From positions 1-64,000 of IMG/VR virus record IMGVR_UViG_3300050821_004255: a DNA stretch of 64,000 bases; one strand, written 5' to 3'. The stretch is from a virus. Position numbers and translations under genes: made by a program. The notes beneath the pieces were generated by a model, which saw only the letters and a list, made by a program, of their open reading frames with translations, had not been told where the DNA came from and made no database searches. This document shows, one piece after another, positions 1 through 64,000 of this stretch (the first letter of the stretch is position 1; every line of letters begins with the position of its first letter).

Positions 1-2730
1 AATGGCCACTGGATCGTACATGTTGTACAGGGAGATTTCTTGAATCAACTCCCACTGTTTCACGTTTGCCCAACTGAATAAGGCTATGAGGTTTGGGGCG
101 TAAGTAGAGGGCGGCCAATATCCGGCGCACATATGACCATCGCAAACGGAAGGGTTAAAGAGAAACTCTGGACGATGGGTTGCAACAAAACCGAGCCCTT
201 CTCCCTTTACGTCATCAAAGATAGACGAGAAGAAGCTGTTCGCGGTGGTGTACTTGGTAAAGTTTGCAACGGTCTCCGTGCCCGACCAGGGCGAAGAGGA
301 GCTTCCTTTCTGGCAGCGATCAGCCGTCAAGGCAGTAGTCCCACCGCCCGCCGTTACGTGGATATACTCAGCCTTGTTTGCCGCTGTGAGGTCGAGAATC
401 TGCAAATAATCCCCGTTGGCGATATTGGTTCCTGACGCCACGCCTATACTTGCCGCCGTGCAATTATTGGGAAGAGGGGCCGTAAGCGCGGTAGCCGATG
501 TGGTGGCGTTGTAGCCGGCATAATCGGTGTAAGGTGCGAACCCGGTTAGAAAGTCGATACCGAACTGGTATCGTAATACGTCTTCGGGGGCCATCGTCGG
601 CAGCCAGCGCATCCAGTGGGCCAATTGCAAAGGGCGCGGCAGTTCACGCCAATTAGGTCCTACGTTAGAACTCCCACCCGGCCCCCATTTGGCATAGCTT
701 CCACCCGTACATCCAGTAAGCGTAGGAGTGCAGCCAGGGACCAGGAACCAGCGGAGATCCTGGTCATATGTTTCTTTCCATTGAAGACCAGCCCCACCTG
801 CCCAATTTCCGACAGCAGTTGACTCCAGGCCAATACCCGGAGTGTAGGGCGGGTCCCAGGGTCGGCCTGGACGCGGAATACTCAGGCTAGCGACGTATGC
901 GGCGACATCGTTGGCATTTTGCTCCGTACCGCCGCGCCCAAGAGTGGCGATTTTTTGCACGTATGGATGCCAATTAAAGTACCCTAGGTCATAAGCCGGT
1001 ACGTTCCCAGCGGCATGACAACTAACACACGTTCCGCCTGAGCCGTGATTCGGTATCCAGTCGTTACGATCCTTTAGCACTCCAGTTGTGAAAAACGTTT
1101 TTCCGTTGGTTACGTTTCCCCCGTAGCTAGGAAAGCTACTCGGATCGTAGGCCGTATAGCTCGTGGTAGGGATAAGCGAACGCGCCGCGAATGCCGCCGG
1201 TTGCGTCTGGATGGTTGTGTCTCTACTTGTTGGCACTGCATATGTTCCAGCCGGGACGCTCCAAGACCCAACCGTAGGCTGCACGATGGGAAACGTGAAT
1301 GTACTCCCAGAGATTCCCCCGATCACCCGTTTGCCGTTAAAGATCCACTGAGGGCCATCCATATCTCGAATGACGATGGTGTCGCCGTTATGCCATGCAG
1401 CCGGAACCGCGGAGTTAAGTGTGACGGTCGCAGTTGTACCGGAGACGGCGATGGCAGTGATCTTCTGCCAAGCCTGCACTAATGCGAAGTCGAGCAGCCA
1501 CCAGCCATGAACCACGCCGCTTGGACTGCCGGGGAATCGAAAGTTGAGTTGGTTAGTCGTACCCGCCGTGAGATCAGTTGAGCCGAGCGGCACAGCAACC
1601 TGGATGGCTTGCCGGATACCGCGTATGCCGCCGAACCAACGATCTTCATTGACATAGTAAAACTCAGAGACGGAGATGCCCGTGTCATATACGGTGGAAT
1701 CGGTTAACTGACAATCGACTCCAGAACAGGCTGCTATGGGATTAGTTATTGTAAAGCTGGTTGTTGAGGGGACCGTGAGGACGGTTTGGGTGTTGTTTAA
1801 CTGGGCGATCCCAAGACCTCCGCCAGTCTGTGTCGCACCATTGAACTGAATGACTTGGTTAGCCACGAATCCATGAGGGGTCTTAGTATTTACGAGGCAT
1901 GTTGAGCCACTTCCCGCGCAAAAGATATTCGTGACGCCGATATCTTGAAGCGTGTGGTAGGGTTTGCTGTTGACCGATACCATCGGCCAAGCCCCTTCCT
2001 TGGCGTTGAAGATGTTCATCCAAAGTTGCACGCTGGAGACATCTTCACCACCCGCAATCGAGACTGTCTTGCAAGTGGTGTAGTTCTCGAAGCCGTGAAC
2101 CATTGTGGGGATGGTGAACGGGGAAGCCTCACAAGGCTGCTGAACGAAGGGAAGCAGAAGTTTTGAACTTAGCTTGCGCGGCGTGAAAGGATTGCCAGAG
2201 GAATCCACGATCTCGTACCAGAGCTTTGGCTGCCCATACTCCTCGTTGATCGAGAGCGGGCAGGGATCATGGCAAGTTGTATCGGCCAATACAACAGCGG
2301 TCGCAGTAGGAGTCTGTGAGCATCCAGCGAATGCGATACTCACTGTAGGCGCAGAGGTGTAGTCGTTGCCACCGTTGGTTATCACCCAGGCCGAGATAAT
2401 CCCGCTGGTGATTGTCGCCTTCGCGTAGCCGTTGTTTGCCCACGTCGCCGTTGCCGAAGTACATCCTGAGCTTCCATTATTACCGATGGTTAGACTGGAC
2501 ACCCAGCGATGCTCCGGGAAGCCAGGAATAGAGACCCAGGCGAGGAACCGCTGGCTTGCGCCAACCCCAAGATTGACGACCTTGCTTCCACCTAGCGATC
2601 CGGAATTAGTCACCGTGATCGTGGACGCGCCCACGTCGCCGACGAGAGTAGTACCGTCCACGTAGGCAAAGGCTGGTAGTACCAACAGGGCTTGCGCCGC
2701 GAACGCGAACCGGAATATACTCAGTCCCAT
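1..2730 (-). CDS. Large secreted protein (>910 aa, runs off the window start) with beta-rich domains and a c-type cytochrome-like CxxCH domain
   Basis: Absent from ORF track (no stop in window). Hand translation from ATG 2730 is open to base 1: MGLSIFRFAFAAQALLVLPAFA-YVD (signal peptide) ... GNVTNGKTFF...GGTCVSCHAAG...YDLGYFNW...NANDVAAYVASL...PGRPWDPPYTPG. CVSCH at 1015-1029. Confidence 0.85.
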   Translation of the reverse strand, partial: MGLSIFRFAFAAQALLVLPAFAYVDGTTLVGDVGASTITVTNSGSLGGSKVVNLGVGASQRFLAWVSIPGFPEHRWVSSLTIGNNGSSGCTSATATWANNGYAKATITSGIISAWVITNGGNDYTSAPTVSIAFAGCSQTPTATAVVLADTTCHDPCPLSINEEYGQPKLWYEIVDSSGNPFTPRKLSSKLLLPFVQQPCEASPFTIPTMVHGFENYTTCKTVSIAGGEDVSSVQLWMNIFNAKEGAWPMVSVNSKPYHTLQDIGVTNIFCAGSGSTCLVNTKTPHGFVANQVIQFNGATQTGGGLGIAQLNNTQTVLTVPSTTSFTITNPIAACSGVDCQLTDSTVYDTGISVSEFYYVNEDRWFGGIRGIRQAIQVAVPLGSTDLTAGTTNQLNFRFPGSPSGVVHGWWLLDFALVQAWQKITAIAVSGTTATVTLNSAVPAAWHNGDTIVIRDMDGPQWIFNGKRVIGGISGSTFTFPIVQPTVGSWSVPAGTYAVPTSRDTTIQTQPAAFAARSLIPTTSYTAYDPSSFPSYGGNVTNGKTFFTTGVLKDRNDWIPNHGSGGTCVSCHAAGNVPAYDLGYFNWHPYVQKIATLGRGGTEQNANDVAAYVASLSIPRPGRPWDPPYTPGIGLESTAVGNWAGGAGLQWKETYDQDLRWFLVPGCTPTLTGCTGGSYAKWGPGGSSNVGPNWRELPRPLQLAHWMRWLPTMAPEDVLRYQFGIDFLTGFAPYTDYAGYNATTSATALTAPLPNNCTAASIGVASGTNIANGDYLQILDLTAANKAEYIHVTAGGGTTALTADRCQKGSSSSPWSGTETVANFTKYTTANSFFSSIFDDVKGEGLGFVATHRPEFLFNPSVCDGHMCAGYWPPSTYAPNLIALFSWANVKQWELIQEISLYNMYDPVAI

Positions 2731-2878
2731 GGTTGTGAGCGTATTAAAGCGATTGTGGTCTTGGATTCGGGTTCCGCGTCCCGCCGCCGTTTGCCCGCAG
2801 TGTTGCCACGAGATTGAGGAATTTGGCTGTAGTGGCTTCGGCGAATGCAAGCATTGCGGGGACTTTTACTAACTACTT

Positions 2879-3256
2879 TCACGGCTGTACCCTGACATTG
2901 TAAGTTGAACTCGTTAAGGCCAATGTCGCCAAAAGCGAACAGACGCGCACAGATACAGTGTCATTTGAGGATATCCAGGCATTCCACGAGGCTCCAACTC
3001 CAGGATCGGCTGTGGGCGTTACCGAAACGGCCATCCCAGCCCGCGCACCTGCTACGGAGACGGTCGTGGGATTCAAACAGGCGCCGATGCCGGTGATAGT
3101 TCCGCTAATGGCTGAGGTGGTCCCAATCAAGTGGATGTTTGTTATATTGCCAGTTTGGGCGCTCTGACCATGGAGATAAGTCTGCCCTAGGTTAATACAA
3201 ATCGCTAAGACGGTTGCGATCACAACTATTTGTGCGCAGCTTTTACCTTCTCTCAT
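2879..3256 (-). CDS. Small secreted beta-sandwich protein resembling a fibre-tip module
   Basis: N-terminal hydrophobic segment, then TVSVAGARAGMAVSVTP...WNAWISSNDTVSVRVC pattern typical of phage fibre C-terminal modules. Confidence 0.55.
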   Translation of the reverse strand: MREGKSCAQIVVIATVLAICINLGQTYLHGQSAQTGNITNIHLIGTTSAISGTITGIGACLNPTTVSVAGARAGMAVSVTPTADPGVGASWNAWISSNDTVSVRVCSLLATLALTSSTYNVRVQP

Positions 3257-3266
3257 TTCTTGTCCT

Positions 3267-5945
3267 TTACGGAATTGACGCTACACAAGCCGTGATATCC
3301 AGACCTCCGGTCAGTGTATTCGCATTCAGGTTTTGGTTTGCAGTGAGAGCCAACGTCAGGTTAGACCCAGCCCAGGTCGCGGACTTAAGGAGAACCGAAT
3401 CAGAGAAATTCGTATTACTGACAGCGGCAGTCATGTCATAACTACCGGGCAGGTAATATGTCGTACCCCCTACTGAATCGCCTATTGTGGCTGTGAGTGT
3501 AGTAAAGCCAGTCCCAGACCAAGCCGTAGTTGTTTTCACGCTTACCTTGGTTAATTTATACTTCGGCCCTATATACCAAAGTGGCACCGCCTGGGTAGTC
3601 GCGGCGGATATGGCAACACCTGGGCCGGATGTATGACCATTGGCGGCAATTGTCCAGTTCGTAGTCCCATTCACCCCTATCGAGAATCTATTACAGATTG
3701 CAATGTCTCCTTGCCCCACCGCCCGCATTACAGCAGGGGCGATATAGGTTGCTCCTAGAGCATTACCTGCTACTGAGGGATGCGTAGCATCCGCGTACCA
3801 AGTGGTAGTGTAATTACCGTTCTGGCCCATATTCGGGTCATTTCCCCAGAATGCAACCGCATCTGTTGCGAGTGTTCCGTTGAGAAAGCCAGCCGCGATA
3901 CTAGCGTTTAGCGTTCCACGGTTTGTATCCGTTGGAGCAACTCGCGAGAGTATGGTCACTGTAACGTTGTATCCACCATAACTGTGGACATTTGTTGAGT
4001 AACTTTGAGTACTAGAGTATGTCGCGGCAGCGGTTCCTCCAGTCGCCAGATCATTGCTACCCCCAAAGTTTACAACAACTGATTTTGCGGGAGCGTACTG
4101 CTTGATAAGCCCTTGAATGACAGTCGGCATGCGGGTGACCATAGTAGATAATGTCTGCCCGCCCAGTCCAAGCGGCTGAATATTGTAAGGAATTGGAATC
4201 AAATCCTGTATAAACTGTTGCCACGATCCTAGATACCCATTATTACCCTCATTGCTAGAAATCGAATCGCCGTGCGTAATCACCTGTGTCGATGTAGGAT
4301 TATTGTCTACGATACGCACTCCATGATCCAATAAAATACGTTGCTCAACATATTGTTCCATCGCAGCGATTTGGGAGGCAGTAAGCGCTGTAGAGAAACC
4401 TGCGCTATAAAGGTATGTACCTGACATTCCAAAGCCACCACCATCTGTAAAGTCCCCAACCATGAACCCTGCTGAAGTTGGGAATGTCAAAGCATTTGCG
4501 TTCATATAACCGCTAACCTCCCGCCCATTCTGCCAGATCCGATTGTTTCCACCGGGGAGTGTGAATGTAGTAACGGTTGGCCCAACACTCTTATTATTCC
4601 CCGCAACGGCTGCATCATTGCTCCCAGATGCGCCACAAAATAGAGTCAAATTACGCTGACACAATCCAAAGATAGGGTAGCCAACTCCGTTGGAAAACAT
4701 AGCCTCAGTCAGAACTTGATTGTTTGTAGCCGCAGCATAGATATTTGGAATATAGGCCACGACAATTGTCTTGATATTTGCTGGGATAGTGCCTGAAGTA
4801 TTCCCAGCGGGAATTGTATAGTTCTGTGTTCCGTCATCTGTGATACCGCTACCATCCGCTGCCCATGCCGGGGGATGGCCCGTAGAAAAGGTACCTGTAT
4901 TTCCGTTCCCACAACCGTCAGCTACGGTAGTGCCGGTCCCTTCAATGTATCGATGTTCCCATAGGCAGACCGCCGTTGCTGCCGCTGGCATAGTTGGTCC
5001 GCCGCCGCTCTGCGCTTGCCAAGTGGCAGTGGTGGAACTGGTTGCAGTGGGCACATAACCAATCGAAGGAGTGCCCGATACACCCACGCCGTTGATCTTT
5101 GCCACGGTGACCGCCCCGCCAACCGCAATCGTAGCGTCTCCACTCATCGCAACATCGGTTGCATGGAAGACTGTGTCAGTAGCTTGCAGGATTTTACCCG
5201 CAGTGGAAGGTGCCCCATAAGCCGTTGGAGATCCACTACGACTCCATAAAGCATCATCGTTGGTTCCGGTCGCTTTACCCATTACGCCGGTCGCATCCAT
5301 TAATAGGACCCCAGCAGGTTGAACAGAAGTCGGCAGGGCTCCAGCAGTTAGTTGTATTCCGCCACTACCAGCGCTGAGACTTGTGATAATCGGTCCAGTG
5401 AACGTGCAGCCGAAGAGTTGACAATAGAGGGAGTTTAGGTATGTGGTGCTAACATCTAACGTTGGCGTTGCCGTTCCGGTATTGCCGATCACAACCGAAC
5501 CGTTCGGACTGGTTGGAATCAGGGGGCTGAAGTTTCCCTGTTGCGGATTCTGTAACTCCCATCTAGCATTTGCCAAATCATAAATAGCGCACGCTTCCGC
5601 AAGTGTGCTAATATCGCCCGCAACAAGAGCGGACCCTGCCGGAGCCTTTACTATTACAGTCGCGGTAAGCCCGTTGGGTGAAAATGTTGGGTTTGCACCA
5701 GTGTTGAGTGCAGCCGGAAGCCAGCAGACCGAGAGGCCCTGCGTTAGGGACGTAATAGCCGGGGAGTATGTGGCTGTCTGTGCTTGTGCCGTTCCGCCGC
5801 CGGTTGCATGGAGCGCGGCTGCTGCTACTGTAGCGGTGAAGGTAACACCCGAACCGCCAGTTCCACCGCCAGGATTCACATTGGGAGGCTGGGCCATCAG
5901 GCCAACCGTAAGGCAGAAAACGGTTAGCGCGAGCCGTCGAAGCAT
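3267..5945 (-). CDS. Signal-peptide fibre-like protein with LamG-like and SGNH/GDSL hydrolase domains
   Basis: Probable start MLRRLALTVFCLTVGLMA-Q; phage-fibre-like N-terminal block (YSPAITSLTQGL...LVAGDI...YD...W.LQNP); SGNH blocks HGDSI, GLGGQT, FGGSND, DATHP. Confidence 0.75.
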   Translation of the reverse strand: MLRRLALTVFCLTVGLMAQPPNVNPGGGTGGSGVTFTATVAAAALHATGGGTAQAQTATYSPAITSLTQGLSVCWLPAALNTGANPTFSPNGLTATVIVKAPAGSALVAGDISTLAEACAIYDLANARWELQNPQQGNFSPLIPTSPNGSVVIGNTGTATPTLDVSTTYLNSLYCQLFGCTFTGPIITSLSAGSGGIQLTAGALPTSVQPAGVLLMDATGVMGKATGTNDDALWSRSGSPTAYGAPSTAGKILQATDTVFHATDVAMSGDATIAVGGAVTVAKINGVGVSGTPSIGYVPTATSSTTATWQAQSGGGPTMPAAATAVCLWEHRYIEGTGTTVADGCGNGNTGTFSTGHPPAWAADGSGITDDGTQNYTIPAGNTSGTIPANIKTIVVAYIPNIYAAATNNQVLTEAMFSNGVGYPIFGLCQRNLTLFCGASGSNDAAVAGNNKSVGPTVTTFTLPGGNNRIWQNGREVSGYMNANALTFPTSAGFMVGDFTDGGGFGMSGTYLYSAGFSTALTASQIAAMEQYVEQRILLDHGVRIVDNNPTSTQVITHGDSISSNEGNNGYLGSWQQFIQDLIPIPYNIQPLGLGGQTLSTMVTRMPTVIQGLIKQYAPAKSVVVNFGGSNDLATGGTAAATYSSTQSYSTNVHSYGGYNVTVTILSRVAPTDTNRGTLNASIAAGFLNGTLATDAVAFWGNDPNMGQNGNYTTTWYADATHPSVAGNALGATYIAPAVMRAVGQGDIAICNRFSIGVNGTTNWTIAANGHTSGPGVAISAATTQAVPLWYIGPKYKLTKVSVKTTTAWSGTGFTTLTATIGDSVGGTTYYLPGSYDMTAAVSNTNFSDSVLLKSATWAGSNLTLALTANQNLNANTLTGGLDITACVASIP

Positions 5946-5947
5946 GA

Positions 5948-6262
5948 TCAGGCCACCCACCATGTTACGAGAAACTTCATTCCACCCACATCGGCGTCTA
6001 GGAAATAATCAGCCAGTCGATTGGGGTTTTGACCAGGATAAGGCCCTGGAGAGGTAAACGAGGCTGTGATGACTGCTAGATCGTAAATGACGCCAACGCC
6101 GGTAGCTTTTGTGAGGTTGCTGAGGCCGACATAGCCGGAGCCTGCCGCATTCCCGTAGAGTTGCTTGACCAGAAAGGAACTGCACATGATCGTGCCGTCC
6201 GATGTCAAGGCTACGGGCGTACCTGCCGACGCGACCGTGACTATAGCTTGGTGAGGGGCCAT
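5948..6262 (-). CDS. Hypothetical small beta-rich (virion?) protein
   Basis: 104-aa ORF heading the leftward fibre operon, directly after a good promoter. Confidence 0.6.
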   Translation of the reverse strand: MAPHQAIVTVASAGTPVALTSDGTIMCSSFLVKQLYGNAAGSGYVGLSNLTKATGVGVIYDLAVITASFTSPGPYPGQNPNRLADYFLDADVGGMKFLVTWWVA

Positions 6263-6268
6263 GTCTAG

Positions 6269-6297
6269 ATCATACAGCGTTTCTTCGACTTAGGCAA
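6269..6297 (-). promoter_or_regulatory. Sigma70-type promoter, leaderless transcript
   Basis: TTGCCT-N17-TATGAT-N6-ATG(6262). Confidence 0.65.
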
Positions 6298-6315
6298 CAA
6301 AAGTTTAAGCAATCC

Positions 6316-7086
6316 TTAAAATAGCCGTTTCAGATTGGATAGCCGATCCCATTCACGGGAATCTTCTACAGGTGTGTTTTCATCCGTCCGATTGGCGGTG
6401 TTCCCATTCTTAAGCGCCTGCTGCGTTAGCTGGTCCGGATCGGGGAATCCTTGATTCACGGCCATTCGCGGCGTTATGGTTGGCCGAGCCTTGCGGTACC
6501 GCATCGCCGCTTGGCTCAGGATATCAGCTTTGACGGTGGCCGGATCGCATTTCATGTCGGAAGTGAAAAGATTGACCTGTGGCCCGTCTTCCTCGCTGGC
6601 ATCCTGGGCGTATAAAACGCGCACGAACTCCGTACCCTGCGGAGACGGCCTTACGTGCCGGTTAAGCGTTATTTTCCCAACGTCTGGAAGATCGATCGTT
6701 AGAGAAATCGGCAATGTATTCAAAGCCAGACTCTGAAGTTTAGCTTTCTTTTTTTCGACTTCCTCGTAGGTGTCCTGCATCACGGCGCTATCGGGATTTC
6801 TGACAATAGCCGTGGGTGGGGCTTCTTCGATGATCCTAGCGCCGTTTGCAGGAGCCGCTCCGATCAGCACGCCTTGCCCAAGATCCACTTCTTTGTACTG
6901 GCGCTCTGACGTCTGGATCAAGATGTTGGTTTTTGCCTTGGGCGCGGGTCCATCGCCTAGGATCGCCTCAGCCAGATCCAGGCCTTCCACAATGCACGCT
7001 GCGAGATCTGACGGCGAAAGGCCTCGGTCGGCATTGCGCTCAATCACTCGGGCGATGACTTGCTGATAGTGCGCTGGCTGGCTCAA
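6316..7086 (-). CDS. Hypothetical protein
   Basis: 256-aa ORF, GGAG upstream of TTG start; contains a palindrome copy. Confidence 0.65.
   Translation of the reverse strand: MSQPAHYQQVIARVIERNADRGLSPSDLAACIVEGLDLAEAILGDGPAPKAKTNILIQTSERQYKEVDLGQGVLIGAAPANGARIIEEAPPTAIVRNPDSAVMQDTYEEVEKKKAKLQSLALNTLPISLTIDLPDVGKITLNRHVRPSPQGTEFVRVLYAQDASEEDGPQVNLFTSDMKCDPATVKADILSQAAMRYRKARPTITPRMAVNQGFPDPDQLTQQALKNGNTANRTDENTPVEDSREWDRLSNLKRLF
6909..6926. repeat. 18-bp dispersed palindrome, copy 1
   Basis: ACGTCTGGATCAAGATGT, intragenic. Confidence 0.95.
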
Positions 7087-7096
7087 GCTCCGGCTC

Positions 7097-7636
7097 CTAG
7101 ACAGTTGGGTACGAATTAGCCGCTTGCATCTCTTCTAATTCAGCCAGTTCCCGAGCGCGCTCCGGCGTTTCGCCAGCGGCGCGATGCGCCATCTCAGAAA
7201 AAACTCTGTCTTTGTGCTCATCGGTCGCCGTCTCCAGCGAATCTTTGCTCATGCCGGGACCAACGACTAATTTAGTGAACTCGGCCACTGTCTCTCGATG
7301 CTTATCGGTCGCCACGGCGATCGCCTCACAGGCCTTGGTTGTGCCCTCCAGAATCTTCTCGCTGGCTTTCGCGCTGGAGTTGAGGGACTCAGTTAAGTAG
7401 TCGGTGCGACTGGCTAGTAGCCTCAGGCACGCTGCAAAGTCGGTCCTAGCCGTCGCTAGTTCTGCGGCCAGAGCTTCCTGTGATATCGCCAGTCGAGCCA
7501 CGGTGTCGATATTCGCTTTGTTGCGTTTTGCAGACTCTTCGCGTGCGTGCTTGACGGCGGCTATGATTTTGGTCGTGGCGAAATAAACCAAAATGGACAG
7601 TGCCGCGACAGTTACTGGATTCGATACAATTTGCAT
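7097..7636 (-). CDS. Membrane-anchored coiled-coil protein
   Basis: N-terminal TM helix (VTVAALSILVYFA) followed by helical region; start uncertain. Confidence 0.6.
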   Translation of the reverse strand: MQIVSNPVTVAALSILVYFATTKIIAAVKHAREESAKRNKANIDTVARLAISQEALAAELATARTDFAACLRLLASRTDYLTESLNSSAKASEKILEGTTKACEAIAVATDKHRETVAEFTKLVVGPGMSKDSLETATDEHKDRVFSEMAHRAAGETPERARELAELEEMQAANSYPTV

Positions 7637-7665
7637 TTCTGTACACGAAAATGCTACCATCAATC

Positions 7666-7944
7666 ATGGGCCAAGTCAATCATGTAGAATCACCAGCGAA
7701 ACGGCGTCTGGGTAAACTTGGGAGACCGGCGCTTCCTGCCAAGCGAAAACGAGCCAGGATTTCTGTGCGAATCTTACCGGCAACCGAAGAGGCCCTAACC
7801 AAGATCGGCGCACGTAACCTGGGCCGCGCAATTGATGAAATCGTGTCCGTCATCACCATAGACGCTCGCATGAAGAAAGCCTGCAAGACGGCACGCGAAC
7901 GCCTTGGCTTCGAGGACGACGGAATCCCAACTCAGCGAATTTAG
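7666..7944 (+). CDS. Ribbon-helix-helix-like DNA-binding protein
   Basis: GRP hook then RISVRILPATEEALTKIG...GRAIDEIV strand-helix-helix pattern; TTGCAT-N18-TACCAT upstream of ATG 7666. Confidence 0.6.
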   Translation: MGQVNHVESPAKRRLGKLGRPALPAKRKRARISVRILPATEEALTKIGARNLGRAIDEIVSVITIDARMKKACKTARERLGFEDDGIPTQRI

Positions 7945-8111
7945 GCCGCAGGAGTCTCTGGCGCTTTAGGGCAAAACTTCGAATGGACGAATTGCAGCAC
8001 GCGAGCCTGGGCGGCGGGGTCAAGTTCGGCAATAATTCGGCCAATCCTGGAAATAGCGGCGATCTCTGGATCTGTGGCGGTGCGGGTTCGAGCGGTAGCG
8101 GGTTTAGTCAT
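7941..8111 (-). CDS. Small hypothetical protein
   Basis: MTKPATART...; ATG lies 7 nt after a -10 box. Confidence 0.55.
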   Translation of the reverse strand: MTKPATARTRTATDPEIAAISRIGRIIAELDPAAQARVLQFVHSKFCPKAPETPAA

Positions 8112-8118
8112 GGCATTT

Positions 8119-8147
8119 ATTGTACACGAAAAGTACGTCTGGATCAA
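8119..8147 (-). promoter_or_regulatory. Sigma70-type promoter whose -35 lies inside a palindrome copy
   Basis: TTGATC(8147-8142)-N17-TACAAT(8124-8119)-N7-ATG(8111). Confidence 0.65.
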
Positions 8148-8152
8148 GACGT
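8135..8152. repeat. 18-bp dispersed palindrome, copy 2
   Basis: ACGTCTGGATCAAGACGT, 4 nt past the stop at 8157. Confidence 0.95.
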
Positions 8153-8156
8153 AAAA

Positions 8157-8903
8157 TCACTCGTCTTCGTCTGTTTCGAACCGGATCAGTCGGCCATTTT
8201 TGGAACGAGGCTCGGGTGGGTCTGGAGGCTTCGGCGCAGTCGGCTTGGATGGTCGAGTCTGAATCGAACCCATGGCGAACTGCAAAGCCATGGAGCGATC
8301 ATCATCGAGTGCATTGCGCAACCCCTGAAATGGATTGTTGGTGGCCTGCTGACCTCCCTGTAGCCAGCCGTAATTTGCTAATCGGTTTGACTCCGCCTCG
8401 GCAACTTGTTGAGACCACTGCATGAACTGCGCTTTAGCCTTGAAACGCTCTGCCTCGTCCCGCTGCTTACGCCACTGCGCTTCCGCGTAAAGCTTCTCAA
8501 TCGTATCTCCACTCGGCAGTGGCGTTCCCACATTCTTGATGACCGCGCTGCTTGCTGGATCTTTGCCGATCATGTACATATCTCCCATGGGAATGCCAGA
8601 ATCCATCTGGATCTCTGGAAAAGTAGCGCTTGACGAACCGGCCTCGCGCCAACCGGCACCGTATTCCTTCCAGCGCCGCTCCACGCATGTAGCGGCCACC
8701 CCGCCAATCCTTGCGACTAATTCCAATCCGTCTAAGCCGTCATATTCTAGCGTTGCGTAAACCAATTCAAGCGGTAACGATCTACGGAGCGCAAGGCGGT
8801 GGCGTAGGCGTGGTGAATCGTAGCATCTGCGGACGTATTTCTGATTGTCCGAAAGGAGATCTGCCGCCCAATCCGGCAAGCCGTTCGTGTTCAGTTCAGT
8901 CAT
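8157..8903 (-). CDS. Hypothetical protein with RSKNGRLIRFETDEDE C-terminal tail
   Basis: Long ORF overlapping the upstream gene's stop; start MTELNTNG probable. Confidence 0.65.
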   Translation of the reverse strand: MTELNTNGLPDWAADLLSDNQKYVRRCYDSPRLRHRLALRRSLPLELVYATLEYDGLDGLELVARIGGVAATCVERRWKEYGAGWREAGSSSATFPEIQMDSGIPMGDMYMIGKDPASSAVIKNVGTPLPSGDTIEKLYAEAQWRKQRDEAERFKAKAQFMQWSQQVAEAESNRLANYGWLQGGQQATNNPFQGLRNALDDDRSMALQFAMGSIQTRPSKPTAPKPPDPPEPRSKNGRLIRFETDEDE

Positions 8904-9894
8904 CGTCGTCGTCCGTCTCAAAGCGTATCATACGCCCATTCTTGGAGCGAATCTCTGGCGTTGGCTGTTCAGCCAAGATCTTGTCGATTCGATCTAGATC
9001 CTCAGTTATGCTGGGTCTTCGTATGCCTTCTTTGGTCGTCCACGTTCTCCACTGAAACTGTGGTGGGGGACTTACATTAGCCTCGCGCTCCAATAGTGAC
9101 ACCGCCAACTGTATCTGGGCCTCTAAATCTCCCGATACGTCAAGCGACGGGTATGTGCCGGCCACAGCGCGTCTCCAAGCATCTAGTATGCTCAAGTCAG
9201 AAGCTGATCGAAGAATTGGCGTAGGCAACCTGAGCCGAATCTCATTCAACGCGTTTCGCTGATCGGGATCGAGTCCAGGGCCGTCCCACTCGTTCACGGT
9301 TTTGGGTTTCGTCTCTGGCGGTGGGTATGGCCGTGCCGATGGATGGCCGTCTGAAATGAAATTGCTCAGTGACGGAAATTCGCCAACGGGCGTTCCTGTC
9401 GCCTCACTCAGAAAGAACGATGTGCCATCCCAAACGGACATCAAATATGGATTTACATTGAAGTAATCCAGCGAGTCACGGTGGTAAAAGAGTGCGCCAT
9501 CTGTATCGTCGCCATGGAAGCTGCTTTTGCGTAGGCGAGTCATAAATACAGGAAGCCTTTGGTTTGGAAGCGGCTCATCAAAGCCATAGACGACGCCTCG
9601 GCGCGGAATCGCCAGCGCCGGGAACCATGAATCGCCCTGTTCGGTTGGATACAACTGCAAGATCGCTTGGGGCTTGATCTCATCTTCCATCGCCAGGACG
9701 GTGCCGTAGCCACTCTCCCCGATGGCGTCTTTCAACTTGGCGCGAATGTCTTTTGGATACTGAACAGCGATATAACGCCGGCGAGCTTCTAACCGGCGCA
9801 GGCCGTCGAAATTTAGCTGATAATTCAGCTTGAAAAGTTCGCGATGGATGTTGAATGCGCCCACTGAATTATTGTACGCTAAAATGCTGGACAT
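8896..9894 (-). CDS. Hypothetical protein with RSKNGRMIRFETDDDDD C-terminal tail
   Basis: 332-aa ORF. Confidence 0.65.
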   Translation of the reverse strand: MSSILAYNNSVGAFNIHRELFKLNYQLNFDGLRRLEARRRYIAVQYPKDIRAKLKDAIGESGYGTVLAMEDEIKPQAILQLYPTEQGDSWFPALAIPRRGVVYGFDEPLPNQRLPVFMTRLRKSSFHGDDTDGALFYHRDSLDYFNVNPYLMSVWDGTSFFLSEATGTPVGEFPSLSNFISDGHPSARPYPPPETKPKTVNEWDGPGLDPDQRNALNEIRLRLPTPILRSASDLSILDAWRRAVAGTYPSLDVSGDLEAQIQLAVSLLEREANVSPPPQFQWRTWTTKEGIRRPSITEDLDRIDKILAEQPTPEIRSKNGRMIRFETDDDDD

Positions 9895-9923
9895 GGCAAG
9901 GGAATCGTGGGAGAATATTGGGC

Positions 9924-10295
9924 ATGAACACGCGCCGTGGCTTCCTCTCTTCTCTTCTGAGTGCCTGCACAGCGCTGATCGTTAGGCCGACAATGGCAGT
10001 GGCCACCGTGCCGAGGAACATCGCTTGGGACTATTTTGGTAACGTTGGCGCAGAGAAAGTCCTTACCGGGATTTTTATCGTGTGCCACCCGGTCAAGTCT
10101 CCCGTTCGGATATCGTTATCGGTGAGCGATCCTCCGAGGCAAATTGCGGAAGAAATTATAGACTGGCAGGCACCTTTTCCGAAGAACATCTTTTACATCT
10201 CCTGTCCTCCAACGGTCTGTCGCAACGTGCTCGTAACGTTCGAGTCGGCAACGCCATTCACAATTTATGAGTCGCATCTGACTGAGGCTTCGTAG
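9924..10295 (+). CDS. Tat-signal exported protein
   Basis: MNTRRGFLSSLLSACTALIVRPTMAVA twin-arginine motif; TGGACA-N17-GAGAAT-N7-ATG upstream. Confidence 0.6.
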   Translation: MNTRRGFLSSLLSACTALIVRPTMAVATVPRNIAWDYFGNVGAEKVLTGIFIVCHPVKSPVRISLSVSDPPRQIAEEIIDWQAPFPKNIFYISCPPTVCRNVLVTFESATPFTIYESHLTEAS

Positions 10296-10441
10296 TGAAA
10301 TACAAGATCCCCCGCTACTGTCCGATCTGCCAGCGAGGCCCGATCGCCAATCCAGGTGGCTACGTGAACCACGTCACGGCCTGCCGACGCAAGCGGACCT
10401 TAGGGATCATCAAAAGGCTGAGAAGGGCGCAACATGCCTGA
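10295..10441 (+). CDS. Small zinc-finger protein (48 aa, not in ORF track)
   Basis: GTG start; CPIC...H...C; overlaps both neighbours in coupled fashion. Confidence 0.45.
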   Translation: MKYKIPRYCPICQRGPIANPGGYVNHVTACRRKRTLGIIKRLRRAQHA

Positions 10442-10721
10442 ACTTGAAAAGCGGACTTACGTCTATGTCCAGAGGCCAGCTGAATACGAAATGGCTGGTT
10501 GCGAATGCGGGAACGATGATCCCGATTGGTCAGAATTCAAGGGCCATCTCTGGTGCCCAAAATGTCAGAAAGATTTTGTGCCTCAACATGGCGGCATTTT
10601 TGATGGACCTATTCCGGTGAACGCCATGCGCCTAATTGGCATCGACTTGCGGTCCTATAACCTGATAACCGGAATGATCGAAGAAGTTGACCAGCCGCAC
10701 CTGAAGGGTTTACTGGAATGA
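10434..10721 (+). CDS. Small zinc-ribbon protein
   Basis: CECG...WCPKC motifs. Confidence 0.6.
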   Translation: MPELEKRTYVYVQRPAEYEMAGCECGNDDPDWSEFKGHLWCPKCQKDFVPQHGGIFDGPIPVNAMRLIGIDLRSYNLITGMIEEVDQPHLKGLLE

Positions 10722-10724
10722 GTT

Positions 10725-10742
10725 ACGTCTGCATCCAGATGT
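10725..10742. repeat. 18-bp dispersed palindrome, copy 3
   Basis: ACGTCTGCATCCAGATGT at the convergence of two gene blocks. Confidence 0.9.
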
Positions 10743-10816
10743 ATATTTCAGTCATAACGGGCTCGAATGCTCGATCCTCCGCAGGAACCACGAGATGGAC
10801 CGTCCAGCCACTCCAG

Positions 10817-11038
10817 CTACTGGCGAAGGGCATTCCTGTAAGTCTCCTCCACATGCCGCACCGCCGAGAGTTTTTCGCGATTGTCGTCCAGCGCGGCCTG
10901 ATCCACGGAAAGCGAGACCACGGCATCATCGCTGACTCTGCGCACAGCGACATCGTTAGTGTCCGTTCGGGCGATATCGACCGTGCCGGTGAAGGCAACT
11001 GCGTAGGGCCAGCCGTCTATCCAGACGGTAAGGGTCAT
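10817..11038 (-). CDS. Small hypothetical protein
   Basis: ATGA-coupled to the upstream gene. Confidence 0.5.
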   Translation of the reverse strand: MTLTVWIDGWPYAVAFTGTVDIARTDTNDVAVRRVSDDAVVSLSVDQAALDDNREKLSAVRHVEETYRNALRQ

Positions 11039-11295
11039 ATTAGCGTGTAGCCTTCTTCGAAAGCCTTTGCGGGGCTAACGCTTTTGTAGCCATCGTCATA
11101 GACCACAAGATATTGACCGATAGACGGTTTGTGCCTCCGCATGAAATCGTCGTCAACTTCCATTGGCAAAAGATCTGGATCGGTGAAGGTCAGAATCCAG
11201 GCATCCTGGAATTGATCGACACCGGCATCAACGCCTGCGATCTTGGCTGCGCACACCTGTTTGTGGCACTTGTAACGTGGTAGTGGTTTGCTCAT
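11035..11295 (-). CDS. Conserved small phage protein (Y.CHK.V.A.KI / Y.V.Y.DGY.S.SP..AFEEGY family)
   Basis: Motifs LPRYKCHKQVCAAKI and GQYLVVYDDGYKSVSPAKAFEEGY; ATGA overlap at start. Confidence 0.7.
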   Translation of the reverse strand: MSKPLPRYKCHKQVCAAKIAGVDAGVDQFQDAWILTFTDPDLLPMEVDDDFMRRHKPSIGQYLVVYDDGYKSVSPAKAFEEGYTLI

Positions 11296-11501
11296 GATGT
11301 CCCTTTCGGAATCACGGCGATCCCGTAGCCCAATCGTCCAAGCTGGTGGCATAGGCCGACCACGGCATAGTCTGTGATGATTCCAATGCCCTCAATCCAG
11401 TCGCCAAACTGAACGGTCGATAGGTCTAGTTGCGGCAATTCGGCCTGAGTGGCGGCGGCGGCTGCGAGGGGTGTTGCGCGGCGAGAGTTCAGGTTGATCA
11501 T
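11292..11501 (-). CDS. Small hypothetical protein
   Basis: Start MINLNSRR with AAGGGG RBS and ATGA overlap. Confidence 0.55.
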   Translation of the reverse strand: MINLNSRRATPLAAAAATQAELPQLDLSTVQFGDWIEGIGIITDYAVVGLCHQLGRLGYGIAVIPKGTS

Positions 11502-11668
11502 GATGGTCCCCTTGAGATTGGCGTATCCCGGATCATTCTTCGAATAGCAGTCGAAAGATCCACACACCAAGCCGCCGCTATAGTTTCTAGTCTTTTGCGT
11601 TCGTCCTCATCGAGCTTTGCCCGAACGTCTTTACTTTTCAACTTCTTCTGTAGCGCCACTGTAGCCAT
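11498..11668 (-). CDS. Ribbon-helix-helix (CopG/Arc-like) protein, not in ORF track
   Basis: MATVALQKKLKSKDVRAKLDEDERKRLETIAAAWCVDLSTAIRRMIRDTPISRGPS; GTG at 11659 is an alternative leaderless start. Confidence 0.7.
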   Translation of the reverse strand: MATVALQKKLKSKDVRAKLDEDERKRLETIAAAWCVDLSTAIRRMIRDTPISRGPS

Positions 11669-11756
11669 TATAGCGCTAGGTCCGAGAACTAGTCAAGCAA
11701 TACTTCCGATTATAGGCAAAAAACATTTGACAACAAAAGGCTTAGGGGGTTACAAC
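11667..11756. promoter_or_regulatory. Divergent promoter region at the switch between leftward genes and the virion operon
   Basis: Leftward TTGACT-N18-TATAAT; rightward TTGACA(11727)-N18-TACAAC. Confidence 0.6.
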
Positions 11757-11780
11757 TTGATAGACAAGCGAGCGTAAATT

Positions 11781-12062
11781 ATGGCTGAAAAACAGATGAT
11801 TGGCAGCGAAGTCTCCATCGGCGGTGGGAACACAGAGAAAATGGACCGATTTGAATCGGGCACGATCTCCTTCGTTGGTGACATGCTGCCCCTTTCTAAA
11901 TCCAGCACGCCGTTCGGGCTGTTTACGGACCAGAGTATGGGAGAAATTCAGCGCGTGGGCGATGACGTAGGGACTTTGAAGCGCACTCCGCACCGTGGCT
12001 ACGAATCGGGCACGCCGATCAACGCTCAGGAAGAGCTACCGGACACGAAAGAAAGCTACTAA
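11781..12062 (+). CDS. Hypothetical protein
   Basis: First ORF of the rightward operon. Confidence 0.6.
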   Translation: MAEKQMIGSEVSIGGGNTEKMDRFESGTISFVGDMLPLSKSSTPFGLFTDQSMGEIQRVGDDVGTLKRTPHRGYESGTPINAQEELPDTKESY

Positions 12063-12065
12063 TCC

Positions 12066-12422
12066 ATGTCGCCTTCGCCAGCCGCGCCTCCGATTTCGCC
12101 TTCGATTGCAGCTCAGCAAGTGCCGCTGCACCAGTTTGCGCGAGCCGGGGCCGTTGGCGGTGGAAGCACGAATAGCGGCCAGGATTTAGCTAGTTCGATG
12201 GGCATGGTAGAAGCCAAGCTCACCAGCGTCGGAAACGATCTGGAGCAAGTCGCCAAAGTGCTGGTGATTGACAAGCCGGAACTGATTCCGGTCTTGAAAC
12301 AGGCCGTCAATGCGCTGTCCATGCTGATGAACGAAGTCCAGAAAAGCACGCAGCCGACGCAGGGCGCGGCGACCCAGGCGCAGCCGCTGCCGGCATCTGC
12401 GGCAGTGAGTGCGGCGGCATAA
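12066..12422 (+). CDS. Hypothetical protein (head-module, pre-scaffold)
   Basis: 118 aa, P/A/Q-rich with central helices; tight spacing. Confidence 0.6.
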   Translation: MSPSPAAPPISPSIAAQQVPLHQFARAGAVGGGSTNSGQDLASSMGMVEAKLTSVGNDLEQVAKVLVIDKPELIPVLKQAVNALSMLMNEVQKSTQPTQGAATQAQPLPASAAVSAAA

Positions 12423-12426
12423 AACC

Positions 12427-13320
12427 ATGGCGAATATTTTTGACACACTTTTGACTGAGATCGACGAGACGGATCGGGTGACGCTCAAGGAGATCGCCGA
12501 GCGGAACCCAAAACTGGCGAACTATATCGCCGATCCAGCGGACGTCAGCCAAGTTGAGCGCACCAAAACGTGGTACGCCAACAACTGGGATTTTGAGCAC
12601 AACTGCACCAAAGAAGAACACGCACGCCAGCTTCGAATCGACGCGCTACAAGCGCAAGTCGCGGCGGCGGGAGAAAAGGAAATGACCCTCGAACAACTCA
12701 ATCAATTCTTGGATGACCGCGCCAAAGACGGCAAAGTCGTGAGCGCCGCGACGATGAAAGAAGAGATCAATAACATCGTCAAGGCCAAGGAGACAGAGTT
12801 CAACTACGGCATGAACCGTGTGGCCGCGCTAGCAACGGTGGTCCCGTACTTGAACCAACTCCACCAGCGTGACCTGGGCGAATTGTTCGATCCGGAAGAC
12901 CTGCTGACGAAGGCCAACGCCGAGTACCAGGAGCGTCTGAAAGTCGATCCAAACGCTCAGCCGCGCGATCTGAAAGACTTCTATCTGAACAGCTACAGCG
13001 CAACGGCCCGAGCCGAGAAGGCTACGGCAAAAGCCGCAGCCGACAAGGTCGCGCACGATGCCGAGTTGACCGCCGCCCGCGAAGAGGGCCGGAAAGCCGC
13101 ACTACAGGACCAAGCCGGCCAGACGAGAGCCATGCCATCGGCCGATAGCGGCTCGGACATCGGCTATCTCCAGATGAAGCTCATGAACAAGGGCACGGAA
13201 GTGCCCGCAGTCGGCGAAGTGAAAGCGGACGTATCGAAAGTGGACATCGGGCGCGGCAGCATCGCGGCCATTCGGGCGGCCGAGGGTGATCGGCGCGAGA
13301 TTCAGGGGAATGCAGCGTAG
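12427..13320 (+). CDS. Putative capsid scaffolding protein
   Basis: Highly helical, charged, high-expression codon style, upstream of the capsid gene. Confidence 0.6.
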   Translation: MANIFDTLLTEIDETDRVTLKEIAERNPKLANYIADPADVSQVERTKTWYANNWDFEHNCTKEEHARQLRIDALQAQVAAAGEKEMTLEQLNQFLDDRAKDGKVVSAATMKEEINNIVKAKETEFNYGMNRVAALATVVPYLNQLHQRDLGELFDPEDLLTKANAEYQERLKVDPNAQPRDLKDFYLNSYSATARAEKATAKAAADKVAHDAELTAAREEGRKAALQDQAGQTRAMPSADSGSDIGYLQMKLMNKGTEVPAVGEVKADVSKVDIGRGSIAAIRAAEGDRREIQGNAA

Positions 13321-13328
13321 GGCAAATG

Positions 13329-14324
13329 CTAACTGACCAGACCAATACCGTTGTGCTTGGCGAGATAGGCAATAGCCCGAAGCAAAATTGCGGGATTGTC
13401 CCGGCAATTGCCCATGAGGTGATTGCAAGCCGTGCAGAGCAGGCCCCGGATCTTTCCAGTGATGTGGTCGTGGTCAATGTGCAGCCAACCGTGTCCATGA
13501 TTGGCTCCCGAGTCAATGCTCCCGCAGTTGGCGCATTCTCCGTTCTGGGCGACGAGCATGGCCTCATAGACCTCAAGCGTAATCCCGTAACAGTGAAGCA
13601 AATTTCGGGACCTTTGCTGGCGCTTTTCATCGCGTCCAACAAATGCCGTACGCAACTTTTCCATGTTCGTGAGAACGACCATTCCTTCGTGCAGTTGCCC
13701 GATGGTATGTCCGGTAAAAGGCTTTTTGGCGCAACGCGATTTGTGATTCAGCATTTGCTGATGATTAAACAACTCGCCGCAGTGCGGACATGGCTTCAGA
13801 ACCCAGCGACCTGGGCGCAGTTTGGGCTTCTCGGCAATCATGACATCGCCGGTCAGCAAGCGCCGTCTGTACTCGTGATAGTTAGCGAGTCCGCATGCTT
13901 TGCACCAATGCTTGTTGGGGCTTCCAAAATCAACGGGCTGCTTGATGACTTGGCAGCGAGTGCAAATATGCTCACCTTCCGCCAAGGGGCGAATGCTGGG
14001 GCATCCTTCCCGAAAGTGAAGGGCGAGACGCTTTCTGCTAACTGCCTCGTTGCAAAACGCACAGATGGCGACCTTGGACAGGGCCGGCGAAAATTCTGTG
14101 ATCCGACTCTTACAGGGAGAACAAACATGACTCAGCCCACCGGGGAGCGCGGCACGGTCAGTAAATTCAGAAAGTCCCCGAACGGTCTGGCATCGGGAGC
14201 AGATTTTTTCAGTGATGATGGTTTTCGGCGCGAGTGCGCAATTGTTACGCCAGTGAGCCTGAATGAACCTGCGCGTCACGGTCTCACTACAAAACGTACA
14301 ACTCGTCTTGTCGCTAGCTGCCAT
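13329..14324 (-). CDS. Endonuclease VII-family homing endonuclease with N-terminal zinc fingers
   Basis: YGITLEVYEAMLVAQNGECANC...LHIDHDHITGKIRGLLCTACNHLMG...DN; several CxxC...HxxxC fingers. Confidence 0.9.
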   Translation of the reverse strand: MAASDKTSCTFCSETVTRRFIQAHWRNNCALAPKTIITEKICSRCQTVRGLSEFTDRAALPGGLSHVCSPCKSRITEFSPALSKVAICAFCNEAVSRKRLALHFREGCPSIRPLAEGEHICTRCQVIKQPVDFGSPNKHWCKACGLANYHEYRRRLLTGDVMIAEKPKLRPGRWVLKPCPHCGELFNHQQMLNHKSRCAKKPFTGHTIGQLHEGMVVLTNMEKLRTAFVGRDEKRQQRSRNLLHCYGITLEVYEAMLVAQNGECANCGSIDSGANHGHGWLHIDHDHITGKIRGLLCTACNHLMGNCRDNPAILLRAIAYLAKHNGIGLVS

Positions 14325-14482
14325 TATTCCTCCATCTTCGGAATCTTTGCTTCAATTATCAATCGTCGAACAGCACCCGAGAGCGTCATGGACCATGTTC
14401 CGGCGATACGTTCCAGTTTGTCGCGGACGGGCTTTTCGATGCGCAATATGATCTGCTGGTCTTTCGGCAATCTCCCATCCAT
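14324..14482 (-). CDS. Ribbon-helix-helix protein, not in ORF track
   Basis: MDGRLPKDQQIILRIEKPVRDKLERIAGTWSMTLSGAVRRLIIEAKIPKMEE; TAATG-coupled to the endonuclease; paralogue of 11498-11668. Confidence 0.7.
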   Translation of the reverse strand: MDGRLPKDQQIILRIEKPVRDKLERIAGTWSMTLSGAVRRLIIEAKIPKMEE

Positions 14483-14493
14483 AAGTAATTACA

Positions 14494-14522
14494 AATGTAC
14501 CATGGCACTGGCCGCATGTCAA
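14494..14522 (-). promoter_or_regulatory. Sigma70-type promoter of the RHH-endonuclease cassette
   Basis: TTGACA-N17-TACATT. Confidence 0.65.
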
Positions 14523-14595
14523 GCGGTAATGCAAAAAATTTCAGAAAAAGGAGAAATACTTACGCTAGCCACCGTGCCTGCGTAAGTGCTTGATT

Positions 14596-15669
14596 ATGTT
14601 GGCTTTAGCAGAACTTAATGCGTACACAACTGACGATATCGTCCCTAAGGCAACGGACGTCATATTCAAAAAGTCGCCACTGCTCGTGAGAATGTTGAGT
14701 CGCAATACCGTTAATTTCGATGGCGGTATGCACATCCTCAGACCACTAGTTTATGCCGAACTTTTTGGCGGGTTTTTCAGTAAGGGCGATACCCTCAATA
14801 TTTCATACGCCCAGACCGATACCGCCTTCTCCGTAACTCCGAAGTACGCCTACTGTTCGATATTCCTGCCCGGCACCGACGACGTTCTGAACCGTGGCCG
14901 GCATGCGGCGTTCTCGCAGGTGGAACTGAAGTTCGCCAACGCGAGTGCGAAGATGGCGAAGATCCTGGCCACCGGCATCTATCAGGACGGGCAGACGGCG
15001 TCCGGCACGGGCGTGCTGTCGCCGAGTTCTTCGATTGACGGGCTGCTGGCTTGGATCGATGACGGCAATTCATCGGGATCGTACACTACCTCGGCGAACA
15101 GCGACAAGAGCTTTCTGGCGGTCGGCGGCATCACCAGGAATGACCTGTTCGTGACGCCTCCGGTGTTCACCGGTGCGACGACGCCCAACGCAGCGGGCGT
15201 CCAGGGCGCGAACTCCTATGTCAATCGGGCCTGGAGTTCATTCTCGCTCCAGGATATCCAGACGGCGTTCGGGTTTGCGTGGTTTGGAAACGACTTTCCA
15301 GACCTGATCGTGACCACCCAATCCGGATTCAACAAGATCTGGAATGCGACCCAACCCAACCAGCGGTACATGGATTCGACCGGCGACATGGCCGATGTCG
15401 GCTTCAAGAGCTTCCGGTTCAACGGCGTGGCCGAAGTCGTCGTGGACAAGTACATTCCGAGCGACGGCACCAACGGCGTAATGTTCCTGCTGAACACCCG
15501 CTACATCGAGTTCTACATCACGACCAACAAGAAATTCCAGTTCGGCTTCACCGGCTTCAAAGACGCTCAGAATACGATCGATCTGGCCGGCCAGTACCTC
15601 TGGGCGGGGAACGTGATCTGCGCCAACCCACGCACGAGCGCAAAGCTCGTGGGCACGAGCATCCTGTAA
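14596..15669 (+). CDS. Major capsid protein (HK97-fold type)
   Basis: Size, position after scaffold, strong codon bias, motif PDLIVTT...QPNQRY...ADVGFKSFRFNG..VVVDKYIP...MFLLNT typical of a widespread capsid family. Confidence 0.85.
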   Translation: MLALAELNAYTTDDIVPKATDVIFKKSPLLVRMLSRNTVNFDGGMHILRPLVYAELFGGFFSKGDTLNISYAQTDTAFSVTPKYAYCSIFLPGTDDVLNRGRHAAFSQVELKFANASAKMAKILATGIYQDGQTASGTGVLSPSSSIDGLLAWIDDGNSSGSYTTSANSDKSFLAVGGITRNDLFVTPPVFTGATTPNAAGVQGANSYVNRAWSSFSLQDIQTAFGFAWFGNDFPDLIVTTQSGFNKIWNATQPNQRYMDSTGDMADVGFKSFRFNGVAEVVVDKYIPSDGTNGVMFLLNTRYIEFYITTNKKFQFGFTGFKDAQNTIDLAGQYLWAGNVICANPRTSAKLVGTSIL

Positions 15670-15690
15670 GTAAGCGAAAGGAGACATGTT

Positions 15691-16155
15691 ATGGCAATAA
15701 TGCAAGTAGGCAACGCAGCGGCCCCGCCGAATGATTCGAGTCTGTCGTGGCAGTTGGGCGACATCATGTGGAATAACGCCCCGACAGCCAATCAGCCAGT
15801 AGGCTGGATCTGCACCACCGCTGGACCAGGAGCGACTGCCAACTTCACTGCGTTTGGCAAAGTCGGCGGTGTGACGGCTCAGACCACAACGGCGACGTCG
15901 GGAACATTGAGCGCGGGGCAAAGTTCGATCTTTTTGAATCCGGCCTCGACGGGCACTTACTCGTTGCCGAACGTGACGAGTTACCCGGCCGGCGCAGATC
16001 TGTTCATCAAGAACATTGCTTCGGGCTCCGTCACACTGACGCCGTTGGCGGCGAACAGCTACGAAGCCACTAGTATCGCGGCGATTACGCTGACGCAAAA
16101 TCAAGCGGTGACACTTGAGAGTGCGGGAACAACTGTTTGGTACAAAAGGGCTTAA
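15691..16155 (+). CDS. Putative capsid decoration/head fibre protein
   Basis: Directly after capsid gene with AAAGGAG RBS; GDIMWNNAP...GWICTTAG module. Confidence 0.65.
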   Translation: MAIMQVGNAAAPPNDSSLSWQLGDIMWNNAPTANQPVGWICTTAGPGATANFTAFGKVGGVTAQTTTATSGTLSAGQSSIFLNPASTGTYSLPNVTSYPAGADLFIKNIASGSVTLTPLAANSYEATSIAAITLTQNQAVTLESAGTTVWYKRA

Positions 16156-16192
16156 CCAAGTTTTCTCCGGCAGCAGTCCTGTTCGTGCGATG

Positions 16193-16230
16193 GCTCTGGC
16201 CGGGTAGCGGTATCCGGCCAGAGCGTTTTA
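16193..16230 (+). terminator. Hairpin, probable intrinsic terminator/attenuator
   Basis: GCTCTGGCCGGGTA-gcgg-TATCCGGCCAGAGC followed by GTTTTA. Confidence 0.6.
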
Positions 16231-16243
16231 GGAGACACAGATC

Positions 16244-16891
16244 ATGGCTTTAGACGAATTCAGTATAATGCCGTTTGGCGATGGGAAGCCGCGCTGGTTC
16301 AAAGGCACAGCTACGCCTACGGCCGGGACGTTCAATACCGGCGACATCATCTTCAACTCGTCTCCGACCGGAGTCGGCCCATCTCACTGGCTTTGCAGTG
16401 CGGGCGGCACGACTGGCGGAACATGGATAGCAGACGCGCTAACAACTCAAGCGGCGGCGGCTCCTAACGACGGCGTCACGGTCTATGCTGTTGGCGATAT
16501 CGTCTGGAATAACGCGCCGATAGCCAACTCCCCATCCGGCTGGGTGTGCATCACCGCTGGGGTGGCAGTTTCCGCAAACTTCCTGCCATTTGGGCAAACG
16601 AATCTTCTGAACCAGCAGACGACCACGGCAACAAGCGGTACACTCTCGTCGGCCTTCAGTTCGATCATTCTGAATCCAGCCTCGACCGGGACATACTCGT
16701 TGCCGAACGTCACGGCCTACGGAGCGGGATCGTCGCTCTTCCTGAAGAACATCGCTAGCGGCTCCGTGACACTTACGCCTCTTGCCGCCAACAACTACGA
16801 AGCGACGAGCATTGCGGCGATCACGCTGGCGCAGAATGCCGCCGTCACGCTCCGGTCGATGGGGACGACGACATGGCTCAAGATGGCATAG
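16244..16891 (+). CDS. Decoration/head fibre paralogue
   Basis: Two GDI.(F/W)N..P....W.C modules plus a C-terminal domain closely similar to 15691-16155. Confidence 0.65.
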   Translation: MALDEFSIMPFGDGKPRWFKGTATPTAGTFNTGDIIFNSSPTGVGPSHWLCSAGGTTGGTWIADALTTQAAAAPNDGVTVYAVGDIVWNNAPIANSPSGWVCITAGVAVSANFLPFGQTNLLNQQTTTATSGTLSSAFSSIILNPASTGTYSLPNVTAYGAGSSLFLKNIASGSVTLTPLAANNYEATSIAAITLAQNAAVTLRSMGTTTWLKMA

Positions 16892-16895
16892 AGCT

Positions 16896-16913
16896 ACATC
16901 TGGATCAAGACGT
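16896..16913. repeat. 18-bp dispersed palindrome, copy 4
   Basis: ACATCTGGATCAAGACGT filling most of a 27-bp intergenic gap. Confidence 0.95.
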
Positions 16914-16918
16914 GACTT

Positions 16919-17230
16919 ATGAGTGACATGAAGATCCGCAAGCAGCGAAGCCCGGAAGACATGTTGTCGGACAATGCCGGGAAGTTCTTCAGCCCGCCTA
17001 CGGTTATGTACGATGCGGCCTGTGGCGCGGAAGATGCTGAGCATGGGCGGGAAAGCCCCTACGGAGGAGCGGCGCAGAGCTATCCAGGTGGACCTAGCGA
17101 GTATTACGAGCACAAGCGCCGGTTCTCGAAGCAATTCTTGTCGCATCAGGGGAGTTCGACGCTCTCAAGAGATGAGGGCGATTTCGATTACATCGGCGGG
17201 GTGCCGAAGAGACTACTCAACGGAAAGTGA
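16919..17230 (+). CDS. Hypothetical protein
   Basis: 103-aa ORF in operon. Confidence 0.55.
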   Translation: MSDMKIRKQRSPEDMLSDNAGKFFSPPTVMYDAACGAEDAEHGRESPYGGAAQSYPGGPSEYYEHKRRFSKQFLSHQGSSTLSRDEGDFDYIGGVPKRLLNGK

Positions 17231-17233
17231 ACT

Positions 17234-17380
17234 ATGAGCTTCAAGAAAGTTCAAAAGAAGATCGAGTCAGAGGGCTACAGTAAGGAATCTGCCGGCGCTA
17301 TTCTGGCGAATGCCTCACGCCATGCCAGTGAAGCAGCCAAGGAGAAGAATCCAAAGCTCAATCGCGTAAAGGGGAAGTAA
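17234..17380 (+). CDS. Small basic protein (48 aa, not in ORF track)
   Basis: MSFKKVQKKIESEGYSKESAGAILANASRHASEAAKEKNPKLNRVKGK; fills the gap between neighbours. Confidence 0.6.
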   Translation: MSFKKVQKKIESEGYSKESAGAILANASRHASEAAKEKNPKLNRVKGK

Positions 17381-17383
17381 GCT

Positions 17384-17551
17384 ATGCCATGGTCTCCGAC
17401 TGATGGACCGGCGAGACACACCAAGAAGGCTGACACGCCGGTAGCCAAACGGCAATGGAGCGACGTCGCCAATAGCGTCCTAAAGAAGACTGGTAACGAA
17501 GCCAGCGCAATACGGCAGGCGAACGCCGTGGTAGCGCGGCGAAAGAAGTAA
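17384..17551 (+). CDS. ChaB-like small protein (55 aa, not in ORF track)
   Basis: MPWSPTD...KRQWSDVANSVLKKTGNEASAIRQANAVV pattern. Confidence 0.55.
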   Translation: MPWSPTDGPARHTKKADTPVAKRQWSDVANSVLKKTGNEASAIRQANAVVARRKK

Positions 17552-17552
17552 T

Positions 17553-17756
17553 ATGGTAGACCAACTCCTTGGTTTCTTGATTGCGATCCTGATCTTCGCG
17601 ATTATCGCGTATGCGATGTATTGGGTCTGTACGCATTTCTTCCCCAATTTCCCACCGGCACTGTGGATTTGCGGCGTCATTCTTCTGATCCTCATTGTAG
17701 CTGCCGTTGGCGGCAAGCTCGGCGGAATAGCTCTGCCGCTTGGCCGTCATCCCTAA
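17553..17756 (+). CDS. Small two-TM membrane protein (holin candidate)
   Basis: Two hydrophobic helices. Confidence 0.6.
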   Translation: MVDQLLGFLIAILIFAIIAYAMYWVCTHFFPNFPPALWICGVILLILIVAAVGGKLGGIALPLGRHP

Positions 17757-17785
17757 GTCCTTTCAGGTGATCCATGGAGAGATTT

Positions 17786-17932
17786 ATGTGGATTGCCGGA
17801 GCATTCATCTTCATCTTCGCAGCAATTATTCTCTATTTAGGCCGTAAGACGAGGCTAGGTGAAGAAGAGCAAGCCCGCCAGTTCCGGCAACGCCTAGATG
17901 ATTACCACGACGACGAGGACTTGCACCAATGA
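17786..17932 (+). CDS. Small single-TM protein (48 aa, not in ORF track)
   Basis: MWIAGAFIFIFAAIILYLG..., GGAGAG RBS, ATGA overlap with next gene. Confidence 0.5.
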   Translation: MWIAGAFIFIFAAIILYLGRKTRLGEEEQARQFRQRLDDYHDDEDLHQ

Positions 17933-18273
17933 TTAACTGGTTCGAGTGGGGAGCATGGCTGAACGGATTGATCGCGGCTGCTATTGGCGGCGGCGCACAG
18001 GGCGTCGTTACGGCGCTCGGCCTGAACGCAAGCGATCCCGCTCACTTCAACGCGCAAACGGGAGCATTTTGGCGTCAAGTGGTCTATGCCTTCGCTGTTG
18101 GTGCGGCCATATCGTTTTTTATGTATATCGCAAAGAACAGAGTGCCTGAGGTCTTCACAACCAAGGTCATCGGCACGAAGACAGTCGTCGCACCATCCGG
18201 GGAAACTACAACTACGGTTGTACAGAAGGAAACCACGGTTGAAGCGCCAGTAAAGGTGGACGAGGCGAAGTGA
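17929..18273 (+). CDS. Two-TM membrane protein (holin candidate)
   Basis: Two hydrophobic segments and a polar tail; GAGGA RBS. Confidence 0.6.
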   Translation: MINWFEWGAWLNGLIAAAIGGGAQGVVTALGLNASDPAHFNAQTGAFWRQVVYAFAVGAAISFFMYIAKNRVPEVFTTKVIGTKTVVAPSGETTTTVVQKETTVEAPVKVDEAK

Positions 18274-18276
18274 CGG

Positions 18277-19005
18277 ATGCGGGCTTCACTCAACAAGGCC
18301 AAAAGTCGCAGTCGTCCTCTCGCTAACGGCACCGGTATCGGTGTGGACGCCTACGGTAATAGCGTAATCGACCCGACTAAGAACGTTGAGGACAGCATTG
18401 AAGCGGCAGTAGCCCGCCTGGACGACCTTCGCGCGGCTAACAATCTTCTGTATGATGCAAAAATAGCTCACCTTGAGGATATGACTATCCTCCGGGCTGA
18501 ATATGAAGCCCGGTTGGCACTGGCAGAAGCTAAGCGCATTGATGCAATCCGAGCGGTGGATGTGAATGCGGTGGCTGTCGAACGCCAGCGTTCTTCCGAT
18601 CAAGCCAGTGTGCTGGCTACGCAGGTTCAACAATCAGCAGAAGCCCTCCGTTCATTGGTCGCCACAACTCAAACTTCCGTGGCGCAGGCACAGCAACAGA
18701 ACACTAGTACATTATCGGCTCGCATTACGACGCTTGAGCAGGCTCAATTGATCGGACAAGGCAAGCAATCTTTTTCAGATCCCATGATGGAGCAGATGTT
18801 TTCAGAACTCAAGAAAATGAGCCAAATACAGGCAGCGGGAGCCGGTCAGGCAAAAGGCATTGACAAGAGTTGGGCCGTCCTTGGGGCTGGCGTGTTGCTG
18901 CTAGTGGGGCTGTTGACAATATTTAACCAAGTCAGACCTTCAACTCCCGCGCCAGCGCCGCAAATTGTATTCCAGCCTGGAGCCATCGTTGTACCCGCAA
19001 AATAG
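18277..19005 (+). CDS. Coiled-coil protein with C-terminal TM helix
   Basis: Long heptad region then WAVLGAGVLLLVGLLTIF. Confidence 0.65.
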   Translation: MRASLNKAKSRSRPLANGTGIGVDAYGNSVIDPTKNVEDSIEAAVARLDDLRAANNLLYDAKIAHLEDMTILRAEYEARLALAEAKRIDAIRAVDVNAVAVERQRSSDQASVLATQVQQSAEALRSLVATTQTSVAQAQQQNTSTLSARITTLEQAQLIGQGKQSFSDPMMEQMFSELKKMSQIQAAGAGQAKGIDKSWAVLGAGVLLLVGLLTIFNQVRPSTPAPAPQIVFQPGAIVVPAK

Positions 19006-19015
19006 GTGATGCCAC

Positions 19016-19297
19016 ATGAAAACTGTCAAATACGTCGATCCCAAAAAGAAAACCCGCAAGCGGCCGAAAACTCTGGTTCTGCCAAAAGCGGTGATCGAAG
19101 ATCCAACGGTGACCGAAAAACTCCTGATGGAAAAGGCCATACCGGTTGAGCTTGAGCCAGAAGTCGAGCCGGTCCTGGATATCGTGTTCTATGCGCCAGA
19201 CGCGCCGCTGGAACAGCCTCATGCCATCGTGCTCGAAGTTCAGGGAAAGAAGTCACTCTGGAGGCGCTTCGAAGACTGGCTGGACGACAAGTCGTGA
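19016..19297 (+). CDS. Hypothetical protein
   Basis: AGGTG RBS, 93 aa. Confidence 0.5.
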   Translation: MKTVKYVDPKKKTRKRPKTLVLPKAVIEDPTVTEKLLMEKAIPVELEPEVEPVLDIVFYAPDAPLEQPHAIVLEVQGKKSLWRRFEDWLDDKS

Positions 19298-19301
19298 GCG
19301 G

Positions 19302-19330
19302 TTTACGTCTGGATCAAGATGTAGTATCAT
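19302..19330 (+). promoter_or_regulatory. Sigma70-type promoter with palindrome filling the -35/-10 spacer
   Basis: TTTACG-N17-TATCAT-N7-ATG(19338). Confidence 0.6.
19305..19322. repeat. 18-bp dispersed palindrome, copy 5
   Basis: ACGTCTGGATCAAGATGT, intergenic. Confidence 0.95.
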
Positions 19331-19337
19331 AACGGCC

Positions 19338-19757
19338 ATGACGAAGCTTTTCATGGGATTCCTGCTGGTGCTCCTGATGAGCGCCCAAACCGCCGATGTG
19401 GTGATTCTCAAGATCGAGGATTCGATAGGAGCCGAGGACGCCTGGAAGGCTCTTAAACTGGCAGAGCACCAATGGGCCGATATCAACGCTCGCGTCAAGA
19501 AGGTCTACGGCATCAGCTACGACGCTGAGTTTAGCAAAGACTTCAAGGCCGTCGTGCCTCGGACATGGAGCGGATCGGGAATGACAGGTAGTCTGCACTC
19601 TCAGAACTATTACTACGGTTCTGGCTGGGGAACGGTCTATCCGCTATACTGCTATCCAAGTGGCAGTATAATGACCAGCAACGTCAGTGGCACGAGCAAC
19701 GCCCTACCGTTGCTGCCGTCGAGTGGGGAAACCGCAATTTCGGGACCGACGCAATGA
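19338..19757 (+). CDS. Secreted hypothetical protein
   Basis: MTKLFMGFLLVLLMSA-Q signal peptide. Confidence 0.6.
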   Translation: MTKLFMGFLLVLLMSAQTADVVILKIEDSIGAEDAWKALKLAEHQWADINARVKKVYGISYDAEFSKDFKAVVPRTWSGSGMTGSLHSQNYYYGSGWGTVYPLYCYPSGSIMTSNVSGTSNALPLLPSSGETAISGPTQ

Positions 19758-19773
19758 AGCGACGTGCGACATC

Positions 19774-19938
19774 ATGACGGTGTGGGAATTCTTCGGCTAC
19801 ACACTGATCCTCGTACTCAGCGCTGGCTATTTCGGCTGGATCTTACGTGGCGCGCTACGACCGAAGGGGAAAGATGCGCGTACGGCGCAACCGGGTAGGG
19901 GCAAGGGAGGCCGCTTCGTTTCGCTGAAGCAATCTTAA
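19774..19938 (+). CDS. Small membrane protein
   Basis: One TM helix and basic tail ending GRFVSLK. Confidence 0.45.
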   Translation: MTVWEFFGYTLILVLSAGYFGWILRGALRPKGKDARTAQPGRGKGGRFVSLKQS

Positions 19939-19961
19939 CCGCCTCGCGTTCTAAAGTTTCC

Positions 19962-19979
19962 ACATCTTGATCCAGACGT
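19962..19979. repeat. 18-bp dispersed palindrome, copy 6
   Basis: ACATCTTGATCCAGACGT between convergent stops. Confidence 0.95.
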
Positions 19980-19981
19980 GA

Positions 19982-20457
19982 TTAGATGTGAGTCCAGTAA
20001 ATCCTATTAGTTATGCAACTCACCAGAGACTGAGCCACGTCGAAGCGCTCAGCGAGGGCTTTCTGTGACCATCCCTCTAACCGTAGTCTCCGCATTTCCA
20101 AGACCTGATCATTTTCAGCTTCTTCTTACGTGCTTCGCCCCTTGGAGAATTGGTGCGACCTTTTCGGTCACGATCAGCGGCGTTCTCCACGTCCGTCCCA
20201 AGAAAGAGATGCGATGGACGAAAGCACGGAGGGTTATCGCAGGTATGGCAAACGTCTATACCCTCTGGAATAGGCCCTTTGACTAGTTCGTAGGCAACGC
20301 AGTGGACGCGTCTGTGCTTGCCATTAGCGTAAACCTTGCCATAGCCCTGTCGCGTTCGACTTCGCGGCCATTCCATGCAGGAGTCATCCTCTGGAATAGA
20401 CTTGAGCATTTCCTTGATGAAAGGGAAGCAGAGAATCTGGTATCTTACATTAGGCAT
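19982..20457 (-). pseudogene. HNH homing endonuclease with a frameshift before its C-terminal HTH
   Basis: CMEW...GYG...VHCVAYEL..GPIP...VCHTCDNPPCFRPSHL...N; after KKKLK the -1 frame reads NDQVLEMRRLRLEGWSQKALAERFDVAQSLVSCITNRIYWTHI to a stop at 19982. Confidence 0.75.
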
Positions 20458-20607
20458 CGTTGAGCCCTCCACGGCTCTTCGCTGCGGGGCTTGCGCTGAG
20501 AGAAACAGCACAGGCCCCAACTCTCTTAGTTTACTACAGGCCAGCACGTACATTCAAGTAAAAAATGAACTTCCATTGCCGAAGTGCTTGGTGTATCATG
20601 TTCTTAC

Positions 20608-21771
20608 ATGGCAGTCTACACCGACACCCTCGCTTCGATGACGGGAAGAGTAAGACAGGCAAAAGCTAACGCAGCGCCGACCGCCATACGCGATTTCCTG
20701 AACGACAGGATCAGGTATCTAATTGATTCTCAACCGTTTTGGGCCGATCTTGTCAGTCGCGGCGTGCTCTCAATGCCAGCGGCTTACGTGGCCGGAACTA
20801 TCACTCTAACGAGTGGCTCAGTCACGGTTACCGGCGCAGGAACATCGTGGCCGGTCGCGGACGTCAGCAACACGAATATCCCGCTCGGCATTTCCGAAAA
20901 AGGCATTTTGACGGTTGCCCCGGCATCTATGGCCGGAATCTCCACGGACAGCTTTCTCTATATCGACGCTGGGGGCACTCCTGAGGCCGTGGCAGTGCTG
21001 GAGACCACACCCACGACGTTTGCTGCCCGGTTCACGTCTGTTCATAACCAGAACTGCACTGTGACGCAATCGTCTTTGGCCGGCCTGCAACTCAAGCTTG
21101 GGGCGACATACCCGGTCTTCACGGTTCGCGCTGTTCATTCGACGACAGAACTGGAAATGGACATGGCATGGGGAACGACGACATTGACTGGCGCGGCATA
21201 CCAGCTTTTGAAGTGCTATTTCTCCATCGCACCAGACCTGAAAGACATTCTCAACGTCTGGGACCCGGCGCAGGGCCGGCCATTGCTATTTCACAAGCCG
21301 CAAGACTGGTTGAATGTTCGCGATCCACAGCGTCAGTCAACCGGGTTCCCAATGGCCCTAGTGGACCATAGCCCGTCTGAATCCGGGAGTATGCAGTATG
21401 AGCTTTGGCCACATCAGCCCATCGCCTACCAGATCCCGATCCTGTACGCCCGCCAATGGCCGTTGCTGAAGAATCCGACAGACCGGCCGCCATGGTTTAT
21501 TTCGCCTTCAGTCATCATAGATGGCGCGATTGCCGACGCTTTGAGAATCAGAAATAGTGCGACTGCCGAGATGCCAGATCCGTATTTCGACCCGAAGAAT
21601 GCGCAGACTTATGAGGCGAAATTCCAGGCCGGCATGCAGGCCGCTCTGAACATAAACGAGAGTAAAATGCTCACCGTTTACCAAACGTATTCAGACATGT
21701 GGTCTGCGTCTCCGGGAGGCAGTTATTGGCAAAGTCATGTCTCGGATCTGGATAGCGATGGGTCTTACTGA
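20608..21771 (+). CDS. Putative head-tail adaptor with inserted beta domain
   Basis: Helical N- and C-termini (DRPPWFI.P.VIIDGAIADAL...YEAKF) around a beta-rich insert; position. Confidence 0.55.
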   Translation: MAVYTDTLASMTGRVRQAKANAAPTAIRDFLNDRIRYLIDSQPFWADLVSRGVLSMPAAYVAGTITLTSGSVTVTGAGTSWPVADVSNTNIPLGISEKGILTVAPASMAGISTDSFLYIDAGGTPEAVAVLETTPTTFAARFTSVHNQNCTVTQSSLAGLQLKLGATYPVFTVRAVHSTTELEMDMAWGTTTLTGAAYQLLKCYFSIAPDLKDILNVWDPAQGRPLLFHKPQDWLNVRDPQRQSTGFPMALVDHSPSESGSMQYELWPHQPIAYQIPILYARQWPLLKNPTDRPPWFISPSVIIDGAIADALRIRNSATAEMPDPYFDPKNAQTYEAKFQAGMQAALNINESKMLTVYQTYSDMWSASPGGSYWQSHVSDLDSDGSY

Positions 21772-21777
21772 TAGATC

Positions 21778-22422
21778 ATGCCAACTTATTCCCTTGCCGA
21801 ACTGGAAACTCTCGTGTGGAACCGGGTTGAGTCGAACACAATCCTGTACACTCAGCCGGAGGTCCAAGCCGTGATCTCTGAAGCGCTGCGGGTTACAAAT
21901 TTGTTCAGTGCGACGAATGAAGGCAGCGTGGAACTGCCCGGTTTCACGGTCAAGGGGCAGCTCGTCTATCAAACGCCGCTCGGGATGATCTTCCCAACGC
22001 GCGTGGCGTTCGAGGGCCGCGATCTGGACAAAGTTGGCTTGACGCGCATCGGTCAAGACATACGATCATGGGCAACCGATGACACGAACAACTATGGCCC
22101 AGTGGCCCGGTGGATTCCGATCGGCATCCAAGCATTTGCCATTCACCCTATCGATGCCGTAGGTGGGAATGATCTGACGGTGACTGGCGTGTTTGAGACG
22201 ACACCGATGACGAAGCCTACCGACGTGATGCAGCTTGACGACGAATTCGTGTCGCTCATCTCCGAGTATGGTGGCCACAGGCTTGTCTTGAAAGAGGCCG
22301 GCAAAGTCTTCACGGATGCTAGTGTCTTGATTCAGGCATTCTGGCGCGTCATGAAACGGCTAAAGCGCTGGCAGTCGTTCAAAGCGCCTCGATATTTTGT
22401 CCAGGTTCAGGAGCCAAAATGA
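21778..22422 (+). CDS. Adaptor/tail tubular-like protein
   Basis: MPTYSLAELETLV... adaptor-like layout, ~210 aa. Confidence 0.5.
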   Translation: MPTYSLAELETLVWNRVESNTILYTQPEVQAVISEALRVTNLFSATNEGSVELPGFTVKGQLVYQTPLGMIFPTRVAFEGRDLDKVGLTRIGQDIRSWATDDTNNYGPVARWIPIGIQAFAIHPIDAVGGNDLTVTGVFETTPMTKPTDVMQLDDEFVSLISEYGGHRLVLKEAGKVFTDASVLIQAFWRVMKRLKRWQSFKAPRYFVQVQEPK

Positions 22423-24359
22423 AGATCGTTCTTGCGATAGCTTTGGCGAGTATCTCGCTGGCTCAGAACCCTAATACCGCAGCCTATCCAGGTCGTGTTG
22501 CGACGGATACGGATCTTCTGGTCGCGACGAACAACGTGACGACGACGCTAACGATTCCTCTCGGCGTAGGCGATACGACGATCACCGTGGCATCGACTAC
22601 CGGCATCCAGGTTCCTACGGCTCTGTCGATCGATTCGGAGATTATCAAGGTCTGCTCAAAGGGCTCGACCACATTCACAGTTTGTTCTAGTGGTCGAGGA
22701 TTCGACGGAACGACGCCAACAACTCACAACGTCAATGCCGCCGTAAACTTCTTCGTTGTTAGCGATTTCCATAACCAAGCCGCCGCCGAGATCAAAGCCA
22801 TCGAAACGACGCTCGGGACCAACTTCGTTGCCCCTCCGCAGTTGTTATCGACATCCACTTACGACTTTGCCTCTCAAGCCCCAGGTGGCTCCCTTACTGC
22901 CGGCATAGGAGCATCTGTCACTTTGACGCCTTGTCCGCTGGGCGTTAACGGAGGTGACACTAACCACTATCTCTACATCTCTGGCGGATCAGGGACGGCA
23001 GAGGCCGTGTTGCTGGCTGGTGGCTCTTGTACATCAGGCGCAGCGACTGGTAGCGTGATTTTCACGCCAGCAAATTCCCACTCTGGGGCATGGACCATTA
23101 AGAGCGCTAGTTCTGGTATCAAAGAATGCTTTGTCCTGGCGGGCAATGGCGGCTCTTGCTATACACCAAGTGGAACTTCGAACTTTTATGCTCCGCTCTA
23201 TCTGGACTGGAATCAGTTCTCGTGGCGAGGCTCTGGCAATTCCTCGATCATTCAACAGCAATTTGTAGGTGATGGAATCATTGTCGGGCCTCCGGCTCTG
23301 ACTTCTACATACCTGACTGTAAGTGATCTGAACGCAGTCTGGGGGTTCGGTGTGGGAACGTATGGTTCATCTGGAGCCATCTGGGTGTTCAAAAATATCG
23401 GCCAAGGATTCTTCAATAACCTAAAAGCTTTTCTTGCATACGAGGGCTTTCGTTTCAACGGAGTCCAGCAAGCTACTTGGTCTAATATGCAATCCATTTC
23501 AGGGCAGATTGCCTACCACTGGGTGTCCAACCCAAGTTCTATAAACCTCGGAGGCGTTTGGAATAATCTGGAGGGAGAAACACAGGCAGGAGGAACCTGT
23601 TTGTTGGTCGAGCCGATCATCGCTGGAGTCTCAATAACGAATATCAACGTCGGCGGTCTGGCTGCGTATGGAATACGTATTGTGCCGAGTGCGGTAGGGG
23701 GCAGTTTCTTGAACGAACTAGTCGTTGATGGAGGATTCATAGACAGTTCTACCGTGAGCGCCTTGGCTGTGACATATGTGGCGGGTGGAGTAGAAACAGT
23801 TGCCAACACGATGCACTTCTCCAATATGAGAATGCACTCCATAGGTAGCGCTCCGACTGTTGATATAAGCCTGCTTGGAGGATATATGTTCTCCAATGTA
23901 TCAGTAGTCAATGCTGGCACTGGCAAGGCCATTTCTCTCGCAGGAGTCAGAAATTCTCAATTTACGAACTGCCTAATAGATGTCTCCTCGGTAGCCGCAG
24001 TTCCGGTAGCGTTTGTAGCTGGTACGGGTGGCGAAGTGAACAGCAATATCAATTTTTCTGGGAATCAGGTCGGCTTCAACGACATGACTCCTACGACTGC
24101 CCTGAATTCTGACACCAGCGCCGGCACGGGGATAAAGTTCTCCGCTAATCGGTTTAATGGTGCAATAGGTTGGAACCAGACCGGCGCGAATAATGTTTGG
24201 GATTTGTCAAATCAAGTTATTCCCTCGATCCCATTTTCTCTTTTGCCCGGTTTCGCCAATGGCTCTTCGCTATTTTGTAGGGATTGTAATTCTACCTGTA
24301 CGGCCGGATCAGCAACAGGCAGGACATGCTTCCGGGAAAATGGCGGTTGGACGCATTGA
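22419..24359 (+). CDS. Signal-peptide tailspike-like protein with right-handed beta-helix
   Basis: MKIVLAIALASISLA-Q; fibre-type anchor (HNQAAAEIKAIETTLG); N/G/S-rich beta-helix repeats. Confidence 0.7.
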   Translation: MKIVLAIALASISLAQNPNTAAYPGRVATDTDLLVATNNVTTTLTIPLGVGDTTITVASTTGIQVPTALSIDSEIIKVCSKGSTTFTVCSSGRGFDGTTPTTHNVNAAVNFFVVSDFHNQAAAEIKAIETTLGTNFVAPPQLLSTSTYDFASQAPGGSLTAGIGASVTLTPCPLGVNGGDTNHYLYISGGSGTAEAVLLAGGSCTSGAATGSVIFTPANSHSGAWTIKSASSGIKECFVLAGNGGSCYTPSGTSNFYAPLYLDWNQFSWRGSGNSSIIQQQFVGDGIIVGPPALTSTYLTVSDLNAVWGFGVGTYGSSGAIWVFKNIGQGFFNNLKAFLAYEGFRFNGVQQATWSNMQSISGQIAYHWVSNPSSINLGGVWNNLEGETQAGGTCLLVEPIIAGVSITNINVGGLAAYGIRIVPSAVGGSFLNELVVDGGFIDSSTVSALAVTYVAGGVETVANTMHFSNMRMHSIGSAPTVDISLLGGYMFSNVSVVNAGTGKAISLAGVRNSQFTNCLIDVSSVAAVPVAFVAGTGGEVNSNINFSGNQVGFNDMTPTTALNSDTSAGTGIKFSANRFNGAIGWNQTGANNVWDLSNQVIPSIPFSLLPGFANGSSLFCRDCNSTCTAGSATGRTCFRENGGWTH

Positions 24360-24360
24360 T

Positions 24361-25149
24361 ATGGGAGGATTCAACCAAGGCGGGTTCGGGACTTTTCCAT
24401 GGGGTGGGCCTCCCCCTGTACCTCCGACGCCGGGACCTCCGCAGCGTGTTGGGTTGCCGGTCTCGGAAATCTACCAACGAGTTTGCTGGGACTTGCTCGA
24501 AGATTATAATCTTGTGCTCGGAACAGTCACACCCGAGCAGTTCCTGGACGCTCTGGAGCAGGCCATTCTTGACTTCTGCCAAGAGACAATGATGGTCAAA
24601 CAAATCTTCACGCAAACGATCTTTTTAGCTCAGTCGCAATACATAGTCCCAGACGACATTTTGGAGCCCCAGGCCTGCTTCGTTGGCGGCGTGTTCTTGC
24701 AGCCTACGACGCTTGAAGAATTAAACAACGGCGAATACCAGTGGGCACGGCAAGTGGGACCGCCGCGAGCGTGGTTCCAGGACGGCTTGCCGGTTCACAT
24801 GATTCAACTGTTTCCAATTCCAGATTATACTGGCACGGTCATCGCTGGACCAAAGCCTCCGTTCGGAAATTATGGTGACTTCTTCCCTACGCAGCGCAAT
24901 CTGACAATCGTTGGCGGTGCAGCACCGTTGAACTTCACCGCGAATCCATTGACCCTACAGAGCAACCTGCCTGGGATTATACCGGACAGCTTTACGCCGT
25001 ATCTTGTCTACCGCGTTCTTGCTCGTATTTTCAGCCTTGATGGCGAGTGTCACGATTCGCAGAGGGCCATTTACTGCCAAAGCCGTTTTGAGGAGGGAAT
25101 TTCTCTCGGCTCTTCCGTTATGCTTGAGGCGATCAACGATGCCAAATAG
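24361..25149 (+). CDS. Adaptor-like protein
   Basis: Start MGGFNQGG; YIVPDDIL...GPPRAW...QLFPIPD...IPDSFTPYLVY adaptor-like pattern. Confidence 0.55.
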   Translation: MGGFNQGGFGTFPWGGPPPVPPTPGPPQRVGLPVSEIYQRVCWDLLEDYNLVLGTVTPEQFLDALEQAILDFCQETMMVKQIFTQTIFLAQSQYIVPDDILEPQACFVGGVFLQPTTLEELNNGEYQWARQVGPPRAWFQDGLPVHMIQLFPIPDYTGTVIAGPKPPFGNYGDFFPTQRNLTIVGGAAPLNFTANPLTLQSNLPGIIPDSFTPYLVYRVLARIFSLDGECHDSQRAIYCQSRFEEGISLGSSVMLEAINDAK

Positions 25150-27769
25150 AATTCTACGTCTGGATCAAGATGTAGCTTTGCTGCTTCTGCTGGCCTTACC
25201 GGCGATGAGCCAAATTGTCCCGACAGCCGTACAGGCAACGCGCGTCAGCAATATAACATCGGCTGCAACAGTGCTGGACAATAGATCGACCTATTTGCAA
25301 CTGAATGACTTTCATACATTCAATGTCAGCGGCTCAGGGACATGGTCGGTTCAGATTCAATACTCCGACACATCCGCGACTGGCCCATGGACAAACTTCC
25401 CAGAATCAGCGGCTCTCGTCACGAATACGACAGTGCCGCCAAGTGGATCAGGAACGGGATACCATGCGTGGATCAGGTTCTCGATAACCGGCACTGTATC
25501 TATCAATTATGCAGGGACGCGCGGTTTTTATGTCCCTACGTCTGGAGTCGCTGGAGGTGGGCCTCCGATCGCCGCCCCTTACCTGACGATGACTCCGAGT
25601 GCGCCACTCATAAATTCGTTCGCCATGAGCGGTCTTTCTACTGGCATCGTTAAAAATACGACGGGTACAGGCCAGCCGTCGATTGCAATGGGAACTGATC
25701 TGCCGACCGGAATACCGATAGCGTCGCTGGATACGGGAACCGTGACATCGACGGAGTACAACTACTTGCACGGGGTCACATCGGCAATTCAGACGCAGTT
25801 CAGCGGCAAAGTCGGCACAGGATCGTGCCCATCTCATCAGGTTGCCATTGCAACGATAAGTGCCGGCGTGACTTGCGTGCAGTTGGATGTCACGTCGAAC
25901 TATTTTGCGAATATAGGAACGACGACAACGGTGTTGCATGGCAACGCGTCCGGCAATCTATCTTTCAGCGCCGTAAATTTGCTGGCAGATATTGTGAATA
26001 CGCTTCCAAAGGCCAACAATCTTGCTACGGCAGTGTATACTGACCAATCCAATGTCTACACCGCTGGCACGCAAGACGTGCGGGGTGCGGTCCACTCTAT
26101 GCCAGCCGTGACAGGACTGTTCGCGGCACTTCCCGCCACCTGCACAGTTGGCGAGCAGTATTTCGCAACCGATAAACCGGCTGGGCAAAATCTGTACGGT
26201 TGCACGGCGACGAATACTTGGAATCTGGAAGGGCCTGTCGGAAGCGGTACCTTAACTAATGTTTCTAGCGCATGTGGGCTTTCTGGCGGCCCTATCACGA
26301 CTACCGGAACGCTCAAGATCTCTCCAACTGTTGTTGCGATATCTAGCACGACGCCAACGCTTTCAGCGGGCAATTGCGGCTTAACGAACCAGTTCACCGG
26401 AGCATCGCCAGCGGTCACGGTCCCCGCTCCAGGAGGTAGCTTCCCGAATGGCTGGTATGCCTACATTAGCTTCACAGGCTCCGGCACGCTAGTTCTCACT
26501 TCGGTTGCAAGCACGATCAACGGTTTCAGTTCTGTTTCTATAAATGCCGCGAACGGAGCGGGCGGCTTCCTAGTGAGCGATGGTACGAACTGGGAATACA
26601 TCTCCGGTGGGTCTTCCAGCGCTGGCGCAACTGCGATATTCGGTTATGATCTGGTCAATACGAGCGCCACGGTCCAGACTGTAGGTGGAGCGCAATGTAC
26701 CGCTTCGACGCCATGCAGCGTCGGTAAAGGCGCAGTCAACTCAGCCGCCTTGGTAGCTGGCGCGACTGCCACGCTAAGCGGCACGAGTGTAGGAGGAACT
26801 AATCAGGCGTGGTGGTACTACGATAGCCTGTTCACTTTGACGCTGGGACATAACGCTGCGACCACCGTCACCTGTAGCGGATGCACGACGGTGACCGGCA
26901 TTACCGGGTTCCCCGCCGATTCAATTCCGCTATGGAATACGACATTCACAAGCTTGGCGTGGAATTCGATTGTACCGGCGACGATGGATAGGCGCAGGGC
27001 TCAAACTGGCTCCGATGTCGTGGCTGGTCCAGGAAATGCCCAATCGGACGATCCGACTACCGGAATCCGCACGATTTCGACAGACCCCACGTTAACGCCG
27101 CGTTACTTCACAGGCTCTGGCACCCCGGCGCTAAGCTGCACGGCTGGCCGCGATTTTTACACCGATACGACTGGCATGCAACTGTATTTTTGCGATGCCA
27201 CAAATACGTGGAAATCGGCCAACAGTGCAGGTACGATGATAGTCCCGCTTCCGCTCGCTGGAACTGATCTATCCAGAGGTTATTATCCTGGCCCTGGAGT
27301 GATGACCAATGGAACTTTTGCTAATGCCCTTACTTATACCGGACCTGGCGCGATAGGGTCAAGCCCTCAGACAGTCGGTATTAGCTTAATTGTGGCGACG
27401 CCCAGTAGGTACGTGAAGGCTGAAATAATGGCGAGTCCCACGTGGAGTGCCGCTTCAGGGACAGTTGATTTCTCAGTGACAATTGAGGAGGGAGCTACTA
27501 ACACTACTGGATCGTGGAATTTAACCGGGTACGTCGGGTGTCAAGCCGTAGGCGCAATTCCCACATTTGGAACCGGCACCACTGTCAATGTAACCCCTCC
27601 GACTACTATAGGGTGGCCCTCCAAAGCTGTGTTTACGGCCTTGAATTTACCGGCGTCTTGCGCCCACGATCTACTACTTCAATTCTGGGTAGAGCGGGTT
27701 GCAGACACAGGAAGCCCAACTGGCGTGCCTTATCTGACCGAAATAACCGCAGTCATTCGCGGAAACTGA
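25139..27769 (+). CDS. Signal-peptide, Cys/Thr-rich fibre-like protein
   Basis: Start MPNRILRLDQDVALLLLLALPAMS-Q with GAGG RBS; LPATCTVGEQYFATD...NLYGCTATNTW-type modules occur twice. Confidence 0.7.
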   Translation: MPNRILRLDQDVALLLLLALPAMSQIVPTAVQATRVSNITSAATVLDNRSTYLQLNDFHTFNVSGSGTWSVQIQYSDTSATGPWTNFPESAALVTNTTVPPSGSGTGYHAWIRFSITGTVSINYAGTRGFYVPTSGVAGGGPPIAAPYLTMTPSAPLINSFAMSGLSTGIVKNTTGTGQPSIAMGTDLPTGIPIASLDTGTVTSTEYNYLHGVTSAIQTQFSGKVGTGSCPSHQVAIATISAGVTCVQLDVTSNYFANIGTTTTVLHGNASGNLSFSAVNLLADIVNTLPKANNLATAVYTDQSNVYTAGTQDVRGAVHSMPAVTGLFAALPATCTVGEQYFATDKPAGQNLYGCTATNTWNLEGPVGSGTLTNVSSACGLSGGPITTTGTLKISPTVVAISSTTPTLSAGNCGLTNQFTGASPAVTVPAPGGSFPNGWYAYISFTGSGTLVLTSVASTINGFSSVSINAANGAGGFLVSDGTNWEYISGGSSSAGATAIFGYDLVNTSATVQTVGGAQCTASTPCSVGKGAVNSAALVAGATATLSGTSVGGTNQAWWYYDSLFTLTLGHNAATTVTCSGCTTVTGITGFPADSIPLWNTTFTSLAWNSIVPATMDRRRAQTGSDVVAGPGNAQSDDPTTGIRTISTDPTLTPRYFTGSGTPALSCTAGRDFYTDTTGMQLYFCDATNTWKSANSAGTMIVPLPLAGTDLSRGYYPGPGVMTNGTFANALTYTGPGAIGSSPQTVGISLIVATPSRYVKAEIMASPTWSAASGTVDFSVTIEEGATNTTGSWNLTGYVGCQAVGAIPTFGTGTTVNVTPPTTIGWPSKAVFTALNLPASCAHDLLLQFWVERVADTGSPTGVPYLTEITAVIRGN
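25156..25173. repeat. 18-bp dispersed palindrome, copy 7
   Basis: ACGTCTGGATCAAGATGT at a gene junction, inside a signal-peptide n-region. Confidence 0.95.
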
Positions 27770-28092
27770 TGCGGCTCAAGACTGCACTGGCGGCACTCAT
27801 CTGGCTATTGGTATTGGCGTGCTGTTTCCTTGCTACCACTTCGCAAGCCGCGGCTATTGGCTCTCAAGGTACGTGCCTCCAGTGTGACCCCTTCCAGGTC
27901 CAACAGTTACCTTTCGGTCCTTGGCCCGGAGATTTATCAACGTTGTCCCAAATTTTACGGACAATCTCTTCGGAAAGCGTCGGAAGTGGTTTACACTTAG
28001 GATCAGTCACGTTGCCTCCTTCGCAGGCGATGTGGTTAGAGTCGTCACGAGCGTTGAAGCGCTTGTGGCGACTCCTCTTGAGGTTAGCATGA
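27769..28092 (+). CDS. Small secreted protein
   Basis: MRLKTALAALIWLLVLACCFLATTSQA; TGATG and ATGA coupling on both sides. Confidence 0.5.
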   Translation: MRLKTALAALIWLLVLACCFLATTSQAAAIGSQGTCLQCDPFQVQQLPFGPWPGDLSTLSQILRTISSESVGSGLHLGSVTLPPSQAMWLESSRALKRLWRLLLRLA

Positions 28093-31000
28093 AACGTGAG
28101 TTATTCCTACTGTTGTTTTCTTCATGTTACGCTAACTGCGCAACTTACTATGTGGCGAGCGCTTCAAGCACCCCAGCCGGGAATGATGCCAATCCTGGTT
28201 CCGTAAGCCAGCCATTCTTAACTCTCGGCCATGCGGTCAATTCCGTAGCTTGTGGCGACACGATCATGATCGTAGCGGACACTCACTATGTCCAAGGCGA
28301 TGCCAATCTACCGTACTTTGCGAATTGTTCACTAATAACCACAGTGCAATCGTCGCTGCTTTCCCGTTTTGCCCCAGACGGATGGCGTACGATTCCGGCG
28401 CAGACTTGTCCCGACCCAACAGACGGAGTAGGTCCGTGCGATTATGGCAAGTTGCAGCTTGTCGCGCAGGGGATTGAATGGCATGCAGAGAAGCATGGCA
28501 GCGCCGCTAGCACGTACGGAACGTGCGAGATAAGCAATATTACGGGCAATACTCTGACGCTATTCGATGCGAGCGCCGGGCGCTGTGCCGCCTCTCTGCC
28601 AAATCTAGCTAACCGTAGTCAGGTTGAGTTTCAAATCGACACTGTGAATGGTTCCGGCTGTGGAAGTATTTGCGATTCAAGTCAACCGCCTGTCGGCATT
28701 ACCGTTCTCCAGCACTACTATGTACGGAGCTGCTCGGCGGGATGCGGGACCGGAGGCTCTACTCTTCAATTGGAGGATGTTGCCGGGAACCCTATAACCA
28801 TCGGGGCGTGTAGTTTGCCGAGCTGTTACTTGCCGGCCCTCGCCATCTCGGAACCGCTTCAGTTTACGGCTGGATCGCCAACGATTACTTCCCCCGATAC
28901 TTTCACATTCACCAACGGCACGCCTGTCGCGTTGTCATCGGTTGGGATGCAACTCTTTGGCTCTTTGCCTATTGGCTTCCTACCCGATACGCCCTATTAC
29001 ATCAAGATCATAGCCGGCCGCAATTTCCAACTTTCCACCGATCCGGCAGGGCTTAACATCGTTACGCCAAGTTCAGTCGGCTTCGGGCCGATTGCCATGG
29101 CCAACATAAATGTTCCTCATCATTGGGCATTTAAGGGGCTCGAACTCGTTGAGTTTCCAGCTTCGTTCCTAGGCGCTTATGTGTTGGGAGATGGTAACGA
29201 GACCAGTGCCATCGGGACGATTCACCACATCGAGATAGCGCATAACTGGATACACGATAATCCAGGCGACACCAACGGTCTCGCGCGTGGCATCGCTGAA
29301 AATGGTCGGTACGTAAACATTCACGATAACTGGTTTGACGGTATTCGACGCGCCGATTTGGCAGAAAGCCAAGCAATCGGCGGATGGGCCAGCGCTGGGC
29401 CGACCTGGATCACGGACAACTTCATGGAGTCCGGCACGGAATGCACTCTTTACGGGGGTAGCGGGAATTACGCCGGGATCAGCAACGCAAATAAGCTATT
29501 CCAGTTCAACTTTTGCTACAAGCCACCGTCCTGGAAGCAGTCCTCCAACACTGGAGCTCCGTCGGTTAGTGTCGATCCTTGCTGGTGGGATAACACGGAC
29601 CCGCGGCACTCAGGAGGGGAGTGGTACAAAAACACGGCCAGCGGACAGGTCTATCAATGCGGCTCCGATTTTACATGGCACACGACGACCTCTCCTCTTC
29701 CGAATCCGTACACGATTAAAACGATGTTCGAGAGTAAGAGCCTTAGGAATTCTTTGTACTATGGCAATCTAATCAAGTACAACTGGGCGGCAGCGCAAAG
29801 CGGGCAGGCGTTTTCAACGCACATGAGCTACGATAGCGGCCCTGGCATGGCGAACGATCATATCATCATTCAGAACAACAAAGCCTTGAATGTTTTCAGC
29901 GCCATCACCCAGGACTCTCATTGCCTGCAAAGCCCAGCCGTTCCGTGCGTCCTGAATCTTCCAGGATATGATTCAATAGTAAACAATCTTCTAGTTAGCA
30001 GCCCTTTAGCTTGTGGGGTGTCTTTTGCAACCGGCTCCAACACCTGTCAATGGTCGCTCGCCGCTCACACTAACGTCGGATATCCGGCCATCAACAATAT
30101 ATTCAATCACAATACCTGGGTGCTCCCAGATGGAGCTTCAGGAGTTGGGCCAGCTCCTGGATTTTCAGCCACCTCGTCGATCGCCGATCCTGTTGACTAT
30201 TTACATTTCGGTGCGGGCTGTACGGACTGGTTGCTGTTTGATTTGTGGACCTACAAGAACTCGATCACCGGCTACGACTTTCAAGGGACCTGTCTTAACG
30301 GTGGCGGCCAAATCGCAGCTAAATTCACCCACTTCACCGGCAAGAATATTGTGCTGACTGGATCAAATGCAGGTATCAGCTATGCCAGCCCAGGCGCTAC
30401 CAACACCTTTACGCCTTTCGCCCGACCAGCTAACAATGCAGCGGTGCAATACGTCAACGCTGCGAATGGTGATTACCACCTTGCGTCTACCAGCCCGTTC
30501 AGTGCGGCGAATGGATCTGCGACATTCATTGCTGACGACGGCACCGACCTCGGCGCTAACATAGACGCCATAAACTGCGCTACCTCCGGTGCGGCTACCG
30601 GCACACCTCCGTGTGATGCGAGCCTCCAGCGCTCCATCGGAAGCAGAAAGCTAGTCTTTCGTTATACGGCCCCGACGCTCGAAGTCTACACGTTATCGCT
30701 CTATTCTGCTGCCGCACCGACCGCAGGCAACTTTGTGGCTGGCTTGCCCGATTCGGATGCCGCTTCGGTCAGCGATGGACTTCGCCGCGAGATTCCCATC
30801 ACCGGGCTTGCCGCTGTCTCAACGCATTATTGGTACAGGCTGGCGAATACATCCGGCAGCGTGGCGATGGTGGGGGACTTTTGGACGCGCGCGGTCGGCT
30901 CAGGCACCCTAAATTGGCCGTTCGGATATCCTAGCGCTACGGCGGTCCAGTATGGGCTGGACAAAGCCTGCACGATTAGTTGTGTCACGCTTGGCGCATC

Positions 31001-31094
31001 CACTCAACCGCTGGTTCCTGTACCGAGCAATACCTTGATCTATGCCGCTCCGGTGGCTAATCCTAACGCTGTTACCATTCTCGTGACGCCGTAG
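28089..31094 (+). CDS. Secreted-type beta-helix polysaccharide lyase/depolymerase-like protein
   Basis: MKRELFLLLFSSCYANC-ATYYVA...GNDANPGS..QPFLTL..AV..V.CGDTI; HNWIHDN repeats; C-terminal GDYHLASTSP...DGTDLGA. Confidence 0.7.
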   Translation: MKRELFLLLFSSCYANCATYYVASASSTPAGNDANPGSVSQPFLTLGHAVNSVACGDTIMIVADTHYVQGDANLPYFANCSLITTVQSSLLSRFAPDGWRTIPAQTCPDPTDGVGPCDYGKLQLVAQGIEWHAEKHGSAASTYGTCEISNITGNTLTLFDASAGRCAASLPNLANRSQVEFQIDTVNGSGCGSICDSSQPPVGITVLQHYYVRSCSAGCGTGGSTLQLEDVAGNPITIGACSLPSCYLPALAISEPLQFTAGSPTITSPDTFTFTNGTPVALSSVGMQLFGSLPIGFLPDTPYYIKIIAGRNFQLSTDPAGLNIVTPSSVGFGPIAMANINVPHHWAFKGLELVEFPASFLGAYVLGDGNETSAIGTIHHIEIAHNWIHDNPGDTNGLARGIAENGRYVNIHDNWFDGIRRADLAESQAIGGWASAGPTWITDNFMESGTECTLYGGSGNYAGISNANKLFQFNFCYKPPSWKQSSNTGAPSVSVDPCWWDNTDPRHSGGEWYKNTASGQVYQCGSDFTWHTTTSPLPNPYTIKTMFESKSLRNSLYYGNLIKYNWAAAQSGQAFSTHMSYDSGPGMANDHIIIQNNKALNVFSAITQDSHCLQSPAVPCVLNLPGYDSIVNNLLVSSPLACGVSFATGSNTCQWSLAAHTNVGYPAINNIFNHNTWVLPDGASGVGPAPGFSATSSIADPVDYLHFGAGCTDWLLFDLWTYKNSITGYDFQGTCLNGGGQIAAKFTHFTGKNIVLTGSNAGISYASPGATNTFTPFARPANNAAVQYVNAANGDYHLASTSPFSAANGSATFIADDGTDLGANIDAINCATSGAATGTPPCDASLQRSIGSRKLVFRYTAPTLEVYTLSLYSAAAPTAGNFVAGLPDSDAASVSDGLRREIPITGLAAVSTHYWYRLANTSGSVAMVGDFWTRAVGSGTLNWPFGYPSATAVQYGLDKACTISCVTLGASTQPLVPVPSNTLIYAAPVANPNAVTILVTP

Positions 31095-31101
31095 AAACTT
31101 A

Positions 31102-34100
31102 ATGGCAGACTACAAAGCTGAGACATTTCCGTTTACTAACCATGGGATGGTGACCAAGAAGCAAGTCGCTGAACTTGCGCCTGGAGAGTTCCAGTATCTT
31201 CAGAACGTCACCAGTTTGCAAGAAGGCGCAATCACGATCCGTGGCGGAACGCAGCGTAAAACCGATATTTCTGGAGCGATTACCGGCCTTACGCACACGA
31301 TCGCCAAGTTGAGGAAGACTGGAGTCGCGTCGGCGGATTTGCGCTATGTAGGAACAGGCCAGATCATCCAGCGTGGACCGGCCACTGATGCAGGGCCGTT
31401 TACTACAGTGGCTGATCTAGGTACGCCTGGGAATCTACAGCGGTGGACCAGTGAAGATTTCGCAGCAGGGACATCTGGAGCGCAATGGAAGTTCTTTGCC
31501 ACTCAGCAGGCGATGCTCAAAGATGACGGAGCGCAGAGCTATCCGCTACCACTCTGGGGCATCCTGCCGCCTAATCGACCCGTCTATGCGACCTTCGATC
31601 AGATCATGGCAGTGATTGTTGGGACTTCGGCTACCGGACTTAGTGGTGTCACGTCGGGTGGAACAGCAGACAGGCTCTCTGGCATTACCCTGAACGCCGG
31701 CTTCACGCCGAAGTTGGTTGATGGTGTCACGACCGGCGCTCAATACGTTGAGGCGACCGTTACCGGGCTAACTGGCGTTACGGTTGGCCAGTTGCTCACT
31801 GTCACTGGCGAACCTAGTCCCATTCCCGTTCAAACGATTATCGTGAGCCCTGCGGCGGTCGGGGCGATCTATACTGTAGCTCACAGCAACGGCAACACCC
31901 TGAGCAGCCCCTATGCGATATACAGTGTGGCCACGTCTGGAGACTACACGGCGTTCTCGGGGACCGTCTCTGCGGATCTGAGCTTGAGCGGACTTGCCGG
32001 AAACGGTTATGATTCACCAGATGACATTCATCTGAGTATCAACTTGAGCGACCCCACTCTCTTCTCGGCTATGAGTCTGGATCTGGATGTGTCAGATTCG
32101 GCTGGGGCCTATCATGATACCTATTCGATTGACATTGACCTAACGAATTTCGGTTCAGGTTCTTGGCAGGAATTAGTCTTCAGTAAATTGCTGTTTACGA
32201 AGATCGGCCGAGCTGGGCAACCGAACAATTCCTGGAAGTTAGTAAAGGCATTTCGGATCAACTTTACAGCCAGTGGCGCTGCTACATTTTGGTTTGGCGC
32301 ACTATACGGGCTTGGTGGGCACTTCCCCAACGCAGATTCCACGGGTGCTACGCAGCCGCTTACTCCATACGATTATTTGACGACGTTTCGGAACGACGTA
32401 ACAGGAGCCGAGAGCAATCCGTGCCAGACAATGGTTCAGGAACTCTTTCGGACTCCTAGTACGCAGTACATTCGCCTATTCATTGGAGGAACAAGCGATC
32501 CTCAAATCAGCACAACGGCTGGGCACAATACGATTGCGATCTACAGGCGCGGCGGGGTGTTTTCAGATGGCCTATACCGGCTGATCGGCTTCGGCACGAA
32601 TCCTGGCTATACGGCAAGTCCAGGGACTGGCCCGCTGCTTCAATTCCTGGACAACGTGCCTGATGCCAATCTAGTCAACGCCACTATTCTAGAATTCGAC
32701 AACGATCCGCCAGTGACGAGCAATTTGCCGACTACGTTCACGGCCACCATCTCTTCGTCTTCGCCAAGCATCGCGGGCACCGGTCTTATCGTTACCGCCG
32801 TGGCCGTTACGACGCTGACACTCAGCGTTCAAGCTCCAGCGGGCGTGTCGGATCTTTCGACTATCTTGACAGTCGGAACGCCTCTAACGATCGGGACTGG
32901 CCGTTTTCAGGAAATCTGCAATATCGCTCAGATCGATCCGGGTGGTGCGGGTCCGCTAACCGTTAAAGTCTATTGCCAGTATTACCACAATCCTGGCGAT
33001 CAGGTCACGGCCTCTTACGTAGTCGGACAGCCATGCTATTTGACATGCCAAGCATTCGGATCTTTCTTTCTGGCCGGTGATCGCAATAATCCACACATTC
33101 TTTATAAGGCCAAGACCGCTAGGCCGGAAGCATGGCCGATTGTGAACCTGGAAGACGGAGCATCTGGAACGATCGTGGTTGGCTCACCTTCAAACCCGAT
33201 CATGGCTATCACCGAGTTCAACGGTTACGTGTTGGTCATGAATCTCGGGACTTTTAGCTTGGTCTCGGTCTGGTCTGGAGTGATGCAGAACCCGATCCAG
33301 GCTCCCGTTAAGCGCGGCCTGCTAGCCAGTTTCGCTTGGTGCAAAGTTGGAAATGAAATCTGGTACTTGGCCTACGACGGAATCTATTCCTGGGCTGGGG
33401 GCATGGAACGCAAGCGCAGCGAGGCGATCAATCCGATATTCCTTGGCCAAACTGTCAACGGCATTGCGCCAATTGACACCTCGATTGCTGGTCTGAAGTA
33501 TTGCACGATGGAGTACCACAACCACGAAGTCAACATGATCTACCTGGACACAGGCGGGGCCACGCGCCGCTTGCGTTACAGCCTGATCTACGACCGCTGG
33601 TACATTGTTGACGACGATCCTATTTATGCTACGTTCGCCATGCACCTCGATCAAGATACCGGGAACATGGTCCTAGCCAAATATGCCAACGGCCCAAATG
33701 AGAGCTTTCTGGACTATGACGATGTGGGGACGTCAGACAGTTGGCAAACGCTCCCAAGTGACGGTGCGCTGATTCCATTCACAGCCTTCACTGGGTTCTA
33801 CAATCTTGGCACGCCAGCCGCTCAGAAGCATTTCGGCGACCTCGTATTGGAACTGAACAACGACGGCGCTCAGAGCCTAACGGTCTCGGTATTCTGGGAT
33901 TTCTCGGCAACGGCTGATCCACATAATACGTTCAACATTTCGTTGCCGCAGCCGCCACCGGGGTTGGGACGTCGTACGGTCGCATTGCCTATTGTTGACG
34001 CTGGTGGCCTAACGATGGGCGTAGATGCGCGCGCTATGGCGGTGCAGATAACCGGCGCGTCGGCTTATCCGCTGACGCTCTATTCGCTCACTTTCAACTC

Positions 34101-35736
34101 GCTGCCATTGCAATTCCAGCAAAGGGGCAGGGCGTACGATTGGACAGATTTGGGGCACCCCTACGACAAAAAGCTGGAACAACTGTACCTGGAATACGAC
34201 ATGGGCCAAGCGGGTGGCGTTGTTGTAATCCTATGCCTAGATACCCTCTCTGGGATCAACGGGACAACTGAGACGTTAGCAGTGCAGACATTTCCACTTG
34301 GGGGCAGTGGCCGCTGCACGGCAAATTTCCCGATCAATCCAGACACACGAGCCAAGATGGTTCGCCTTCGCCCGTTAGAGCTAACTGATCAGACCACGAG
34401 TTTCATGATCTGGAAATCTGACTTCCAGATGACTAAGTACCCACCCGATACGACGTATTTTACCGAGTGGTCCGACGAGGGGTTACCCTACGACAAGTAC
34501 TGGCAGCAGATCGATTTCGACGTAGACACTGGCGGCACAGGCGCAATCGTCACATTTCAACTTGACGGTGGGACGGCTCAGATACTTCCGTCGTTCGCGA
34601 CAACAGCTAACGCTAGACACATCAATTTCACACTCAATCCAAATCTGAAGGGCAAGCAAGGCCGGTTGCTGATTGCCCCGGAACCGGGCGGCAAGTTTCA
34701 GATGTTCGCCATGAAGTACATCACCCTGCCAGCCGATAAAGGGCCAGTCTCACATAGTTTCGATTGGGACAATTTGGGACACGCTTTTGATAAACGCCTC
34801 AGAACCGTTAGCTTTGAATATGACTTGAACGGCAGTCCAAATATGACCGTCCAAATGGATACACTTAGTGGCATCAAGGGCTCGACGATCAATCCGAATG
34901 TCCAGCAATTCGTGCTCGACGGTGCCAGTCGTTCATCGCCGACCTTCCCGATCAAGCTTGACACTATCGCCAAGATGGTCAGATTCTATCCCGTAAGCGA
35001 CGGCTTCCAACTCAAAGCCTGGAAGTACATGGTCGATAAAATCGACTACCCGGCAGACATCGTCTTCTTCACCGAGAGCGATGACATGGGGTATCCTGGC
35101 CCGAAGCTCCTTCGGGAACTCACGCTCGATCTGGATAGTGGAGGCGTTCCCTGCCGGGTAGATCTTGAAATTGATGGAGCAATCCACTTCTCTACTTTCG
35201 TGACGACGACTTTGAATGACAAATCGCGCCTGATTACGTTGCCTAGCCGCCCGAATGAACTGAGTGGGCTACTCTTCAGGTTGATTTTCACACCTGGAGT
35301 AGGCGGAAAGGCTTCTTATTTCAAGCACAACTTTACGCATCTCATCTTGCCACTTTGGCTAACGCACCTTTCGTCGTTCGAACAGGCCTTCGGCGACAAC
35401 GGGTATCATCTGGCGAAGCAGGTATTCGTCGATTACATCTGCGCTGGTTCACTCCTGGTCTCGCTGTATACCGATAATCGCCAGTTGTTTTACCAGAAGA
35501 CGCTGCCACCGCACACCGGCAGAGATGTAGAACGCTTTTACTTGCCGGCGCTGAACAATGGAGTCTTGAATAAAAGCCGTAAGTACGCAATCGATTTCGA
35601 CGCAGTGGACGTCACGAAGCCATTTCAGATATTCAAAGACGCCTGCCGCATCGAAGTGAAGAACATGAACGGCGAACAGCGCGAGGCTTATAGACAGGCC
35701 TACATCTGGCAAAACGTGCCCGTGGCCGGCATTTGA
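31102..35736 (+). CDS. Large tail nozzle/stabilisation-like protein
   Basis: Begins like podovirus nozzle proteins (GM......LAPGEFQYLQNV...G.I..R.G), beta-propeller-like core, repeated ~100-aa C-terminal modules. Confidence 0.6.
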   Translation: MADYKAETFPFTNHGMVTKKQVAELAPGEFQYLQNVTSLQEGAITIRGGTQRKTDISGAITGLTHTIAKLRKTGVASADLRYVGTGQIIQRGPATDAGPFTTVADLGTPGNLQRWTSEDFAAGTSGAQWKFFATQQAMLKDDGAQSYPLPLWGILPPNRPVYATFDQIMAVIVGTSATGLSGVTSGGTADRLSGITLNAGFTPKLVDGVTTGAQYVEATVTGLTGVTVGQLLTVTGEPSPIPVQTIIVSPAAVGAIYTVAHSNGNTLSSPYAIYSVATSGDYTAFSGTVSADLSLSGLAGNGYDSPDDIHLSINLSDPTLFSAMSLDLDVSDSAGAYHDTYSIDIDLTNFGSGSWQELVFSKLLFTKIGRAGQPNNSWKLVKAFRINFTASGAATFWFGALYGLGGHFPNADSTGATQPLTPYDYLTTFRNDVTGAESNPCQTMVQELFRTPSTQYIRLFIGGTSDPQISTTAGHNTIAIYRRGGVFSDGLYRLIGFGTNPGYTASPGTGPLLQFLDNVPDANLVNATILEFDNDPPVTSNLPTTFTATISSSSPSIAGTGLIVTAVAVTTLTLSVQAPAGVSDLSTILTVGTPLTIGTGRFQEICNIAQIDPGGAGPLTVKVYCQYYHNPGDQVTASYVVGQPCYLTCQAFGSFFLAGDRNNPHILYKAKTARPEAWPIVNLEDGASGTIVVGSPSNPIMAITEFNGYVLVMNLGTFSLVSVWSGVMQNPIQAPVKRGLLASFAWCKVGNEIWYLAYDGIYSWAGGMERKRSEAINPIFLGQTVNGIAPIDTSIAGLKYCTMEYHNHEVNMIYLDTGGATRRLRYSLIYDRWYIVDDDPIYATFAMHLDQDTGNMVLAKYANGPNESFLDYDDVGTSDSWQTLPSDGALIPFTAFTGFYNLGTPAAQKHFGDLVLELNNDGAQSLTVSVFWDFSATADPHNTFNISLPQPPPGLGRRTVALPIVDAGGLTMGVDARAMAVQITGASAYPLTLYSLTFNSLPLQFQQRGRAYDWTDLGHPYDKKLEQLYLEYDMGQAGGVVVILCLDTLSGINGTTETLAVQTFPLGGSGRCTANFPINPDTRAKMVRLRPLELTDQTTSFMIWKSDFQMTKYPPDTTYFTEWSDEGLPYDKYWQQIDFDVDTGGTGAIVTFQLDGGTAQILPSFATTANARHINFTLNPNLKGKQGRLLIAPEPGGKFQMFAMKYITLPADKGPVSHSFDWDNLGHAFDKRLRTVSFEYDLNGSPNMTVQMDTLSGIKGSTINPNVQQFVLDGASRSSPTFPIKLDTIAKMVRFYPVSDGFQLKAWKYMVDKIDYPADIVFFTESDDMGYPGPKLLRELTLDLDSGGVPCRVDLEIDGAIHFSTFVTTTLNDKSRLITLPSRPNELSGLLFRLIFTPGVGGKASYFKHNFTHLILPLWLTHLSSFEQAFGDNGYHLAKQVFVDYICAGSLLVSLYTDNRQLFYQKTLPPHTGRDVERFYLPALNNGVLNKSRKYAIDFDAVDVTKPFQIFKDACRIEVKNMNGEQREAYRQAYIWQNVPVAGI

Positions 35737-35737
35737 T

Positions 35738-36508
35738 ATGCCCGACTCACAACAAACTCATCCAATCCTTCGCCCTTCCGATCTGAGCGATCCTACGCTG
35801 TTTCAGATCAACAGCATGTTCGATTTCCTGTATTCTCAGATCGCCCAGACGCAGGGGGCTTCCGGCGATAGCTTCCATTTCAAACGGGCAGAACTGAATA
35901 ATACGAACATCCCGAGTGACGACAATTCGGTTCTGACACTTGGCGCGTACAAGAAACTAGTCGCTAAAGCTCAGCCAGACACGAGTTCTGGCCTAACGCT
36001 GCCGGTCTCCGATTCGACGGCGATTGTGAAAGATGACCTGGACTCAAGCAAGCAGATGCGGTTCGAGATCGGCGGCTTCAGTATCGGGGCAACACGGGTG
36101 ATCACGCCGCCAGACGCCGATATTGCGCTCGCTAACAACAACGAATTAGTCGCCCATCCGAACACGACGTTTACGCTAAGCGCCAGCTACCTGGATATCC
36201 CAAATCTTTTTGTCACTCTCAACAAAAACGGAACGTGGCTCATCCTACTCACACTCGATATGACTTGGCAGAATGCTAACGTGGGCGTCCAAGGGCAACT
36301 TCTAGTCAATGGTGTTGTGCAGGCCGACGACATTCTTGGCGAGATCACGACTGGAGGGGGTTCTGAGATAACGATCGGCCAACACTGGACGTATTCCAAT
36401 ACCGGCACCAACGTCGCCAAGATTCACGCCAAGGATCTCGTTGGCTCCTCCGGTGCGAACATCAACCAAACGAACACAAAACTAACGGCTATTTTTTTGC
36501 ATCCTTAA
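35738..36508 (+). CDS. Short tail fibre/needle-like protein
   Basis: Follows nozzle; C-terminal beta-sandwich. Confidence 0.5.
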   Translation: MPDSQQTHPILRPSDLSDPTLFQINSMFDFLYSQIAQTQGASGDSFHFKRAELNNTNIPSDDNSVLTLGAYKKLVAKAQPDTSSGLTLPVSDSTAIVKDDLDSSKQMRFEIGGFSIGATRVITPPDADIALANNNELVAHPNTTFTLSASYLDIPNLFVTLNKNGTWLILLTLDMTWQNANVGVQGQLLVNGVVQADDILGEITTGGGSEITIGQHWTYSNTGTNVAKIHAKDLVGSSGANINQTNTKLTAIFLHP

Positions 36509-36551
36509 CAGAGTTTTCGTGTACAATAAGAGGCGAGGATAAATTTTCACC

Positions 36552-36896
36552 ATGCCAACTATCACATCCGTCGCGGGTTCCACTCCAGGTGGGATGACCA
36601 ACGACCCGAATACGCCTAATCTGCCGCCTGGACAGAACGTCGCGGCCGATCCAGAATTCAACGGCGTCCAAGTCCTGCAAGTTGCCGGGACGGATCTGGG
36701 CAAAACCGTAGGTGCATTCATCGGTGGCCCCAAGCGGGCTGGAGTCCAGCCTTCTGGGTGGGAATACGTCAAGTCCTTTCCTCAGAGCGATTCACTGACG
36801 CTCATCATGCCGCACACGCCGATCCCCGGCCAGTATCAGTTGATAATGGTCACTGCGGACGTAGCGTCAGGCACATTCACGTTTACGGCGAGCTAA
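36552..36896 (+). CDS. Ig/IPT-like small protein
   Basis: MPTITSV...V.GT.LG...PGQYQL.. pattern. Confidence 0.5.
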   Translation: MPTITSVAGSTPGGMTNDPNTPNLPPGQNVAADPEFNGVQVLQVAGTDLGKTVGAFIGGPKRAGVQPSGWEYVKSFPQSDSLTLIMPHTPIPGQYQLIMVTADVASGTFTFTAS

Positions 36897-36897
36897 T

Positions 36898-37332
36898 ATG
36901 GGCTTTTCGCAATGGATACTCGACATCGCCAAGAAGATTGGTCTGGATCTGAGTCAACCCGCATCGCCAGCGTGGGTCCCGACTTACGAACCTCAACAGT
37001 ACGTCACAACCACAATGGGCGATGGAACAACCAAAGTCGTCCCAATCGCCATCGACTATCTTGCGACGGCTGATACTGCCGCGCATCTGCAAAAGCTCTA
37101 CGGGGGAACTGTAGTCAGTGTCCCGTTCGAGGGCGATGGCGGCCCGAATTCGGCCTCGGCTCAGATGCGGGAACTGGAGCTTCCAGCGGCCGTCACTGGC
37201 CAGCCGCCAGTGCGGATCATCGCCGGTCTACTTGCCGTGTTCTACACGCAGAATCCGAACAATCCGGATGAGGCAGATCGGCTGTGCCGAGCGGCCATCA
37301 CAGCGCATGGCGCTGTGGCCGCTACATCTTGA
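36898..37332 (+). CDS. Hypothetical protein
   Basis: 144-aa ORF; stop lies inside a palindrome copy. Confidence 0.6.
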   Translation: MGFSQWILDIAKKIGLDLSQPASPAWVPTYEPQQYVTTTMGDGTTKVVPIAIDYLATADTAAHLQKLYGGTVVSVPFEGDGGPNSASAQMRELELPAAVTGQPPVRIIAGLLAVFYTQNPNNPDEADRLCRAAITAHGAVAATS

Positions 37333-37341
37333 TCCAGACGT
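37324..37341. repeat. 18-bp dispersed palindrome, copy 8
   Basis: ACATCTTGATCCAGACGT overlapping a stop codon. Confidence 0.95.
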
Positions 37342-37401
37342 AAACCAGCGCTTGCGATCTTTCTTGTGGACGATTGACCCAAAAAGGTTTATGATCGGTC
37401 C

Positions 37402-37992
37402 ATGGACATGGAGTTCGACAAGGCCACCAGCTTATACAGAGCTGGTAATCTGGCTGTTTCCACAGGGTTAGATCAAAAATTACTTGCCACGGCATACCTG
37501 AGGCTGGATTTCGAGAAGAATCTTGACCTCGTCTATTACGAAGGCGTTCCGAGCCTGCTGGAATTCCTCAAGACCTGTACCGCGCCAGAACACATCTGCC
37601 TGGGCGGATTTGTCGATCACGGAAAGGGCTGGGAGTTTTGCGGGCTCAGTTGGGTGTTTGACCGACAGCAACTGGGAACGGGTCATTGGAAAGCCGAAAC
37701 CGGCTTTGCCTTCTTTCGGCATTGCGCCAAGCCATCTGAGAAAGTCCGCATCGGCCAATTGATGGTCGAGGCTCTCTTCGAGACGTTCAATATTTCGTCT
37801 CTTTTCGGCACGACTCCAGCGCCCAATCGAGCGGCGCTGAAGTACGCTCGGGCGGTCGGGTTCAATGTTTGCGGGCCTATTCCGAATTTCGTGTCATTCG
37901 AAGGCGCACTGGCTGACGTCTACATTTCAAATCTGACCAAGCAAGAGTGGCAAGCTCGGAAACAGCCACGACCTCTCGGAGCGGCGGCATAG
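37402..37992 (+). CDS. GNAT-family acetyltransferase-like protein
   Basis: LFGTTPAPNRAALKYARAVGFNVCG.IP motif; usual position before ejection proteins. Confidence 0.7.
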   Translation: MDMEFDKATSLYRAGNLAVSTGLDQKLLATAYLRLDFEKNLDLVYYEGVPSLLEFLKTCTAPEHICLGGFVDHGKGWEFCGLSWVFDRQQLGTGHWKAETGFAFFRHCAKPSEKVRIGQLMVEALFETFNISSLFGTTPAPNRAALKYARAVGFNVCGPIPNFVSFEGALADVYISNLTKQEWQARKQPRPLGAAA

Positions 37993-37993
37993 T

Positions 37994-38689
37994 ATGAGTG
38001 GACCCAAGCAATCCAACATCAACGCGCAGCAGGGATACGCTACCAGCCAAGGAGGCGTGGGGGCAGACCAAGTCGCGCTCGGCAATCGACTGGCCGATCA
38101 AAGCCAAAAAATGCTAGATACACAGCAAGCATATCAAGCGCCTTACGCAAAATTCTTGCAGGGCATCATCGGCGGCGATACGAATTCGAAGATCGCCACG
38201 GCGGCTGTGCCGATCGCGCAAATCGCTCAAGGTAGCCAACAAGCCAAAGAGAACATTCTGGACACGCAACCAGCCGGCGCAGCGCGGGACTTCGCGTTGG
38301 CTGGCCTGAAGCGCGATCAGAGTGCTCAGACATCTGGCTTTCTGAACACGGCTTATCTGAATGCCTTCCCAACATTGGCGAGTCTCGGGACGACCAACGC
38401 GCAGATCGGACTACAGCAACTGGGTGGTGGCCTAACCGGCCTATCTGGGGGATCGAGTAGTTTTGGTGGAGCAGGCACACAGCTCGGCAATTTGAACCAG
38501 ATGCAGGCCAACCAGAAATCGGGGATATTGGGTGGCCTAGGTGGATTGGCTTCGACCATTGGAGGCGCGGCGCTCGGAATGCCGGGGATCTTCGGCGGCG
38601 GCGGCACAGGCGGTGGAGGCTACACACCCAATGTTGGCGCTCCTCTGGGCTCCACTCCGTATAATCCAAACGCTTGGGCCGTAACATGA
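37994..38689 (+). CDS. Putative small DNA ejection (pilot) protein
   Basis: Q/A-rich helices, Gly-rich hydrophobic C-terminus. Confidence 0.6.
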   Translation: MSGPKQSNINAQQGYATSQGGVGADQVALGNRLADQSQKMLDTQQAYQAPYAKFLQGIIGGDTNSKIATAAVPIAQIAQGSQQAKENILDTQPAGAARDFALAGLKRDQSAQTSGFLNTAYLNAFPTLASLGTTNAQIGLQQLGGGLTGLSGGSSSFGGAGTQLGNLNQMQANQKSGILGGLGGLASTIGGAALGMPGIFGGGGTGGGGYTPNVGAPLGSTPYNPNAWAVT

Positions 38690-38692
38690 TCT

Positions 38693-38710
38693 ACATCTTG
38701 ATGCAGACGT
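38693..38710. repeat. 18-bp dispersed palindrome, copy 9
   Basis: ACATCTTGATGCAGACGT filling most of a 29-bp intergenic gap. Confidence 0.92.
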
Positions 38711-38718
38711 AAGCTAAA

Positions 38719-41163
38719 ATGGCAGCAACTCCAGGCACTGGCCAATATCTTCCAGCACAAGTCCAAGGCGAACAGGTACCGGACACGCAGATCCAGACGC
38801 AAGGGCCTTTCTCCCAAGCGCTAGCATACCCACAGGTGCAGCCAGCCCCTCCGCATCCAGGCGGCTTCACTGCGGGGCCAGGAGCGGCCTTGCTGACGTT
38901 TGCTAATAACTTCCTCCACGGCGCTTCCGAAGGCAGGTTGCGGCAGTTTCAGATGTCCGAACAGGCCAAAAAAGAGCATGAGCGCAACTACGACGCGACG
39001 GTTCAGCATATCCAGGACAGTCCTAACTACACGCGAGAGTTCAAAGAGCAAACAATGCAGGACGCGCTAGCGGCGAAAGCTGGCGCAGCCCAAGCCGTCC
39101 TAGGCAAGCCGGGGAAGAGCGATCATCCCCTGAAGTCTCTAGCCAGCGGGATCTTTACAAGCATCGTAGGGCCAGCCGGGAACCCGAACCATGTGGATAT
39201 CGGGCCGGATCATGTCTCTGATCTGATCACCAAGATGCACGATCCGACCAACCAGTTCGATTTGCCAAGCACGCTCACAAATGCGCGGTCGCAACTGGCT
39301 GACGTCATCAAGAGCAAGACCGATGCAGCCGCGAGAACTGGAGCACAGATAAACCAGCGCGATCTGATCAACGACCCAGACATCATCAAGACGCTTGCGC
39401 CTTTACAGCGCCAAGGATATGACTCATCTGGCTTGCTATCCCAAGCATTGGCCGGGGTAGCTCCAGTATTGCCGCCTGTACAGCAGGCTCAGCTCGCAGC
39501 GGCCAAGGCACGGCAGACCATGTACGAAGGCCGCCAAAACCAGCCTGTGACATTCGTCAAGAAGAACGGTGAACAGTTCTCGGCAACGCTCGGAGCCGAC
39601 AAGAAATACTATTACCCAGGCACTACGACGCCCGTTCCGGAAGGCGATATGATTGGCGCTTCTATGGCGAATATGGCACCAATGGTGACGACTGGGACGC
39701 GCCTAACTACTGATGCCAATGGCAATATCATCGAGCTTCCGACCCAAACCATTCGAGGTCGCGGAGCCGTTCCAGCGACGACACCGCCGCCACCCACTAC
39801 GCCTGCTGCGGGCACAGAGCCGCCCCCGGTAGCCGCGCCTGGCGCTACAAATCAGACTCCAGCGCCAGCGGCTCTTCAAATTCCAGAATTCGCACCGGGC
39901 CAGCCGAATCGCCAGCAATTGGCGTTCTTGAACAATAACCCAGGCAACTTGGAGTTTCGCGGCCAGCCAGGGGCTGTTATGGGAGACGACGGCAGATTCG
40001 CAAAATTCACCAAGCCCGAAGATGGCTATAACGCCCTCGTCTCTCAGATTCAATTGGATCAGTCGCGACCCGACATGACGCTTGGCAGCTACATCAGCAA
40101 GTTCGCACCACCCGGAGGTCGCGATAAGAACGATACGGGCGGATACGTTAAGGACGCTTCGAAGGCCTTGGGTGTAGATGCAGCAACGCCATTGGCCCAG
40201 GTCGATCCACACAGGCTAGCGCAGTTCCAGGCGCAGGAAGAGAGTGGTTCAAAGGTTGCGGGAGCCACAGCAACCCAACCACCGCCAGCCGCTGGTGGCC
40301 CGAAGATTGTCGGCCACAAGCCGAGTACGTCTGCGGCACCATTGACCGATGAACAGATCCGACAGAAAGCGGCCGACGATCCCTCGCTCGATTTCGATGC
40401 TTGGACATACATGCTGGAGAAAAAGTTCAACGTCCGTGGTATCGGAAAAGGCGCTACCGAAGGCGCAGAACAGATCAAAAAACGAGCCGGCCAGATCATG
40501 AAGGACTTCGATCTCAACCCGGCAGAACTATTCTCGCGAGGTGCAGACTTGAAAGCTTCTGTGCCGGCACTAACGAAAGTCACGACTAACGCCGCGCTTA
40601 TTGAAGGCTTCGAGGGAACGCTACAGAAGAATGCAGAAGTCGCGAAGAAATTGTCGGAAGCTTATTCGCGTGGCAATTTCCCACTAATTAACAACGTTGT
40701 GAATGCGTTTAAGACAGGCACCGGAGATTCGGAAGCGCTAAATCTCGCAGGCCAGCTTCATGTAATGTCGCGAGAGTGGGCGAAGATCATGGCTGGAGCG
40801 GTGTCTTCGAACGGCGTGCCAATCAGGGAAGCGGAACAGACAGACGCCCTAATAGCCAAAGGCATTTCTGACGGCCAATTGAATTCGTTGATTGACAACG
40901 TGATCATTCCAGACGCCAGAAACCGAACATCTGCAAACAACGAAGAAAAGCAAAAGCTGCGAGATTCCATCGCTGCACTTACCGGAAAGGGCGGCAAAGG
41001 TTCCACGCCGCCGCCGCCGAATGCTGCGCCTCCTCCTATGCCGGGAAGGCCGACGCAAGCCGACATTGGCAAAGTCTTTCTATCTCCCACGAAGGGTCGC
41101 GTTAAGTTGCTCGCGGTCGATCCGGCGAACCCAGATCACGTCATGACACAGGCGGTCCAATAA
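38719..41163 (+). CDS. Ejection protein with lysozyme-like (NNPGN) domain
   Basis: NNNPGNLEF...RFAKF..PEDGYNAL...TL..YISKFAPP...NDT..Y...ESG. Confidence 0.7.
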   Translation: MAATPGTGQYLPAQVQGEQVPDTQIQTQGPFSQALAYPQVQPAPPHPGGFTAGPGAALLTFANNFLHGASEGRLRQFQMSEQAKKEHERNYDATVQHIQDSPNYTREFKEQTMQDALAAKAGAAQAVLGKPGKSDHPLKSLASGIFTSIVGPAGNPNHVDIGPDHVSDLITKMHDPTNQFDLPSTLTNARSQLADVIKSKTDAAARTGAQINQRDLINDPDIIKTLAPLQRQGYDSSGLLSQALAGVAPVLPPVQQAQLAAAKARQTMYEGRQNQPVTFVKKNGEQFSATLGADKKYYYPGTTTPVPEGDMIGASMANMAPMVTTGTRLTTDANGNIIELPTQTIRGRGAVPATTPPPPTTPAAGTEPPPVAAPGATNQTPAPAALQIPEFAPGQPNRQQLAFLNNNPGNLEFRGQPGAVMGDDGRFAKFTKPEDGYNALVSQIQLDQSRPDMTLGSYISKFAPPGGRDKNDTGGYVKDASKALGVDAATPLAQVDPHRLAQFQAQEESGSKVAGATATQPPPAAGGPKIVGHKPSTSAAPLTDEQIRQKAADDPSLDFDAWTYMLEKKFNVRGIGKGATEGAEQIKKRAGQIMKDFDLNPAELFSRGADLKASVPALTKVTTNAALIEGFEGTLQKNAEVAKKLSEAYSRGNFPLINNVVNAFKTGTGDSEALNLAGQLHVMSREWAKIMAGAVSSNGVPIREAEQTDALIAKGISDGQLNSLIDNVIIPDARNRTSANNEEKQKLRDSIAALTGKGGKGSTPPPPNAAPPPMPGRPTQADIGKVFLSPTKGRVKLLAVDPANPDHVMTQAVQ

Positions 41164-41164
41164 T

Positions 41165-41626
41165 ATGAAGGGCAACGAGGCGGTAATCGCATCACTCAAA
41201 GAGGCCGCTGCTATAGAGGCTGCGCTGGCGACTCAGTACAGGCTCGATAAGCGGCAGCTAAAGAGATGGGGATTGAGTGGAATCGCAAAGAAAATTGGCG
41301 GCTTTTACGACGACGCCGAAGATTGGCTGAACTGGTTTGTGGACCGTCTCCTGTTATTCAACCAAAAGGGAGATTATGCTGGCGGTCGGGCAGTAAACCG
41401 ATCGACAGTGGCAGACACGTTGCAGAAGGCTCTCGATGCCGAAGAAGCGCTCCAGAAGCGATTCAATGAGATGGCGATAGAAGCCATGAAGGCCTCGGAC
41501 GATAATACGCGCAATCATTTGGAGCATGCGATCAAGGCGCACGAAGATCATATCGAGTGGCTAGAAAGGCAGCTAGCCCTGATTGCAACGCTTGGCCTGA
41601 AAGAATATATCGCCGAGCACATTTAA
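41165..41626 (+). CDS. bfr: Bacterioferritin-like protein with altered metal ligands
   Basis: MKGNEAVIASL...E....QY......WGL...DRLL...EDHIEWLERQLALI..LGLKEYI is colinear with bacterioferritin. Confidence 0.8.
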   Translation: MKGNEAVIASLKEAAAIEAALATQYRLDKRQLKRWGLSGIAKKIGGFYDDAEDWLNWFVDRLLLFNQKGDYAGGRAVNRSTVADTLQKALDAEEALQKRFNEMAIEAMKASDDNTRNHLEHAIKAHEDHIEWLERQLALIATLGLKEYIAEHI

Positions 41627-41643
41627 CATCTTGATCCAGACGT
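41626..41643. repeat. 18-bp dispersed palindrome, copy 10
   Basis: ACATCTTGATCCAGACGT between stop (41626) and next ATG (41647). Confidence 0.95.
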
Positions 41644-41646
41644 GAA

Positions 41647-44600
41647 ATGCCAGAAGCAATTCTTTCCGCGAGCCCCCCGACATTGGGGCCGTACGACACA
41701 AAGCTACCCCCAGCCGAAGAGCAGAAATTTCAGACATGGAAAGCCAAGAATGCGCCCACAGATTCTGGCGCTGATTATGACCTCCGTGGGGCATACAAAG
41801 CGGGACTCAATCCAGCCGCGAATGGTCATTGGCCGGATACTTATAAAAAGCCCAATCATCCGACATTTTCCAATGAATCTATTTATGCCACTTCCGACGC
41901 CCCACGTTGGCAGGGTAACGTGCTGGTTGATAAGAGCGGTAAGATCGTTGCAGATGAAAGTGGCGCTAGCCCAACAGCGAAAGTAGCTCCCATGGCCGAG
42001 CCAACAATAACGCCAGCGCCTCCAGCCGCCCCGCAGTGGGAAAGCCTTAGTGCCGATCATGGTGTCGCCACTGGAAGTGCTATGCCGCCAGCCGCTCCAC
42101 AGTGGGAGAGCTTGAGCGGTGACCATGGCGTTAAGTCGGGGACCCTTCCGCCACCAGCCACTGATCGGATGGCCCTATCCAGCGGCACGATCAAGCCCGA
42201 AGATACGATGAATCCCGGTGCTAACCAGTGGCTGAAAGAGCACTACCCAAGAGTCTATTCGGGACTTGAGAGCATCCTTACCCTACCAGACCGTGGAATC
42301 GAGCAGTTAGGCCGCGCTGCCGCGCCTGGGCGCAGCAAAGCAGAACGAACAGCAGACGCAATCGAAGGCGCATCGACACTGGCTTCGCCATTGCTTTTGA
42401 CGGTTCCTGGATCTGGTCATGTTGCGAGCGTAGCTACTGGCCTAGGGGCGGCAGCATTGGCGCAGCCTGCGGCTTCGAAGTTAGCCGAAAAGGCTGGAGC
42501 GAGCCCCACGACCCAACGGGCGGTTGGAGACGTAGCAGGGCTGGCGGCCGGCATTGGAGGTGGAGCGGTAGTCGGAGCATTACGCGGAGCGGGAACGGCG
42601 AACCCCTTTGCGCTTAATAGAACGAACGTTGAATCTACGGCCGTAAAGGCCCTTAATCCTCCGGCCGCTGACAGCAACTTTATTGATGTCGCCCGTCCCG
42701 TTCGCGATGATATCGCGACCCACGGCGGAAGGGTGATAACTTCGAATGAAGACCTGATCCCGGCCGCACAAAAAGCCATCGCTCATCATCAGGATGCTCT
42801 CGAAGCCTGGATGGATCGCGGGCGGCAACAGGGTCTTACGATTCCAACACAGGCTTTAGTTGACGCTACGCGGCAGGCTATTCCTAGGACGATGATCCGA
42901 GAAGACCCTGCTGGAGCGGCTTCAATTATCAAACAGGCAGAAGATGCCTACGGGAACGGCAGTACGGAAACCGTCGATGGATTACGGCAAATCATCAAGG
43001 AGAAAAACGCCGAACTAAAGTCATTCTACGATCAAAAAACCGGAAAACAAACAGCGACAATCATAGCGGGTAAGCCGATGGCGATGATCGAAGCTCAAAT
43101 CGCAGCGGCTAGAGATGCTCTTTATAATGCCCTAGACCCGGAAAATGGTGGTGCCGGTCCACGTGAGATACAGCGGCGCACCGGGGAAATCATGAACTGG
43201 CGCGATCTCGCCACCAATAATCGGAATTCCGTTACAGGAGAAAAGCCAGTAACCCCGTTGGCTGGCGCAGGAAAGAGCGCAGCGGCCCTAGCGGAACTTG
43301 TCGGCGCACCATTTCGCGGAGATATAGTCGGTAGCCTCAACAAAGTTCGGCATCCGATTAAAGGCCCGACAGACGTTCACATCAAGAGGCTGTTTAGCGA
43401 TTTCGACCAAGCCGAGCCATTACCAATGCCGCCGCCGACCGCCGCCACCGCGCCGCCAGCGGGAACGCCGCCGCCCGTGGGAACTGAACCTCCTCCAGTG
43501 GGAACTGAACCTCCTCCAGTGGCATCTCGCCCCCCGATTAGTCCAGCCAATGAAGTCCAGCAGGCTATGGAAGGCGCAGCCCAAGACTTATACAAGAAAC
43601 GCTTCGACGATCTGAAGCCTGACGAGCGCACGAATGTCATTAACGAAGCCGCGAAGCAATTGCGAATGACAGTGCAAAGTCCCACGGAAGTGAGCGCCGA
43701 AGGTCCAGAGCAGCCCGTGCAAGAAGCCGCAAAAGCCGCTGGACAGATCGCCGCCAATCCACCAGAAGCCAAACCTGCTACAATGGCTTCAAATGCCCCA
43801 GCCGCCCAAGAATCAGGACCAGGAGCAAGCGGAGAAGGTCGCCCGGTTCAAGAGCCTGTTCGCGCAGGCGGCGAAAGCGCACCAGCGCCGCAAAGCAGTC
43901 GAACAGTTGTCAAAATCCCAGGCGAGCCTGGAGGCTACCAAGCCGATTACGAAGTACGTGAACTAGCCGACGTTCAGGGTTCCCACAACGGCCTGACTTT
44001 CCAGCCAAACCCAAAATTCGAGCACATCAACGAACGCGATTACGGAAATCCTGAAAATCAGGGCAAGATCCTGTCTGGCAGCTCCGAAGCACTCTTCGAT
44101 CCGGCTTACCATGTCACTGATAATCCCGATGCCGTCAACGGGCCGCTCGTGACAGACGCGAATCTTAATGTCCTAGGCGGCAACGGTCGCAAAGCCATTC
44201 TGGATCGGGTCTACGCATACAGCAAAAAAGGCGCAGATGCCTATCGGGCATTGCTGATGAAGAAGGCGGCGCAGTTCGGCATAGATCCGAAGACCGTCGA
44301 GGGCATGAAGCAACCGGTCCTGATACGCCGCATAGCCGACTCAGAATTCGAGAATGCCGCCGAGAAACAAGATGTCGTCGGCAAACTGAATCGAGTAGGC
44401 ACTCAGGTTCTCACGCCAGCAGAGCGAGCGATTGCCGATTCGCGGCGTGTGTCCCCAGCGACACTCGAAAGCATTGCCGGTAGACTAGAAGATGCCGGCG
44501 AAGGCGCTGGCCTAGCGGATGTCCTGAAAGGCCGCGACGGCACGGCGATCCTAAATAAGCTCATCGAAGATGGAGTCGTGCCGGCCAACGAGCGCGCTGG

Positions 44601-46200
44601 CCTCGCCAAAGGCGATGAACTCACGCCAGCCGGCAAAGATCGCATCACGAAGTTGATGCTTGGGCGATTCTTCCGCGATCCGGCTCAACTAGATAATATC
44701 GCTCCGAGCATAAAGAATAAACTTGGCCGAGTGATGGCTCCATTGGCTAGACTCGAAGCAAATGAGCCATGGTCACTCACGCCAAAGATCCAGGAAGCTA
44801 TGGATTTACTGGAAGAAGCGCGGTCTCGCGGAGTCAAGAATATCGACGATGTGCTCAATCAGAAAGGCCTGTTGGGCGATCAGGCTTACTCTCCTGACGC
44901 CGTAGCGCTGGCAAAGACTCTTCAAAAGGGCGATGCCGGTCGCCTAAAAGAGGCTTTCGGAAATTATGCCGACAAGGCCGCTTATGCCGCGCAGTATCAA
45001 GGCCCTGGCATGTTCAATGAATTCCCGCCGCCGTCAGAACCGGGGCCGGCGTTTCAGGAAGCGCTTACGACGGCCAATCAGAAGCCAGCGCCTAAAGCTG
45101 CCAAACCACCGGAGTCTATGCCAGCGGCAATGCTTCAGCGATCGCTAGGCCCACCGACTCCCGGCATGACACAGGATCTATTTGGTTCACAGACTGGCGA
45201 ACTGTCAGAAGCCCAGGCCCACGCCGAAGCCGCTGCAAAAGAGAAGCTCTCGGGCGATCAGCTTGCCGCTGAATTCAATAGCCCAATCAGCGCCGCCAAT
45301 CGGCGCACGAAACTGAAGCCTGGAGCCAAGCCAGTTCAAGAGAGTATGTTCGGGAAGCCCACCGAGCCGCCGCCGCAGACTGATTTTGATTTCCAAAAGG
45401 AACTTGTGGACAAGGGCGTCAAGCAAGACTTCAGCCAGCCATTCGATCCGAAAGATCAAGGTGGTTCCCTCATGCGTTCAACGTATCGAGTCTACCCCGA
45501 GACCGATAAGCTACCGGCGCGGTTCTACGTTGACGAAACTGGCGCGGCATTGTTCCAGCACATCATGGAGGAGGTGGAGGGCCGGAAATTCCCCGCTGGC
45601 GGATCGGTAAAGGGCATGCAGATCAATACCAACGTCGTGCCTCACATGCTGACAGAGTTAGCCAAGAAGCCGATGCTGCCGGAAATGCGCGCCAAGCTTA
45701 CCGACATGGCGAAAGATCTTGAGAACGCCTATATCAGCAATTCCAAGGGCGTCATGATCGTTCGGGCGAAGTCCGGAACACCAATCGCGGATATCAAGGG
45801 AACCGTCTACCACGAAGCTGCTCATCAAGCCCAAGATGTCGTTGCCGGCCCAAGAATGCAGGCGCTATTCCATTACGACACCCAAGTCGCCGATATTCCG
45901 AACTACGCCAAAGCCGTTCGGGAACTGGAACGACGCGGCTACGATCCGGCCAAGAAAGACGTCATGGTCAAAGAGATATTGTCTAGCGCCGCGACCAATG
46001 GCTACAATCCAGGCACCGGCCTCAACGAAGTTGGCCTCACAAGATCCCAAATGGCCGACACCGTGGCTTCTATCATGGACAAGGCAGTTGCGGCTAGGGG
46101 AGAAAACGCTTATGCTTTAATTAGCCATGCAAGCCCCTCATTCCGAGCCACAGTCATGAGCAAGATGAAAGCCGCAACAGCGGCTGGAGCCGCGAAGTGA
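41647..46200 (+). CDS. Large polyvalent (probably ejected) protein: ddrB-like ParB domain and C-terminal HExxH metallopeptidase motif
   Basis: YEVRELADVQGSH...NP....NERDY...NGP......VLGGNGR (ParB/Srx-like); YHEAAH near the C-terminus; Pro-rich linkers. Confidence 0.75.
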   Translation: MPEAILSASPPTLGPYDTKLPPAEEQKFQTWKAKNAPTDSGADYDLRGAYKAGLNPAANGHWPDTYKKPNHPTFSNESIYATSDAPRWQGNVLVDKSGKIVADESGASPTAKVAPMAEPTITPAPPAAPQWESLSADHGVATGSAMPPAAPQWESLSGDHGVKSGTLPPPATDRMALSSGTIKPEDTMNPGANQWLKEHYPRVYSGLESILTLPDRGIEQLGRAAAPGRSKAERTADAIEGASTLASPLLLTVPGSGHVASVATGLGAAALAQPAASKLAEKAGASPTTQRAVGDVAGLAAGIGGGAVVGALRGAGTANPFALNRTNVESTAVKALNPPAADSNFIDVARPVRDDIATHGGRVITSNEDLIPAAQKAIAHHQDALEAWMDRGRQQGLTIPTQALVDATRQAIPRTMIREDPAGAASIIKQAEDAYGNGSTETVDGLRQIIKEKNAELKSFYDQKTGKQTATIIAGKPMAMIEAQIAAARDALYNALDPENGGAGPREIQRRTGEIMNWRDLATNNRNSVTGEKPVTPLAGAGKSAAALAELVGAPFRGDIVGSLNKVRHPIKGPTDVHIKRLFSDFDQAEPLPMPPPTAATAPPAGTPPPVGTEPPPVGTEPPPVASRPPISPANEVQQAMEGAAQDLYKKRFDDLKPDERTNVINEAAKQLRMTVQSPTEVSAEGPEQPVQEAAKAAGQIAANPPEAKPATMASNAPAAQESGPGASGEGRPVQEPVRAGGESAPAPQSSRTVVKIPGEPGGYQADYEVRELADVQGSHNGLTFQPNPKFEHINERDYGNPENQGKILSGSSEALFDPAYHVTDNPDAVNGPLVTDANLNVLGGNGRKAILDRVYAYSKKGADAYRALLMKKAAQFGIDPKTVEGMKQPVLIRRIADSEFENAAEKQDVVGKLNRVGTQVLTPAERAIADSRRVSPATLESIAGRLEDAGEGAGLADVLKGRDGTAILNKLIEDGVVPANERAGLAKGDELTPAGKDRITKLMLGRFFRDPAQLDNIAPSIKNKLGRVMAPLARLEANEPWSLTPKIQEAMDLLEEARSRGVKNIDDVLNQKGLLGDQAYSPDAVALAKTLQKGDAGRLKEAFGNYADKAAYAAQYQGPGMFNEFPPPSEPGPAFQEALTTANQKPAPKAAKPPESMPAAMLQRSLGPPTPGMTQDLFGSQTGELSEAQAHAEAAAKEKLSGDQLAAEFNSPISAANRRTKLKPGAKPVQESMFGKPTEPPPQTDFDFQKELVDKGVKQDFSQPFDPKDQGGSLMRSTYRVYPETDKLPARFYVDETGAALFQHIMEEVEGRKFPAGGSVKGMQINTNVVPHMLTELAKKPMLPEMRAKLTDMAKDLENAYISNSKGVMIVRAKSGTPIADIKGTVYHEAAHQAQDVVAGPRMQALFHYDTQVADIPNYAKAVRELERRGYDPAKKDVMVKEILSSAATNGYNPGTGLNEVGLTRSQMADTVASIMDKAVAARGENAYALISHASPSFRATVMSKMKAATAAGAAK
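43477..43522 (+). repeat. 21-bp tandem repeat encoding VGTEPPP
   Basis: GTGGGAACTGAACCTCCTCCA x2. Confidence 0.9.
43793..43966 (+). CDS. Candidate nested +1-frame ORF (57 aa)
   Basis: TGcTACAAT extended -10 at 43776-43784, ATG 8 nt later; MPQPPKNQDQEQAEKVARFKSLFAQAAKAHQRRKAVEQL... Confidence 0.4.
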   Translation: MPQPPKNQDQEQAEKVARFKSLFAQAAKAHQRRKAVEQLSKSQASLEATKPITKYVN

Positions 46201-46418
46201 GCGACATCCCCAGAATCGAGCGCGGCAGCTTGCTGGACGTCTCAACTCACGGCCCAAATGTGGCAGTCGTGAAAGCCCACAAGTGGAATAAAGTCCTCGA
46301 AGCCCATCGCTCCGGCGATCGAGAAGCTTTCAAAGAAGCCTTCAATGATCACGCCAACTATGTCACTAAGCACCCTGCCGGAACACAGCCGCCACCCATC
46401 GCACAAAAGGAGAATTGA
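46197..46418 (+). CDS. Small hypothetical protein
   Basis: GTGA-coupled to the polyvalent gene. Confidence 0.6.
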   Translation: MSDIPRIERGSLLDVSTHGPNVAVVKAHKWNKVLEAHRSGDREAFKEAFNDHANYVTKHPAGTQPPPIAQKEN

Positions 46419-46421
46419 TCA

Positions 46422-46625
46422 ATGGCTCAAGATAAAACGAACTACCAAAGACCAGCCAAAGTAGGCCCAGGCCCAAAGGGCAGTGTTAGCCAATTTGCAT
46501 TGCCAAATCCCAAGCAAGAAGCAGCTATCGCCGCAGCTATGAAGGGGAAGAATGCCACAGTAGGTGGGTCAAAAATCCCTGTGCATCGGCAATCCAATCT
46601 GGCGAAGTCGAACGTTGGGCGCTAG
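46422..46625 (+). CDS. Small basic protein
   Basis: AAGGAG RBS. Confidence 0.6.
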   Translation: MAQDKTNYQRPAKVGPGPKGSVSQFALPNPKQEAAIAAAMKGKNATVGGSKIPVHRQSNLAKSNVGR

Positions 46626-47347
46626 ATCTGGACGCAAACAGTAGGCTCTTCATCACTACCGCCCGCTTCTAGAAATAGGCAACTCTCGCGCCCTTTTAGC
46701 CGTACTCCCCGACCAGCCGCCTTCTCGCGCTCGACTACCTCTTTGACTTCCTGAAGTTTCTCTGGTGATCTCCACATCAGTGCGCGGATCATAGCTTCTG
46801 GCAGTTGCGCCTTTGCATCGGCCTCGACCATATCAACGATCTGCGCTGCTAAGTCTTTTTTCAGTTCCTTCACGCCATCATCCGGTGCGCCTTTCATCAT
46901 TTCCACCCAGATCTCGAAAGACCGCCAGACGAGATAGGGCACGCCAGCGTCATTCTGCAATGTGTGAAGAAGCTTCGGAGCAAATTCCCGCAATTGCTTG
47001 ACAGGAGCGTTGAGCATGGGCGATAGGCACTCTTCCACGGAGGCTTCGACCGCATCGGCTGCGTCTTTCGTGTGGGCAACCGCCAAGCCGACGATCATTT
47101 TATGCCAGCGGACAACCATTAACTCGATATCCATAAACGTTCTCTTTTTGCGCGTCTTGCAGACTGTCGTGCTGTACCAGCACAAGACACCAAGCTCTTT
47201 CATTAAGGCTGCGGAGGATTTATTCTTTCTAGGCTTCCCCATGCCAGTCTGGTAGAAATACTTGGGGATTTCGTAGGATGAAATGAGAAGCTCTCGGATG
47301 CCGATACTGGAAACTTCTTCTACGGCTTTCTTGAACTCTTCTGTCAT
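46622..47347 (-). CDS. Hypothetical protein
   Basis: 241-aa ORF. Confidence 0.6.
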   Translation of the reverse strand: MTEEFKKAVEEVSSIGIRELLISSYEIPKYFYQTGMGKPRKNKSSAALMKELGVLCWYSTTVCKTRKKRTFMDIELMVVRWHKMIVGLAVAHTKDAADAVEASVEECLSPMLNAPVKQLREFAPKLLHTLQNDAGVPYLVWRSFEIWVEMMKGAPDDGVKELKKDLAAQIVDMVEADAKAQLPEAMIRALMWRSPEKLQEVKEVVEREKAAGRGVRLKGRESCLFLEAGGSDEEPTVCVQI

Positions 47348-47357
47348 CTCGCCATCG

Positions 47358-47813
47358 CTAGTTCACCATCACGCTTCCCGTGTCAATCGGTGGCGCTTGC
47401 GCCTGCCTAGCTTCATGCGCCAACCACATCTCCCGCGCCGTCAAAAGTGCCGCACCGATGCTCTTGGATGCCACCTGTTCGCACTGGAATGGGCTTAGCG
47501 CCATCAGGCTGACATAATGCTTTAAGCGCCAGAGCGCCGGTTTCTTTTTGAAAGTGAAGATTGCGGCGGTAATGGCGTGATCGGGCGGCATATTCAGGTA
47601 AAACGTATAAGCTTTGGCGTCAGCATTAAACGCTTTGGGCCGAGTCCGCGCCGGCGTATTCTCACCCGTGCGCTGAAAGAACAGCGGCACGGCTTCAACA
47701 AACGCCGAATAGAGCGCCGCGTAGTGCTCATTAGCTTCGCGTTCGGCTAGTTCCTGAGCTGCTACCAAGAAAGCCGAAATCTCCTCGATCAGTGCGCCAT
47801 CTTTCGGTCCCAT
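47358..47813 (-). CDS. Hypothetical protein
   Basis: AAGGAG RBS, 151 aa. Confidence 0.6.
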   Translation of the reverse strand: MGPKDGALIEEISAFLVAAQELAEREANEHYAALYSAFVEAVPLFFQRTGENTPARTRPKAFNADAKAYTFYLNMPPDHAITAAIFTFKKKPALWRLKHYVSLMALSPFQCEQVASKSIGAALLTAREMWLAHEARQAQAPPIDTGSVMVN

Positions 47814-47894
47814 ACTTCTCCTTTCGCTTTTGCTTCAGCTTCGCGGCGATCAACCGACTACGCTTGCGGTTTTTCTGTTTGGCTGGTATAGGAT

Positions 47895-48107
47895 CTAATC
47901 GGTATGGATCTCATAGTAAAACGGGGCTGGCGAGAAGCCATCTGGATTGCCGCCGCTAGCACGGATACACCTGTCCCATTCCTCATGCGTAGCTTCACGA
48001 ACGATAAAAACCGGCTGCGGAGGACGGCTCACTCCAAATTCGTCAGTAATGCTGATTGGTAGTACAGCCTGTCCAACTTGATATTCTGTGCCTGAGGCAA
48101 AAATCAT
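47895..48107 (-). CDS. Small hypothetical protein
   Basis: GGAG RBS, 70 aa. Confidence 0.55.
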   Translation of the reverse strand: MIFASGTEYQVGQAVLPISITDEFGVSRPPQPVFIVREATHEEWDRCIRASGGNPDGFSPAPFYYEIHTD

Positions 48108-48125
48108 AAAAACTCCAATTGGCCT

Positions 48126-48143
48126 ACGTCTGCATCAAGATGT
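48126..48143. repeat. 18-bp dispersed palindrome, copy 11
   Basis: ACGTCTGCATCAAGATGT overlapping the glycosyltransferase stop. Confidence 0.92.
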
Positions 48144-49148
48144 GAGAACCTCCAAAAACTCCCTCGCGCACCGCTCCCACGTCCATTTTCGCATGGTCTC
48201 TCGAATCCGTGCTCCCTCGACCGGCAGGCTGTCTCTGGACCGGTATGCGGTCTCCAAGTTGGCCAGGATCTCGTCCAGATCCGGTTCCACCCAGACGCCC
48301 GTTACAGACCCGTCAGGCGCTTTTGCCAAGTACTCGCCGTTGTGGGTCAGGTTCAGCGGATTGTGCTCCTCCAGGACATCCTTGTGGCCCGTGGCATAGG
48401 TCGCAATCACTGGGCGACCGGAAGCCATGTACTCCATCATGACGAGGTTGGTTCCAGCCTCGCAGCGATTCGGGAATAGACCGATGTCGCTGCAACGGTA
48501 GAGATCTGGCATCTGGGCATGCGGAACCGCTGCGAACTTTGATCCAATGATTCGCGCCGGATCGCAGCCCCAGGCTTCGCGACGACCGTAGTTCCATGGA
48601 TTATGCCAGTTGGGACTAAACCAAGCATCCTTGTGGAGACCCATGAACACGCGCATCGCAGCTAGGACGATGTCTTGGCCTTTCCGTGGCTCGTACTTGC
48701 CGCCGCTGAACACGATGAACCGATCATCCTTCTCGCGAGGCTGGATTTCGAAGAACTCAGGGCCGACGCCCTGAAGAATCGCATGGACCGGCAGCGGCAA
48801 ATGAAAATCGGCCAGCATGTCGCGGCACCACGTCGAACCGGCCACGATCTTGTCGAAGTAGCGAGGGGCATTCAGCATATAGCGCTTGACGAGAACATTG
48901 TCCTCGATAAAACAGTAGCCCACGTCAGCTTTGCTGAAATACTGCGGCCTCAGTGGCAGAAGATTGACGCCCTGGATCGCGTGCAAGAGCGGGCAATCGT
49001 ACATCTCTGGATAATCGCTGGCCGTATGGACCTCAATCACCTCTGTGAGCTTCTTGAGCGCCTCGGTAAGTCTCGTTGAGGCAACACTCCAGCCGAAGGG
49101 ATGGCCTTGTTCTGGAAGAGACAGGGCGATCACGCTACGTGCCTCCAC
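48135..49148 (-). CDS. GT-B glycosyltransferase (family 4-like)
   Basis: GKYEPRKGQDI; LYRCSDIGLFPNRCEAGTNLVMMEYMASGRPVIAT. Confidence 0.9.
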   Translation of the reverse strand: MEARSVIALSLPEQGHPFGWSVASTRLTEALKKLTEVIEVHTASDYPEMYDCPLLHAIQGVNLLPLRPQYFSKADVGYCFIEDNVLVKRYMLNAPRYFDKIVAGSTWCRDMLADFHLPLPVHAILQGVGPEFFEIQPREKDDRFIVFSGGKYEPRKGQDIVLAAMRVFMGLHKDAWFSPNWHNPWNYGRREAWGCDPARIIGSKFAAVPHAQMPDLYRCSDIGLFPNRCEAGTNLVMMEYMASGRPVIATYATGHKDVLEEHNPLNLTHNGEYLAKAPDGSVTGVWVEPDLDEILANLETAYRSRDSLPVEGARIRETMRKWTWERCAREFLEVLTS

Positions 49149-49837
49149 GTGAGGCGCTTTATGATCCCGCTAATCGTGCCTTTGGTTACGCCATACTCTC
49201 TCCCTAGCGGTCGTAGACCTTCACCATTGGTAAACCGTCTGCGAATCTCAGAAACCTGTGCCTCTGTTAGCTTGGCTGAACCCTTAGCCGTTCCACAAAT
49301 AAGATCCGGCCTTTCCACATATAAAACCGGAAGATGCCTCCAGGTACGACCGTGAATAATATCGCATGCAGTCCCGAGGGTAATGCCATATTTCTTGGCG
49401 ATCACAGATTGTCGGAGGATCTGCCCATCCGCCAACCTGCGAATCTCAAGAACGTCCGCATCCGTTAGCTGTGTTCGGCCATTACGCTCGCCAATTGGTG
49501 TGCGACGTTTATCAACCGAATCCTGGCGATTCTGTTCATTTGTCCCAGGGAATAGGTGGAAGCCATTGCAGCAGATCGGATTGTCACAGACATGACACGC
49601 TTGTATGTCAACGCCCAAGCTTCCCCTGAATAGCAGCAGCGCTAGACGATTACATCTATAGCTCCTGCCATCAACGGAATAGCATCCATAGCCATCGTCA
49701 AAAGTGCCGGCCGTCCACGGCCAACATTCCATCCGACCACCAACTCTGACATTGGACCAAAACCCGGCAATTTCAGAGGCCGACATTTCAAGAGTTTCGC
49801 CGCCATCGTCTAAAATAGTGATAAGGTTATCCGTCAC
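49130..49837 (-). CDS. HNH homing endonuclease with two C-terminal HTH-like repeats
   Basis: CWPW...GYG...ACHVCDNPICCNGFHLFPGT..QN; two LT...V.EIRR...W.H repeats. Confidence 0.85.
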   Translation of the reverse strand: MTDNLITILDDGGETLEMSASEIAGFWSNVRVGGRMECWPWTAGTFDDGYGCYSVDGRSYRCNRLALLLFRGSLGVDIQACHVCDNPICCNGFHLFPGTNEQNRQDSVDKRRTPIGERNGRTQLTDADVLEIRRLADGQILRQSVIAKKYGITLGTACDIIHGRTWRHLPVLYVERPDLICGTAKGSAKLTEAQVSEIRRRFTNGEGLRPLGREYGVTKGTISGIIKRLTWRHVA

Positions 49838-51204
49838 GCCACCCCTCCGATAAGTTTCTCAAGTTCATTGGCGAGATGCCTTATGGTGTCTTCCCATTCC
49901 AATGGCTTGGCTGCTCTGAATAGCCGTACGGAAGGGTACCAGGGAGTATCGTCGGAGCCGAGTTGCCACCTAAAATCCGCACCAGGGGAAAGCATAACCC
50001 ACGTTCTAACTCCTAAACTGCCCGCGATATGGGCTATGCTCGTATCGACCGTGATCACCAAGTCGAGCTCCTGAATCGCTTGCGCTAGATCGTAAAGCGA
50101 ATCTATCCCAAGATCCAGCATTCTCCCATGTAACGCCTTGTACTGAAGACTCACGGGCGTAATATCCATGGCTAGCAGAGGATTGTATAGCTGTGGATCT
50201 ATGCTCCTAAATTTATCGTTTCCGTGGGCTGGTTGGCCCTTCCAGCAAAAGCCCACTCGTGGGCTTGTGGCCTCGATGTCGAAGCGCTTGTTGTACTGGA
50301 CCATGATGTACTGATCCGGCCCGTAGAAAATACTGCCATATTGATCGAGCGACAAACCCGGCAGCGACATCATCGGGACATTGAAGTCGTACGGCTCAGC
50401 TTCTTTCGGATCGGCCACGCAAAAATCAACGTCGTTTGTGAAGTCCAGCAGTTTGCTCAAGTCTGGCTTGGCCAGCACAATGACCGAAGCCGCTTTCTGG
50501 AACTTCTTCAGCCAGCGCGCATACCGAACGCACATGATGCTGTCACCAATTCCTTGCTCGGCGCACATCAGGATCGTCTTGCCGGTCAAGTCTTGTTCGC
50601 CACGCCATGTCGGCTTCCCGTTCATGGGCACCGGCGACGGAGCCGTGGCATAGCGAAGTTCGTACTCCTGAAAGCCTTCTTTGAACTTGCCTTGGGCCAG
50701 CAGCGCCAGCGATCGGTAAAACCGGGCTTCCAGGTTTGTCGGGTCAAGCTTGACCACGGCATCATACGCCGCTTCGGCTTCAGGAAAGCGCCCGAGGACG
50801 TGGTAAAGATGCGCCAGATTGATGCCGAAGACTGGATTGTTAGGCTGAAGCGAAATCGCCGTTTTGAAGTCAGTCTCGGCCAGAACCCACTGCCGCAATT
50901 CTTCTTGCAACACGCCGTTGACGTTGAAGGCGTAAGGCTGAAGCGTTGGGCTGACTTCCATGATACGGGAAATGGTTAGAGTAGCGGCATCGGTCTTGCC
51001 CCCTTTGGTTTGAGCCATTGCGAGGCCGATTTGAGAGTCTATGTAGCCTTGTGTGATCACGCCGGCCGCCTCGAATTCGCCTTCAGCCGCCCATGCAAAA
51101 AAGCGTGCGGCTTTCCCCCAGGCTTTGTTGTGCGCGTAGATAGTGGCAATCTCGTACCAATCGCGCGGGGTGATAGCTTCGTCTGTTTGTGCAAGTGGCG
51201 TCAT
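49834..51204 (-). CDS. TPR-containing glycosyltransferase (family 9-like)
   Basis: TPR helices; EQGIGDSI; LDLVITVDTSIAHIAGSLG...RW....DTPWYPSVRLFR. Confidence 0.9.
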   Translation of the reverse strand: MTPLAQTDEAITPRDWYEIATIYAHNKAWGKAARFFAWAAEGEFEAAGVITQGYIDSQIGLAMAQTKGGKTDAATLTISRIMEVSPTLQPYAFNVNGVLQEELRQWVLAETDFKTAISLQPNNPVFGINLAHLYHVLGRFPEAEAAYDAVVKLDPTNLEARFYRSLALLAQGKFKEGFQEYELRYATAPSPVPMNGKPTWRGEQDLTGKTILMCAEQGIGDSIMCVRYARWLKKFQKAASVIVLAKPDLSKLLDFTNDVDFCVADPKEAEPYDFNVPMMSLPGLSLDQYGSIFYGPDQYIMVQYNKRFDIEATSPRVGFCWKGQPAHGNDKFRSIDPQLYNPLLAMDITPVSLQYKALHGRMLDLGIDSLYDLAQAIQELDLVITVDTSIAHIAGSLGVRTWVMLSPGADFRWQLGSDDTPWYPSVRLFRAAKPLEWEDTIRHLANELEKLIGGVA

Positions 51205-51635
51205 ATGCCTTCCGTCTCCAGCGTCAAAACAATCTTGTGGCAGTCACTGGGCCGCGTCGGCCAGATAACCCATGGACCGTTATTGTAGAGGTCTCCGTCA
51301 TCCTCGATGATTTTCGTTCTCACGAGCAAATCTTCAAGCGTGACAAAACTTCCAGAGCGATCGGGAAGGCTTTGGCCCTTGCCTGTCGTCAAATACTCCA
51401 TCGGGCAAAATCGCTCGAACGTGATCTTTGGATGCAGTAGGCGCACGTCCCACAGCTCTTGCGGTATCTGTTCGATCAGATAATTCAGCTTGGCGTTCAG
51501 CTTCCGGTCTTTCACGATGCCGGCCACAACATCGGGCTTGCCGGGGATCGGCTTCTTGCGCTTTCGGATTGTCGCCCGATACGAGTCCTTGACGTTCGGC
51601 ACTTCGCCGAAGAACTCAAGCACGATTTTCGGCAT
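51201..51635 (-). CDS. RusA-like Holliday junction resolvase (divergent)
   Basis: G.VP..K start; PD......EDLL....IIEDD. Confidence 0.5.
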   Translation of the reverse strand: MPKIVLEFFGEVPNVKDSYRATIRKRKKPIPGKPDVVAGIVKDRKLNAKLNYLIEQIPQELWDVRLLHPKITFERFCPMEYLTTGKGQSLPDRSGSFVTLEDLLVRTKIIEDDGDLYNNGPWVIWPTRPSDCHKIVLTLETEGI

Positions 51636-51822
51636 CGGCTACGATCTCCGCGACTTGCCCCTGAAAGTCCGCGATACGCTGCGGACCAGCGCACAGCCCT
51701 ATCGCTTTCTGAAGCTGCCGGTCCAACGTCTTGATCAAGACGTGAGTTAGCTCCAACTGCGCCTCAAGGCTGGCGATGCGTCTATCTTTCGTCTCAAGCA
51801 ATTGCTGCGTGTCGATATGCAT
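51616..51822 (-). CDS. Small coiled-coil protein
   Basis: Start MHIDTQQ probable; upstream part of the tracked ORF overlaps the HNH gene. Confidence 0.5.
   Translation of the reverse strand: MHIDTQQLLETKDRRIASLEAQLELTHVLIKTLDRQLQKAIGLCAGPQRIADFQGQVAEIVADAENRA
51726..51743. repeat. 18-bp dispersed palindrome, copy 12 (perfect)
   Basis: ACGTCTTGATCAAGACGT, intragenic. Confidence 0.95.
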
Positions 51823-52144
51823 AAGGGTTATGATCCTGTCCGTGGCACTCGTTGCAGAGTCCCTCGCTGTTTTCGATGCTATCAATTCTGCCCGCTGACC
51901 GATGCTTACGGTGGTGGTTCTGCAATGGTCGTAGCATCCCGCATCTGGCGCAACGGTAATCCTGTCGCTGGAAGACAATCCGACTAACTTCCCGCCAATT
52001 CCAATCGACAATCTTCTGCGCGGCGTCTTTCTCGTTGAACGCTCGTACATCCGTGCGGCCTATTTCCCCATGCGCCATCCAAAAGTAATCGCCAGTCTTG
52101 ACGATAACTAAGCCGGTGATGCGCTCTGCATGGCGGATGGTCAC
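51794..52144 (-). CDS. Small HNH endonuclease
   Basis: CARCG...HHRKHRS.G.....N...LCNECH...H. Confidence 0.8.
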   Translation of the reverse strand: MTIRHAERITGLVIVKTGDYFWMAHGEIGRTDVRAFNEKDAAQKIVDWNWREVSRIVFQRQDYRCARCGMLRPLQNHHRKHRSAGRIDSIENSEGLCNECHGQDHNPYAYRHAAIA

Positions 52145-52305
52145 GTGCGCTTCCTCGTGGCATAAACACCAGATCGCTTCATCTTGCCGTGCGCAAACCG
52201 CGACTTATCGCGGCTATCCACGATGCGAGCGTTGTTCGCCTCTTTGCGCTGTTGGTTCTCGTTGCGCTGTCGCTCTTGATCGGCACGCTGCTGTTCCGTA
52301 ATCAT
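52141..52305 (-). CDS. Small basic protein (54 aa, not in ORF track)
   Basis: MITEQQRADQERQ...; coupled by ATGA/GTGA overlaps. Confidence 0.45.
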   Translation of the reverse strand: MITEQQRADQERQRNENQQRKEANNARIVDSRDKSRFAHGKMKRSGVYATRKRT

Positions 52306-52508
52306 CTATCGCCACCCTCTTGCTTTTTCTTCCGTGAGGCCTTCCGAAAGTGCGCGGCGTCGATACACGTCGCAAAATGGCAAACCCGGTATTCCAGATC
52401 ATCCCACGGGAGCATTTTAGCAGTCGTTGGGTGGGGCATCCAGTACACTTTCGCCTTACACCGCGCGCCCCGGCACGGTACGGCTTTGGGTTGGAAAGAG
52501 CCGGTCAT
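52302..52508 (-). CDS. Small zinc-binding protein
   Basis: CRGARC...W...HFATC motif. Confidence 0.6.
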   Translation of the reverse strand: MTGSFQPKAVPCRGARCKAKVYWMPHPTTAKMLPWDDLEYRVCHFATCIDAAHFRKASRKKKQEGGDR

Positions 52509-53323
52509 TGCTGCCCCTGGTTCTCGAAAGCTCGAGCCCGCACAATCCATTCCAGATCACACTCTTCGATCATGCGGCACAGAATCTCCCCGGCGAAGCC
52601 TGTCCCACACACGGCTTGCGTCTCTGGCTTAACAAGAAATTCTTCAATGCGGCGCTTCTGGTCTTTCGTGACCGTAAAGATGACAGTGTCGTAATCCAGG
52701 CTCCCCGGCTCGATGCCGTTATCTGACTTGTAGATCGACTCTTTTAGCTCTTTGATCGTCTCGACTTTTGCTCTGTCCAGCCACTCTTGGGCGTTACTGT
52801 CTTTCGCTTTGACGACTTTGGAGATTGTCGCCAACTTGTTAAAGCCGATCTCACGGAACTCCGACATCTGGATCGCCGGAAACGCCACACCAATGTCTTT
52901 TGCAACGTAAAGCTCAGCCCTGGAGATTCCGGTCAATGCCGGCAGACCGCGCTCGCTATCCGACATCAGATCGTCCAGCGTCCTGAAACCTAGCGCCCGA
53001 TACATCTGCGGGCGTTTTTGAAGTAAGACCAGCGCCCGCCCTATGAGCATCTTGAGCACTCCTTGGACTTTCTTGACTCGGGATTCGACTTTGCAGCACA
53101 AAGCCAGCGCGTCCCATAGGGCGTTATCGGTAATATCTTCGGGGATAGCGACATCGATTCGCTCATTTTGCTTCAACAAAGCCGTTAGCAAATCACGCTC
53201 AACAGCCGACAAAGACCCCTCGGAAAGCGGGTCGAACAAGCCCGCCAATTCAGCCAGTGTCGTTGGTACAACCACTGGGATCAAGGCGGTTCCGTTTATT
53301 ACAGCTTTGATTGTATCTGACAT
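52505..53323 (-). CDS. Putative DNA-binding protein (DUF3102-like helical region)
   Basis: IGRALV......MYRALGFRTLDD......ISRAELY pattern. Confidence 0.45.
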   Translation of the reverse strand: MSDTIKAVINGTALIPVVVPTTLAELAGLFDPLSEGSLSAVERDLLTALLKQNERIDVAIPEDITDNALWDALALCCKVESRVKKVQGVLKMLIGRALVLLQKRPQMYRALGFRTLDDLMSDSERGLPALTGISRAELYVAKDIGVAFPAIQMSEFREIGFNKLATISKVVKAKDSNAQEWLDRAKVETIKELKESIYKSDNGIEPGSLDYDTVIFTVTKDQKRRIEEFLVKPETQAVCGTGFAGEILCRMIEECDLEWIVRARAFENQGQQ

Positions 53324-53335
53324 GGTATATATGTG

Positions 53336-54451
53336 TCAACTGTTATTTTGGTCTCCTGCGGCTGCGAAGTCGAATACTTCTTGGCTCAGGCGTCGCACGG
53401 ACATCTCAAGATACTCTTGATTCAGCTCAATGCCAATAGCTCGGCAACCGTTCCCTTTGGCGACGAGGGCCGTTGTGCCCGCACCGGAGAATGGATCGAG
53501 GACTGTACCGCATTTCTGGCATCCAGCAAGAACGCATGGTGTAATCAGCGCTGGAGGAAATACGGCGAAATGAGCTTCTGGAAATGGCTCTGTATTCACG
53601 GTCCAGACGTCCCGCTTATTTCTATTGTCGCCACAGCCTACATCGCGCATGTCGCGCCCTTCCCGGTTGGCAGGCCCTGAGTCCGATTCTCGAAAGTGAC
53701 CTTGGCCCCGAAATGCGTTAGCGCCGCCGCGCCCTTTTGGCTTCCATTCTTCATCGCTGCCGCGAGCGCCGTTTGAATCCTGATAGCTCAATCTCGCGTC
53801 TCGTTTGAACCCGTTACCGGAAGAATGGCCGGCGACCGAAGGTTCTTTGATGGCTTCATGATCGTAAAAATAGTTCGCGGACTTGGAAAGCAGGAAGATG
53901 TACTCATGGCTGCGCGTTGGACGATCCTCGACGCTTTCTGGCATCGGATTAGGCTTGGCCCAGATAATATCGGAGCGTAGATACCAGCCATTGGCTTGCA
54001 GTGCGAAGGCCACGCGCCAAGGGATGCCGACAAGATCCTTCGGCTTGAGACCCGCACAAATTGTGCTACGTTTCGTCTGGACGCTTTGGCTTAACGTCTC
54101 TCGGTACTTACCCGACGCGCCGTTTACTCCATGCAGCCCCGACTTCGCGGAGACTCCTTGTGTCTTGTTACCAGGAGGCGAGGAAGCATAACTGTCGCCG
54201 ATGTTCAGCCACAACGTCCCGTCATCCCGCAGCACGCGCCGCACTTCACCCAAGATACCCACTAACGCTGAGACATACAGATCCGGCGTCTGTTCTAATC
54301 CAATCTGTCCCTCGCTGGAATAATCCCGCAGCCCCCAATATGGCGGCGAGGTCACGCAGCAGTTTACCGATTCAGCGGGAAGCTCTCGCAGAACGTCAAG
54401 GCAATTGCCATGATAGAGTGTGACACCAGACTGTTCGTAATACGGTATCAT
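53336..54451 (-). CDS. Beta-class amino (N4-C/N6-A) DNA methyltransferase
   Basis: Motif IV TSPPY near N-terminus, motif I DPFSGAGTT near C-terminus. Confidence 0.93.
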   Translation of the reverse strand: MIPYYEQSGVTLYHGNCLDVLRELPAESVNCCVTSPPYWGLRDYSSEGQIGLEQTPDLYVSALVGILGEVRRVLRDDGTLWLNIGDSYASSPPGNKTQGVSAKSGLHGVNGASGKYRETLSQSVQTKRSTICAGLKPKDLVGIPWRVAFALQANGWYLRSDIIWAKPNPMPESVEDRPTRSHEYIFLLSKSANYFYDHEAIKEPSVAGHSSGNGFKRDARLSYQDSNGARGSDEEWKPKGRGGANAFRGQGHFRESDSGPANREGRDMRDVGCGDNRNKRDVWTVNTEPFPEAHFAVFPPALITPCVLAGCQKCGTVLDPFSGAGTTALVAKGNGCRAIGIELNQEYLEMSVRRLSQEVFDFAAAGDQNNS

Positions 54452-55818
54452 TGGTCTCCAGCCGCTGCGCTCTTGTAGTCTTCATCTGGCAAGTCATAGG
54501 CGTCGTTCATGAACAAAGTATATTGCGCCAGATAGTACAGTTTTATGTCACCCGTTGGGCCGTTGCGGCATTTCTCCACAATTAAAATTCCGCGACCCTT
54601 TAAGTCTTCGCGATTCTTGCGATAGACCTCTTCGCGAAATACTACTGCTCCGCAGTCTGAAATTTCTTCTATCGTTCCAGAGCCACGACACTGACTTAGG
54701 CGTGGCCGTTTGTCGCCCTGTACTTTCTCTGATTCGCGATTCAATTGAGACAGCAGGATAAGTGGTATCCCGGTACTCTTTGCCAGCAATTGCAAGTCGT
54801 GTCCGATCTCAGTGAATGCCTCGTTTTCGTTGTTGAATCGCCGCCCCTTTGTCGGTCGCAGTAACTGAAAGAAGTCGATTCCACAGGCCGCAACGGGCTG
54901 CTCACGCGCCAGAGACTGCAATCGCATTCCCATGTCACCGACTCTAAGCCCCGAACTATCGTCGATATAGATCGGCCACTTGGAAATCCGTGACAGCGCA
55001 ACCTGCAAGCGCGTGCGCTCTTCCTGATCCAGATAGCCGAGCCGGAACTTATTCAGATCTACGCGAGCCTCAGCGCACATGAGACGATTCAGGCACGATT
55101 GCTTAGACATCTCAAGGGAGAATAGCACACAGAAACCGCCGCGTTTGGCAATATAGCTAAGTATATTTAGCAGAATCGCAGTTTTACCTTGACTAGGTCT
55201 CGCGCCGATCACGAAGATCTCTTTCGGATGAATGCCGCTGGTCCATTCGTCTAGCTTGATGAAGCCAGTCTTGATCCCCTGCTCGAACTTCGAAGGATCG
55301 AGCAAGACATTCAGGCCACCGGGGAACTGGTCGATATACTGCGAAATCATCTGGCCGCTGGAATCTAGCGTGTTGCCGATCTCTGTCAGTCCGCTCTGGC
55401 CTTTGGCGATGACATCGGTTGATATGGCATCTGACGCGGTCGCGAGCTTGTATAAGTCACGCGAGTGAAGGATTATTTTTCGAAGCCGGGACTTCTCCGC
55501 GATCACGCGGACATACGCAGCGATATTGAAATTCATCGGTGCGCCAGTATCCAACTCAACCAAGTACGAAAGGGTTACTTTTTCGCTTTCGCCGCGTTGC
55601 GCTAGTGCGTTAGCTACAGTCACGCGGTCGATTGGTTCACCGCTGGCCTGAAGGTCTTTCATGACCGAGAAAATAGTGCGATTCTTGTAATCAAAGAAAT
55701 CCGCTTCTTCAAGCGCTTGCCCGATAATTGAGAATTGAGCATCGTCCAAGAGCACACACCCCAGCGCCACTCGTTCCAGATCCGGCACACTTGGCATCAG
55801 CTCGGACTTACCGGCCAT
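54448..55818 (-). CDS. dnaB: Replicative DNA helicase
   Basis: GARPSQGKT Walker A, FSLEMS, LSQLNR, GSGTIE, KCRNGPTG. Confidence 0.95.
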   Translation of the reverse strand: MAGKSELMPSVPDLERVALGCVLLDDAQFSIIGQALEEADFFDYKNRTIFSVMKDLQASGEPIDRVTVANALAQRGESEKVTLSYLVELDTGAPMNFNIAAYVRVIAEKSRLRKIILHSRDLYKLATASDAISTDVIAKGQSGLTEIGNTLDSSGQMISQYIDQFPGGLNVLLDPSKFEQGIKTGFIKLDEWTSGIHPKEIFVIGARPSQGKTAILLNILSYIAKRGGFCVLFSLEMSKQSCLNRLMCAEARVDLNKFRLGYLDQEERTRLQVALSRISKWPIYIDDSSGLRVGDMGMRLQSLAREQPVAACGIDFFQLLRPTKGRRFNNENEAFTEIGHDLQLLAKSTGIPLILLSQLNRESEKVQGDKRPRLSQCRGSGTIEEISDCGAVVFREEVYRKNREDLKGRGILIVEKCRNGPTGDIKLYYLAQYTLFMNDAYDLPDEDYKSAAAGDQ

Positions 55819-56083
55819 GGTTGGCCTCTTTCACATCTTGATCCAGACGTGACTTGCTTCTCCTTGCTGCTTGCTTAATTCCGTGCCTGCGGTTTTCTTC
55901 GGCGGCTTTAGCCGCTTGGCATGACTTCTTCGGACAGTAGTGGGCATTCCATGCGTGGCTCGTACAGGTCTGCCGACAACCACGGCAGATGAACTGGTAG
56001 GTATTCTGCTGCATGCCGACGAAGCCGCGCTGACGACCGGATTGATCAATTTCGCCGATCAGTGGCAATATATTTCCTCCCAC
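55808..56083 (-). CDS. Small zinc-binding protein
   Basis: CRGC...YC...C; start uncertain. Confidence 0.5.
   Translation of the reverse strand: MGGNILPLIGEIDQSGRQRGFVGMQQNTYQFICRGCRQTCTSHAWNAHYCPKKSCQAAKAAEENRRHGIKQAARRSKSRLDQDVKEANHGR
55833..55850. repeat. 18-bp dispersed palindrome, copy 13
   Basis: ACATCTTGATCCAGACGT (extends to 22 bp), just upstream of the dnaB RBS. Confidence 0.95.
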
Positions 56084-56355
56084 GCCCTTTTACTGATAAA
56101 CTGCCCCGTAAAGGGGCAGCGCAACGGCTCCGGTGCCGGATTCATAATCTTTGGCAGGCAGACCAATTGCCGCGGACAAACACAGGCCTTTCCGTTCATG
56201 TGGTGGACTTCAAAACCATCTGGGACTGGCCGACCCGCGATTTTCTCCCAAACTGCCAGATGCAGATACTTGTTTCGATTCGGGCCGCGCTTGCTAATTC
56301 GGGCATAGCCCCGCGAGTTGATCCGGACTGCGCCAAAGATGGGGTGAATCGGCAC
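56059..56355 (-). CDS. Small HNH-family protein
   Basis: GY.RI......YLH..VWE...G..VP.G.EVHH.NG. Confidence 0.7.
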   Translation of the reverse strand: MPIHPIFGAVRINSRGYARISKRGPNRNKYLHLAVWEKIAGRPVPDGFEVHHMNGKACVCPRQLVCLPKIMNPAPEPLRCPFTGQFISKRAWEEIYCH

Positions 56356-56356
56356 G

Positions 56357-56569
56357 TTACTCCTCGCTGTCCTGAGCTTCCAAAACCCCGAGCGTTTGCC
56401 CGTCGCCGAATTCTACGTGCTCTTGTGATCCAAGTTTGTATGGATTGCGCTGATGTTTTTTCAATTCCGATCCAGGCCACTCGGCCTGCATATAGGAAAC
56501 ATAGCCCTGCCGGCGAGGCGTCATGACTTTAAATTCGGCTAAGGTGACTAGCTTGGGCGTTTCGTCCAT
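56357..56569 (-). CDS. Small hypothetical protein
   Basis: GGAGGAG RBS before MDETPK. Confidence 0.55.
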   Translation of the reverse strand: MDETPKLVTLAEFKVMTPRRQGYVSYMQAEWPGSELKKHQRNPYKLGSQEHVEFGDGQTLGVLEAQDSEE

Positions 56570-56571
56570 TT

Positions 56572-56886
56572 TCACTCCTCCCGCTTTCGCCCCGGTCCAA
56601 AGAACCGTTCGTAGTCCAGCGCCGAATCTTCGATACCATCGGCCGGCTTCCACTTCTGGCAGTAGACCTTGCGCATCTCCAGCGGCGTTGGACAGCGCGG
56701 ACTGACCAAGAGAACCAGATCAGCGAACTGCTCCGCTCGTGCCATATCTGGCCCGGTCAGATTCAGCATTGATTTAGCCAGCCCTGTGACTCCAGCCTCC
56801 GTCTTGGGAAATGAGTAGGGCTGGAGTGTTTCCCACTGCTCGATAAGGGTTATTGCCTTTGCTATATGTTCCGGTAAATGCGTCAC
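56572..56886 (-). CDS. Hypothetical protein following the initiator (helicase loader/inhibitor candidate)
   Basis: GTGA coupling; CPTPLEMR motif. Confidence 0.5.
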   Translation of the reverse strand: MTHLPEHIAKAITLIEQWETLQPYSFPKTEAGVTGLAKSMLNLTGPDMARAEQFADLVLLVSPRCPTPLEMRKVYCQKWKPADGIEDSALDYERFFGPGRKREE

Positions 56887-58244
56887 TTAACAGTCTCCTT
56901 TGCCATAGCTGCGTATTTCTCTTTCAGGCTCTCAACAGCCGTCTTGGGTTTGCTGTTGGCCGTTTTTGGCTTCTCGGCCCAAGCGAAGTCGCCCTTGTAG
57001 ACCCGGTACCAGTTCTGATTGTCGGCGTCTTTTGATTTTTTGAATAACCAACTGAAATCGTTGATATTTATGTACGGATGGCCCACGCGAATCATTGTGG
57101 CGCATCGCTCCAGGATCTCCTGGTAGTGCTGCACAAACTCAGGATCTTTCTCAGCCTCGGCAAGTTTGGCCTTCGGGGAATGCCCATTCCAGGTGATTGT
57201 TTTTGGTAGGCCGGCCTGATTCCAGCGTTCGACCCAAATTGGCAATACGGGCATTCCTAGCCCCGTAGGCGAGTTGGGGGTATCAGTGGACGGCAAAAGC
57301 CCCGGCGATTGCGCCTGTGAAGCCGCAGCCTTGGTTGTGTGGATTCTGGGGGCCTCGTCCAGTGAATCTTGTAGGAATTTCGGGAATGCCGATGCGGGGT
57401 GGTAATAGTTGTGCCAGTAAGTCTCAACCAGGAACTCATCAGCGATCGAGAGAACCTGTTCTTCAGTCACATCTGGATCAAGACGTAGCAATTCTTCGCC
57501 AATCTTGCGCTTGTCCTCAGCTCTAGGCTTTGCGCCGCCCTGTTTAAGTTTCGAAGCTATGAGCCTAGTGGTCTCCTTAGGATCTACCGGTGTCGCCAGC
57601 AACTCGACTTTTGCAGTGCAGGTGGGCGAGGGGGCCGGGGGAGTGGGTTTGAATTCTTGTTCTCCCAGTTCTGAGGAAGAAGGTTTTTGATTTTCTGTTT
57701 CTGAGAAAAAAGGGGGTATAGGGGTATTTAGTTCTTCTGTTCTTAGTTCTTCTTCCTTAGAATCTAATACACCCCCACCGTCGGACATTTGACCGATGGT
57801 TTGTCCGATGGTTTGTCCGGGGTCGGGCTGTTTTTCAAAGTTTTTGAGTGCGGACATTTGTCCGGGGTCGAATTGAAATACTTCGGTCGTTACGATCGCC
57901 TTATTGGCACGGGCTATATCAAAAAGATACCGATTGATTTTGCCTGGAACGCAAACTTCAGTAACAAAGCCCAGCTTCGCCATCCAGGCGATCCTCTCCT
58001 GGAGACGCCGAACGGAGTATAGCCCCACTGTATCGTTGAAAATGCTTGGCATAGTAGCCGTTATCCACGGATCTCCAGCTTGATTGGATCGTTCCATCCG
58101 TGCTAGCTCGCCGTTGGTCGCAAACTCAAAGAAGGAAAATAGGGCGGCCGCGCAGTGATCCCCGGAGAACATCTCGATGATGTGACGCCTAAGTGTTAGA
58201 TAATACTGCGACTCAGGGTGTTTAATGAGAGTTGTCTTAGGCAT
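56883..58244 (-). CDS. Phage replication initiator
   Basis: N-terminal wHTH-like region, iteron-coding linker, C-terminal DFSWLF....NW.RV..G.F motif; upstream of dnaB. Confidence 0.75.
   Translation of the reverse strand: MPKTTLIKHPESQYYLTLRRHIIEMFSGDHCAAALFSFFEFATNGELARMERSNQAGDPWITATMPSIFNDTVGLYSVRRLQERIAWMAKLGFVTEVCVPGKINRYLFDIARANKAIVTTEVFQFDPGQMSALKNFEKQPDPGQTIGQTIGQMSDGGGVLDSKEEELRTEELNTPIPPFFSETENQKPSSSELGEQEFKPTPPAPSPTCTAKVELLATPVDPKETTRLIASKLKQGGAKPRAEDKRKIGEELLRLDPDVTEEQVLSIADEFLVETYWHNYYHPASAFPKFLQDSLDEAPRIHTTKAAASQAQSPGLLPSTDTPNSPTGLGMPVLPIWVERWNQAGLPKTITWNGHSPKAKLAEAEKDPEFVQHYQEILERCATMIRVGHPYININDFSWLFKKSKDADNQNWYRVYKGDFAWAEKPKTANSKPKTAVESLKEKYAAMAKETVK
57469..57486. repeat. 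18-bp dispersed palindrome, copy 14
   Basis: ACATCTGGATCAAGACGT inside the initiator gene. Confidence 0.95.
57660..57875. other. Putative replication origin inside the initiator gene
   Basis: Short repeats CGGACATTTG x2, CCGATGGTTTGT x2, TTGTCCGGGGTCG x2 beside an AT-rich tract, as in lambdoid origins. Confidence 0.6.
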
Positions 58245-58830
58245 TAGGGAACCTCACAGCGAACTCCTCAGGGGTGAGATCTTTCTTCCTGATATTGCAA
58301 TAGGAGCAGGCGAGAGCGTAGTTGTCGGGATGGCTAGGGCCGCCGCGTGATCTAGGGATTTTGTGATCTAAATGCCAAGATTTACCGTCTGGACCGATTG
58401 ACTGATTACCTTGCTTAGCGCAATAAAAACAGATCCAATTCGAAGCCTCACCCAACCTTTTTTTAGTCCCAACAGCCTCAACCCTAATCCGCTTTCTTTC
58501 AATCGATACCTCTGGAGGAACAGCTTCATGTTCATCACGGCATCTTGGGTCGTCTTCCGGCCATAGGCCACATAAGAAGAGTTTCTCCAAAATCCTATGG
58601 GTAGTCTCTACGCTCAGACTGGCAGCGGTTGCGATTGATTCCTCGGTTTTATCCGGTGGCCCCCAACTGAAACCCAGTGTTCTGCGGAACAGAAGACAGA
58701 GAATCTTAAATTCGTCTCCGCTCAATGCTGAGGCAAGCTCATCCAATACGATATTCGGTATCTCTGTAAAGCAAAAAACTGTTGACAGATCAAGCAGTTT
58801 ACGCCCATTGGGGCTATGAGTCGCAGACAT
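58237..58830 (-). CDS. wHTH-HNH fusion protein
   Basis: FTEIPNIVLD...LSGDEFKIL..L.RRTLGF (replication-O-like) plus CFYC...HLDHKIPRSRGG.....N..LAC..CN..K. Confidence 0.8.
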   Translation of the reverse strand: MSATHSPNGRKLLDLSTVFCFTEIPNIVLDELASALSGDEFKILCLLFRRTLGFSWGPPDKTEESIATAASLSVETTHRILEKLFLCGLWPEDDPRCRDEHEAVPPEVSIERKRIRVEAVGTKKRLGEASNWICFYCAKQGNQSIGPDGKSWHLDHKIPRSRGGPSHPDNYALACSYCNIRKKDLTPEEFAVRFPNA

Positions 58831-59136
58831 CTACGTCGCCCCTCCTTGAACTTGTGCGGTAATCTGCGGAACGGCGGCGAGTGCGTCTTGGTAGAAGAAT
58901 TCCATCCCGTCGATCACTCTGGCTATCTTCAATCGATCGGGCTTACTGTGTATCTGTTCAACATCAAAGATTTGCCGGCGCAAGTACAGGCCAGCCATGA
59001 AGCGGGCTTCGCGGAAAAGCAGTGTCTTCGAGGGAGCTGAGGCGTGGAAATAGATCCAGTGGTATTGGGTGTTGCTGCCGTAGCGGCTTCGAATACGCGC
59101 TCGCCACCAACCTTCGTATTTAATTTTAGATTTCAT
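58831..59136 (-). CDS. Hypothetical protein
   Basis: First ORF after a leftward promoter. Confidence 0.55.
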   Translation of the reverse strand: MKSKIKYEGWWRARIRSRYGSNTQYHWIYFHASAPSKTLLFREARFMAGLYLRRQIFDVEQIHSKPDRLKIARVIDGMEFFYQDALAAVPQITAQVQGGAT

Positions 59137-59238
59137 TCACTCTCTAGCCTGAGTGTTTGCCAGGGGCCGGATAGGGCTAGCTACCCGGCGCACCTGGACT
59201 TGCCTAATCCAAAAAACGCGTGTACTGACTGACTTCAC

Positions 59239-59266
59239 ACTATCACACGCTTTCCGCCGCTGTCAA
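59239..59266 (-). promoter_or_regulatory. Putative promoter for the replication operon
   Basis: TTGACA-N16-GATAGT with TG extension. Confidence 0.5.
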
Positions 59267-59271
59267 GGGCG

Positions 59272-59628
59272 TCACAGCGCCGCCGCCTTCCGTTCTGGCA
59301 TCACAATGCGGATCTCGGTGATCAGGACTTTCTCAGAGTAGCAATGCGAGCAAGTGATGTGCTCTGGATCGTCGGCTCCCGAGAAGTCGTGCATGGTCCA
59401 TTTTGTTCGGCAATCGCAGCACTCGAACCGGTAGGCGTTAGCGTAGGCTCCGCCGTGTCGGCGACCGGCTTTCCAAATGGCTGTTTTAGAATCGCGCCCG
59501 CAGCGGATGATGACGCGAGCATAGCGGTAGTCGGGCTGCTTTACATCTTGATCAAGACGTGAACGCGAATTGTCGATATGAGTTTTCACACTACCTCCAT
59601 GAGAGGGGCGGCTCCGGCTGGGGCTCAT
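59272..59628 (-). CDS. Zinc-ribbon protein
   Basis: CCDC...CSHC.S..V. Confidence 0.55.
   Translation of the reverse strand: MSPSRSRPSHGGSVKTHIDNSRSRLDQDVKQPDYRYARVIIRCGRDSKTAIWKAGRRHGGAYANAYRFECCDCRTKWTMHDFSGADDPEHITCSHCYSEKVLITEIRIVMPERKAAAL
59543..59560. repeat. 18-bp dispersed palindrome, copy 15
   Basis: ACATCTTGATCAAGACGT. Confidence 0.95.
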
Positions 59629-59786
59629 GGTTCCCAGCCGGTGTGACCGCTCTTCGAAGCATCACGCCGGCCGGGCGCGATGCAATTTATGTTAGTGACG
59701 GATGCAATTGTCACACGAAGGTGACAAAAAAGCAAGGAATATTTTAGGGCTTGTGTTCGGTATTGGTTGTAGAGTAGACTCTGACA

Positions 59787-60074
59787 GTGTGGTGGTACAG
59801 CAGCCAACTTAATCGAATCGAAAAGGGAGTAGAGAATATTATGGCGGGAATCAAAGACATCTCAACAGCACAGACAGTCGAAAAGGGCGATCTGGTGATC
59901 CTCTCGGGGCTCGTCACCCAACTGCTGGCGGCATTCGCCAGCGGCGCAATGACTCCGGCGCAGGCCCAGGCGACGCTGGATGAAATCAATGCAGAAGATG
60001 CGACCGTAAAGAGCAATATCGCTTCGATCCAAGCCGCACTTCCGCCCGCTCCAACCCCAACCCCCAGCGCGTAG
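59787..60074 (+). CDS. Small helical protein
   Basis: GTG 6 nt after TAGACT; alternative start MAGIKD. Confidence 0.55.
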   Translation: MWWYSSQLNRIEKGVENIMAGIKDISTAQTVEKGDLVILSGLVTQLLAAFASGAMTPAQAQATLDEINAEDATVKSNIASIQAALPPAPTPTPSA

Positions 60075-60077
60075 TAA

Positions 60078-60782
60078 ATGGACCAAGAGTGTCTCCGGCT
60101 ATCGCTTATTGCGATAGCCTTGCTGATACTGGCTGACGCCGGTTTCGGCCTCTTGCTGTTTGCTCAGTTCAAGACGCTGAGCTTTGTCCGAGCGCCGTTC
60201 TTCACCTGTTATCTGCTCCTGATGTTCGTGTACTTGCCGCTCTGGAATCCAAACGACAAGCGAATGCTGTTCTTGTGGGAGCCGGTGCTTTTATCGCTAA
60301 AGATCTGCATTGTAGCCGAGGTCTTCTGGTTGGCTACGGAGTATCTGTCGATTCGCGAGCGCCGTCGCATCTTACTTCTCTTGGGTGTCGCTGGCATCTT
60401 CGGGTCGTGCTTAATTGCGGGCTATTATGCCAGCGAGCCCAATGCGATTCGATTCTACAAAGCCAGCCGCCAGCATGTGAATCTGGCCCTAGCGATAATC
60501 TGTCTGTTCGGAAACATCTTCTGGTGGGAGCGAGCCATGCGGCGACCGCGCCGGCACGGTCTGTTCGTGACGCTCTATCTGGTGTCACTCACTGCCGTGG
60601 GGTTTCGTCAGCCGGCAAATCAAGCGGAGTGGCTAGAGGGCTTAATCGTGACCATGACGGCCACCCTCGTCTGTATCGCCCTGTGGGCCAAGTGGGGCCT
60701 GCTGGTCGCGCCATCGAAGCGTGCGCAGCTTGAACGCCCGAACGTCGTCGCTCAGGTCGTCAATACGTCGGTCAAGACGTGA
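60078..60782 (+). CDS. Polytopic (about 7-TM) membrane protein
   Basis: Seven hydrophobic segments; PFF..YL...WE.....L....V.EVF motif. Confidence 0.7.
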   Translation: MDQECLRLSLIAIALLILADAGFGLLLFAQFKTLSFVRAPFFTCYLLLMFVYLPLWNPNDKRMLFLWEPVLLSLKICIVAEVFWLATEYLSIRERRRILLLLGVAGIFGSCLIAGYYASEPNAIRFYKASRQHVNLALAIICLFGNIFWWERAMRRPRRHGLFVTLYLVSLTAVGFRQPANQAEWLEGLIVTMTATLVCIALWAKWGLLVAPSKRAQLERPNVVAQVVNTSVKT

Positions 60783-61085
60783 ATGAACGCGGTCGCTGTT
60801 TTCGGCGCTCTGTTCGATCGGGGATAGCCGGCGCTCCAGTTCCTGAAACCGGGATTCATTGCGAGTACGATCAGCCGCTGCGATCGCCTGGAGGGCTTGC
60901 AGTGCCCGCTCAATCTCAACGCGATTGCCGTTAATCTCGAACGCCGGCTTAATCGGCCTACGGTCAATTCCAGAGGCTTCCGGACCAACCGCTGCGGCCT
61001 CGGCGCGCTTCCAGAACTTCAGAAGAGCACCGAGGACCGCTACGCCAAACGCAATAATCCCACCTGACTTAGCATCGAAGTCCAT
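60642..61085 (-). CDS. N-terminal TM plus coiled-coil protein
   Basis: GGIIAFGVAVLGALLKFW then heptads; 3' end overlaps the convergent gene. Confidence 0.55.
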   Translation of the reverse strand: MDFDAKSGGIIAFGVAVLGALLKFWKRAEAAAVGPEASGIDRRPIKPAFEINGNRVEIERALQALQAIAAADRTRNESRFQELERRLSPIEQSAENSDRVHSRLDRRIDDLSDDVRAFKLRTLRWRDQQAPLGPQGDTDEGGRHGHD

Positions 61086-61100
61086 GTAGGGGGCCTGGAG

Positions 61101-61253
61101 CTAGTCGCCGTCGCTATTACCGTCGCTGTTACCAGGGTTGGGCGGTCCCGTTGGAGGGGGATCTGGATCATCGGCCGGTTTAGGTTTTGGACCTGTCGGC
61201 TTGGCCGGTGGATCGGAGCTGTGGTGCTTGTGTGGCTTCTCTTCTTGTGGCAT
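61101..61253 (-). CDS. Pro-rich 50-aa peptide (not in ORF track)
   Basis: MPQEEKPHKHHSSDPPAKPTGPKPKPADDPDPPPTGPPNPGNSDGNSDGD; TAAACT 6 nt upstream of ATG. Confidence 0.45.
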   Translation of the reverse strand: MPQEEKPHKHHSSDPPAKPTGPKPKPADDPDPPPTGPPNPGNSDGNSDGD

Positions 61254-61311
61254 GCCAAGAGTTTATCAGTGAAATGCATGAAAATACAAGAGAGAACTTT
61301 AGAGATTCAGA

Positions 61312-61845
61312 TTATTTTGCCTGATAATCCCCAACGGAGTTCAGCCGGAACGGACTCACGATAACGCGCGGCTCAACATACATTGGCTGAAAGTCTCCTT
61401 TTTGTTTTTCGCTCGCGCAGATCACCCAAGTGCCTTCGGCAGTCGGCGGCATGAAGAGGCCGTTAGGCTCCGCTTGATCGACCATGGATGATGTCGCATA
61501 GCTGGGCGATAATGGGCGATGAGGATTTGTGAACTGGACTCCGTAAGGCAGCCCATAGCCGATGGAATCGCAAATGTGCCACAATCGACCCTGAAGATCA
61601 GGCAGATATGTAAATGTGGCAATATTCTGGTCACGTAGCTCATAGAGCTTGCGGACAATCTTCTTTTCCGTGAAGTTTGAAATACCCGGCATCCCGGTTT
61701 GAGCAACAGCCTGTTCGTTCGCGATGGCCTGAGCGTTGTCCATCTTCCTGTCGGCGGCGCTATGCTGATCGGTGCATGACTCTTCCGATCCCATCAGCAA
61801 TAGGCATAACGGAAGAATCGCCAGAACGGCTAAGGTTTTTCTCAT
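61312..61845 (-). CDS. Exported (lipo)protein of a conserved phage gene pair
   Basis: Signal peptide; CDSIGYGLPY..QFTNP...QAEPNGLF.P....TWV.C...YVEP.V.VSPF. Confidence 0.7.
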   Translation of the reverse strand: MRKTLAVLAILPLCLLLMGSEESCTDQHSAADRKMDNAQAIANEQAVAQTGMPGISNFTEKKIVRKLYELRDQNIATFTYLPDLQGRLWHICDSIGYGLPYGVQFTNPHRPLSPSYATSSMVDQAEPNGLFMPPTAEGTWVICASEKQKGDFQPMYVEPRVIVSPFRLNSVGDYQAK

Positions 61846-62231
61846 AGCGTCCCCTTCATCTGATTCACGAAGGCCTGAAGGTCTCCAGGCAGTTTCGCGT
61901 TGTCAACTAACGCGGCCTCAGAGATGATCAGGGACCGCAAAGAAGCCTGCTGCGCGCTCCCTGGCTGGGCGTTCTGATACTGGAAACGCAAGCGGCTCAA
62001 GTACTCGGTCTTGCCCTGCACGTAGCTTTGCGTGTTCTCAAAAACCTCGCGCTTGGCGTTCTCCATCTTGGGAGCCCAGAAGCGGTAGATAGCCAGATCG
62101 CCACCAGTGGCGACAAAGCCAAGGCCGTAGCATACAAGCGTGAGGGCCAGTAGGCCCAGCGCTATTCTCGGAAGGCTCCAATAAGCCTCTCGTTGGATTT
62201 CTCGGAAGCCGTTGCGGTAATCAGTGTTCAT
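61842..62231 (-). CDS. Membrane-anchored partner protein
   Basis: One TM helix, REVFENTQSYVQG motif; AAGGAG RBS. Confidence 0.7.
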   Translation of the reverse strand: MNTDYRNGFREIQREAYWSLPRIALGLLALTLVCYGLGFVATGGDLAIYRFWAPKMENAKREVFENTQSYVQGKTEYLSRLRFQYQNAQPGSAQQASLRSLIISEAALVDNAKLPGDLQAFVNQMKGTL

Positions 62232-62257
62232 AGTCGTTCTCCTTTGTTTTTGATTTC

Positions 62258-62275
62258 ACGTCTTGATCAAGATGT
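62258..62275. repeat. 18-bp dispersed palindrome, copy 16
   Basis: ACGTCTTGATCAAGATGT abutting a stop codon. Confidence 0.95.
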
Positions 62276-62478
62276 TACTTCAGCTTCTTCTCCGGTATGC
62301 GGATGACGGTGACTCGCGTTTTGCGCCGTGGCTTCTTGAAGCGCTTGTCCACCTGGATTTTTACCAGCGCTGGAAATGTCTCACCACAATCTGAACAACG
62401 CTGAATGCCGCGAATCGGCCATGCAAGCCGGTGCAGCGAGCGGAAATGGAACATACAGCGAAAGACGGAGATCATCAT
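62275..62478 (-). CDS. Small zinc-binding protein
   Basis: C..H...CSDCG. Confidence 0.5.
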   Translation of the reverse strand: MMISVFRCMFHFRSLHRLAWPIRGIQRCSDCGETFPALVKIQVDKRFKKPRRKTRVTVIRIPEKKLK

Positions 62479-63665
62479 GCTGACACCGCCCTGCGAATGC
62501 GGGCTTTGTCTTGGTACGTAGGCCCGGTCGAAATATAGGTAACCGGGTAATCAAGTAAATCCTCAATCACGCGAACGCAGTCTTTCCCGCGTGTCGATTT
62601 GACGGGCAAGCGCCGCGCCAGCAGATCGGCTGGCGATTCAACCCATGTGAAGTCTAGATCAAAGAAACGATCCACATGCGTAATGGCGATTTCATCGACA
62701 CCGCCGATACAAGCCAGTGCATGTCTCGCAAGAACCGCATCGAAATGGCCCTGACGAAAAGCCCCTTGTGGGCCGGTACTGTTATTGTGGGGTTCGTTGA
62801 AAGACATGCTACTGTCTTCGCTCGGGAACGGTCCAACTCCGTGCCGGGTGGCATACGCTCGCAAGACGCCAATTTTCATAATCGGAATACTTGTCTCGGC
62901 CAGCATAGTCTCAGCCGGCGCAAATGTACAGTCTGTCCATGTTGTGTGTGGTTGAAAACCGTGTCTCTCGTCGAGCAAGATACCCTGGTTTCCTTCGAAG
63001 ATTATGGAACCGCGATGACTCGGCAAAATATCAGAGAATCGCCGGCTGCACAGTTCTTGGCGAAGGCACGCATAGGTAGCAGCCAAGTGCGCCGGTTCCA
63101 GCGCTCGCATTTCGGCATAAGCTGGATGATGGTCCGCGCATGACAACTCGCGCATTTTGCGGCGTTTGATAGTCGCCAAAATGGACGCCGCTTCTGGCGT
63201 ATTCAGATCCCTAATCCGTAGAGCTAAGCCAGAAAGCTCATCACTTCGCGTTTCGCCAATGCCGCGCCCGCAGGTTCCATCCGGCTTGTCGCCGCGCAAG
63301 ACTTCACGCAATTGATTCGCTTTCTGGTGGTATGGTGTGGTGATCACGCAGTCTGGATCGATCGTTAGATTCGCCAAAGGGTCTGGGATGCCTTTCTCAT
63401 GCAAGACGTCGGCCTCTCGCAAGAGCGCGAAAGGCTCGACTAACATTTGAGGCCCAAGATGTGTGGCCGCTCCCGCCAGCGTTCCGCTGCCGAACTGGGC
63501 GAAGCAGTGATGCCGGCCAGATGGTTCGACGACCGTATGGGAGCACTGGCAACCGCCAGAGGATCGAACCACCAGAGAGGCGCTATGCAGGCGGGTGAGG
63601 TGATCGACCACCCCACCCTTCCCCTCATCGCCAAAACCCAAGCCGCAAATGAGAAATGCCTGCAT
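62475..63665 (-). CDS. Adenylosuccinate synthetase-like protein (divergent PurA paralogue)
   Basis: GLGFGDEGKG, GTCGRGIGET, FEGNQGILLD, RAYATRHG.GPFP, QGAFRQGHFD. Confidence 0.9.
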   Translation of the reverse strand: MQAFLICGLGFGDEGKGGVVDHLTRLHSASLVVRSSGGCQCSHTVVEPSGRHHCFAQFGSGTLAGAATHLGPQMLVEPFALLREADVLHEKGIPDPLANLTIDPDCVITTPYHQKANQLREVLRGDKPDGTCGRGIGETRSDELSGLALRIRDLNTPEAASILATIKRRKMRELSCADHHPAYAEMRALEPAHLAATYACLRQELCSRRFSDILPSHRGSIIFEGNQGILLDERHGFQPHTTWTDCTFAPAETMLAETSIPIMKIGVLRAYATRHGVGPFPSEDSSMSFNEPHNNSTGPQGAFRQGHFDAVLARHALACIGGVDEIAITHVDRFFDLDFTWVESPADLLARRLPVKSTRGKDCVRVIEDLLDYPVTYISTGPTYQDKARIRRAVSA

Positions 63666-63670
63666 GTGGA

Positions 63671-64000
63671 TTATAGCCGCTCTGTCTCGCCAGCGGCCCC
63701 TGCGATCACTGGTAACTCTCCAGCATCGTATTTGCTGACCTCGCCCATGGCCTTAGCGAATGGCACCAGTGCGCCGTCGAGGCCGGTGGCAACGCCATCG
63801 GCCAGCAGTTCATCGAGTCCCACGTGCTCCTCGCCGATAGCGACTGCGGAGACGATGCACTCGCAGATCTTCCCCGGATCTTCGAGCTTGATCACGTTTT
63901 GCTGGCCAAGTAAATTCACCCAGTAACGCTCCAGGCTTGTGTCGTGGTAGTGGCTGCTCAGATTCGGGATTATAAAGAACAAGTGATACCGCTCTTGGAC
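63671..64000 (-). CDS. C-terminal part of a probable vWA-like protein (runs off window end)
   Basis: Open to 64000 (VQERYHLFFII...YWVNLLGQQNVIKLED...CECI); resembles proteins usually found beside this PurA-like subfamily. Confidence 0.5.
   Translation of the reverse strand, partial: VQERYHLFFIIPNLSSHYHDTSLERYWVNLLGQQNVIKLEDPGKICECIVSAVAIGEEHVGLDELLADGVATGLDGALVPFAKAMGEVSKYDAGELPVIAGAAGETERL

Follow-up and report, generated by a model that had tools for sequence, protein, structure and literature searches.

Secretion-type leaders and paired cysteines on fibre-like proteins of a short-tailed soil phage suggest folding in the periplasm and, tentatively, attachment to the virion at lysis

The fibre- and spike-like proteins of a short-tailed, soil-type phage almost certainly fold outside the cytoplasm, because they combine secretion signals with extra paired cysteines. 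The window analyzed here (64,000 nucleotides, positions 1 to 64,000 of IMG/VR record IMGVR_UViG_3300050821_004255) covers the greater part of a podovirus-type phage genome that encodes an HK97-fold capsid and an SU10-type adaptor; the genome is 78 kb and the record 77% complete. Prediction from the sequence showed seven leaders of the cleavable signal-peptidase-I type, with starts fixed by operon packing, and it is probable that the fibre/spike-like proteins are exported to the periplasm, cleaved, and folded with disulfides. That the exported fibres become attached to the virion at lysis is a more tentative proposal, and the whole chain, from the leaders through export to fibre docking at lysis, has in our judgment somewhat less than an even chance of being correct.

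A first, sequence-only reading had placed signal-peptide-like N-termini at positions 2730, 3256, 5945, 22419, 25139, 27769, and 28089 (these start coordinates name the proteins below). All seven were found there and resemble Sec/signal-peptidase-I leaders, as judged by conservation and by a hand-written n/h/c-region rule rather than a trained predictor (short positive n-region, uncharged h-region of 8 to 20 residues, small residues at −3 and −1). Six fit these criteria cleanly (a slash marks the predicted cleavage site): 2730(−), MGLSIFRFAFAAQALLVLPAFA/Y; 5945(−), MLRRLALTVFCLTVGLMA/QPPN; 22419(+), MKIVLAIALASISLA/QNPN; 25139(+), MPNRILRLDQDVALLLLLALPAMS/QIVP; 27769(+), MRLKTALAALIWLLVLACCFLATTSQAAA/IG; and 28089(+), MKRELFLLLFSSCYA/NCAT. 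The exception, 3256(−) (MREGKSCAQIVVIATVLAICINLG), combines a long h-region with a poor residue at −3 and may therefore be a signal anchor. The leaders lack a twin arginine, and the Gln at +1 that had been read in several of them occurs in three, those of 5945, 22419, and 25139.

The starts are tightly constrained by gene packing. Start and upstream stop codons share an ATGA at 22419 and 28089 and a TGATG at 27769, 25139 begins within an 11-nt overlap with the adaptor gene, and 5945 and 3256 start 2 and 10 nt, respectively, past an upstream stop. Since AGGAG or GAGG-type (Shine-Dalgarno-like) sites also precede several of these starts, the leader segments are expected to be translated. The 2730 start is less constrained (148-nt upstream gap, alternative TTG at 2850). 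We found no conserved downstream start for the leader-bearing genes, and true starts beyond the hydrophobic segments are highly improbable.

The survey of homologues called for by the sequence-only reading showed that the leaders are kept: in 15 of 16 members of the 28089 family, in nearly all of the 55 members of the 25139 family, and in 28 of the 40 proteins with the 5945 module, the other 12 having classical leaderless fibre N-termini. Leaders are also selectively distributed. Of the nine proteins in the record that reach 550 aa, five carry one, and they coincide exactly with the non-core members of that set. As had been claimed for capsid, adaptor, and nozzle, no leader is present on the major capsid protein (MCP; 14590..15669, +; phrog_9953, 2e-21), the SU10-type adaptor (24346..25149, +), or the nozzle-like protein (31102..35736, +; 1,544 aa); the same holds for the ejection proteins and for two conserved tail-module proteins. 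One of the latter (20584..21771, +) is 37 to 45% identical in the relatives G001 to G005 and has weak matches to tail-protein PHROGs; the other (21778..22422, +; 214 aa) ends in the stop codon that overlaps the 22419 start.

The leaders are written in what appears to be the style of the host, which on indirect grounds is probably an Acidobacteriota bacterium. In about 40% of Bryobacteraceae host-gene signals the h-region closes with [AGS]Q, and the phage leaders match this pattern. The capsid gene gave one weak match in 401 Acidobacteriota genomes and was otherwise absent from them. In Porphyromonas gingivalis phages, signal-peptide proteins follow the Bacteroidetes Q-rule (Matrishin et al. 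2023, PMC10367356; PMC5837995); the Q-rule paper does not name the phylum Acidobacteriota (PMC5837995). Those proteins likewise have phage-encoded signal-peptidase-I leaders exposing Gln and matched to the host's export style. However, they are a capsid protein, a spanin, and unknown small gene products, taken as host-surface modifiers with no mention of tail fibres (PMC10367356), whereas the proteins described here are fibre-like.

The mature parts of the seven proteins contain 18, 2, 10, 12, 14, 2, and 27 cysteines in genome order, six of the seven counts being even. Cysteine density is 1.9 per 100 aa, compared with 0.54 per 100 aa in 22 proteins lacking a signal, and cysteine is absent from the two large ejection proteins. 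The earlier description of many paired cysteines is thus borne out. In the 22419 family, a covarying Cys172/Cys204 pair is present in 29 of 43 signal forms versus 0 of 93 others and Cys79 in 22 of 43 versus 0 of 93, while a lone Cys217 marks 78 of the 93 signal-less forms versus 11 of the 43 signal forms. Phylogenetically independent contrasts are few (7 pairs); they never reversed this direction, with p of ~0.13 to 0.5. Together with the conserved, host-style leaders, these patterns lend strong in silico support to the idea of export and oxidative folding.

The 22419 protein (22419..24359, +; 646 aa, 12 Cys) is tailspike-like, consisting of a leader (residues 1 to 15), a phage N-domain (30 to 135), and a right-handed β-helix (245 to 575; AF2 model, pLDDT of 84). 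Foldseek and profile searches matched it to AlgE4, GH87, and phage tailspikes, and its profile also matches tail-tip proteins of phages Chi and JBD30; no match was obtained in 50,697 phage records. The proposal that these proteins have phage-fibre-type anchor segments agrees with the predicted structure of the N-domain, whose top match is 8jov_1, a chain from the portal-tail complex of phage GP4 (Z of 11.4, rmsd of 1.9 Å, 102 of 116 residues aligned). The next four matches are also phage virion chains (Z of 10 to 11), and unrelated folds score 7.6 or less.

The 22419 family comprises 2,460 cluster representatives, and its 136 classifiable top matches fall into three N-terminal forms, carrying a signal (43), no leader (43), or a nonhydrophobic extension of 25 residues (50). 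The N-domains of signal-bearing and leaderless fibres are 40 to 50% identical, and the mature signal form would begin 4 to 6 residues before a conserved (F/Y)PG motif, as leaderless forms do. The N-domain tree implies at least 11 switches of the N-terminal state, so the N-domain appears to work in both settings. Family members adjoin PF24175 adaptor genes in three Acidobacteriota loci (L060, 39 bits; L061, 28.8 bits; L062, 30.8 bits); two of these members have a signal and the third does not. L060 and L062 are prophage loci, the latter from Bryobacteraceae, and their tail modules offer no fibre candidate other than the signal-bearing protein.

The other leader-bearing genes of the tail module follow the same layout. 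The leader genes between 22 and 31 kb had been described as interleaved with adaptor and nozzle genes; indeed, 22419 to 31094 lie in the tail module and are translationally coupled. The adaptor between 22419 and 25139 matches PF24175 (53.2 bits, cutoff of 27; 7e-14) and has homologues in G001 to G005. The 25139 protein (25139..27769, +; 876 aa, 14 Cys) is a modular fibre-like protein whose leader and ~115-aa N-module are conserved in G001 and G002 fibres, while the distal parts are unrelated; in G001, the fibre with this module directly follows the adaptor. Between two fibre genes lies the gene for a small 107-aa protein that carries the CxxC motif CLQC (27769..28092, +). The 28089 protein (28089..31094, +; 1,001 aa, 27 Cys in its mature part) has a β-helix-type N-terminus (ATYYV...), β-helix signals shared with its G001 counterpart, a weak match to PF22842, and 15 homologues (23 to 51% identity), 14 of them with a leader. 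The nozzle-like protein is 30 to 34% identical in G001 to G005, where it reaches 3,012 aa, and gave no match in PDB, Pfam, or PHROGs; its label reflects position, conservation, and an N-terminal motif only.

The three left-arm genes (1 to 5945, minus strand) are not part of the tail operon and are transcribed separately. The protein encoded at 1..2730 (>909 aa, its C-terminus cut by the contig end) has its 18 cysteines in close pairs. It contains CxxCH at residue 568 within a cytochrome c-like stretch, matches Pfam Cytochrom_C weakly (E of 0.41, C-terminal helix only), and has an Atlas feature score of 0.90 to DUF1924 and cytochrome c clusters; a PDB sequence search gave no match and G001 to G005 contain no homologue. 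The 125-aa protein at 2879..3256 (2 Cys) is β-sandwich-like and had no family match. The 5945 protein (3267..5945; 892 aa, 10 Cys) carries a canonical tail-fibre module at residues 52 to 141, common to 39 other proteins, and an SGNH/GDSL esterase-like domain at residues 559 to 730 (PF13472, 31.4 bits, just below the cutoff of 32.9).

Among relatives, the MCP gene is 49 to 71% identical in 22 IMG/VR contigs, its best cultured-phage match being Myxococcus phage Mx9 at 25%. Leader-bearing proteins of this kind number four in G001 and three in G002 and occur at seven more of the 22 MCP-related loci; G003 to G005 lack them. The relative G001 is complete, and all of its fibre-like candidates but the nozzle have a leader.

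Taken together, these data suggest a model in which all of the variable fibre/spike-like proteins would be made as Sec preproteins, pass to the periplasm, lose their leaders, often exposing Gln, and fold with disulfide bonds. Tail-operon members, at least 22419 and 25139, would be receptor-binding or depolymerase appendages, while 27769, with its CxxC motif, and 3256 may be periplasmic helpers. Fibreless particles would be built in the cytoplasm and meet the appendages only at lysis, once the inner membrane is breached, the mature N-domains then docking at the adaptor-nozzle region. Such docking would resemble the in vitro addition of P22 tailspikes or T4 fibres to fibreless particles. Likely benefits would be disulfide-hardened appendages for life in soil and polysaccharide cutting that is ready in the envelope when progeny exit. 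Against the model, no lysis gene turned up in the record, which is 77% complete.

The fold has many counterparts. P22 gp9, Sf6, LKA1 gp49, AP22 gp54, and phage GP4 fibres share the arrangement of N-domain, neck, and right-handed β-helix, and podophage tailspike genes likewise lie beside adaptor and nozzle genes and combine a conserved N-terminus with a variable distal part. To our knowledge, however, known podophage tailspikes and fibres are free of secretion signals, their folding and attachment both taking place in the cytoplasm, whereas here a cleavable Sec leader and extra paired cysteines are read from the sequence. The tail module itself is of the SU10 (Kuravirus-like) type: it has a PF24175 adaptor, and its fibre genes are interspersed with those for the adaptor and a large nozzle-like protein. 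Cultured phages, however, show no detectable sequence similarity to the capsid, nozzle, or fibres. A literature search found no published precedent for exported tail fibres.

A less likely reading, though a live one, is that the proteins are exported and never become virion parts, acting instead as fibre-derived enzymes or binders in the periplasm, on the cell surface, or in the medium. They would cut or modify host exopolysaccharide or lipopolysaccharide, aiding progeny escape, destroying receptors, or blocking superinfection or trapping on debris, while the nozzle-like giant does host recognition. This was the fallback of the sequence-only reading (soluble or surface factors), and it draws strength from the β-helix of 22419, which is closest by profile to secreted polysaccharide enzymes (AlgE4 epimerase A-module, 1e-14; GH87 glucanase; RbmB lyase), from the esterase-like domain of 5945, and from the separate transcription of the left-arm genes. 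Receptor binding could also fall to the nozzle-like protein itself, whose homologues are far longer in G003 to G005, relatives lacking such fibres. Matrishin et al. (2023) took signal-bearing phage proteins for host-surface modifiers. The proteins would then be phage-borne analogues of soluble phage depolymerases or of Pantoea stewartii WceF, an exported tailspike-like enzyme that retains a P22-type, head-binding N-domain and is not a virion part (PMC7949094). WceF, a trimer acting on exopolysaccharide (EPS), is a possible working analogy for an exported, EPS-active β-helix, but it is a chromosomal product of an EPS biosynthesis cluster with a Tat signal, whereas the present genes lie in a phage tail operon and have Sec-type leaders. 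We infer virion attachment instead from the tail-operon position and translational coupling to adaptor and nozzle genes, from N-domains common to leaderless fibres in the same adaptor-adjacent slot, from the fold match to the GP4 portal-tail chain, and from an N-module kept across the present phage (G000), G001, and G002 with variable distal parts, the pattern of virion-anchored receptor binders. The absence from G001 of any leaderless fibre candidate besides the nozzle points the same way, as do the two prophage modules whose only fibre candidate bears a signal.

Two pools, or an unused leader, are an unlikely explanation: late in infection, precursor left in the cytoplasm or an internal-start isoform would assemble normally, and the exported fraction would be free enzyme. 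An in-frame ATG does lie two residues before the cleavage site in 5945 (position 5897, MAQPP...) and 25139 (position 25205, MSQIV...), and the frequent interchange of leaderless and leader forms would suit such a scheme. However, 22419, 27769, and 28089 have no such ATG, none occurs there across the 22419 family, and the cysteine pairs specific to signal forms point to an oxidizing compartment as the place where the functional pool folds. An artefact of wrong starts or of chance hydrophobic N-termini on ordinary cytoplasmic proteins is highly improbable: the leaders were called by rule, a loose version of which also flags a few doubtful ORFs, e.g., 16439-17146(−) and 52505-53323(−), and the 2730 start has the latitude noted above, but overlaps with upstream stops fix the starts, leader position is conserved over dozens of homologues at 30 to 50% identity, and the hydrophobic segment is kept even from the upstream alternative start of 2730.

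Textbook tailed-phage assembly is wholly cytoplasmic. If many uncultured soil phages do export their receptor-binding proteins and fold them oxidatively, virion completion would depend on host Sec, LepB, and Dsb and on the lysis step, opening a new point at which host control and defence could act, and recombinant depolymerases or fibres of this type would need periplasmic expression. Such genes would also be misfiled by annotation pipelines that hold a signal peptide to speak against a structural protein or that class them with auxiliary secreted CAZymes. A broader generalization, that a widespread group of soil phages completes its virions outside the cytoplasm and has repeatedly gained and lost the leader with matching changes in cysteine pairs, is doubtful at present. 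The three N-terminal forms of the 22419 family, with cysteine pairs tracking the leader, offer a clean natural experiment that can be tested in the laboratory.

Further leader-like ORFs lie outside the original seven. A small one at 19338..19757 (+; MTKLFMGFLLVLLMSA/QTAD) had no family match, another begins at 61845(−), and that at 9918(+) has a Tat-like RRGFL motif.

Our analysis confirms that the fibre- and spike-like proteins of this phage systematically carry N-terminal leaders. All seven signal-like N-termini proposed in the sequence-only reading are present and, by a hand-written n/h/c-region rule, resemble Sec/signal-peptidase-I leaders. They belong to the minus-strand genes of the left arm starting at 2730, 3256, and 5945 and to the tail operon genes starting at 22419, 25139, 27769, and 28089. 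These starts are not free choices because of overlaps with, or short gaps to, the upstream genes: at 22419 and 28089 the start codon shares an ATGA with the preceding stop and at 27769 a TGATG, the first 11 nt of 25139 lie within the adaptor gene, and 5945 and 3256 follow the upstream stop after 2 and 10 nt, respectively. AGGAG or GAGG sites lie 5' of several of them. The exception is 2730, which is preceded by a long gap; its sole alternative start is further upstream, and the hydrophobic segment is therefore translated either way. The h-region of 3256 is long, and this N terminus may be a signal anchor. The proposed signal-free core likewise held, as the capsid protein, the adaptor, the 20584 and 21778 proteins, the nozzle-like protein, and all ejection proteins lack a leader. 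Nine proteins of the record reach at least 550 aa; five of these bear a leader, and they are exactly the five without a conserved counterpart in all relatives.

Other export routes were considered and rejected. Pfam scans detected neither Por_Secre_tail nor any further C-terminal sorting domain that would indicate a T9SS route, and a lipoprotein route, brought up by a Cys in the h-region of 28089, is at odds with the plain A-x-A|A sites of its homologues. At the head of the structural arm (9855-10295, plus strand), a 125-aa ORF with a possible TTG start at 9918 and no family match has an N terminus, MGMNTRRGFLSSLLSACTALIVRPTMAVA, that resembles a twin-arginine (Tat) signal.

The parent IMG/VR virus record is linear, 78,037 bp long, and 77% complete, and the 64-kb window forms its first part. 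Judged by its genes, the window is phage DNA: it encodes a major capsid protein (14590-15669; phrog_9953, 2e-21), an SU10-type adaptor (24346-25149; PF24175, 53 bits, above the cut-off of 27), an ejection protein that includes a transglycosylase segment (38719-41163), a polyvalent protein of 1517 aa with a ddrB-ParB domain, and a replication arm with DnaB and a DNA methylase. The replication arm also holds an adenylosuccinate-synthetase-like gene (62475-63665, minus strand; PF00709, 2.9e-57), and between 38000 and 46200 the coding strand is strongly skewed toward A over T (AT skew of about 0.2). No tRNA was found in the window, family searches of the 77%-complete record found no holin, endolysin, or spanin families, and the 1544-aa nozzle-like protein (31102-35736) had no match in PDB, Pfam, or PHROG.

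The model of 22419, built with 66 family sequences (pLDDT 84), comprises a leader helix (residues 2 to 14), a compact N-domain (30 to 135), and a right-handed β-helix (245 to 575). By Foldseek and profile search, the β-helix groups with the AlgE4 alginate C5-epimerase A-module (1e-14), GH87 glucanases, and the RbmB lyase; many phage tailspikes were also matched. Modelled separately (pLDDT 95), the N-domain has a predicted fold closest to chain 1 of the portal-tail complex of phage GP4 (Z of 11.4, rmsd of 1.9 Å over 102 of 116 residues). The four matches ranked below it are phage virion chains too (Z of 10 to 11), while unrelated folds score at most 7.6. No cultured relative of 22419 was found among 50,697 phage records. 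The 5945 protein combines a classical tail-fibre module (residues 52 to 141), common to leaderless "MAFNGSG..." fibres, with an SGNH esterase-like domain, and 28089 and 14 close homologues share an ATYYV motif after the leader, typical of β-helix enzymes.

In a full HMMER search, the 22419 family comprised 2,460 cluster representatives, and among the best 149 of these, 136 have the N-domain at their start. The leader is kept in only part of the family: 43 of the 136 carry it, in 43 the domain itself forms the start (MATPTPVFPAAVATD...), and the other 50 are extended by a stretch of 25 residues that is not hydrophobic and includes FG and SLGKP motifs (consensus R.F..FG..G....SLG[KI]P). The extension is found in P0072, P0105, P0123, and 47 more family members, as well as at L061:9923-11680, and the adaptors' own N-termini hold FG-rich motifs resembling it. 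Cleavage at the predicted site would leave leader forms with 4 to 6 residues ahead of the conserved (F/Y)PG, as in leaderless forms. The N-domain tree implies a minimum of 11 changes in leader state, of which 7 fall on supported branches.

The cysteine richness ascribed to the leader-bearing proteins is real. Their mature parts contain, in order, 18, 2, 10, 12, 14, 2, and 27 Cys, frequently in close pairs, or 1.9 per 100 residues versus a mean of 0.54 in 22 signal-less proteins; the two large ejection proteins (814 and 1517 aa) have none. Within the 22419 family, Cys172 and Cys204 occur together in 29 of 43 leader forms versus 0 of 93 other forms, and Cys79 in 22 of 43 versus 0 of 93, whereas a lone Cys217 is found in 78 of 93 signal-less forms versus 11 of 43 leader forms. 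Over seven phylogenetically independent, well-supported pairs, which are not significant alone, the Cys trait tracks the leader in two to five and essentially never goes the opposite way. This leader-specific pattern, read from aligned sequences, is good evidence that the leader-bearing members truly reside in an oxidising compartment.

Two further Cys motifs were observed. The small predicted-exported protein encoded at 27769-28092 (plus strand), between two leader-bearing fibre genes, has 78 mature residues with a CxxC (CLQC) and could act as a specialised periplasmic helper for redox chemistry or assembly; a leader-bearing 113-aa ORF occupies the analogous place in the related record G001 (70774-71115). 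In the 1-2730 protein, residues ~535 to 635 (811-1173, minus strand) include a CxxCH motif (CVSCH) and a cytochrome-c-like C-terminal helix (DVAAYVASL), with a weak Pfam E value of 0.41 and an Atlas feature score of 0.90 against clusters of DUF1924 and cytochrome c. If this stretch is a real cytochrome c, attaching its haem would require export of the protein, independently of the other evidence.

The leaders sit on fixed starts, are kept in homologues, and lie within the tail operon. We consider it probable that the leader-bearing fibre and spike proteins are exported by Sec, cleaved, and folded oxidatively with disulfide bonds. In a second, more speculative step, fibreless particles would take up the exported proteins once the inner membrane opens at lysis. 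Fibreless particles of P22 and T4 can accept free tailspikes or fibres. Such attachment after export is a tentative proposal for the tail operon members, with somewhat less than an even chance, and is less likely still for the left-arm genes. As the main alternative, these proteins could act as free enzymes after export. Pantoea WceF is such a case, a Tat-exported, tailspike-like enzyme that retains a P22-type head domain outside any virion (PMC7949094), and Matrishin et al. interpret phage proteins that carry signals as modifying the host surface (PMC10367356). A second alternative is a dual pool of leader-bearing and leaderless protein. Two residues before the predicted cleavage, in-frame ATGs are present in 5945 (5897, MAQPP...) and 25139 (25205, MSQIV...) that could give leaderless isoforms, and some gene callers begin homologues there (e.g., the representative P0030); however, the other leader-bearing proteins have no such internal ATG. 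A full-text literature search found no paper on secretion signals of tail fibres, and a 2026 survey, in which 5% of prophage CAZymes had signal peptides, excluded structural proteins beforehand (PMC13507307).

Indirectly, the host appears to be an acidobacterium. A pattern scan derived from a 10-row alignment, covering 185,579 species with a single genome per species and confirmed by tblastn, gave four relatives of the 22419 family, all in Acidobacteriota MAGs (Acidobacteriales, Terracidiphilus, and two Bryobacteraceae). At three of the four loci, the fibre gene adjoins a PF24175 adaptor gene, two of these fibres having a leader and one the extension; one locus is a prophage, being embedded in a 311-kb contig that also carries a P22-type coat gene. 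The fourth (L063:9992-14876) belongs to a prophage of siphophage type in a Bryobacteraceae MAG. It encodes a leaderless 250-aa protein consisting of the anchor N-domain only, after which come two proteins with leaders (534 and 761 aa); from its gene order, this looks like a split arrangement of a cytoplasmic anchor and exported distal parts. Copies of the family number only one or two per genome, and just 5 of 401 sampled Acidobacteriota genomes contain any; the family is thus phage-borne rather than an expanded cellular one. The capsid gene gave only one weak match in the 401 genomes, so the clade is probably lytic. A Bacteroidota host, an idea prompted by the Gln at +1, was rejected, given the use of Shine-Dalgarno sites and the four Acidobacteriota matches. 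In 400 kb of two Bryobacteraceae MAG contigs (L064-L083), 20 of 49 ORFs with a signal-like start (~40%, by a crude rule rather than a trained predictor) have [AGS]Q closing the h-region, so the Gln at +1 noted earlier looks like host style. This resembles the "Q-rule", described for Bacteroidetes only, with Acidobacteria not mentioned (PMC5837995).

IMG/VR contains 22 relatives of the capsid protein (49 to 71% identity), several on 94- to 103-kb contigs, and five of these records were taken whole (G001-G005); for the adaptor, a word-pattern search gave no relative, and homologues were reached via the genome search. By the same leader rule, the trait is common to the clade. G001, 100% complete by CheckV, encodes four leader-bearing proteins of 841 to 1513 aa, three on the minus strand, syntenic with 1-5963 of the window, and one immediately after the adaptor. 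Besides these, the only large ORF of G001 without an assignment encodes a ribonucleotide reductase; every fibre candidate of this complete genome therefore has a leader, the nozzle-like protein excepted. G002 has three leader-bearing proteins, and large leader-bearing ORFs also occur on six other contigs (L016, L017, L018, L021, L022, and L024). The leader and first ~115 residues of 25139 are 36 to 44% identical to G001 and G002 proteins, the remainder being unrelated, a pattern usual for receptor-binding proteins. G003-G005 have few leader-bearing proteins, and their nozzle homologue measures 2367 to 3012 aa versus 1544 aa in the window; host recognition may be built into these giant homologues and the proteins that follow. 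In these more distant relatives, where leader-bearing fibres are lacking, the nozzle homologues (G003:50839-57942; G005:41207-50245, minus strand) are followed by a signal-less protein of 1497 to 2023 aa.

What the first reader, a model, noticed from the sequence alone, without database searches (positions are those of the whole stretch)
6909..62275. Genome-wide array of 16 near-identical 18-bp palindromes (ACRTCTKSATSMAGAYGT)
Seen: copies start at 6909, 8135, 10725, 16896, 19305, 19962, 25156, 37324, 38693, 41626, 48126, 51726, 55833, 57469, 59543 and 62258. Variation is confined to three symmetric position pairs, and flanks are usually Y...R. About 12 copies lie at gene junctions (touching stops, or filling tiny gaps before an ATG); the rest are accommodated inside proteins in different frames (RLDQDV, RLDPDV, NILIQT, HVLIKT). 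They span early, replication and virion modules on both strands but are missing from the fibre blocks (1-6.9 kb, 25.2-37.3 kb). Sense-strand copies often contain A.C mismatches, which argues for a dimeric protein binding dsDNA rather than an RNA hairpin. I do not recognise it as parS, matS, FNR or LexA. Inference: a phage-wide binding-site network, either stoperator-like silencing sites or centromere/loading-type sites that organise or protect the genome.
Basis: partly seen in the sequence, partly recalled or inferred. Interest (0 to 1): 0.9.

Follow-up and report, generated by a model that had tools for sequence, protein, structure and literature searches.

The report
Phage-wide docking palindrome, likely RHH-bound
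An uncultured phage of about 110 kb carries some 30 evenly spread copies of one 18-base near-palindrome. Its relatives carry their own versions, and the sites are most likely docking sites on double-stranded DNA for a small phage-encoded ribbon-helix-helix protein.

Summary
The window holds 16 exact copies of ACRTCTKSATSMAGAYGT where none is expected. The 78-kb record holds three more, and a 33-kb contig that supplies the rest of the same genome holds 11.

No other virus, metagenome contig or bacterial genome searched carries more than a chance single copy.

The motif is one instance of a trait shared by this uncultured phage family of about 100 kb. Thirteen of the 17 relatives' records examined have their own 14-18 bp near-palindrome, 9-30 copies in the whole genomes counted, and most share the core GTCY-N6-RGAC.

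Copies are spaced more evenly than random. They are enriched at gene junctions but also lie inside genes. Orientation is independent of transcription, and one dyad position is systematically mismatched. These features argue against RNA hairpins, promoters, terminators and host repeats.

I found a candidate binder, a small conserved protein at window 7651/7666-7944 (+) with a predicted ribbon-helix-helix fold. It occurs in 11 motif-bearing genomes and in none of four complete motif-free ones. One complete motif-bearing genome lacks it. Its predicted DNA-facing residue tracks the arm sequence in 11 of 11 genomes.

Binding and its effect are inferred, not shown. The ParB domain is not supported as the binder. 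The scan has noted similar phage-wide palindromes on other DNA, and the closest published case is the Cluster O mycobacteriophage repeat.

The parts
6909..6926 (.). palindrome copy inside ORF 6316-7086 (-)
8135..8152 (.). copy between the stop of 8157-8921 (-) and the ATG at 8111; overlaps the first hexamer of a weak sigma-70-like match
10725..10742 (.). copy at the junction of 10434-10721 and the next + gene
16896..16913 (.). copy 5 nt after the stop of 16244-16891 and 6 nt before the ATG at 16919
19305..19322 (.). copy 8 nt after the stop of 19016-19297 and 16 nt before the ATG at 19338
19962..19979 (.). copy in the convergent gap between a + gene (end 19938) and the HNH gene 20077-20553 (-)
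25156..25173 (.). copy 7 nt after the stop of 24193-25149, just before the fibre-like gene; the equivalent junction in relative G002 has a copy at 66076
37324..37341 (.). copy containing the TGA stop of 36898-37332; the equivalent junction in G002 has a copy at 78272
38693..38710 (.). copy 4 nt after the stop of 37994-38689 and 9 nt before the ATG at 38719
41626..41643 (.). copy overlapping the last base of the stop of 41165-41626, 4 nt before the ATG at 41647
48126..48143 (.). copy overlapping the stop of 48135-49148 (-), 19 nt before the start at 48107
51726..51743 (.). the one perfectly symmetric copy, inside ORF 51616-52050 (-)
55833..55850 (.). copy 15 nt upstream of the DnaB-like helicase start at 55818 (-)
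57469..57486 (.). copy inside 56883-58244 (-), a replication-initiator look-alike
59543..59560 (.). copy inside ORF 59272-59628 (-)
62258..62275 (.). copy touching the stop of 62275-62478 (-), 27 nt before the start at 62231
7651..7944 (+). candidate binder RHH-C, a small protein (start ATG 7651 or 7666) with a predicted ribbon-helix-helix fold, conserved in 11 motif-bearing genomes

Best explanation
The 18-bp near-palindromes are docking sites on double-stranded DNA for a phage-encoded ribbon-helix-helix protein, RHH-C, encoded at window 7651/7666-7944 (+). I infer that it binds as a dimer of dimers, one beta-ribbon per ACRTCT arm. About 30 sites, one per 3.7 kb on average, form a genome-wide lattice that sits mostly in the tiny gaps between genes. 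From there the bound protein would modulate transcription locally, as a roadblock or insulator within operons and as an operator where a site overlaps a promoter. Alternatively it would mark and organise the phage chromosome. Protein and sites co-evolve, so each lineage of this phage family has its own site sequence. Shown: the sites, their statistics, the family-wide pattern, the predicted fold, and the co-occurrence and co-variation. Inferred: the binding itself, the stoichiometry and the effect on the phage.
For: 1. The window has 16 copies against 0 expected, and both contigs together have 30.
2. The two contigs are complementary parts of one genome, by synteny with the complete relative G002.
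3. Thirteen of the 17 relatives' records examined have their own dispersed near-palindrome, 9-30 copies in the whole genomes counted, and most share GTCY-N6-RGAC.
4. Several junctions are conserved between this phage and G002 although the flanking proteins are only 30-50% identical: after TerL, before the portal gene, before the fibre gene and before the 37402 homologue.
5. In relative G003 the palindrome is flanked on one side by one or two extra direct GGACAT units 7-8 bp apart. That layout suits cooperative protein arrays, not hairpins.
6. Dyad position 3/16 is mismatched in 24 of 29 sites, and no site has two A-halves (P = 1.6e-4). Position 7/12 is mismatched in 21 of 29 (P = 0.016). Pairing is therefore selected against, while each half-site keeps a narrow alphabet.
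7. RHH-C is detected in G000, G002, G006, G007, G008, G009, G011, G012, G019, G021 and L298, all motif-bearing. It is absent from the complete motif-free G010, G014, G017 and G018.
8. G019 was predicted from its RHH-C gene to have a motif. One was then found, close to ACGTATGCGCGCATACGT, with at least 12 copies in 60 kb.
9. The AlphaFold model has an extended strand followed by two helices. About half of the top 50 structural rows are RHH DNA-binding domains such as omega, Arc, Mnt, NikR, AmrZ, ArtA, RelB and ParD.
10. The predicted DNA-facing strand residue x4 is S, S, G, G, G, L in genomes with GTCT or GTAT arms and W, F, F, H, F in genomes with TCC arms. This is an 11/11 partition, and two of the cases were predicted before they were read.
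Against: RHH-C has no Pfam, PDB-sequence or Foldseek hit, and the structural Z-scores are only 3-3.5. The co-variation is confounded by phylogeny and amounts to roughly two clades. One complete motif-bearing genome (G016) has no detectable RHH-C, and three incomplete ones (G003, G004, G013) show none either. A copy lies within 300 nt of the RHH-C gene in only 4 of 8 genomes. The motif-free status of G017 and G018 rests on 21-kb loci only. In several relatives many sites lie inside genes and the junction enrichment is weak, so a purely transcriptional role is uncertain. Even spacing is unusual for classical operators.
Confidence: 0.45

Rival explanations
1. The sites are double-stranded DNA docking sites, but for a different phage protein. 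Candidates are the replication-initiator look-alike at 56883-58244, the second RHH at G000 66217-66426 (outside the window), or one of the HNH endonucleases with helix-turn-helix tails.
For: 56883-58244 resembles RepA_N, Phage_rep_O and Phg_2220_C proteins in the ESM Atlas. Its family has a copy inside or within 300 nt of the gene in 5 of 7 genomes and is absent from the motif-free G014. The G002 homologue of the second RHH has a copy 33 nt upstream of its start. The two contigs hold six HNH genes, three of them within 200 nt of a copy.
Against: The 5-of-7 proximity is only about P = 0.08 by my own estimate. The initiator family is undetectable in the complete motif-bearing G016, and positional analogues exist in G014. 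The second RHH is found only in G002. The HNH genes are not one orthologous family. None of these shows residue-to-base co-variation.
Confidence: 0.2
2. The copies are recombination joints. Short identical sequences at gene boundaries would let cassettes, including homing-endonuclease genes, be gained, lost or swapped between co-infecting relatives.
For: On G001, 6 kb lie between TerL and the next gene conserved with G002, where G002 has about 0.3 kb. That stretch holds three HNH genes, and copies at 4347, 6434, 7961 and 9005 divide it into units. One copy plus 13 nt of flank is duplicated at G001 9005 and window 37324, alongside a relocated DUF7873 gene. Recombination between such repeats is reported for Cluster O phages (PMC4351075).
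Against: This does not explain the narrow half-site alphabet, the enforced asymmetry, the copies inside genes, the even spacing, or why all copies changed in concert between lineages. Recombination may be a side effect of any dispersed repeat.
Confidence: 0.1
3. The copies are targets of a site-specific nuclease, nickase or DNA-modifying enzyme of the phage, giving localised nicks as in T5 or phage tf, or site-specific modification.
For: The genome encodes several HNH endonucleases, a DNA methyltransferase, a glycosyltransferase and a PurZ-like enzyme. Most copies have GATC at the centre. Localised nicks at consensus sequences are known in phages (PMC3517423, title and abstract).
Against: Three copies lack GATC, and relatives have other centres. 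Nick sites described so far are asymmetric and strand-specific. Cutting both strands at 30 sites would fragment the genome. No enzyme family co-occurs with the motif.
Confidence: 0.08
4. The copies act as RNA or single-stranded DNA hairpins, as terminators, processing or stability elements, or hairpin promoters.
For: One strand of the commonest variant folds to -8 to -10 kcal/mol with z about -3.5. Many copies abut stop codons. Two copies score as terminator-like.
Against: The well-folding strand is the sense strand at only 7 of 15 scorable sites. At 38693 and 41626 the mRNA form folds at -2 to -3.3 kcal/mol, no better than shuffles. The Watson-Crick A-T combination at pair 3/16 never occurs, and mismatches are preferred. 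Terminator-like matches are at chance level, and none coincides with a copy in 36-64 kb. Rfam gives no hit. The copies inside genes and the one-sided direct units in G003 do not fit hairpins.
Confidence: 0.05
5. The copies are binding sites of a host factor, or a host repeat carried by the phage.
For: The palindrome class resembles sites of host nucleoid proteins, and the host is unknown.
Against: A scan of 185,579 species genomes gave 94 stretches with a single match each. By my own estimate about 140 are expected by chance, and no locus had more than one copy. The metagenome and virus scans found multiple copies only on this phage's own contigs, apart from one 2.7-kb metagenome contig with two copies that I did not examine further. 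Close relatives carry different motifs.
Confidence: 0.04

Closest known systems
17-bp dyad repeat of Cluster O mycobacteriophages (TGTTCGGNNNCCGAACA; PMC4351075)
   Same: More than 30 near-identical short inverted repeats per genome, in short intergenic gaps and also inside genes. Orientation is unrelated to transcription, most copies are not near promoters, the repeat is absent from host genomes, and recombination between copies causes indels. The authors propose a dimeric DNA-binding protein but know no function.
   Different: The sequence, host and phage family are unrelated. Here the trait is traced across a diverse family with diverging sequences, with systematic dyad asymmetry, even spacing and a specific candidate binder.
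Repressor-stoperator systems of Cluster A mycobacteriophages (PMC9283540, PMC6550527)
   Same: Many binding sites of one phage protein are distributed across the genome, often in short intergenic gaps (abstracts). From my own knowledge, not read here: there are roughly 20-35 sites per genome, and protein and sites co-evolve into lineage-specific specificities.
   Different: The stoperator repressor is monomeric and recognises an asymmetric sequence (title of PMC9283540). From my own knowledge, stoperators are 13 bp long, oriented with transcription, and belong to temperate phages. Here the sites are near-palindromic, their orientation is random (7 against 8), and no tyrosine integrase was found.
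KorB with its OB operators on plasmid RK2 (PMC11790492)
   Same: KorB loads at OB operator sites and silences promoters up to 1.5 kb away. That OB is a short palindrome present in about a dozen dispersed copies, some far from promoters, is from my own knowledge.
   Different: KorB is a ParB-family CTPase clamp. ParB-type domains are not conserved in motif-bearing relatives here, and the candidate binder has an RHH fold.
Ribbon-helix-helix operator systems (omega of pSM19035, Arc and Mnt of P22, MetJ, CopG)
   Same: A small RHH protein reads repeated short subsites in inverted or direct arrangement a few base pairs apart. The omega entries 1irq and 2bnw (heptad repeats) are among the best structural rows. 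The G003 arrays with 7-8 bp spacing look alike. Near-symmetric operators are usual in this class (own knowledge).
   Different: Known RHH regulators control one or a few promoters. A lattice of about 30 sites across a phage of about 110 kb with no integrase found is not, to my knowledge, described. The sequence family has no Pfam model.

Membership tests
Dispersed dyad repeats of phages (Cluster O type) | Tens of near-identical short inverted repeats spread through one phage genome, both intergenic and inside genes | tested here: met
   30 copies on G000 plus G001; 11-12 of the 16 window copies lie at junctions and 4-5 inside ORFs
Dispersed dyad repeats of phages (Cluster O type) | The Cluster O sequence itself, or homology of the phage to Cluster O | tested here: not met
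   The motif is different. No cultured relative exists, and the best capsid match is Myxococcus phage Mx9 at 25% identity
Stoperator systems (Cluster A) | Site orientation correlates with the direction of transcription | tested here: not met
   7 sites co-oriented and 8 anti-oriented
Stoperator systems (Cluster A) | Temperate phage with an immunity repressor and an integrase | tested here: inconclusive
   No PF00589 match in G000, G001 or three complete relatives. Serine integrases and repressors were not tested
ParB/KorB with parS or OB sites | A ParB-family protein co-occurs with the palindrome | tested here: not met
   The ddrB-ParB domain occurs only in 41647-46200. PF18763 and PF02195 are absent, or below the cut-off, in the motif-bearing complete G002, G009 and G011
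Ribbon-helix-helix repressor with operator | The binder has the RHH fold (beta strand, helix, helix) | tested here: inconclusive
   The model has pLDDT 76 with the right order of elements. About half of the top 50 structural rows are RHH domains, but Z is only 3-3.5, and Pfam, PDB-sequence and Foldseek give no hit
Ribbon-helix-helix repressor with operator | The operator is made of two or more short subsites in inverted or direct repeat | tested here: met
   Two ACRTCT arms 12 bp apart centre to centre; extra direct units in G003
Ribbon-helix-helix repressor with operator | The protein binds the site | not testable with these tools
   Only co-occurrence and co-variation are available
Intrinsic terminators | G+C-rich stem followed by a T run, on the sense strand | tested here: not met
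   Only 2 of the 16 window copies score. Terminator-like matches are at chance level
Sigma-70-type promoters | Two hexamers at a fixed register relative to the motif | tested here: not met
   Two copies overlap weak 9/12 matches and one abuts such a match. None does so in 36-64 kb
Known RNA families | A match to an Rfam model | tested here: not met
   No match at gathering thresholds
REP elements with RAYT transposase | Strictly extragenic palindromes with a Y1 transposase gene | tested here: inconclusive
   Several copies lie inside ORFs. A Y1 transposase was not searched for specifically

The most novel reading that the evidence does not exclude
A whole family of uncultured phages of about 100 kb, apparently lytic, uses a ribbon-helix-helix protein and an evenly spaced lattice of 10-30 near-palindromic sites as a genome-wide self-marking or organising system, not as promoter-level repression. 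The bound protein could insulate transcription units, shield or compact the chromosome, or tell phage DNA from host DNA. Its specificity code drifts together with one DNA-facing residue and so also separates lineages.
Probability: 0.2. Interest if true: 0.8.

Novelty: new variant of a known kind. Interest (0 to 1): 0.6.

Why it matters
Phage-wide dispersed palindromes have been reported, for example in Cluster O mycobacteriophages, but their function and binder remain unknown. Here the trait can be followed through a diverse phage family, with 17 relatives' records examined, most of them whole or near-whole. The site sequence diverges stepwise. A single small protein co-occurs with it, and one residue of that protein tracks one base of the site. 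That turns an unexplained repeat into a testable protein-DNA recognition pair. If confirmed, it would give a natural series of orthogonal RHH-operator pairs and a handle on how a regulator and about 30 sites change specificity together.

Tried and rejected
- Homodimer prediction of RHH-C: no verdict.
- RHH-C gave nothing in Pfam at E up to 1, in a PDB sequence-profile search, in Foldseek, or in hhalign against the phage's other RHH.
- Megablast against 50,697 phage records found no match. Relatives found through DnaB were too distant to use.
- Candidates rejected or left open: the ParB domain; 52505-53323, with no domain, no PDB relative, and present in the motif-free G014; the gene family of 6316-7086, whose in-gene copies fall at non-homologous linker positions; and the HNH genes, which are not one family.
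- The sigma-like Pfam hits of 49130-49837 turned out to be the HTH tail of an HNH homing endonuclease.
- The pattern GAGGT-N5-ACCTC is not a motif in G019.
- Two measures of position relative to genes, based on open frames of at least 100 codons or +/-45 nt, were too noisy in these G+C-rich genomes.
- Cluster membership of NCBI capsid homologues gave no host names.
- The literature searches found no description of this phage family.

Full report
**Observation.** The pattern ACRTCTKSATSMAGAYGT has 16 exact matches in the window at the stated coordinates. None is expected in 100 dinucleotide-preserving shuffles, and allowing up to two mismatches adds nothing.

The window is the first 64 kb of a 78,037-bp IMG/VR record, G000. 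The rest of the record holds two more exact copies (70256, 74392) and a one-mismatch copy (72381).

Each half-site reads AC[G/A]TCT[T/G][G/C]A. The dyad extends weakly by one to two bases: the base before the site is C or T in 25 of 29 copies and the base after it is A or G in 21 of 29.

**The genome.** A pattern scan of 2.9 million viral contigs found multiple copies on only one other contig, IMGVR_UViG_3300050821_005361 (G001, 33,397 bp). It has 8 exact and 3 one-mismatch copies.

- G001 shares no nucleotide similarity with G000 apart from one palindrome copy with 13 nt of flank and a 12-nt tandem repeat that ends both contigs.
- Its genes (small and large terminase, portal) fill exactly the part of the complete 99-kb relative G002 that G000 lacks.
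- I therefore read G000 and G001 as two pieces of one genome of about 111 kb with 30 copies.

**Is it a host repeat?** No.

- Across one genome for each of 185,579 prokaryote species, the 14-specified-base version of the motif gave 94 stretches, each with a single match. By my own estimate about 140 are expected by chance.
- The metagenome scan returned single matches, this phage's own contigs, and one 2.7-kb contig with two copies that I did not examine further.
- There is no close relative among 50,697 deposited phages. The best capsid match is Myxococcus phage Mx9 at 25% identity.

**A family-wide trait.** The major capsid protein (14590-15669, SU10-type) has hundreds of uncultured homologues on contigs of about 95-110 kb. 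I fetched 80 capsid-centred loci and then whole records of 15 relatives.

None carries this phage's motif, but most carry their own near-palindrome:

| Relative | Motif | Copies |
|---|---|---|
| G002 | CGTCTYTATARAGACG | 22 |
| G003 | TGTCTTGNNCAAGACA | 15 |
| G004 | STCCAGNNCTGGAS | 23 |
| G006 | CACTCCTATATAGGAGTG | 14 |
| G007 | GTCTGKATMCAGAC | 16 |
| G008 | GTCCAGATCTGGAC | 9 |
| G009 | RTCCGANNTCGGAY | 30 |
| G011 | AGTATT-N4-AATACT | 19 |
| G012 | GTCCGRATYCGGAC | 17 |
| G013 | GTGCAGNNCTGCAC | 18 |
| G016 | GTCCRATATYGGAC | 11 |
| G019 | close to ACGTATGCGCGCATACGT | at least 12 in 60 kb |

- Most of these motifs share the frame GTCY-N6-RGAC.
- G002, the closest relative (71% capsid identity), keeps this phage's arms and differs only in the central hexamer.
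- The complete genomes G010 and G014 have no such repeat.
- The capsid loci of G017 and G018 show none either.

**Properties that constrain function.**

1. *Position.* In G000, 11 of 18 copies lie within 15 nt of the stop of an ORF of at least 80 aa, against 13.6% of random positions (p = 4e-6). Across 13 records, 77 of 224 sites lie where no frame stays open for +/-90 nt, against 36 expected. In several relatives most copies are inside ORFs, as five are here.
2. *Conserved junctions.* Between this phage and G002, copies sit at equivalent places although the flanking proteins are only 30-50% identical. These are the site after the TerL stop (also in G003), before the portal gene, before the fibre-like gene (25156 and 66076) and before the 37402 homologue (37324 and 78272).
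3. *Spacing.* Spacing is more even than random in 12 of 13 records, with CV 0.43-0.82 against about 0.9. The Fisher-combined P is 1.3e-6.
4. *Main strand switches.* The two main strand switches of G000, near 9.9 kb and 46.6 kb, carry no copy.
5. *Orientation.* When copies are oriented by their asymmetry, 7 are co-directional and 8 anti-directional with transcription.
6. *Asymmetry.* Pair 3/16 is G with T in 24 of 29 copies, G with C in 5, and never A with T. The chance of no site with two A-halves is 1.6e-4. Pair 7/12 is mismatched in 21 of 29 (P = 0.016). Similar one-position asymmetries recur in G004, G007, G009, G012 and G016.
7. *Direct repeats in G003.* There the palindrome is followed on one side only, and on either side irrespective of gene direction, by one or two direct GGACAT units 7-8 bp apart.

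**What these exclude.**

- *RNA hairpin.* The strand reading ACGUCU...AGAUGU folds at -8 to -10 kcal/mol, but the complementary strand folds at only -2 to -5. At 38693 and 41626 the weak form is the messenger, and it is no better than shuffles. Compensatory A-T pairs are avoided rather than favoured. Rfam finds nothing.
- *Terminators and promoters.* Terminator-like and sigma-70-like matches are at chance level overall. Only two copies score as terminator-like. Two overlap weak 9/12 promoter matches, and a third abuts one.
- *ParB.* The ddrB-ParB domain of 41647-46200 is real, but ParB-type domains are missing from the motif-bearing complete relatives.
- *Lysogeny.* No tyrosine integrase is present in G000, G001 or three complete relatives. 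Three relatives have direct terminal repeats. A lysogeny-type stoperator role is therefore unlikely.

**A candidate binder.** I clustered the proteins of 16 records with phmmer. I looked for families present in motif-bearing genomes and absent from G010 and G014.

- One such family is a small protein on the + strand at window 7600-7944, with likely start ATG 7651 or 7666. It was hidden under longer antisense ORFs.
- Its conserved core...LP..KRV....RV.P.T...L...N.GRA.D..V, looks like a ribbon-helix-helix.
- A profile finds it in G000, G002, G006, G007, G008, G009, G011 and G012. It also finds it in L298, G019 and G021. All of these are motif-bearing.
- It is not found in the complete motif-free G010, G014, G017 and G018.
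- G019 had no recognised motif when its RHH-C gene was found. The prediction that it should have one was then borne out.
- The exception is G016, which is complete and motif-bearing but has no hit. G003, G004 and G013 also lack a hit but are 72-85% complete.
- In most of these genomes the gene lies divergently next to the family of 6316-7086.

**Fold.** With a seven-sequence alignment, AlphaFold gives pLDDT 76. The model has an extended segment at residues 14-25, a helix at 26-35, a tight turn and a helix at 40-53.

- Foldseek finds nothing.
- The exhaustive structural comparison lists RHH DNA-binding domains in about half of the top 50 rows, among them omega, ArtA, NikR, Arc, Mnt, AmrZ, CopA, RelB, ParD, PutA, SvtR and ORF56. 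All align to residues of about 14-60, at Z of 3-3.5.
- Each match is weak, as expected for a 45-residue domain. The enrichment is what I rely on.
- Pfam, PDB-sequence and hhalign tests were negative.

**Co-variation.** In the strand R-h-x2-h-x4-x-R-V-x-P, the alternate positions should face the DNA.

| x4 residue | Genomes | Arm type |
|---|---|---|
| S, S, G, G, G, L | G000, G002, G007, G021, G011, G019 | GTCT or GTAT |
| W, F, F, H, F | G012, G008, G006, G009, L298 | GTCC, CTCC or RTCC |

This is an 11/11 partition, with Fisher probability 1/462. G021 and L298 were read after the rule was stated and fit it. G019 (L at x4) fits only the broader non-aromatic class. The two classes largely follow the capsid phylogeny, so the number of independent events is small.

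**Reading.** The copies are most likely docking sites for RHH-C. It would bind as a dimer of dimers across the two arms, which are 12 bp apart centre to centre. The enforced dyad mismatches either reflect an intrinsically asymmetric complex or keep the sites from forming hairpins or cruciforms.

What the bound protein does is open. The junction bias and the three promoter-adjacent copies suggest local transcriptional control. The even spacing, the copies inside genes and the indifference to orientation suggest a chromosome-wide marking or organising role.

The rivals are set out in their own section of this report: another phage DNA-binding protein, recombination joints linked to the many HNH genes, nick or modification sites, hairpins, and a host factor.

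**Comparison with known systems.**

- The closest published case is the 17-bp repeat of Cluster O mycobacteriophages. It has 34 copies in the phage Corndog, intergenic and coding, and is unrelated to transcription direction. It is mostly away from promoters and absent from hosts. A binder is proposed there but neither binder nor function is known (PMC4351075).
- Stoperators (PMC9283540, PMC6550527) share the many distributed sites of one phage protein. Site-repressor co-evolution there is from my own knowledge. They differ in site symmetry, and by my own knowledge in orientation and lifestyle.
- KorB with its OB operators (PMC11790492) is a working analogue, but the protein family is not present here.
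- Earlier notes of this scan describe similar phage-wide palindromes on other DNA. They served as leads to these papers, not as evidence.

Noticed in passing
G000 77880-78037 (L028 13880-14037) and G001 33266-33397: Both contigs end in the same 12-nt tandem repeat (unit AGCCATCGCCAG, at least 13 copies). This probably broke the assembly, and it links the two contigs into one genome of about 111 kb.
   Followed up: partly
window 20077-20553 (-), 49130-49837 (-), 58237-58830 (-); G001 (L024) 5216-5770 (-), 7362-7883 (+), 8365-8823 (+): Six free-standing HNH endonuclease genes of at least three types, some with HTH tails. Three sit in a 6-kb stretch between TerL and the next gene conserved with G002, and palindrome copies divide that stretch into units.
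   Followed up: partly
window 62475-63665 (-): A PurZ-like adenylosuccinate-synthetase homologue (phrog_1211, E = 3e-65). It raises the question of whether the genome uses a modified adenine.
   Followed up: no
window 56883-58244 (-): A 453-aa protein without Pfam or PHROG hits whose ESM Atlas look-alikes are replication initiators (RepA_N, Phage_rep_O, Phg_2220_C). It is probably the origin-binding protein next to DnaB.
   Followed up: partly
window 7638-7649 and 8121-8132 (+): The same 12-mer, TGTACACGAAAA, lies directly before the ATG at 7651 of the RHH-C gene and directly beside the palindrome copy at 8135. It may be a second shared control element or a small duplication.
   Followed up: no
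G001 9005-9035 and window 37324-37354: A palindrome copy plus 13 nt of flank is duplicated at 93.5% identity. In G002 the equivalent copy lies between a DUF7873 gene and the 37402 homologue, and in this phage the DUF7873 gene (62% identical) has moved to G001 with its copy.
   Followed up: partly
G003 (L329-L332), e.g. 31856, 43522, 67141, 71614: Palindrome copies are extended on one side by one or two direct GGACAT units 7-8 bp apart, even inside a giant ORF.
   Followed up: partly
G019 (L387) 4223-14408: A second, different palindrome family (core AGCGCAGATCTGCGCT, 7 copies, four of them within 400 bp) lies beside the dispersed 18-mer family.
   Followed up: no
G008 and G009 whole records: Very high-copy short repeats: a GTGAGCGAGCCA-type word up to 61 times in G008 and a unit of about 23 nt 16-23 times in G009. 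They could be tandem arrays or CRISPR-like arrays and were not examined.
   Followed up: no
window 41647-46200 (+): A 1517-aa protein with a ddrB-type ParB domain (residues 763-896), downstream of a transglycosylase-bearing protein. It is probably an injected polyvalent protein.
   Followed up: partly
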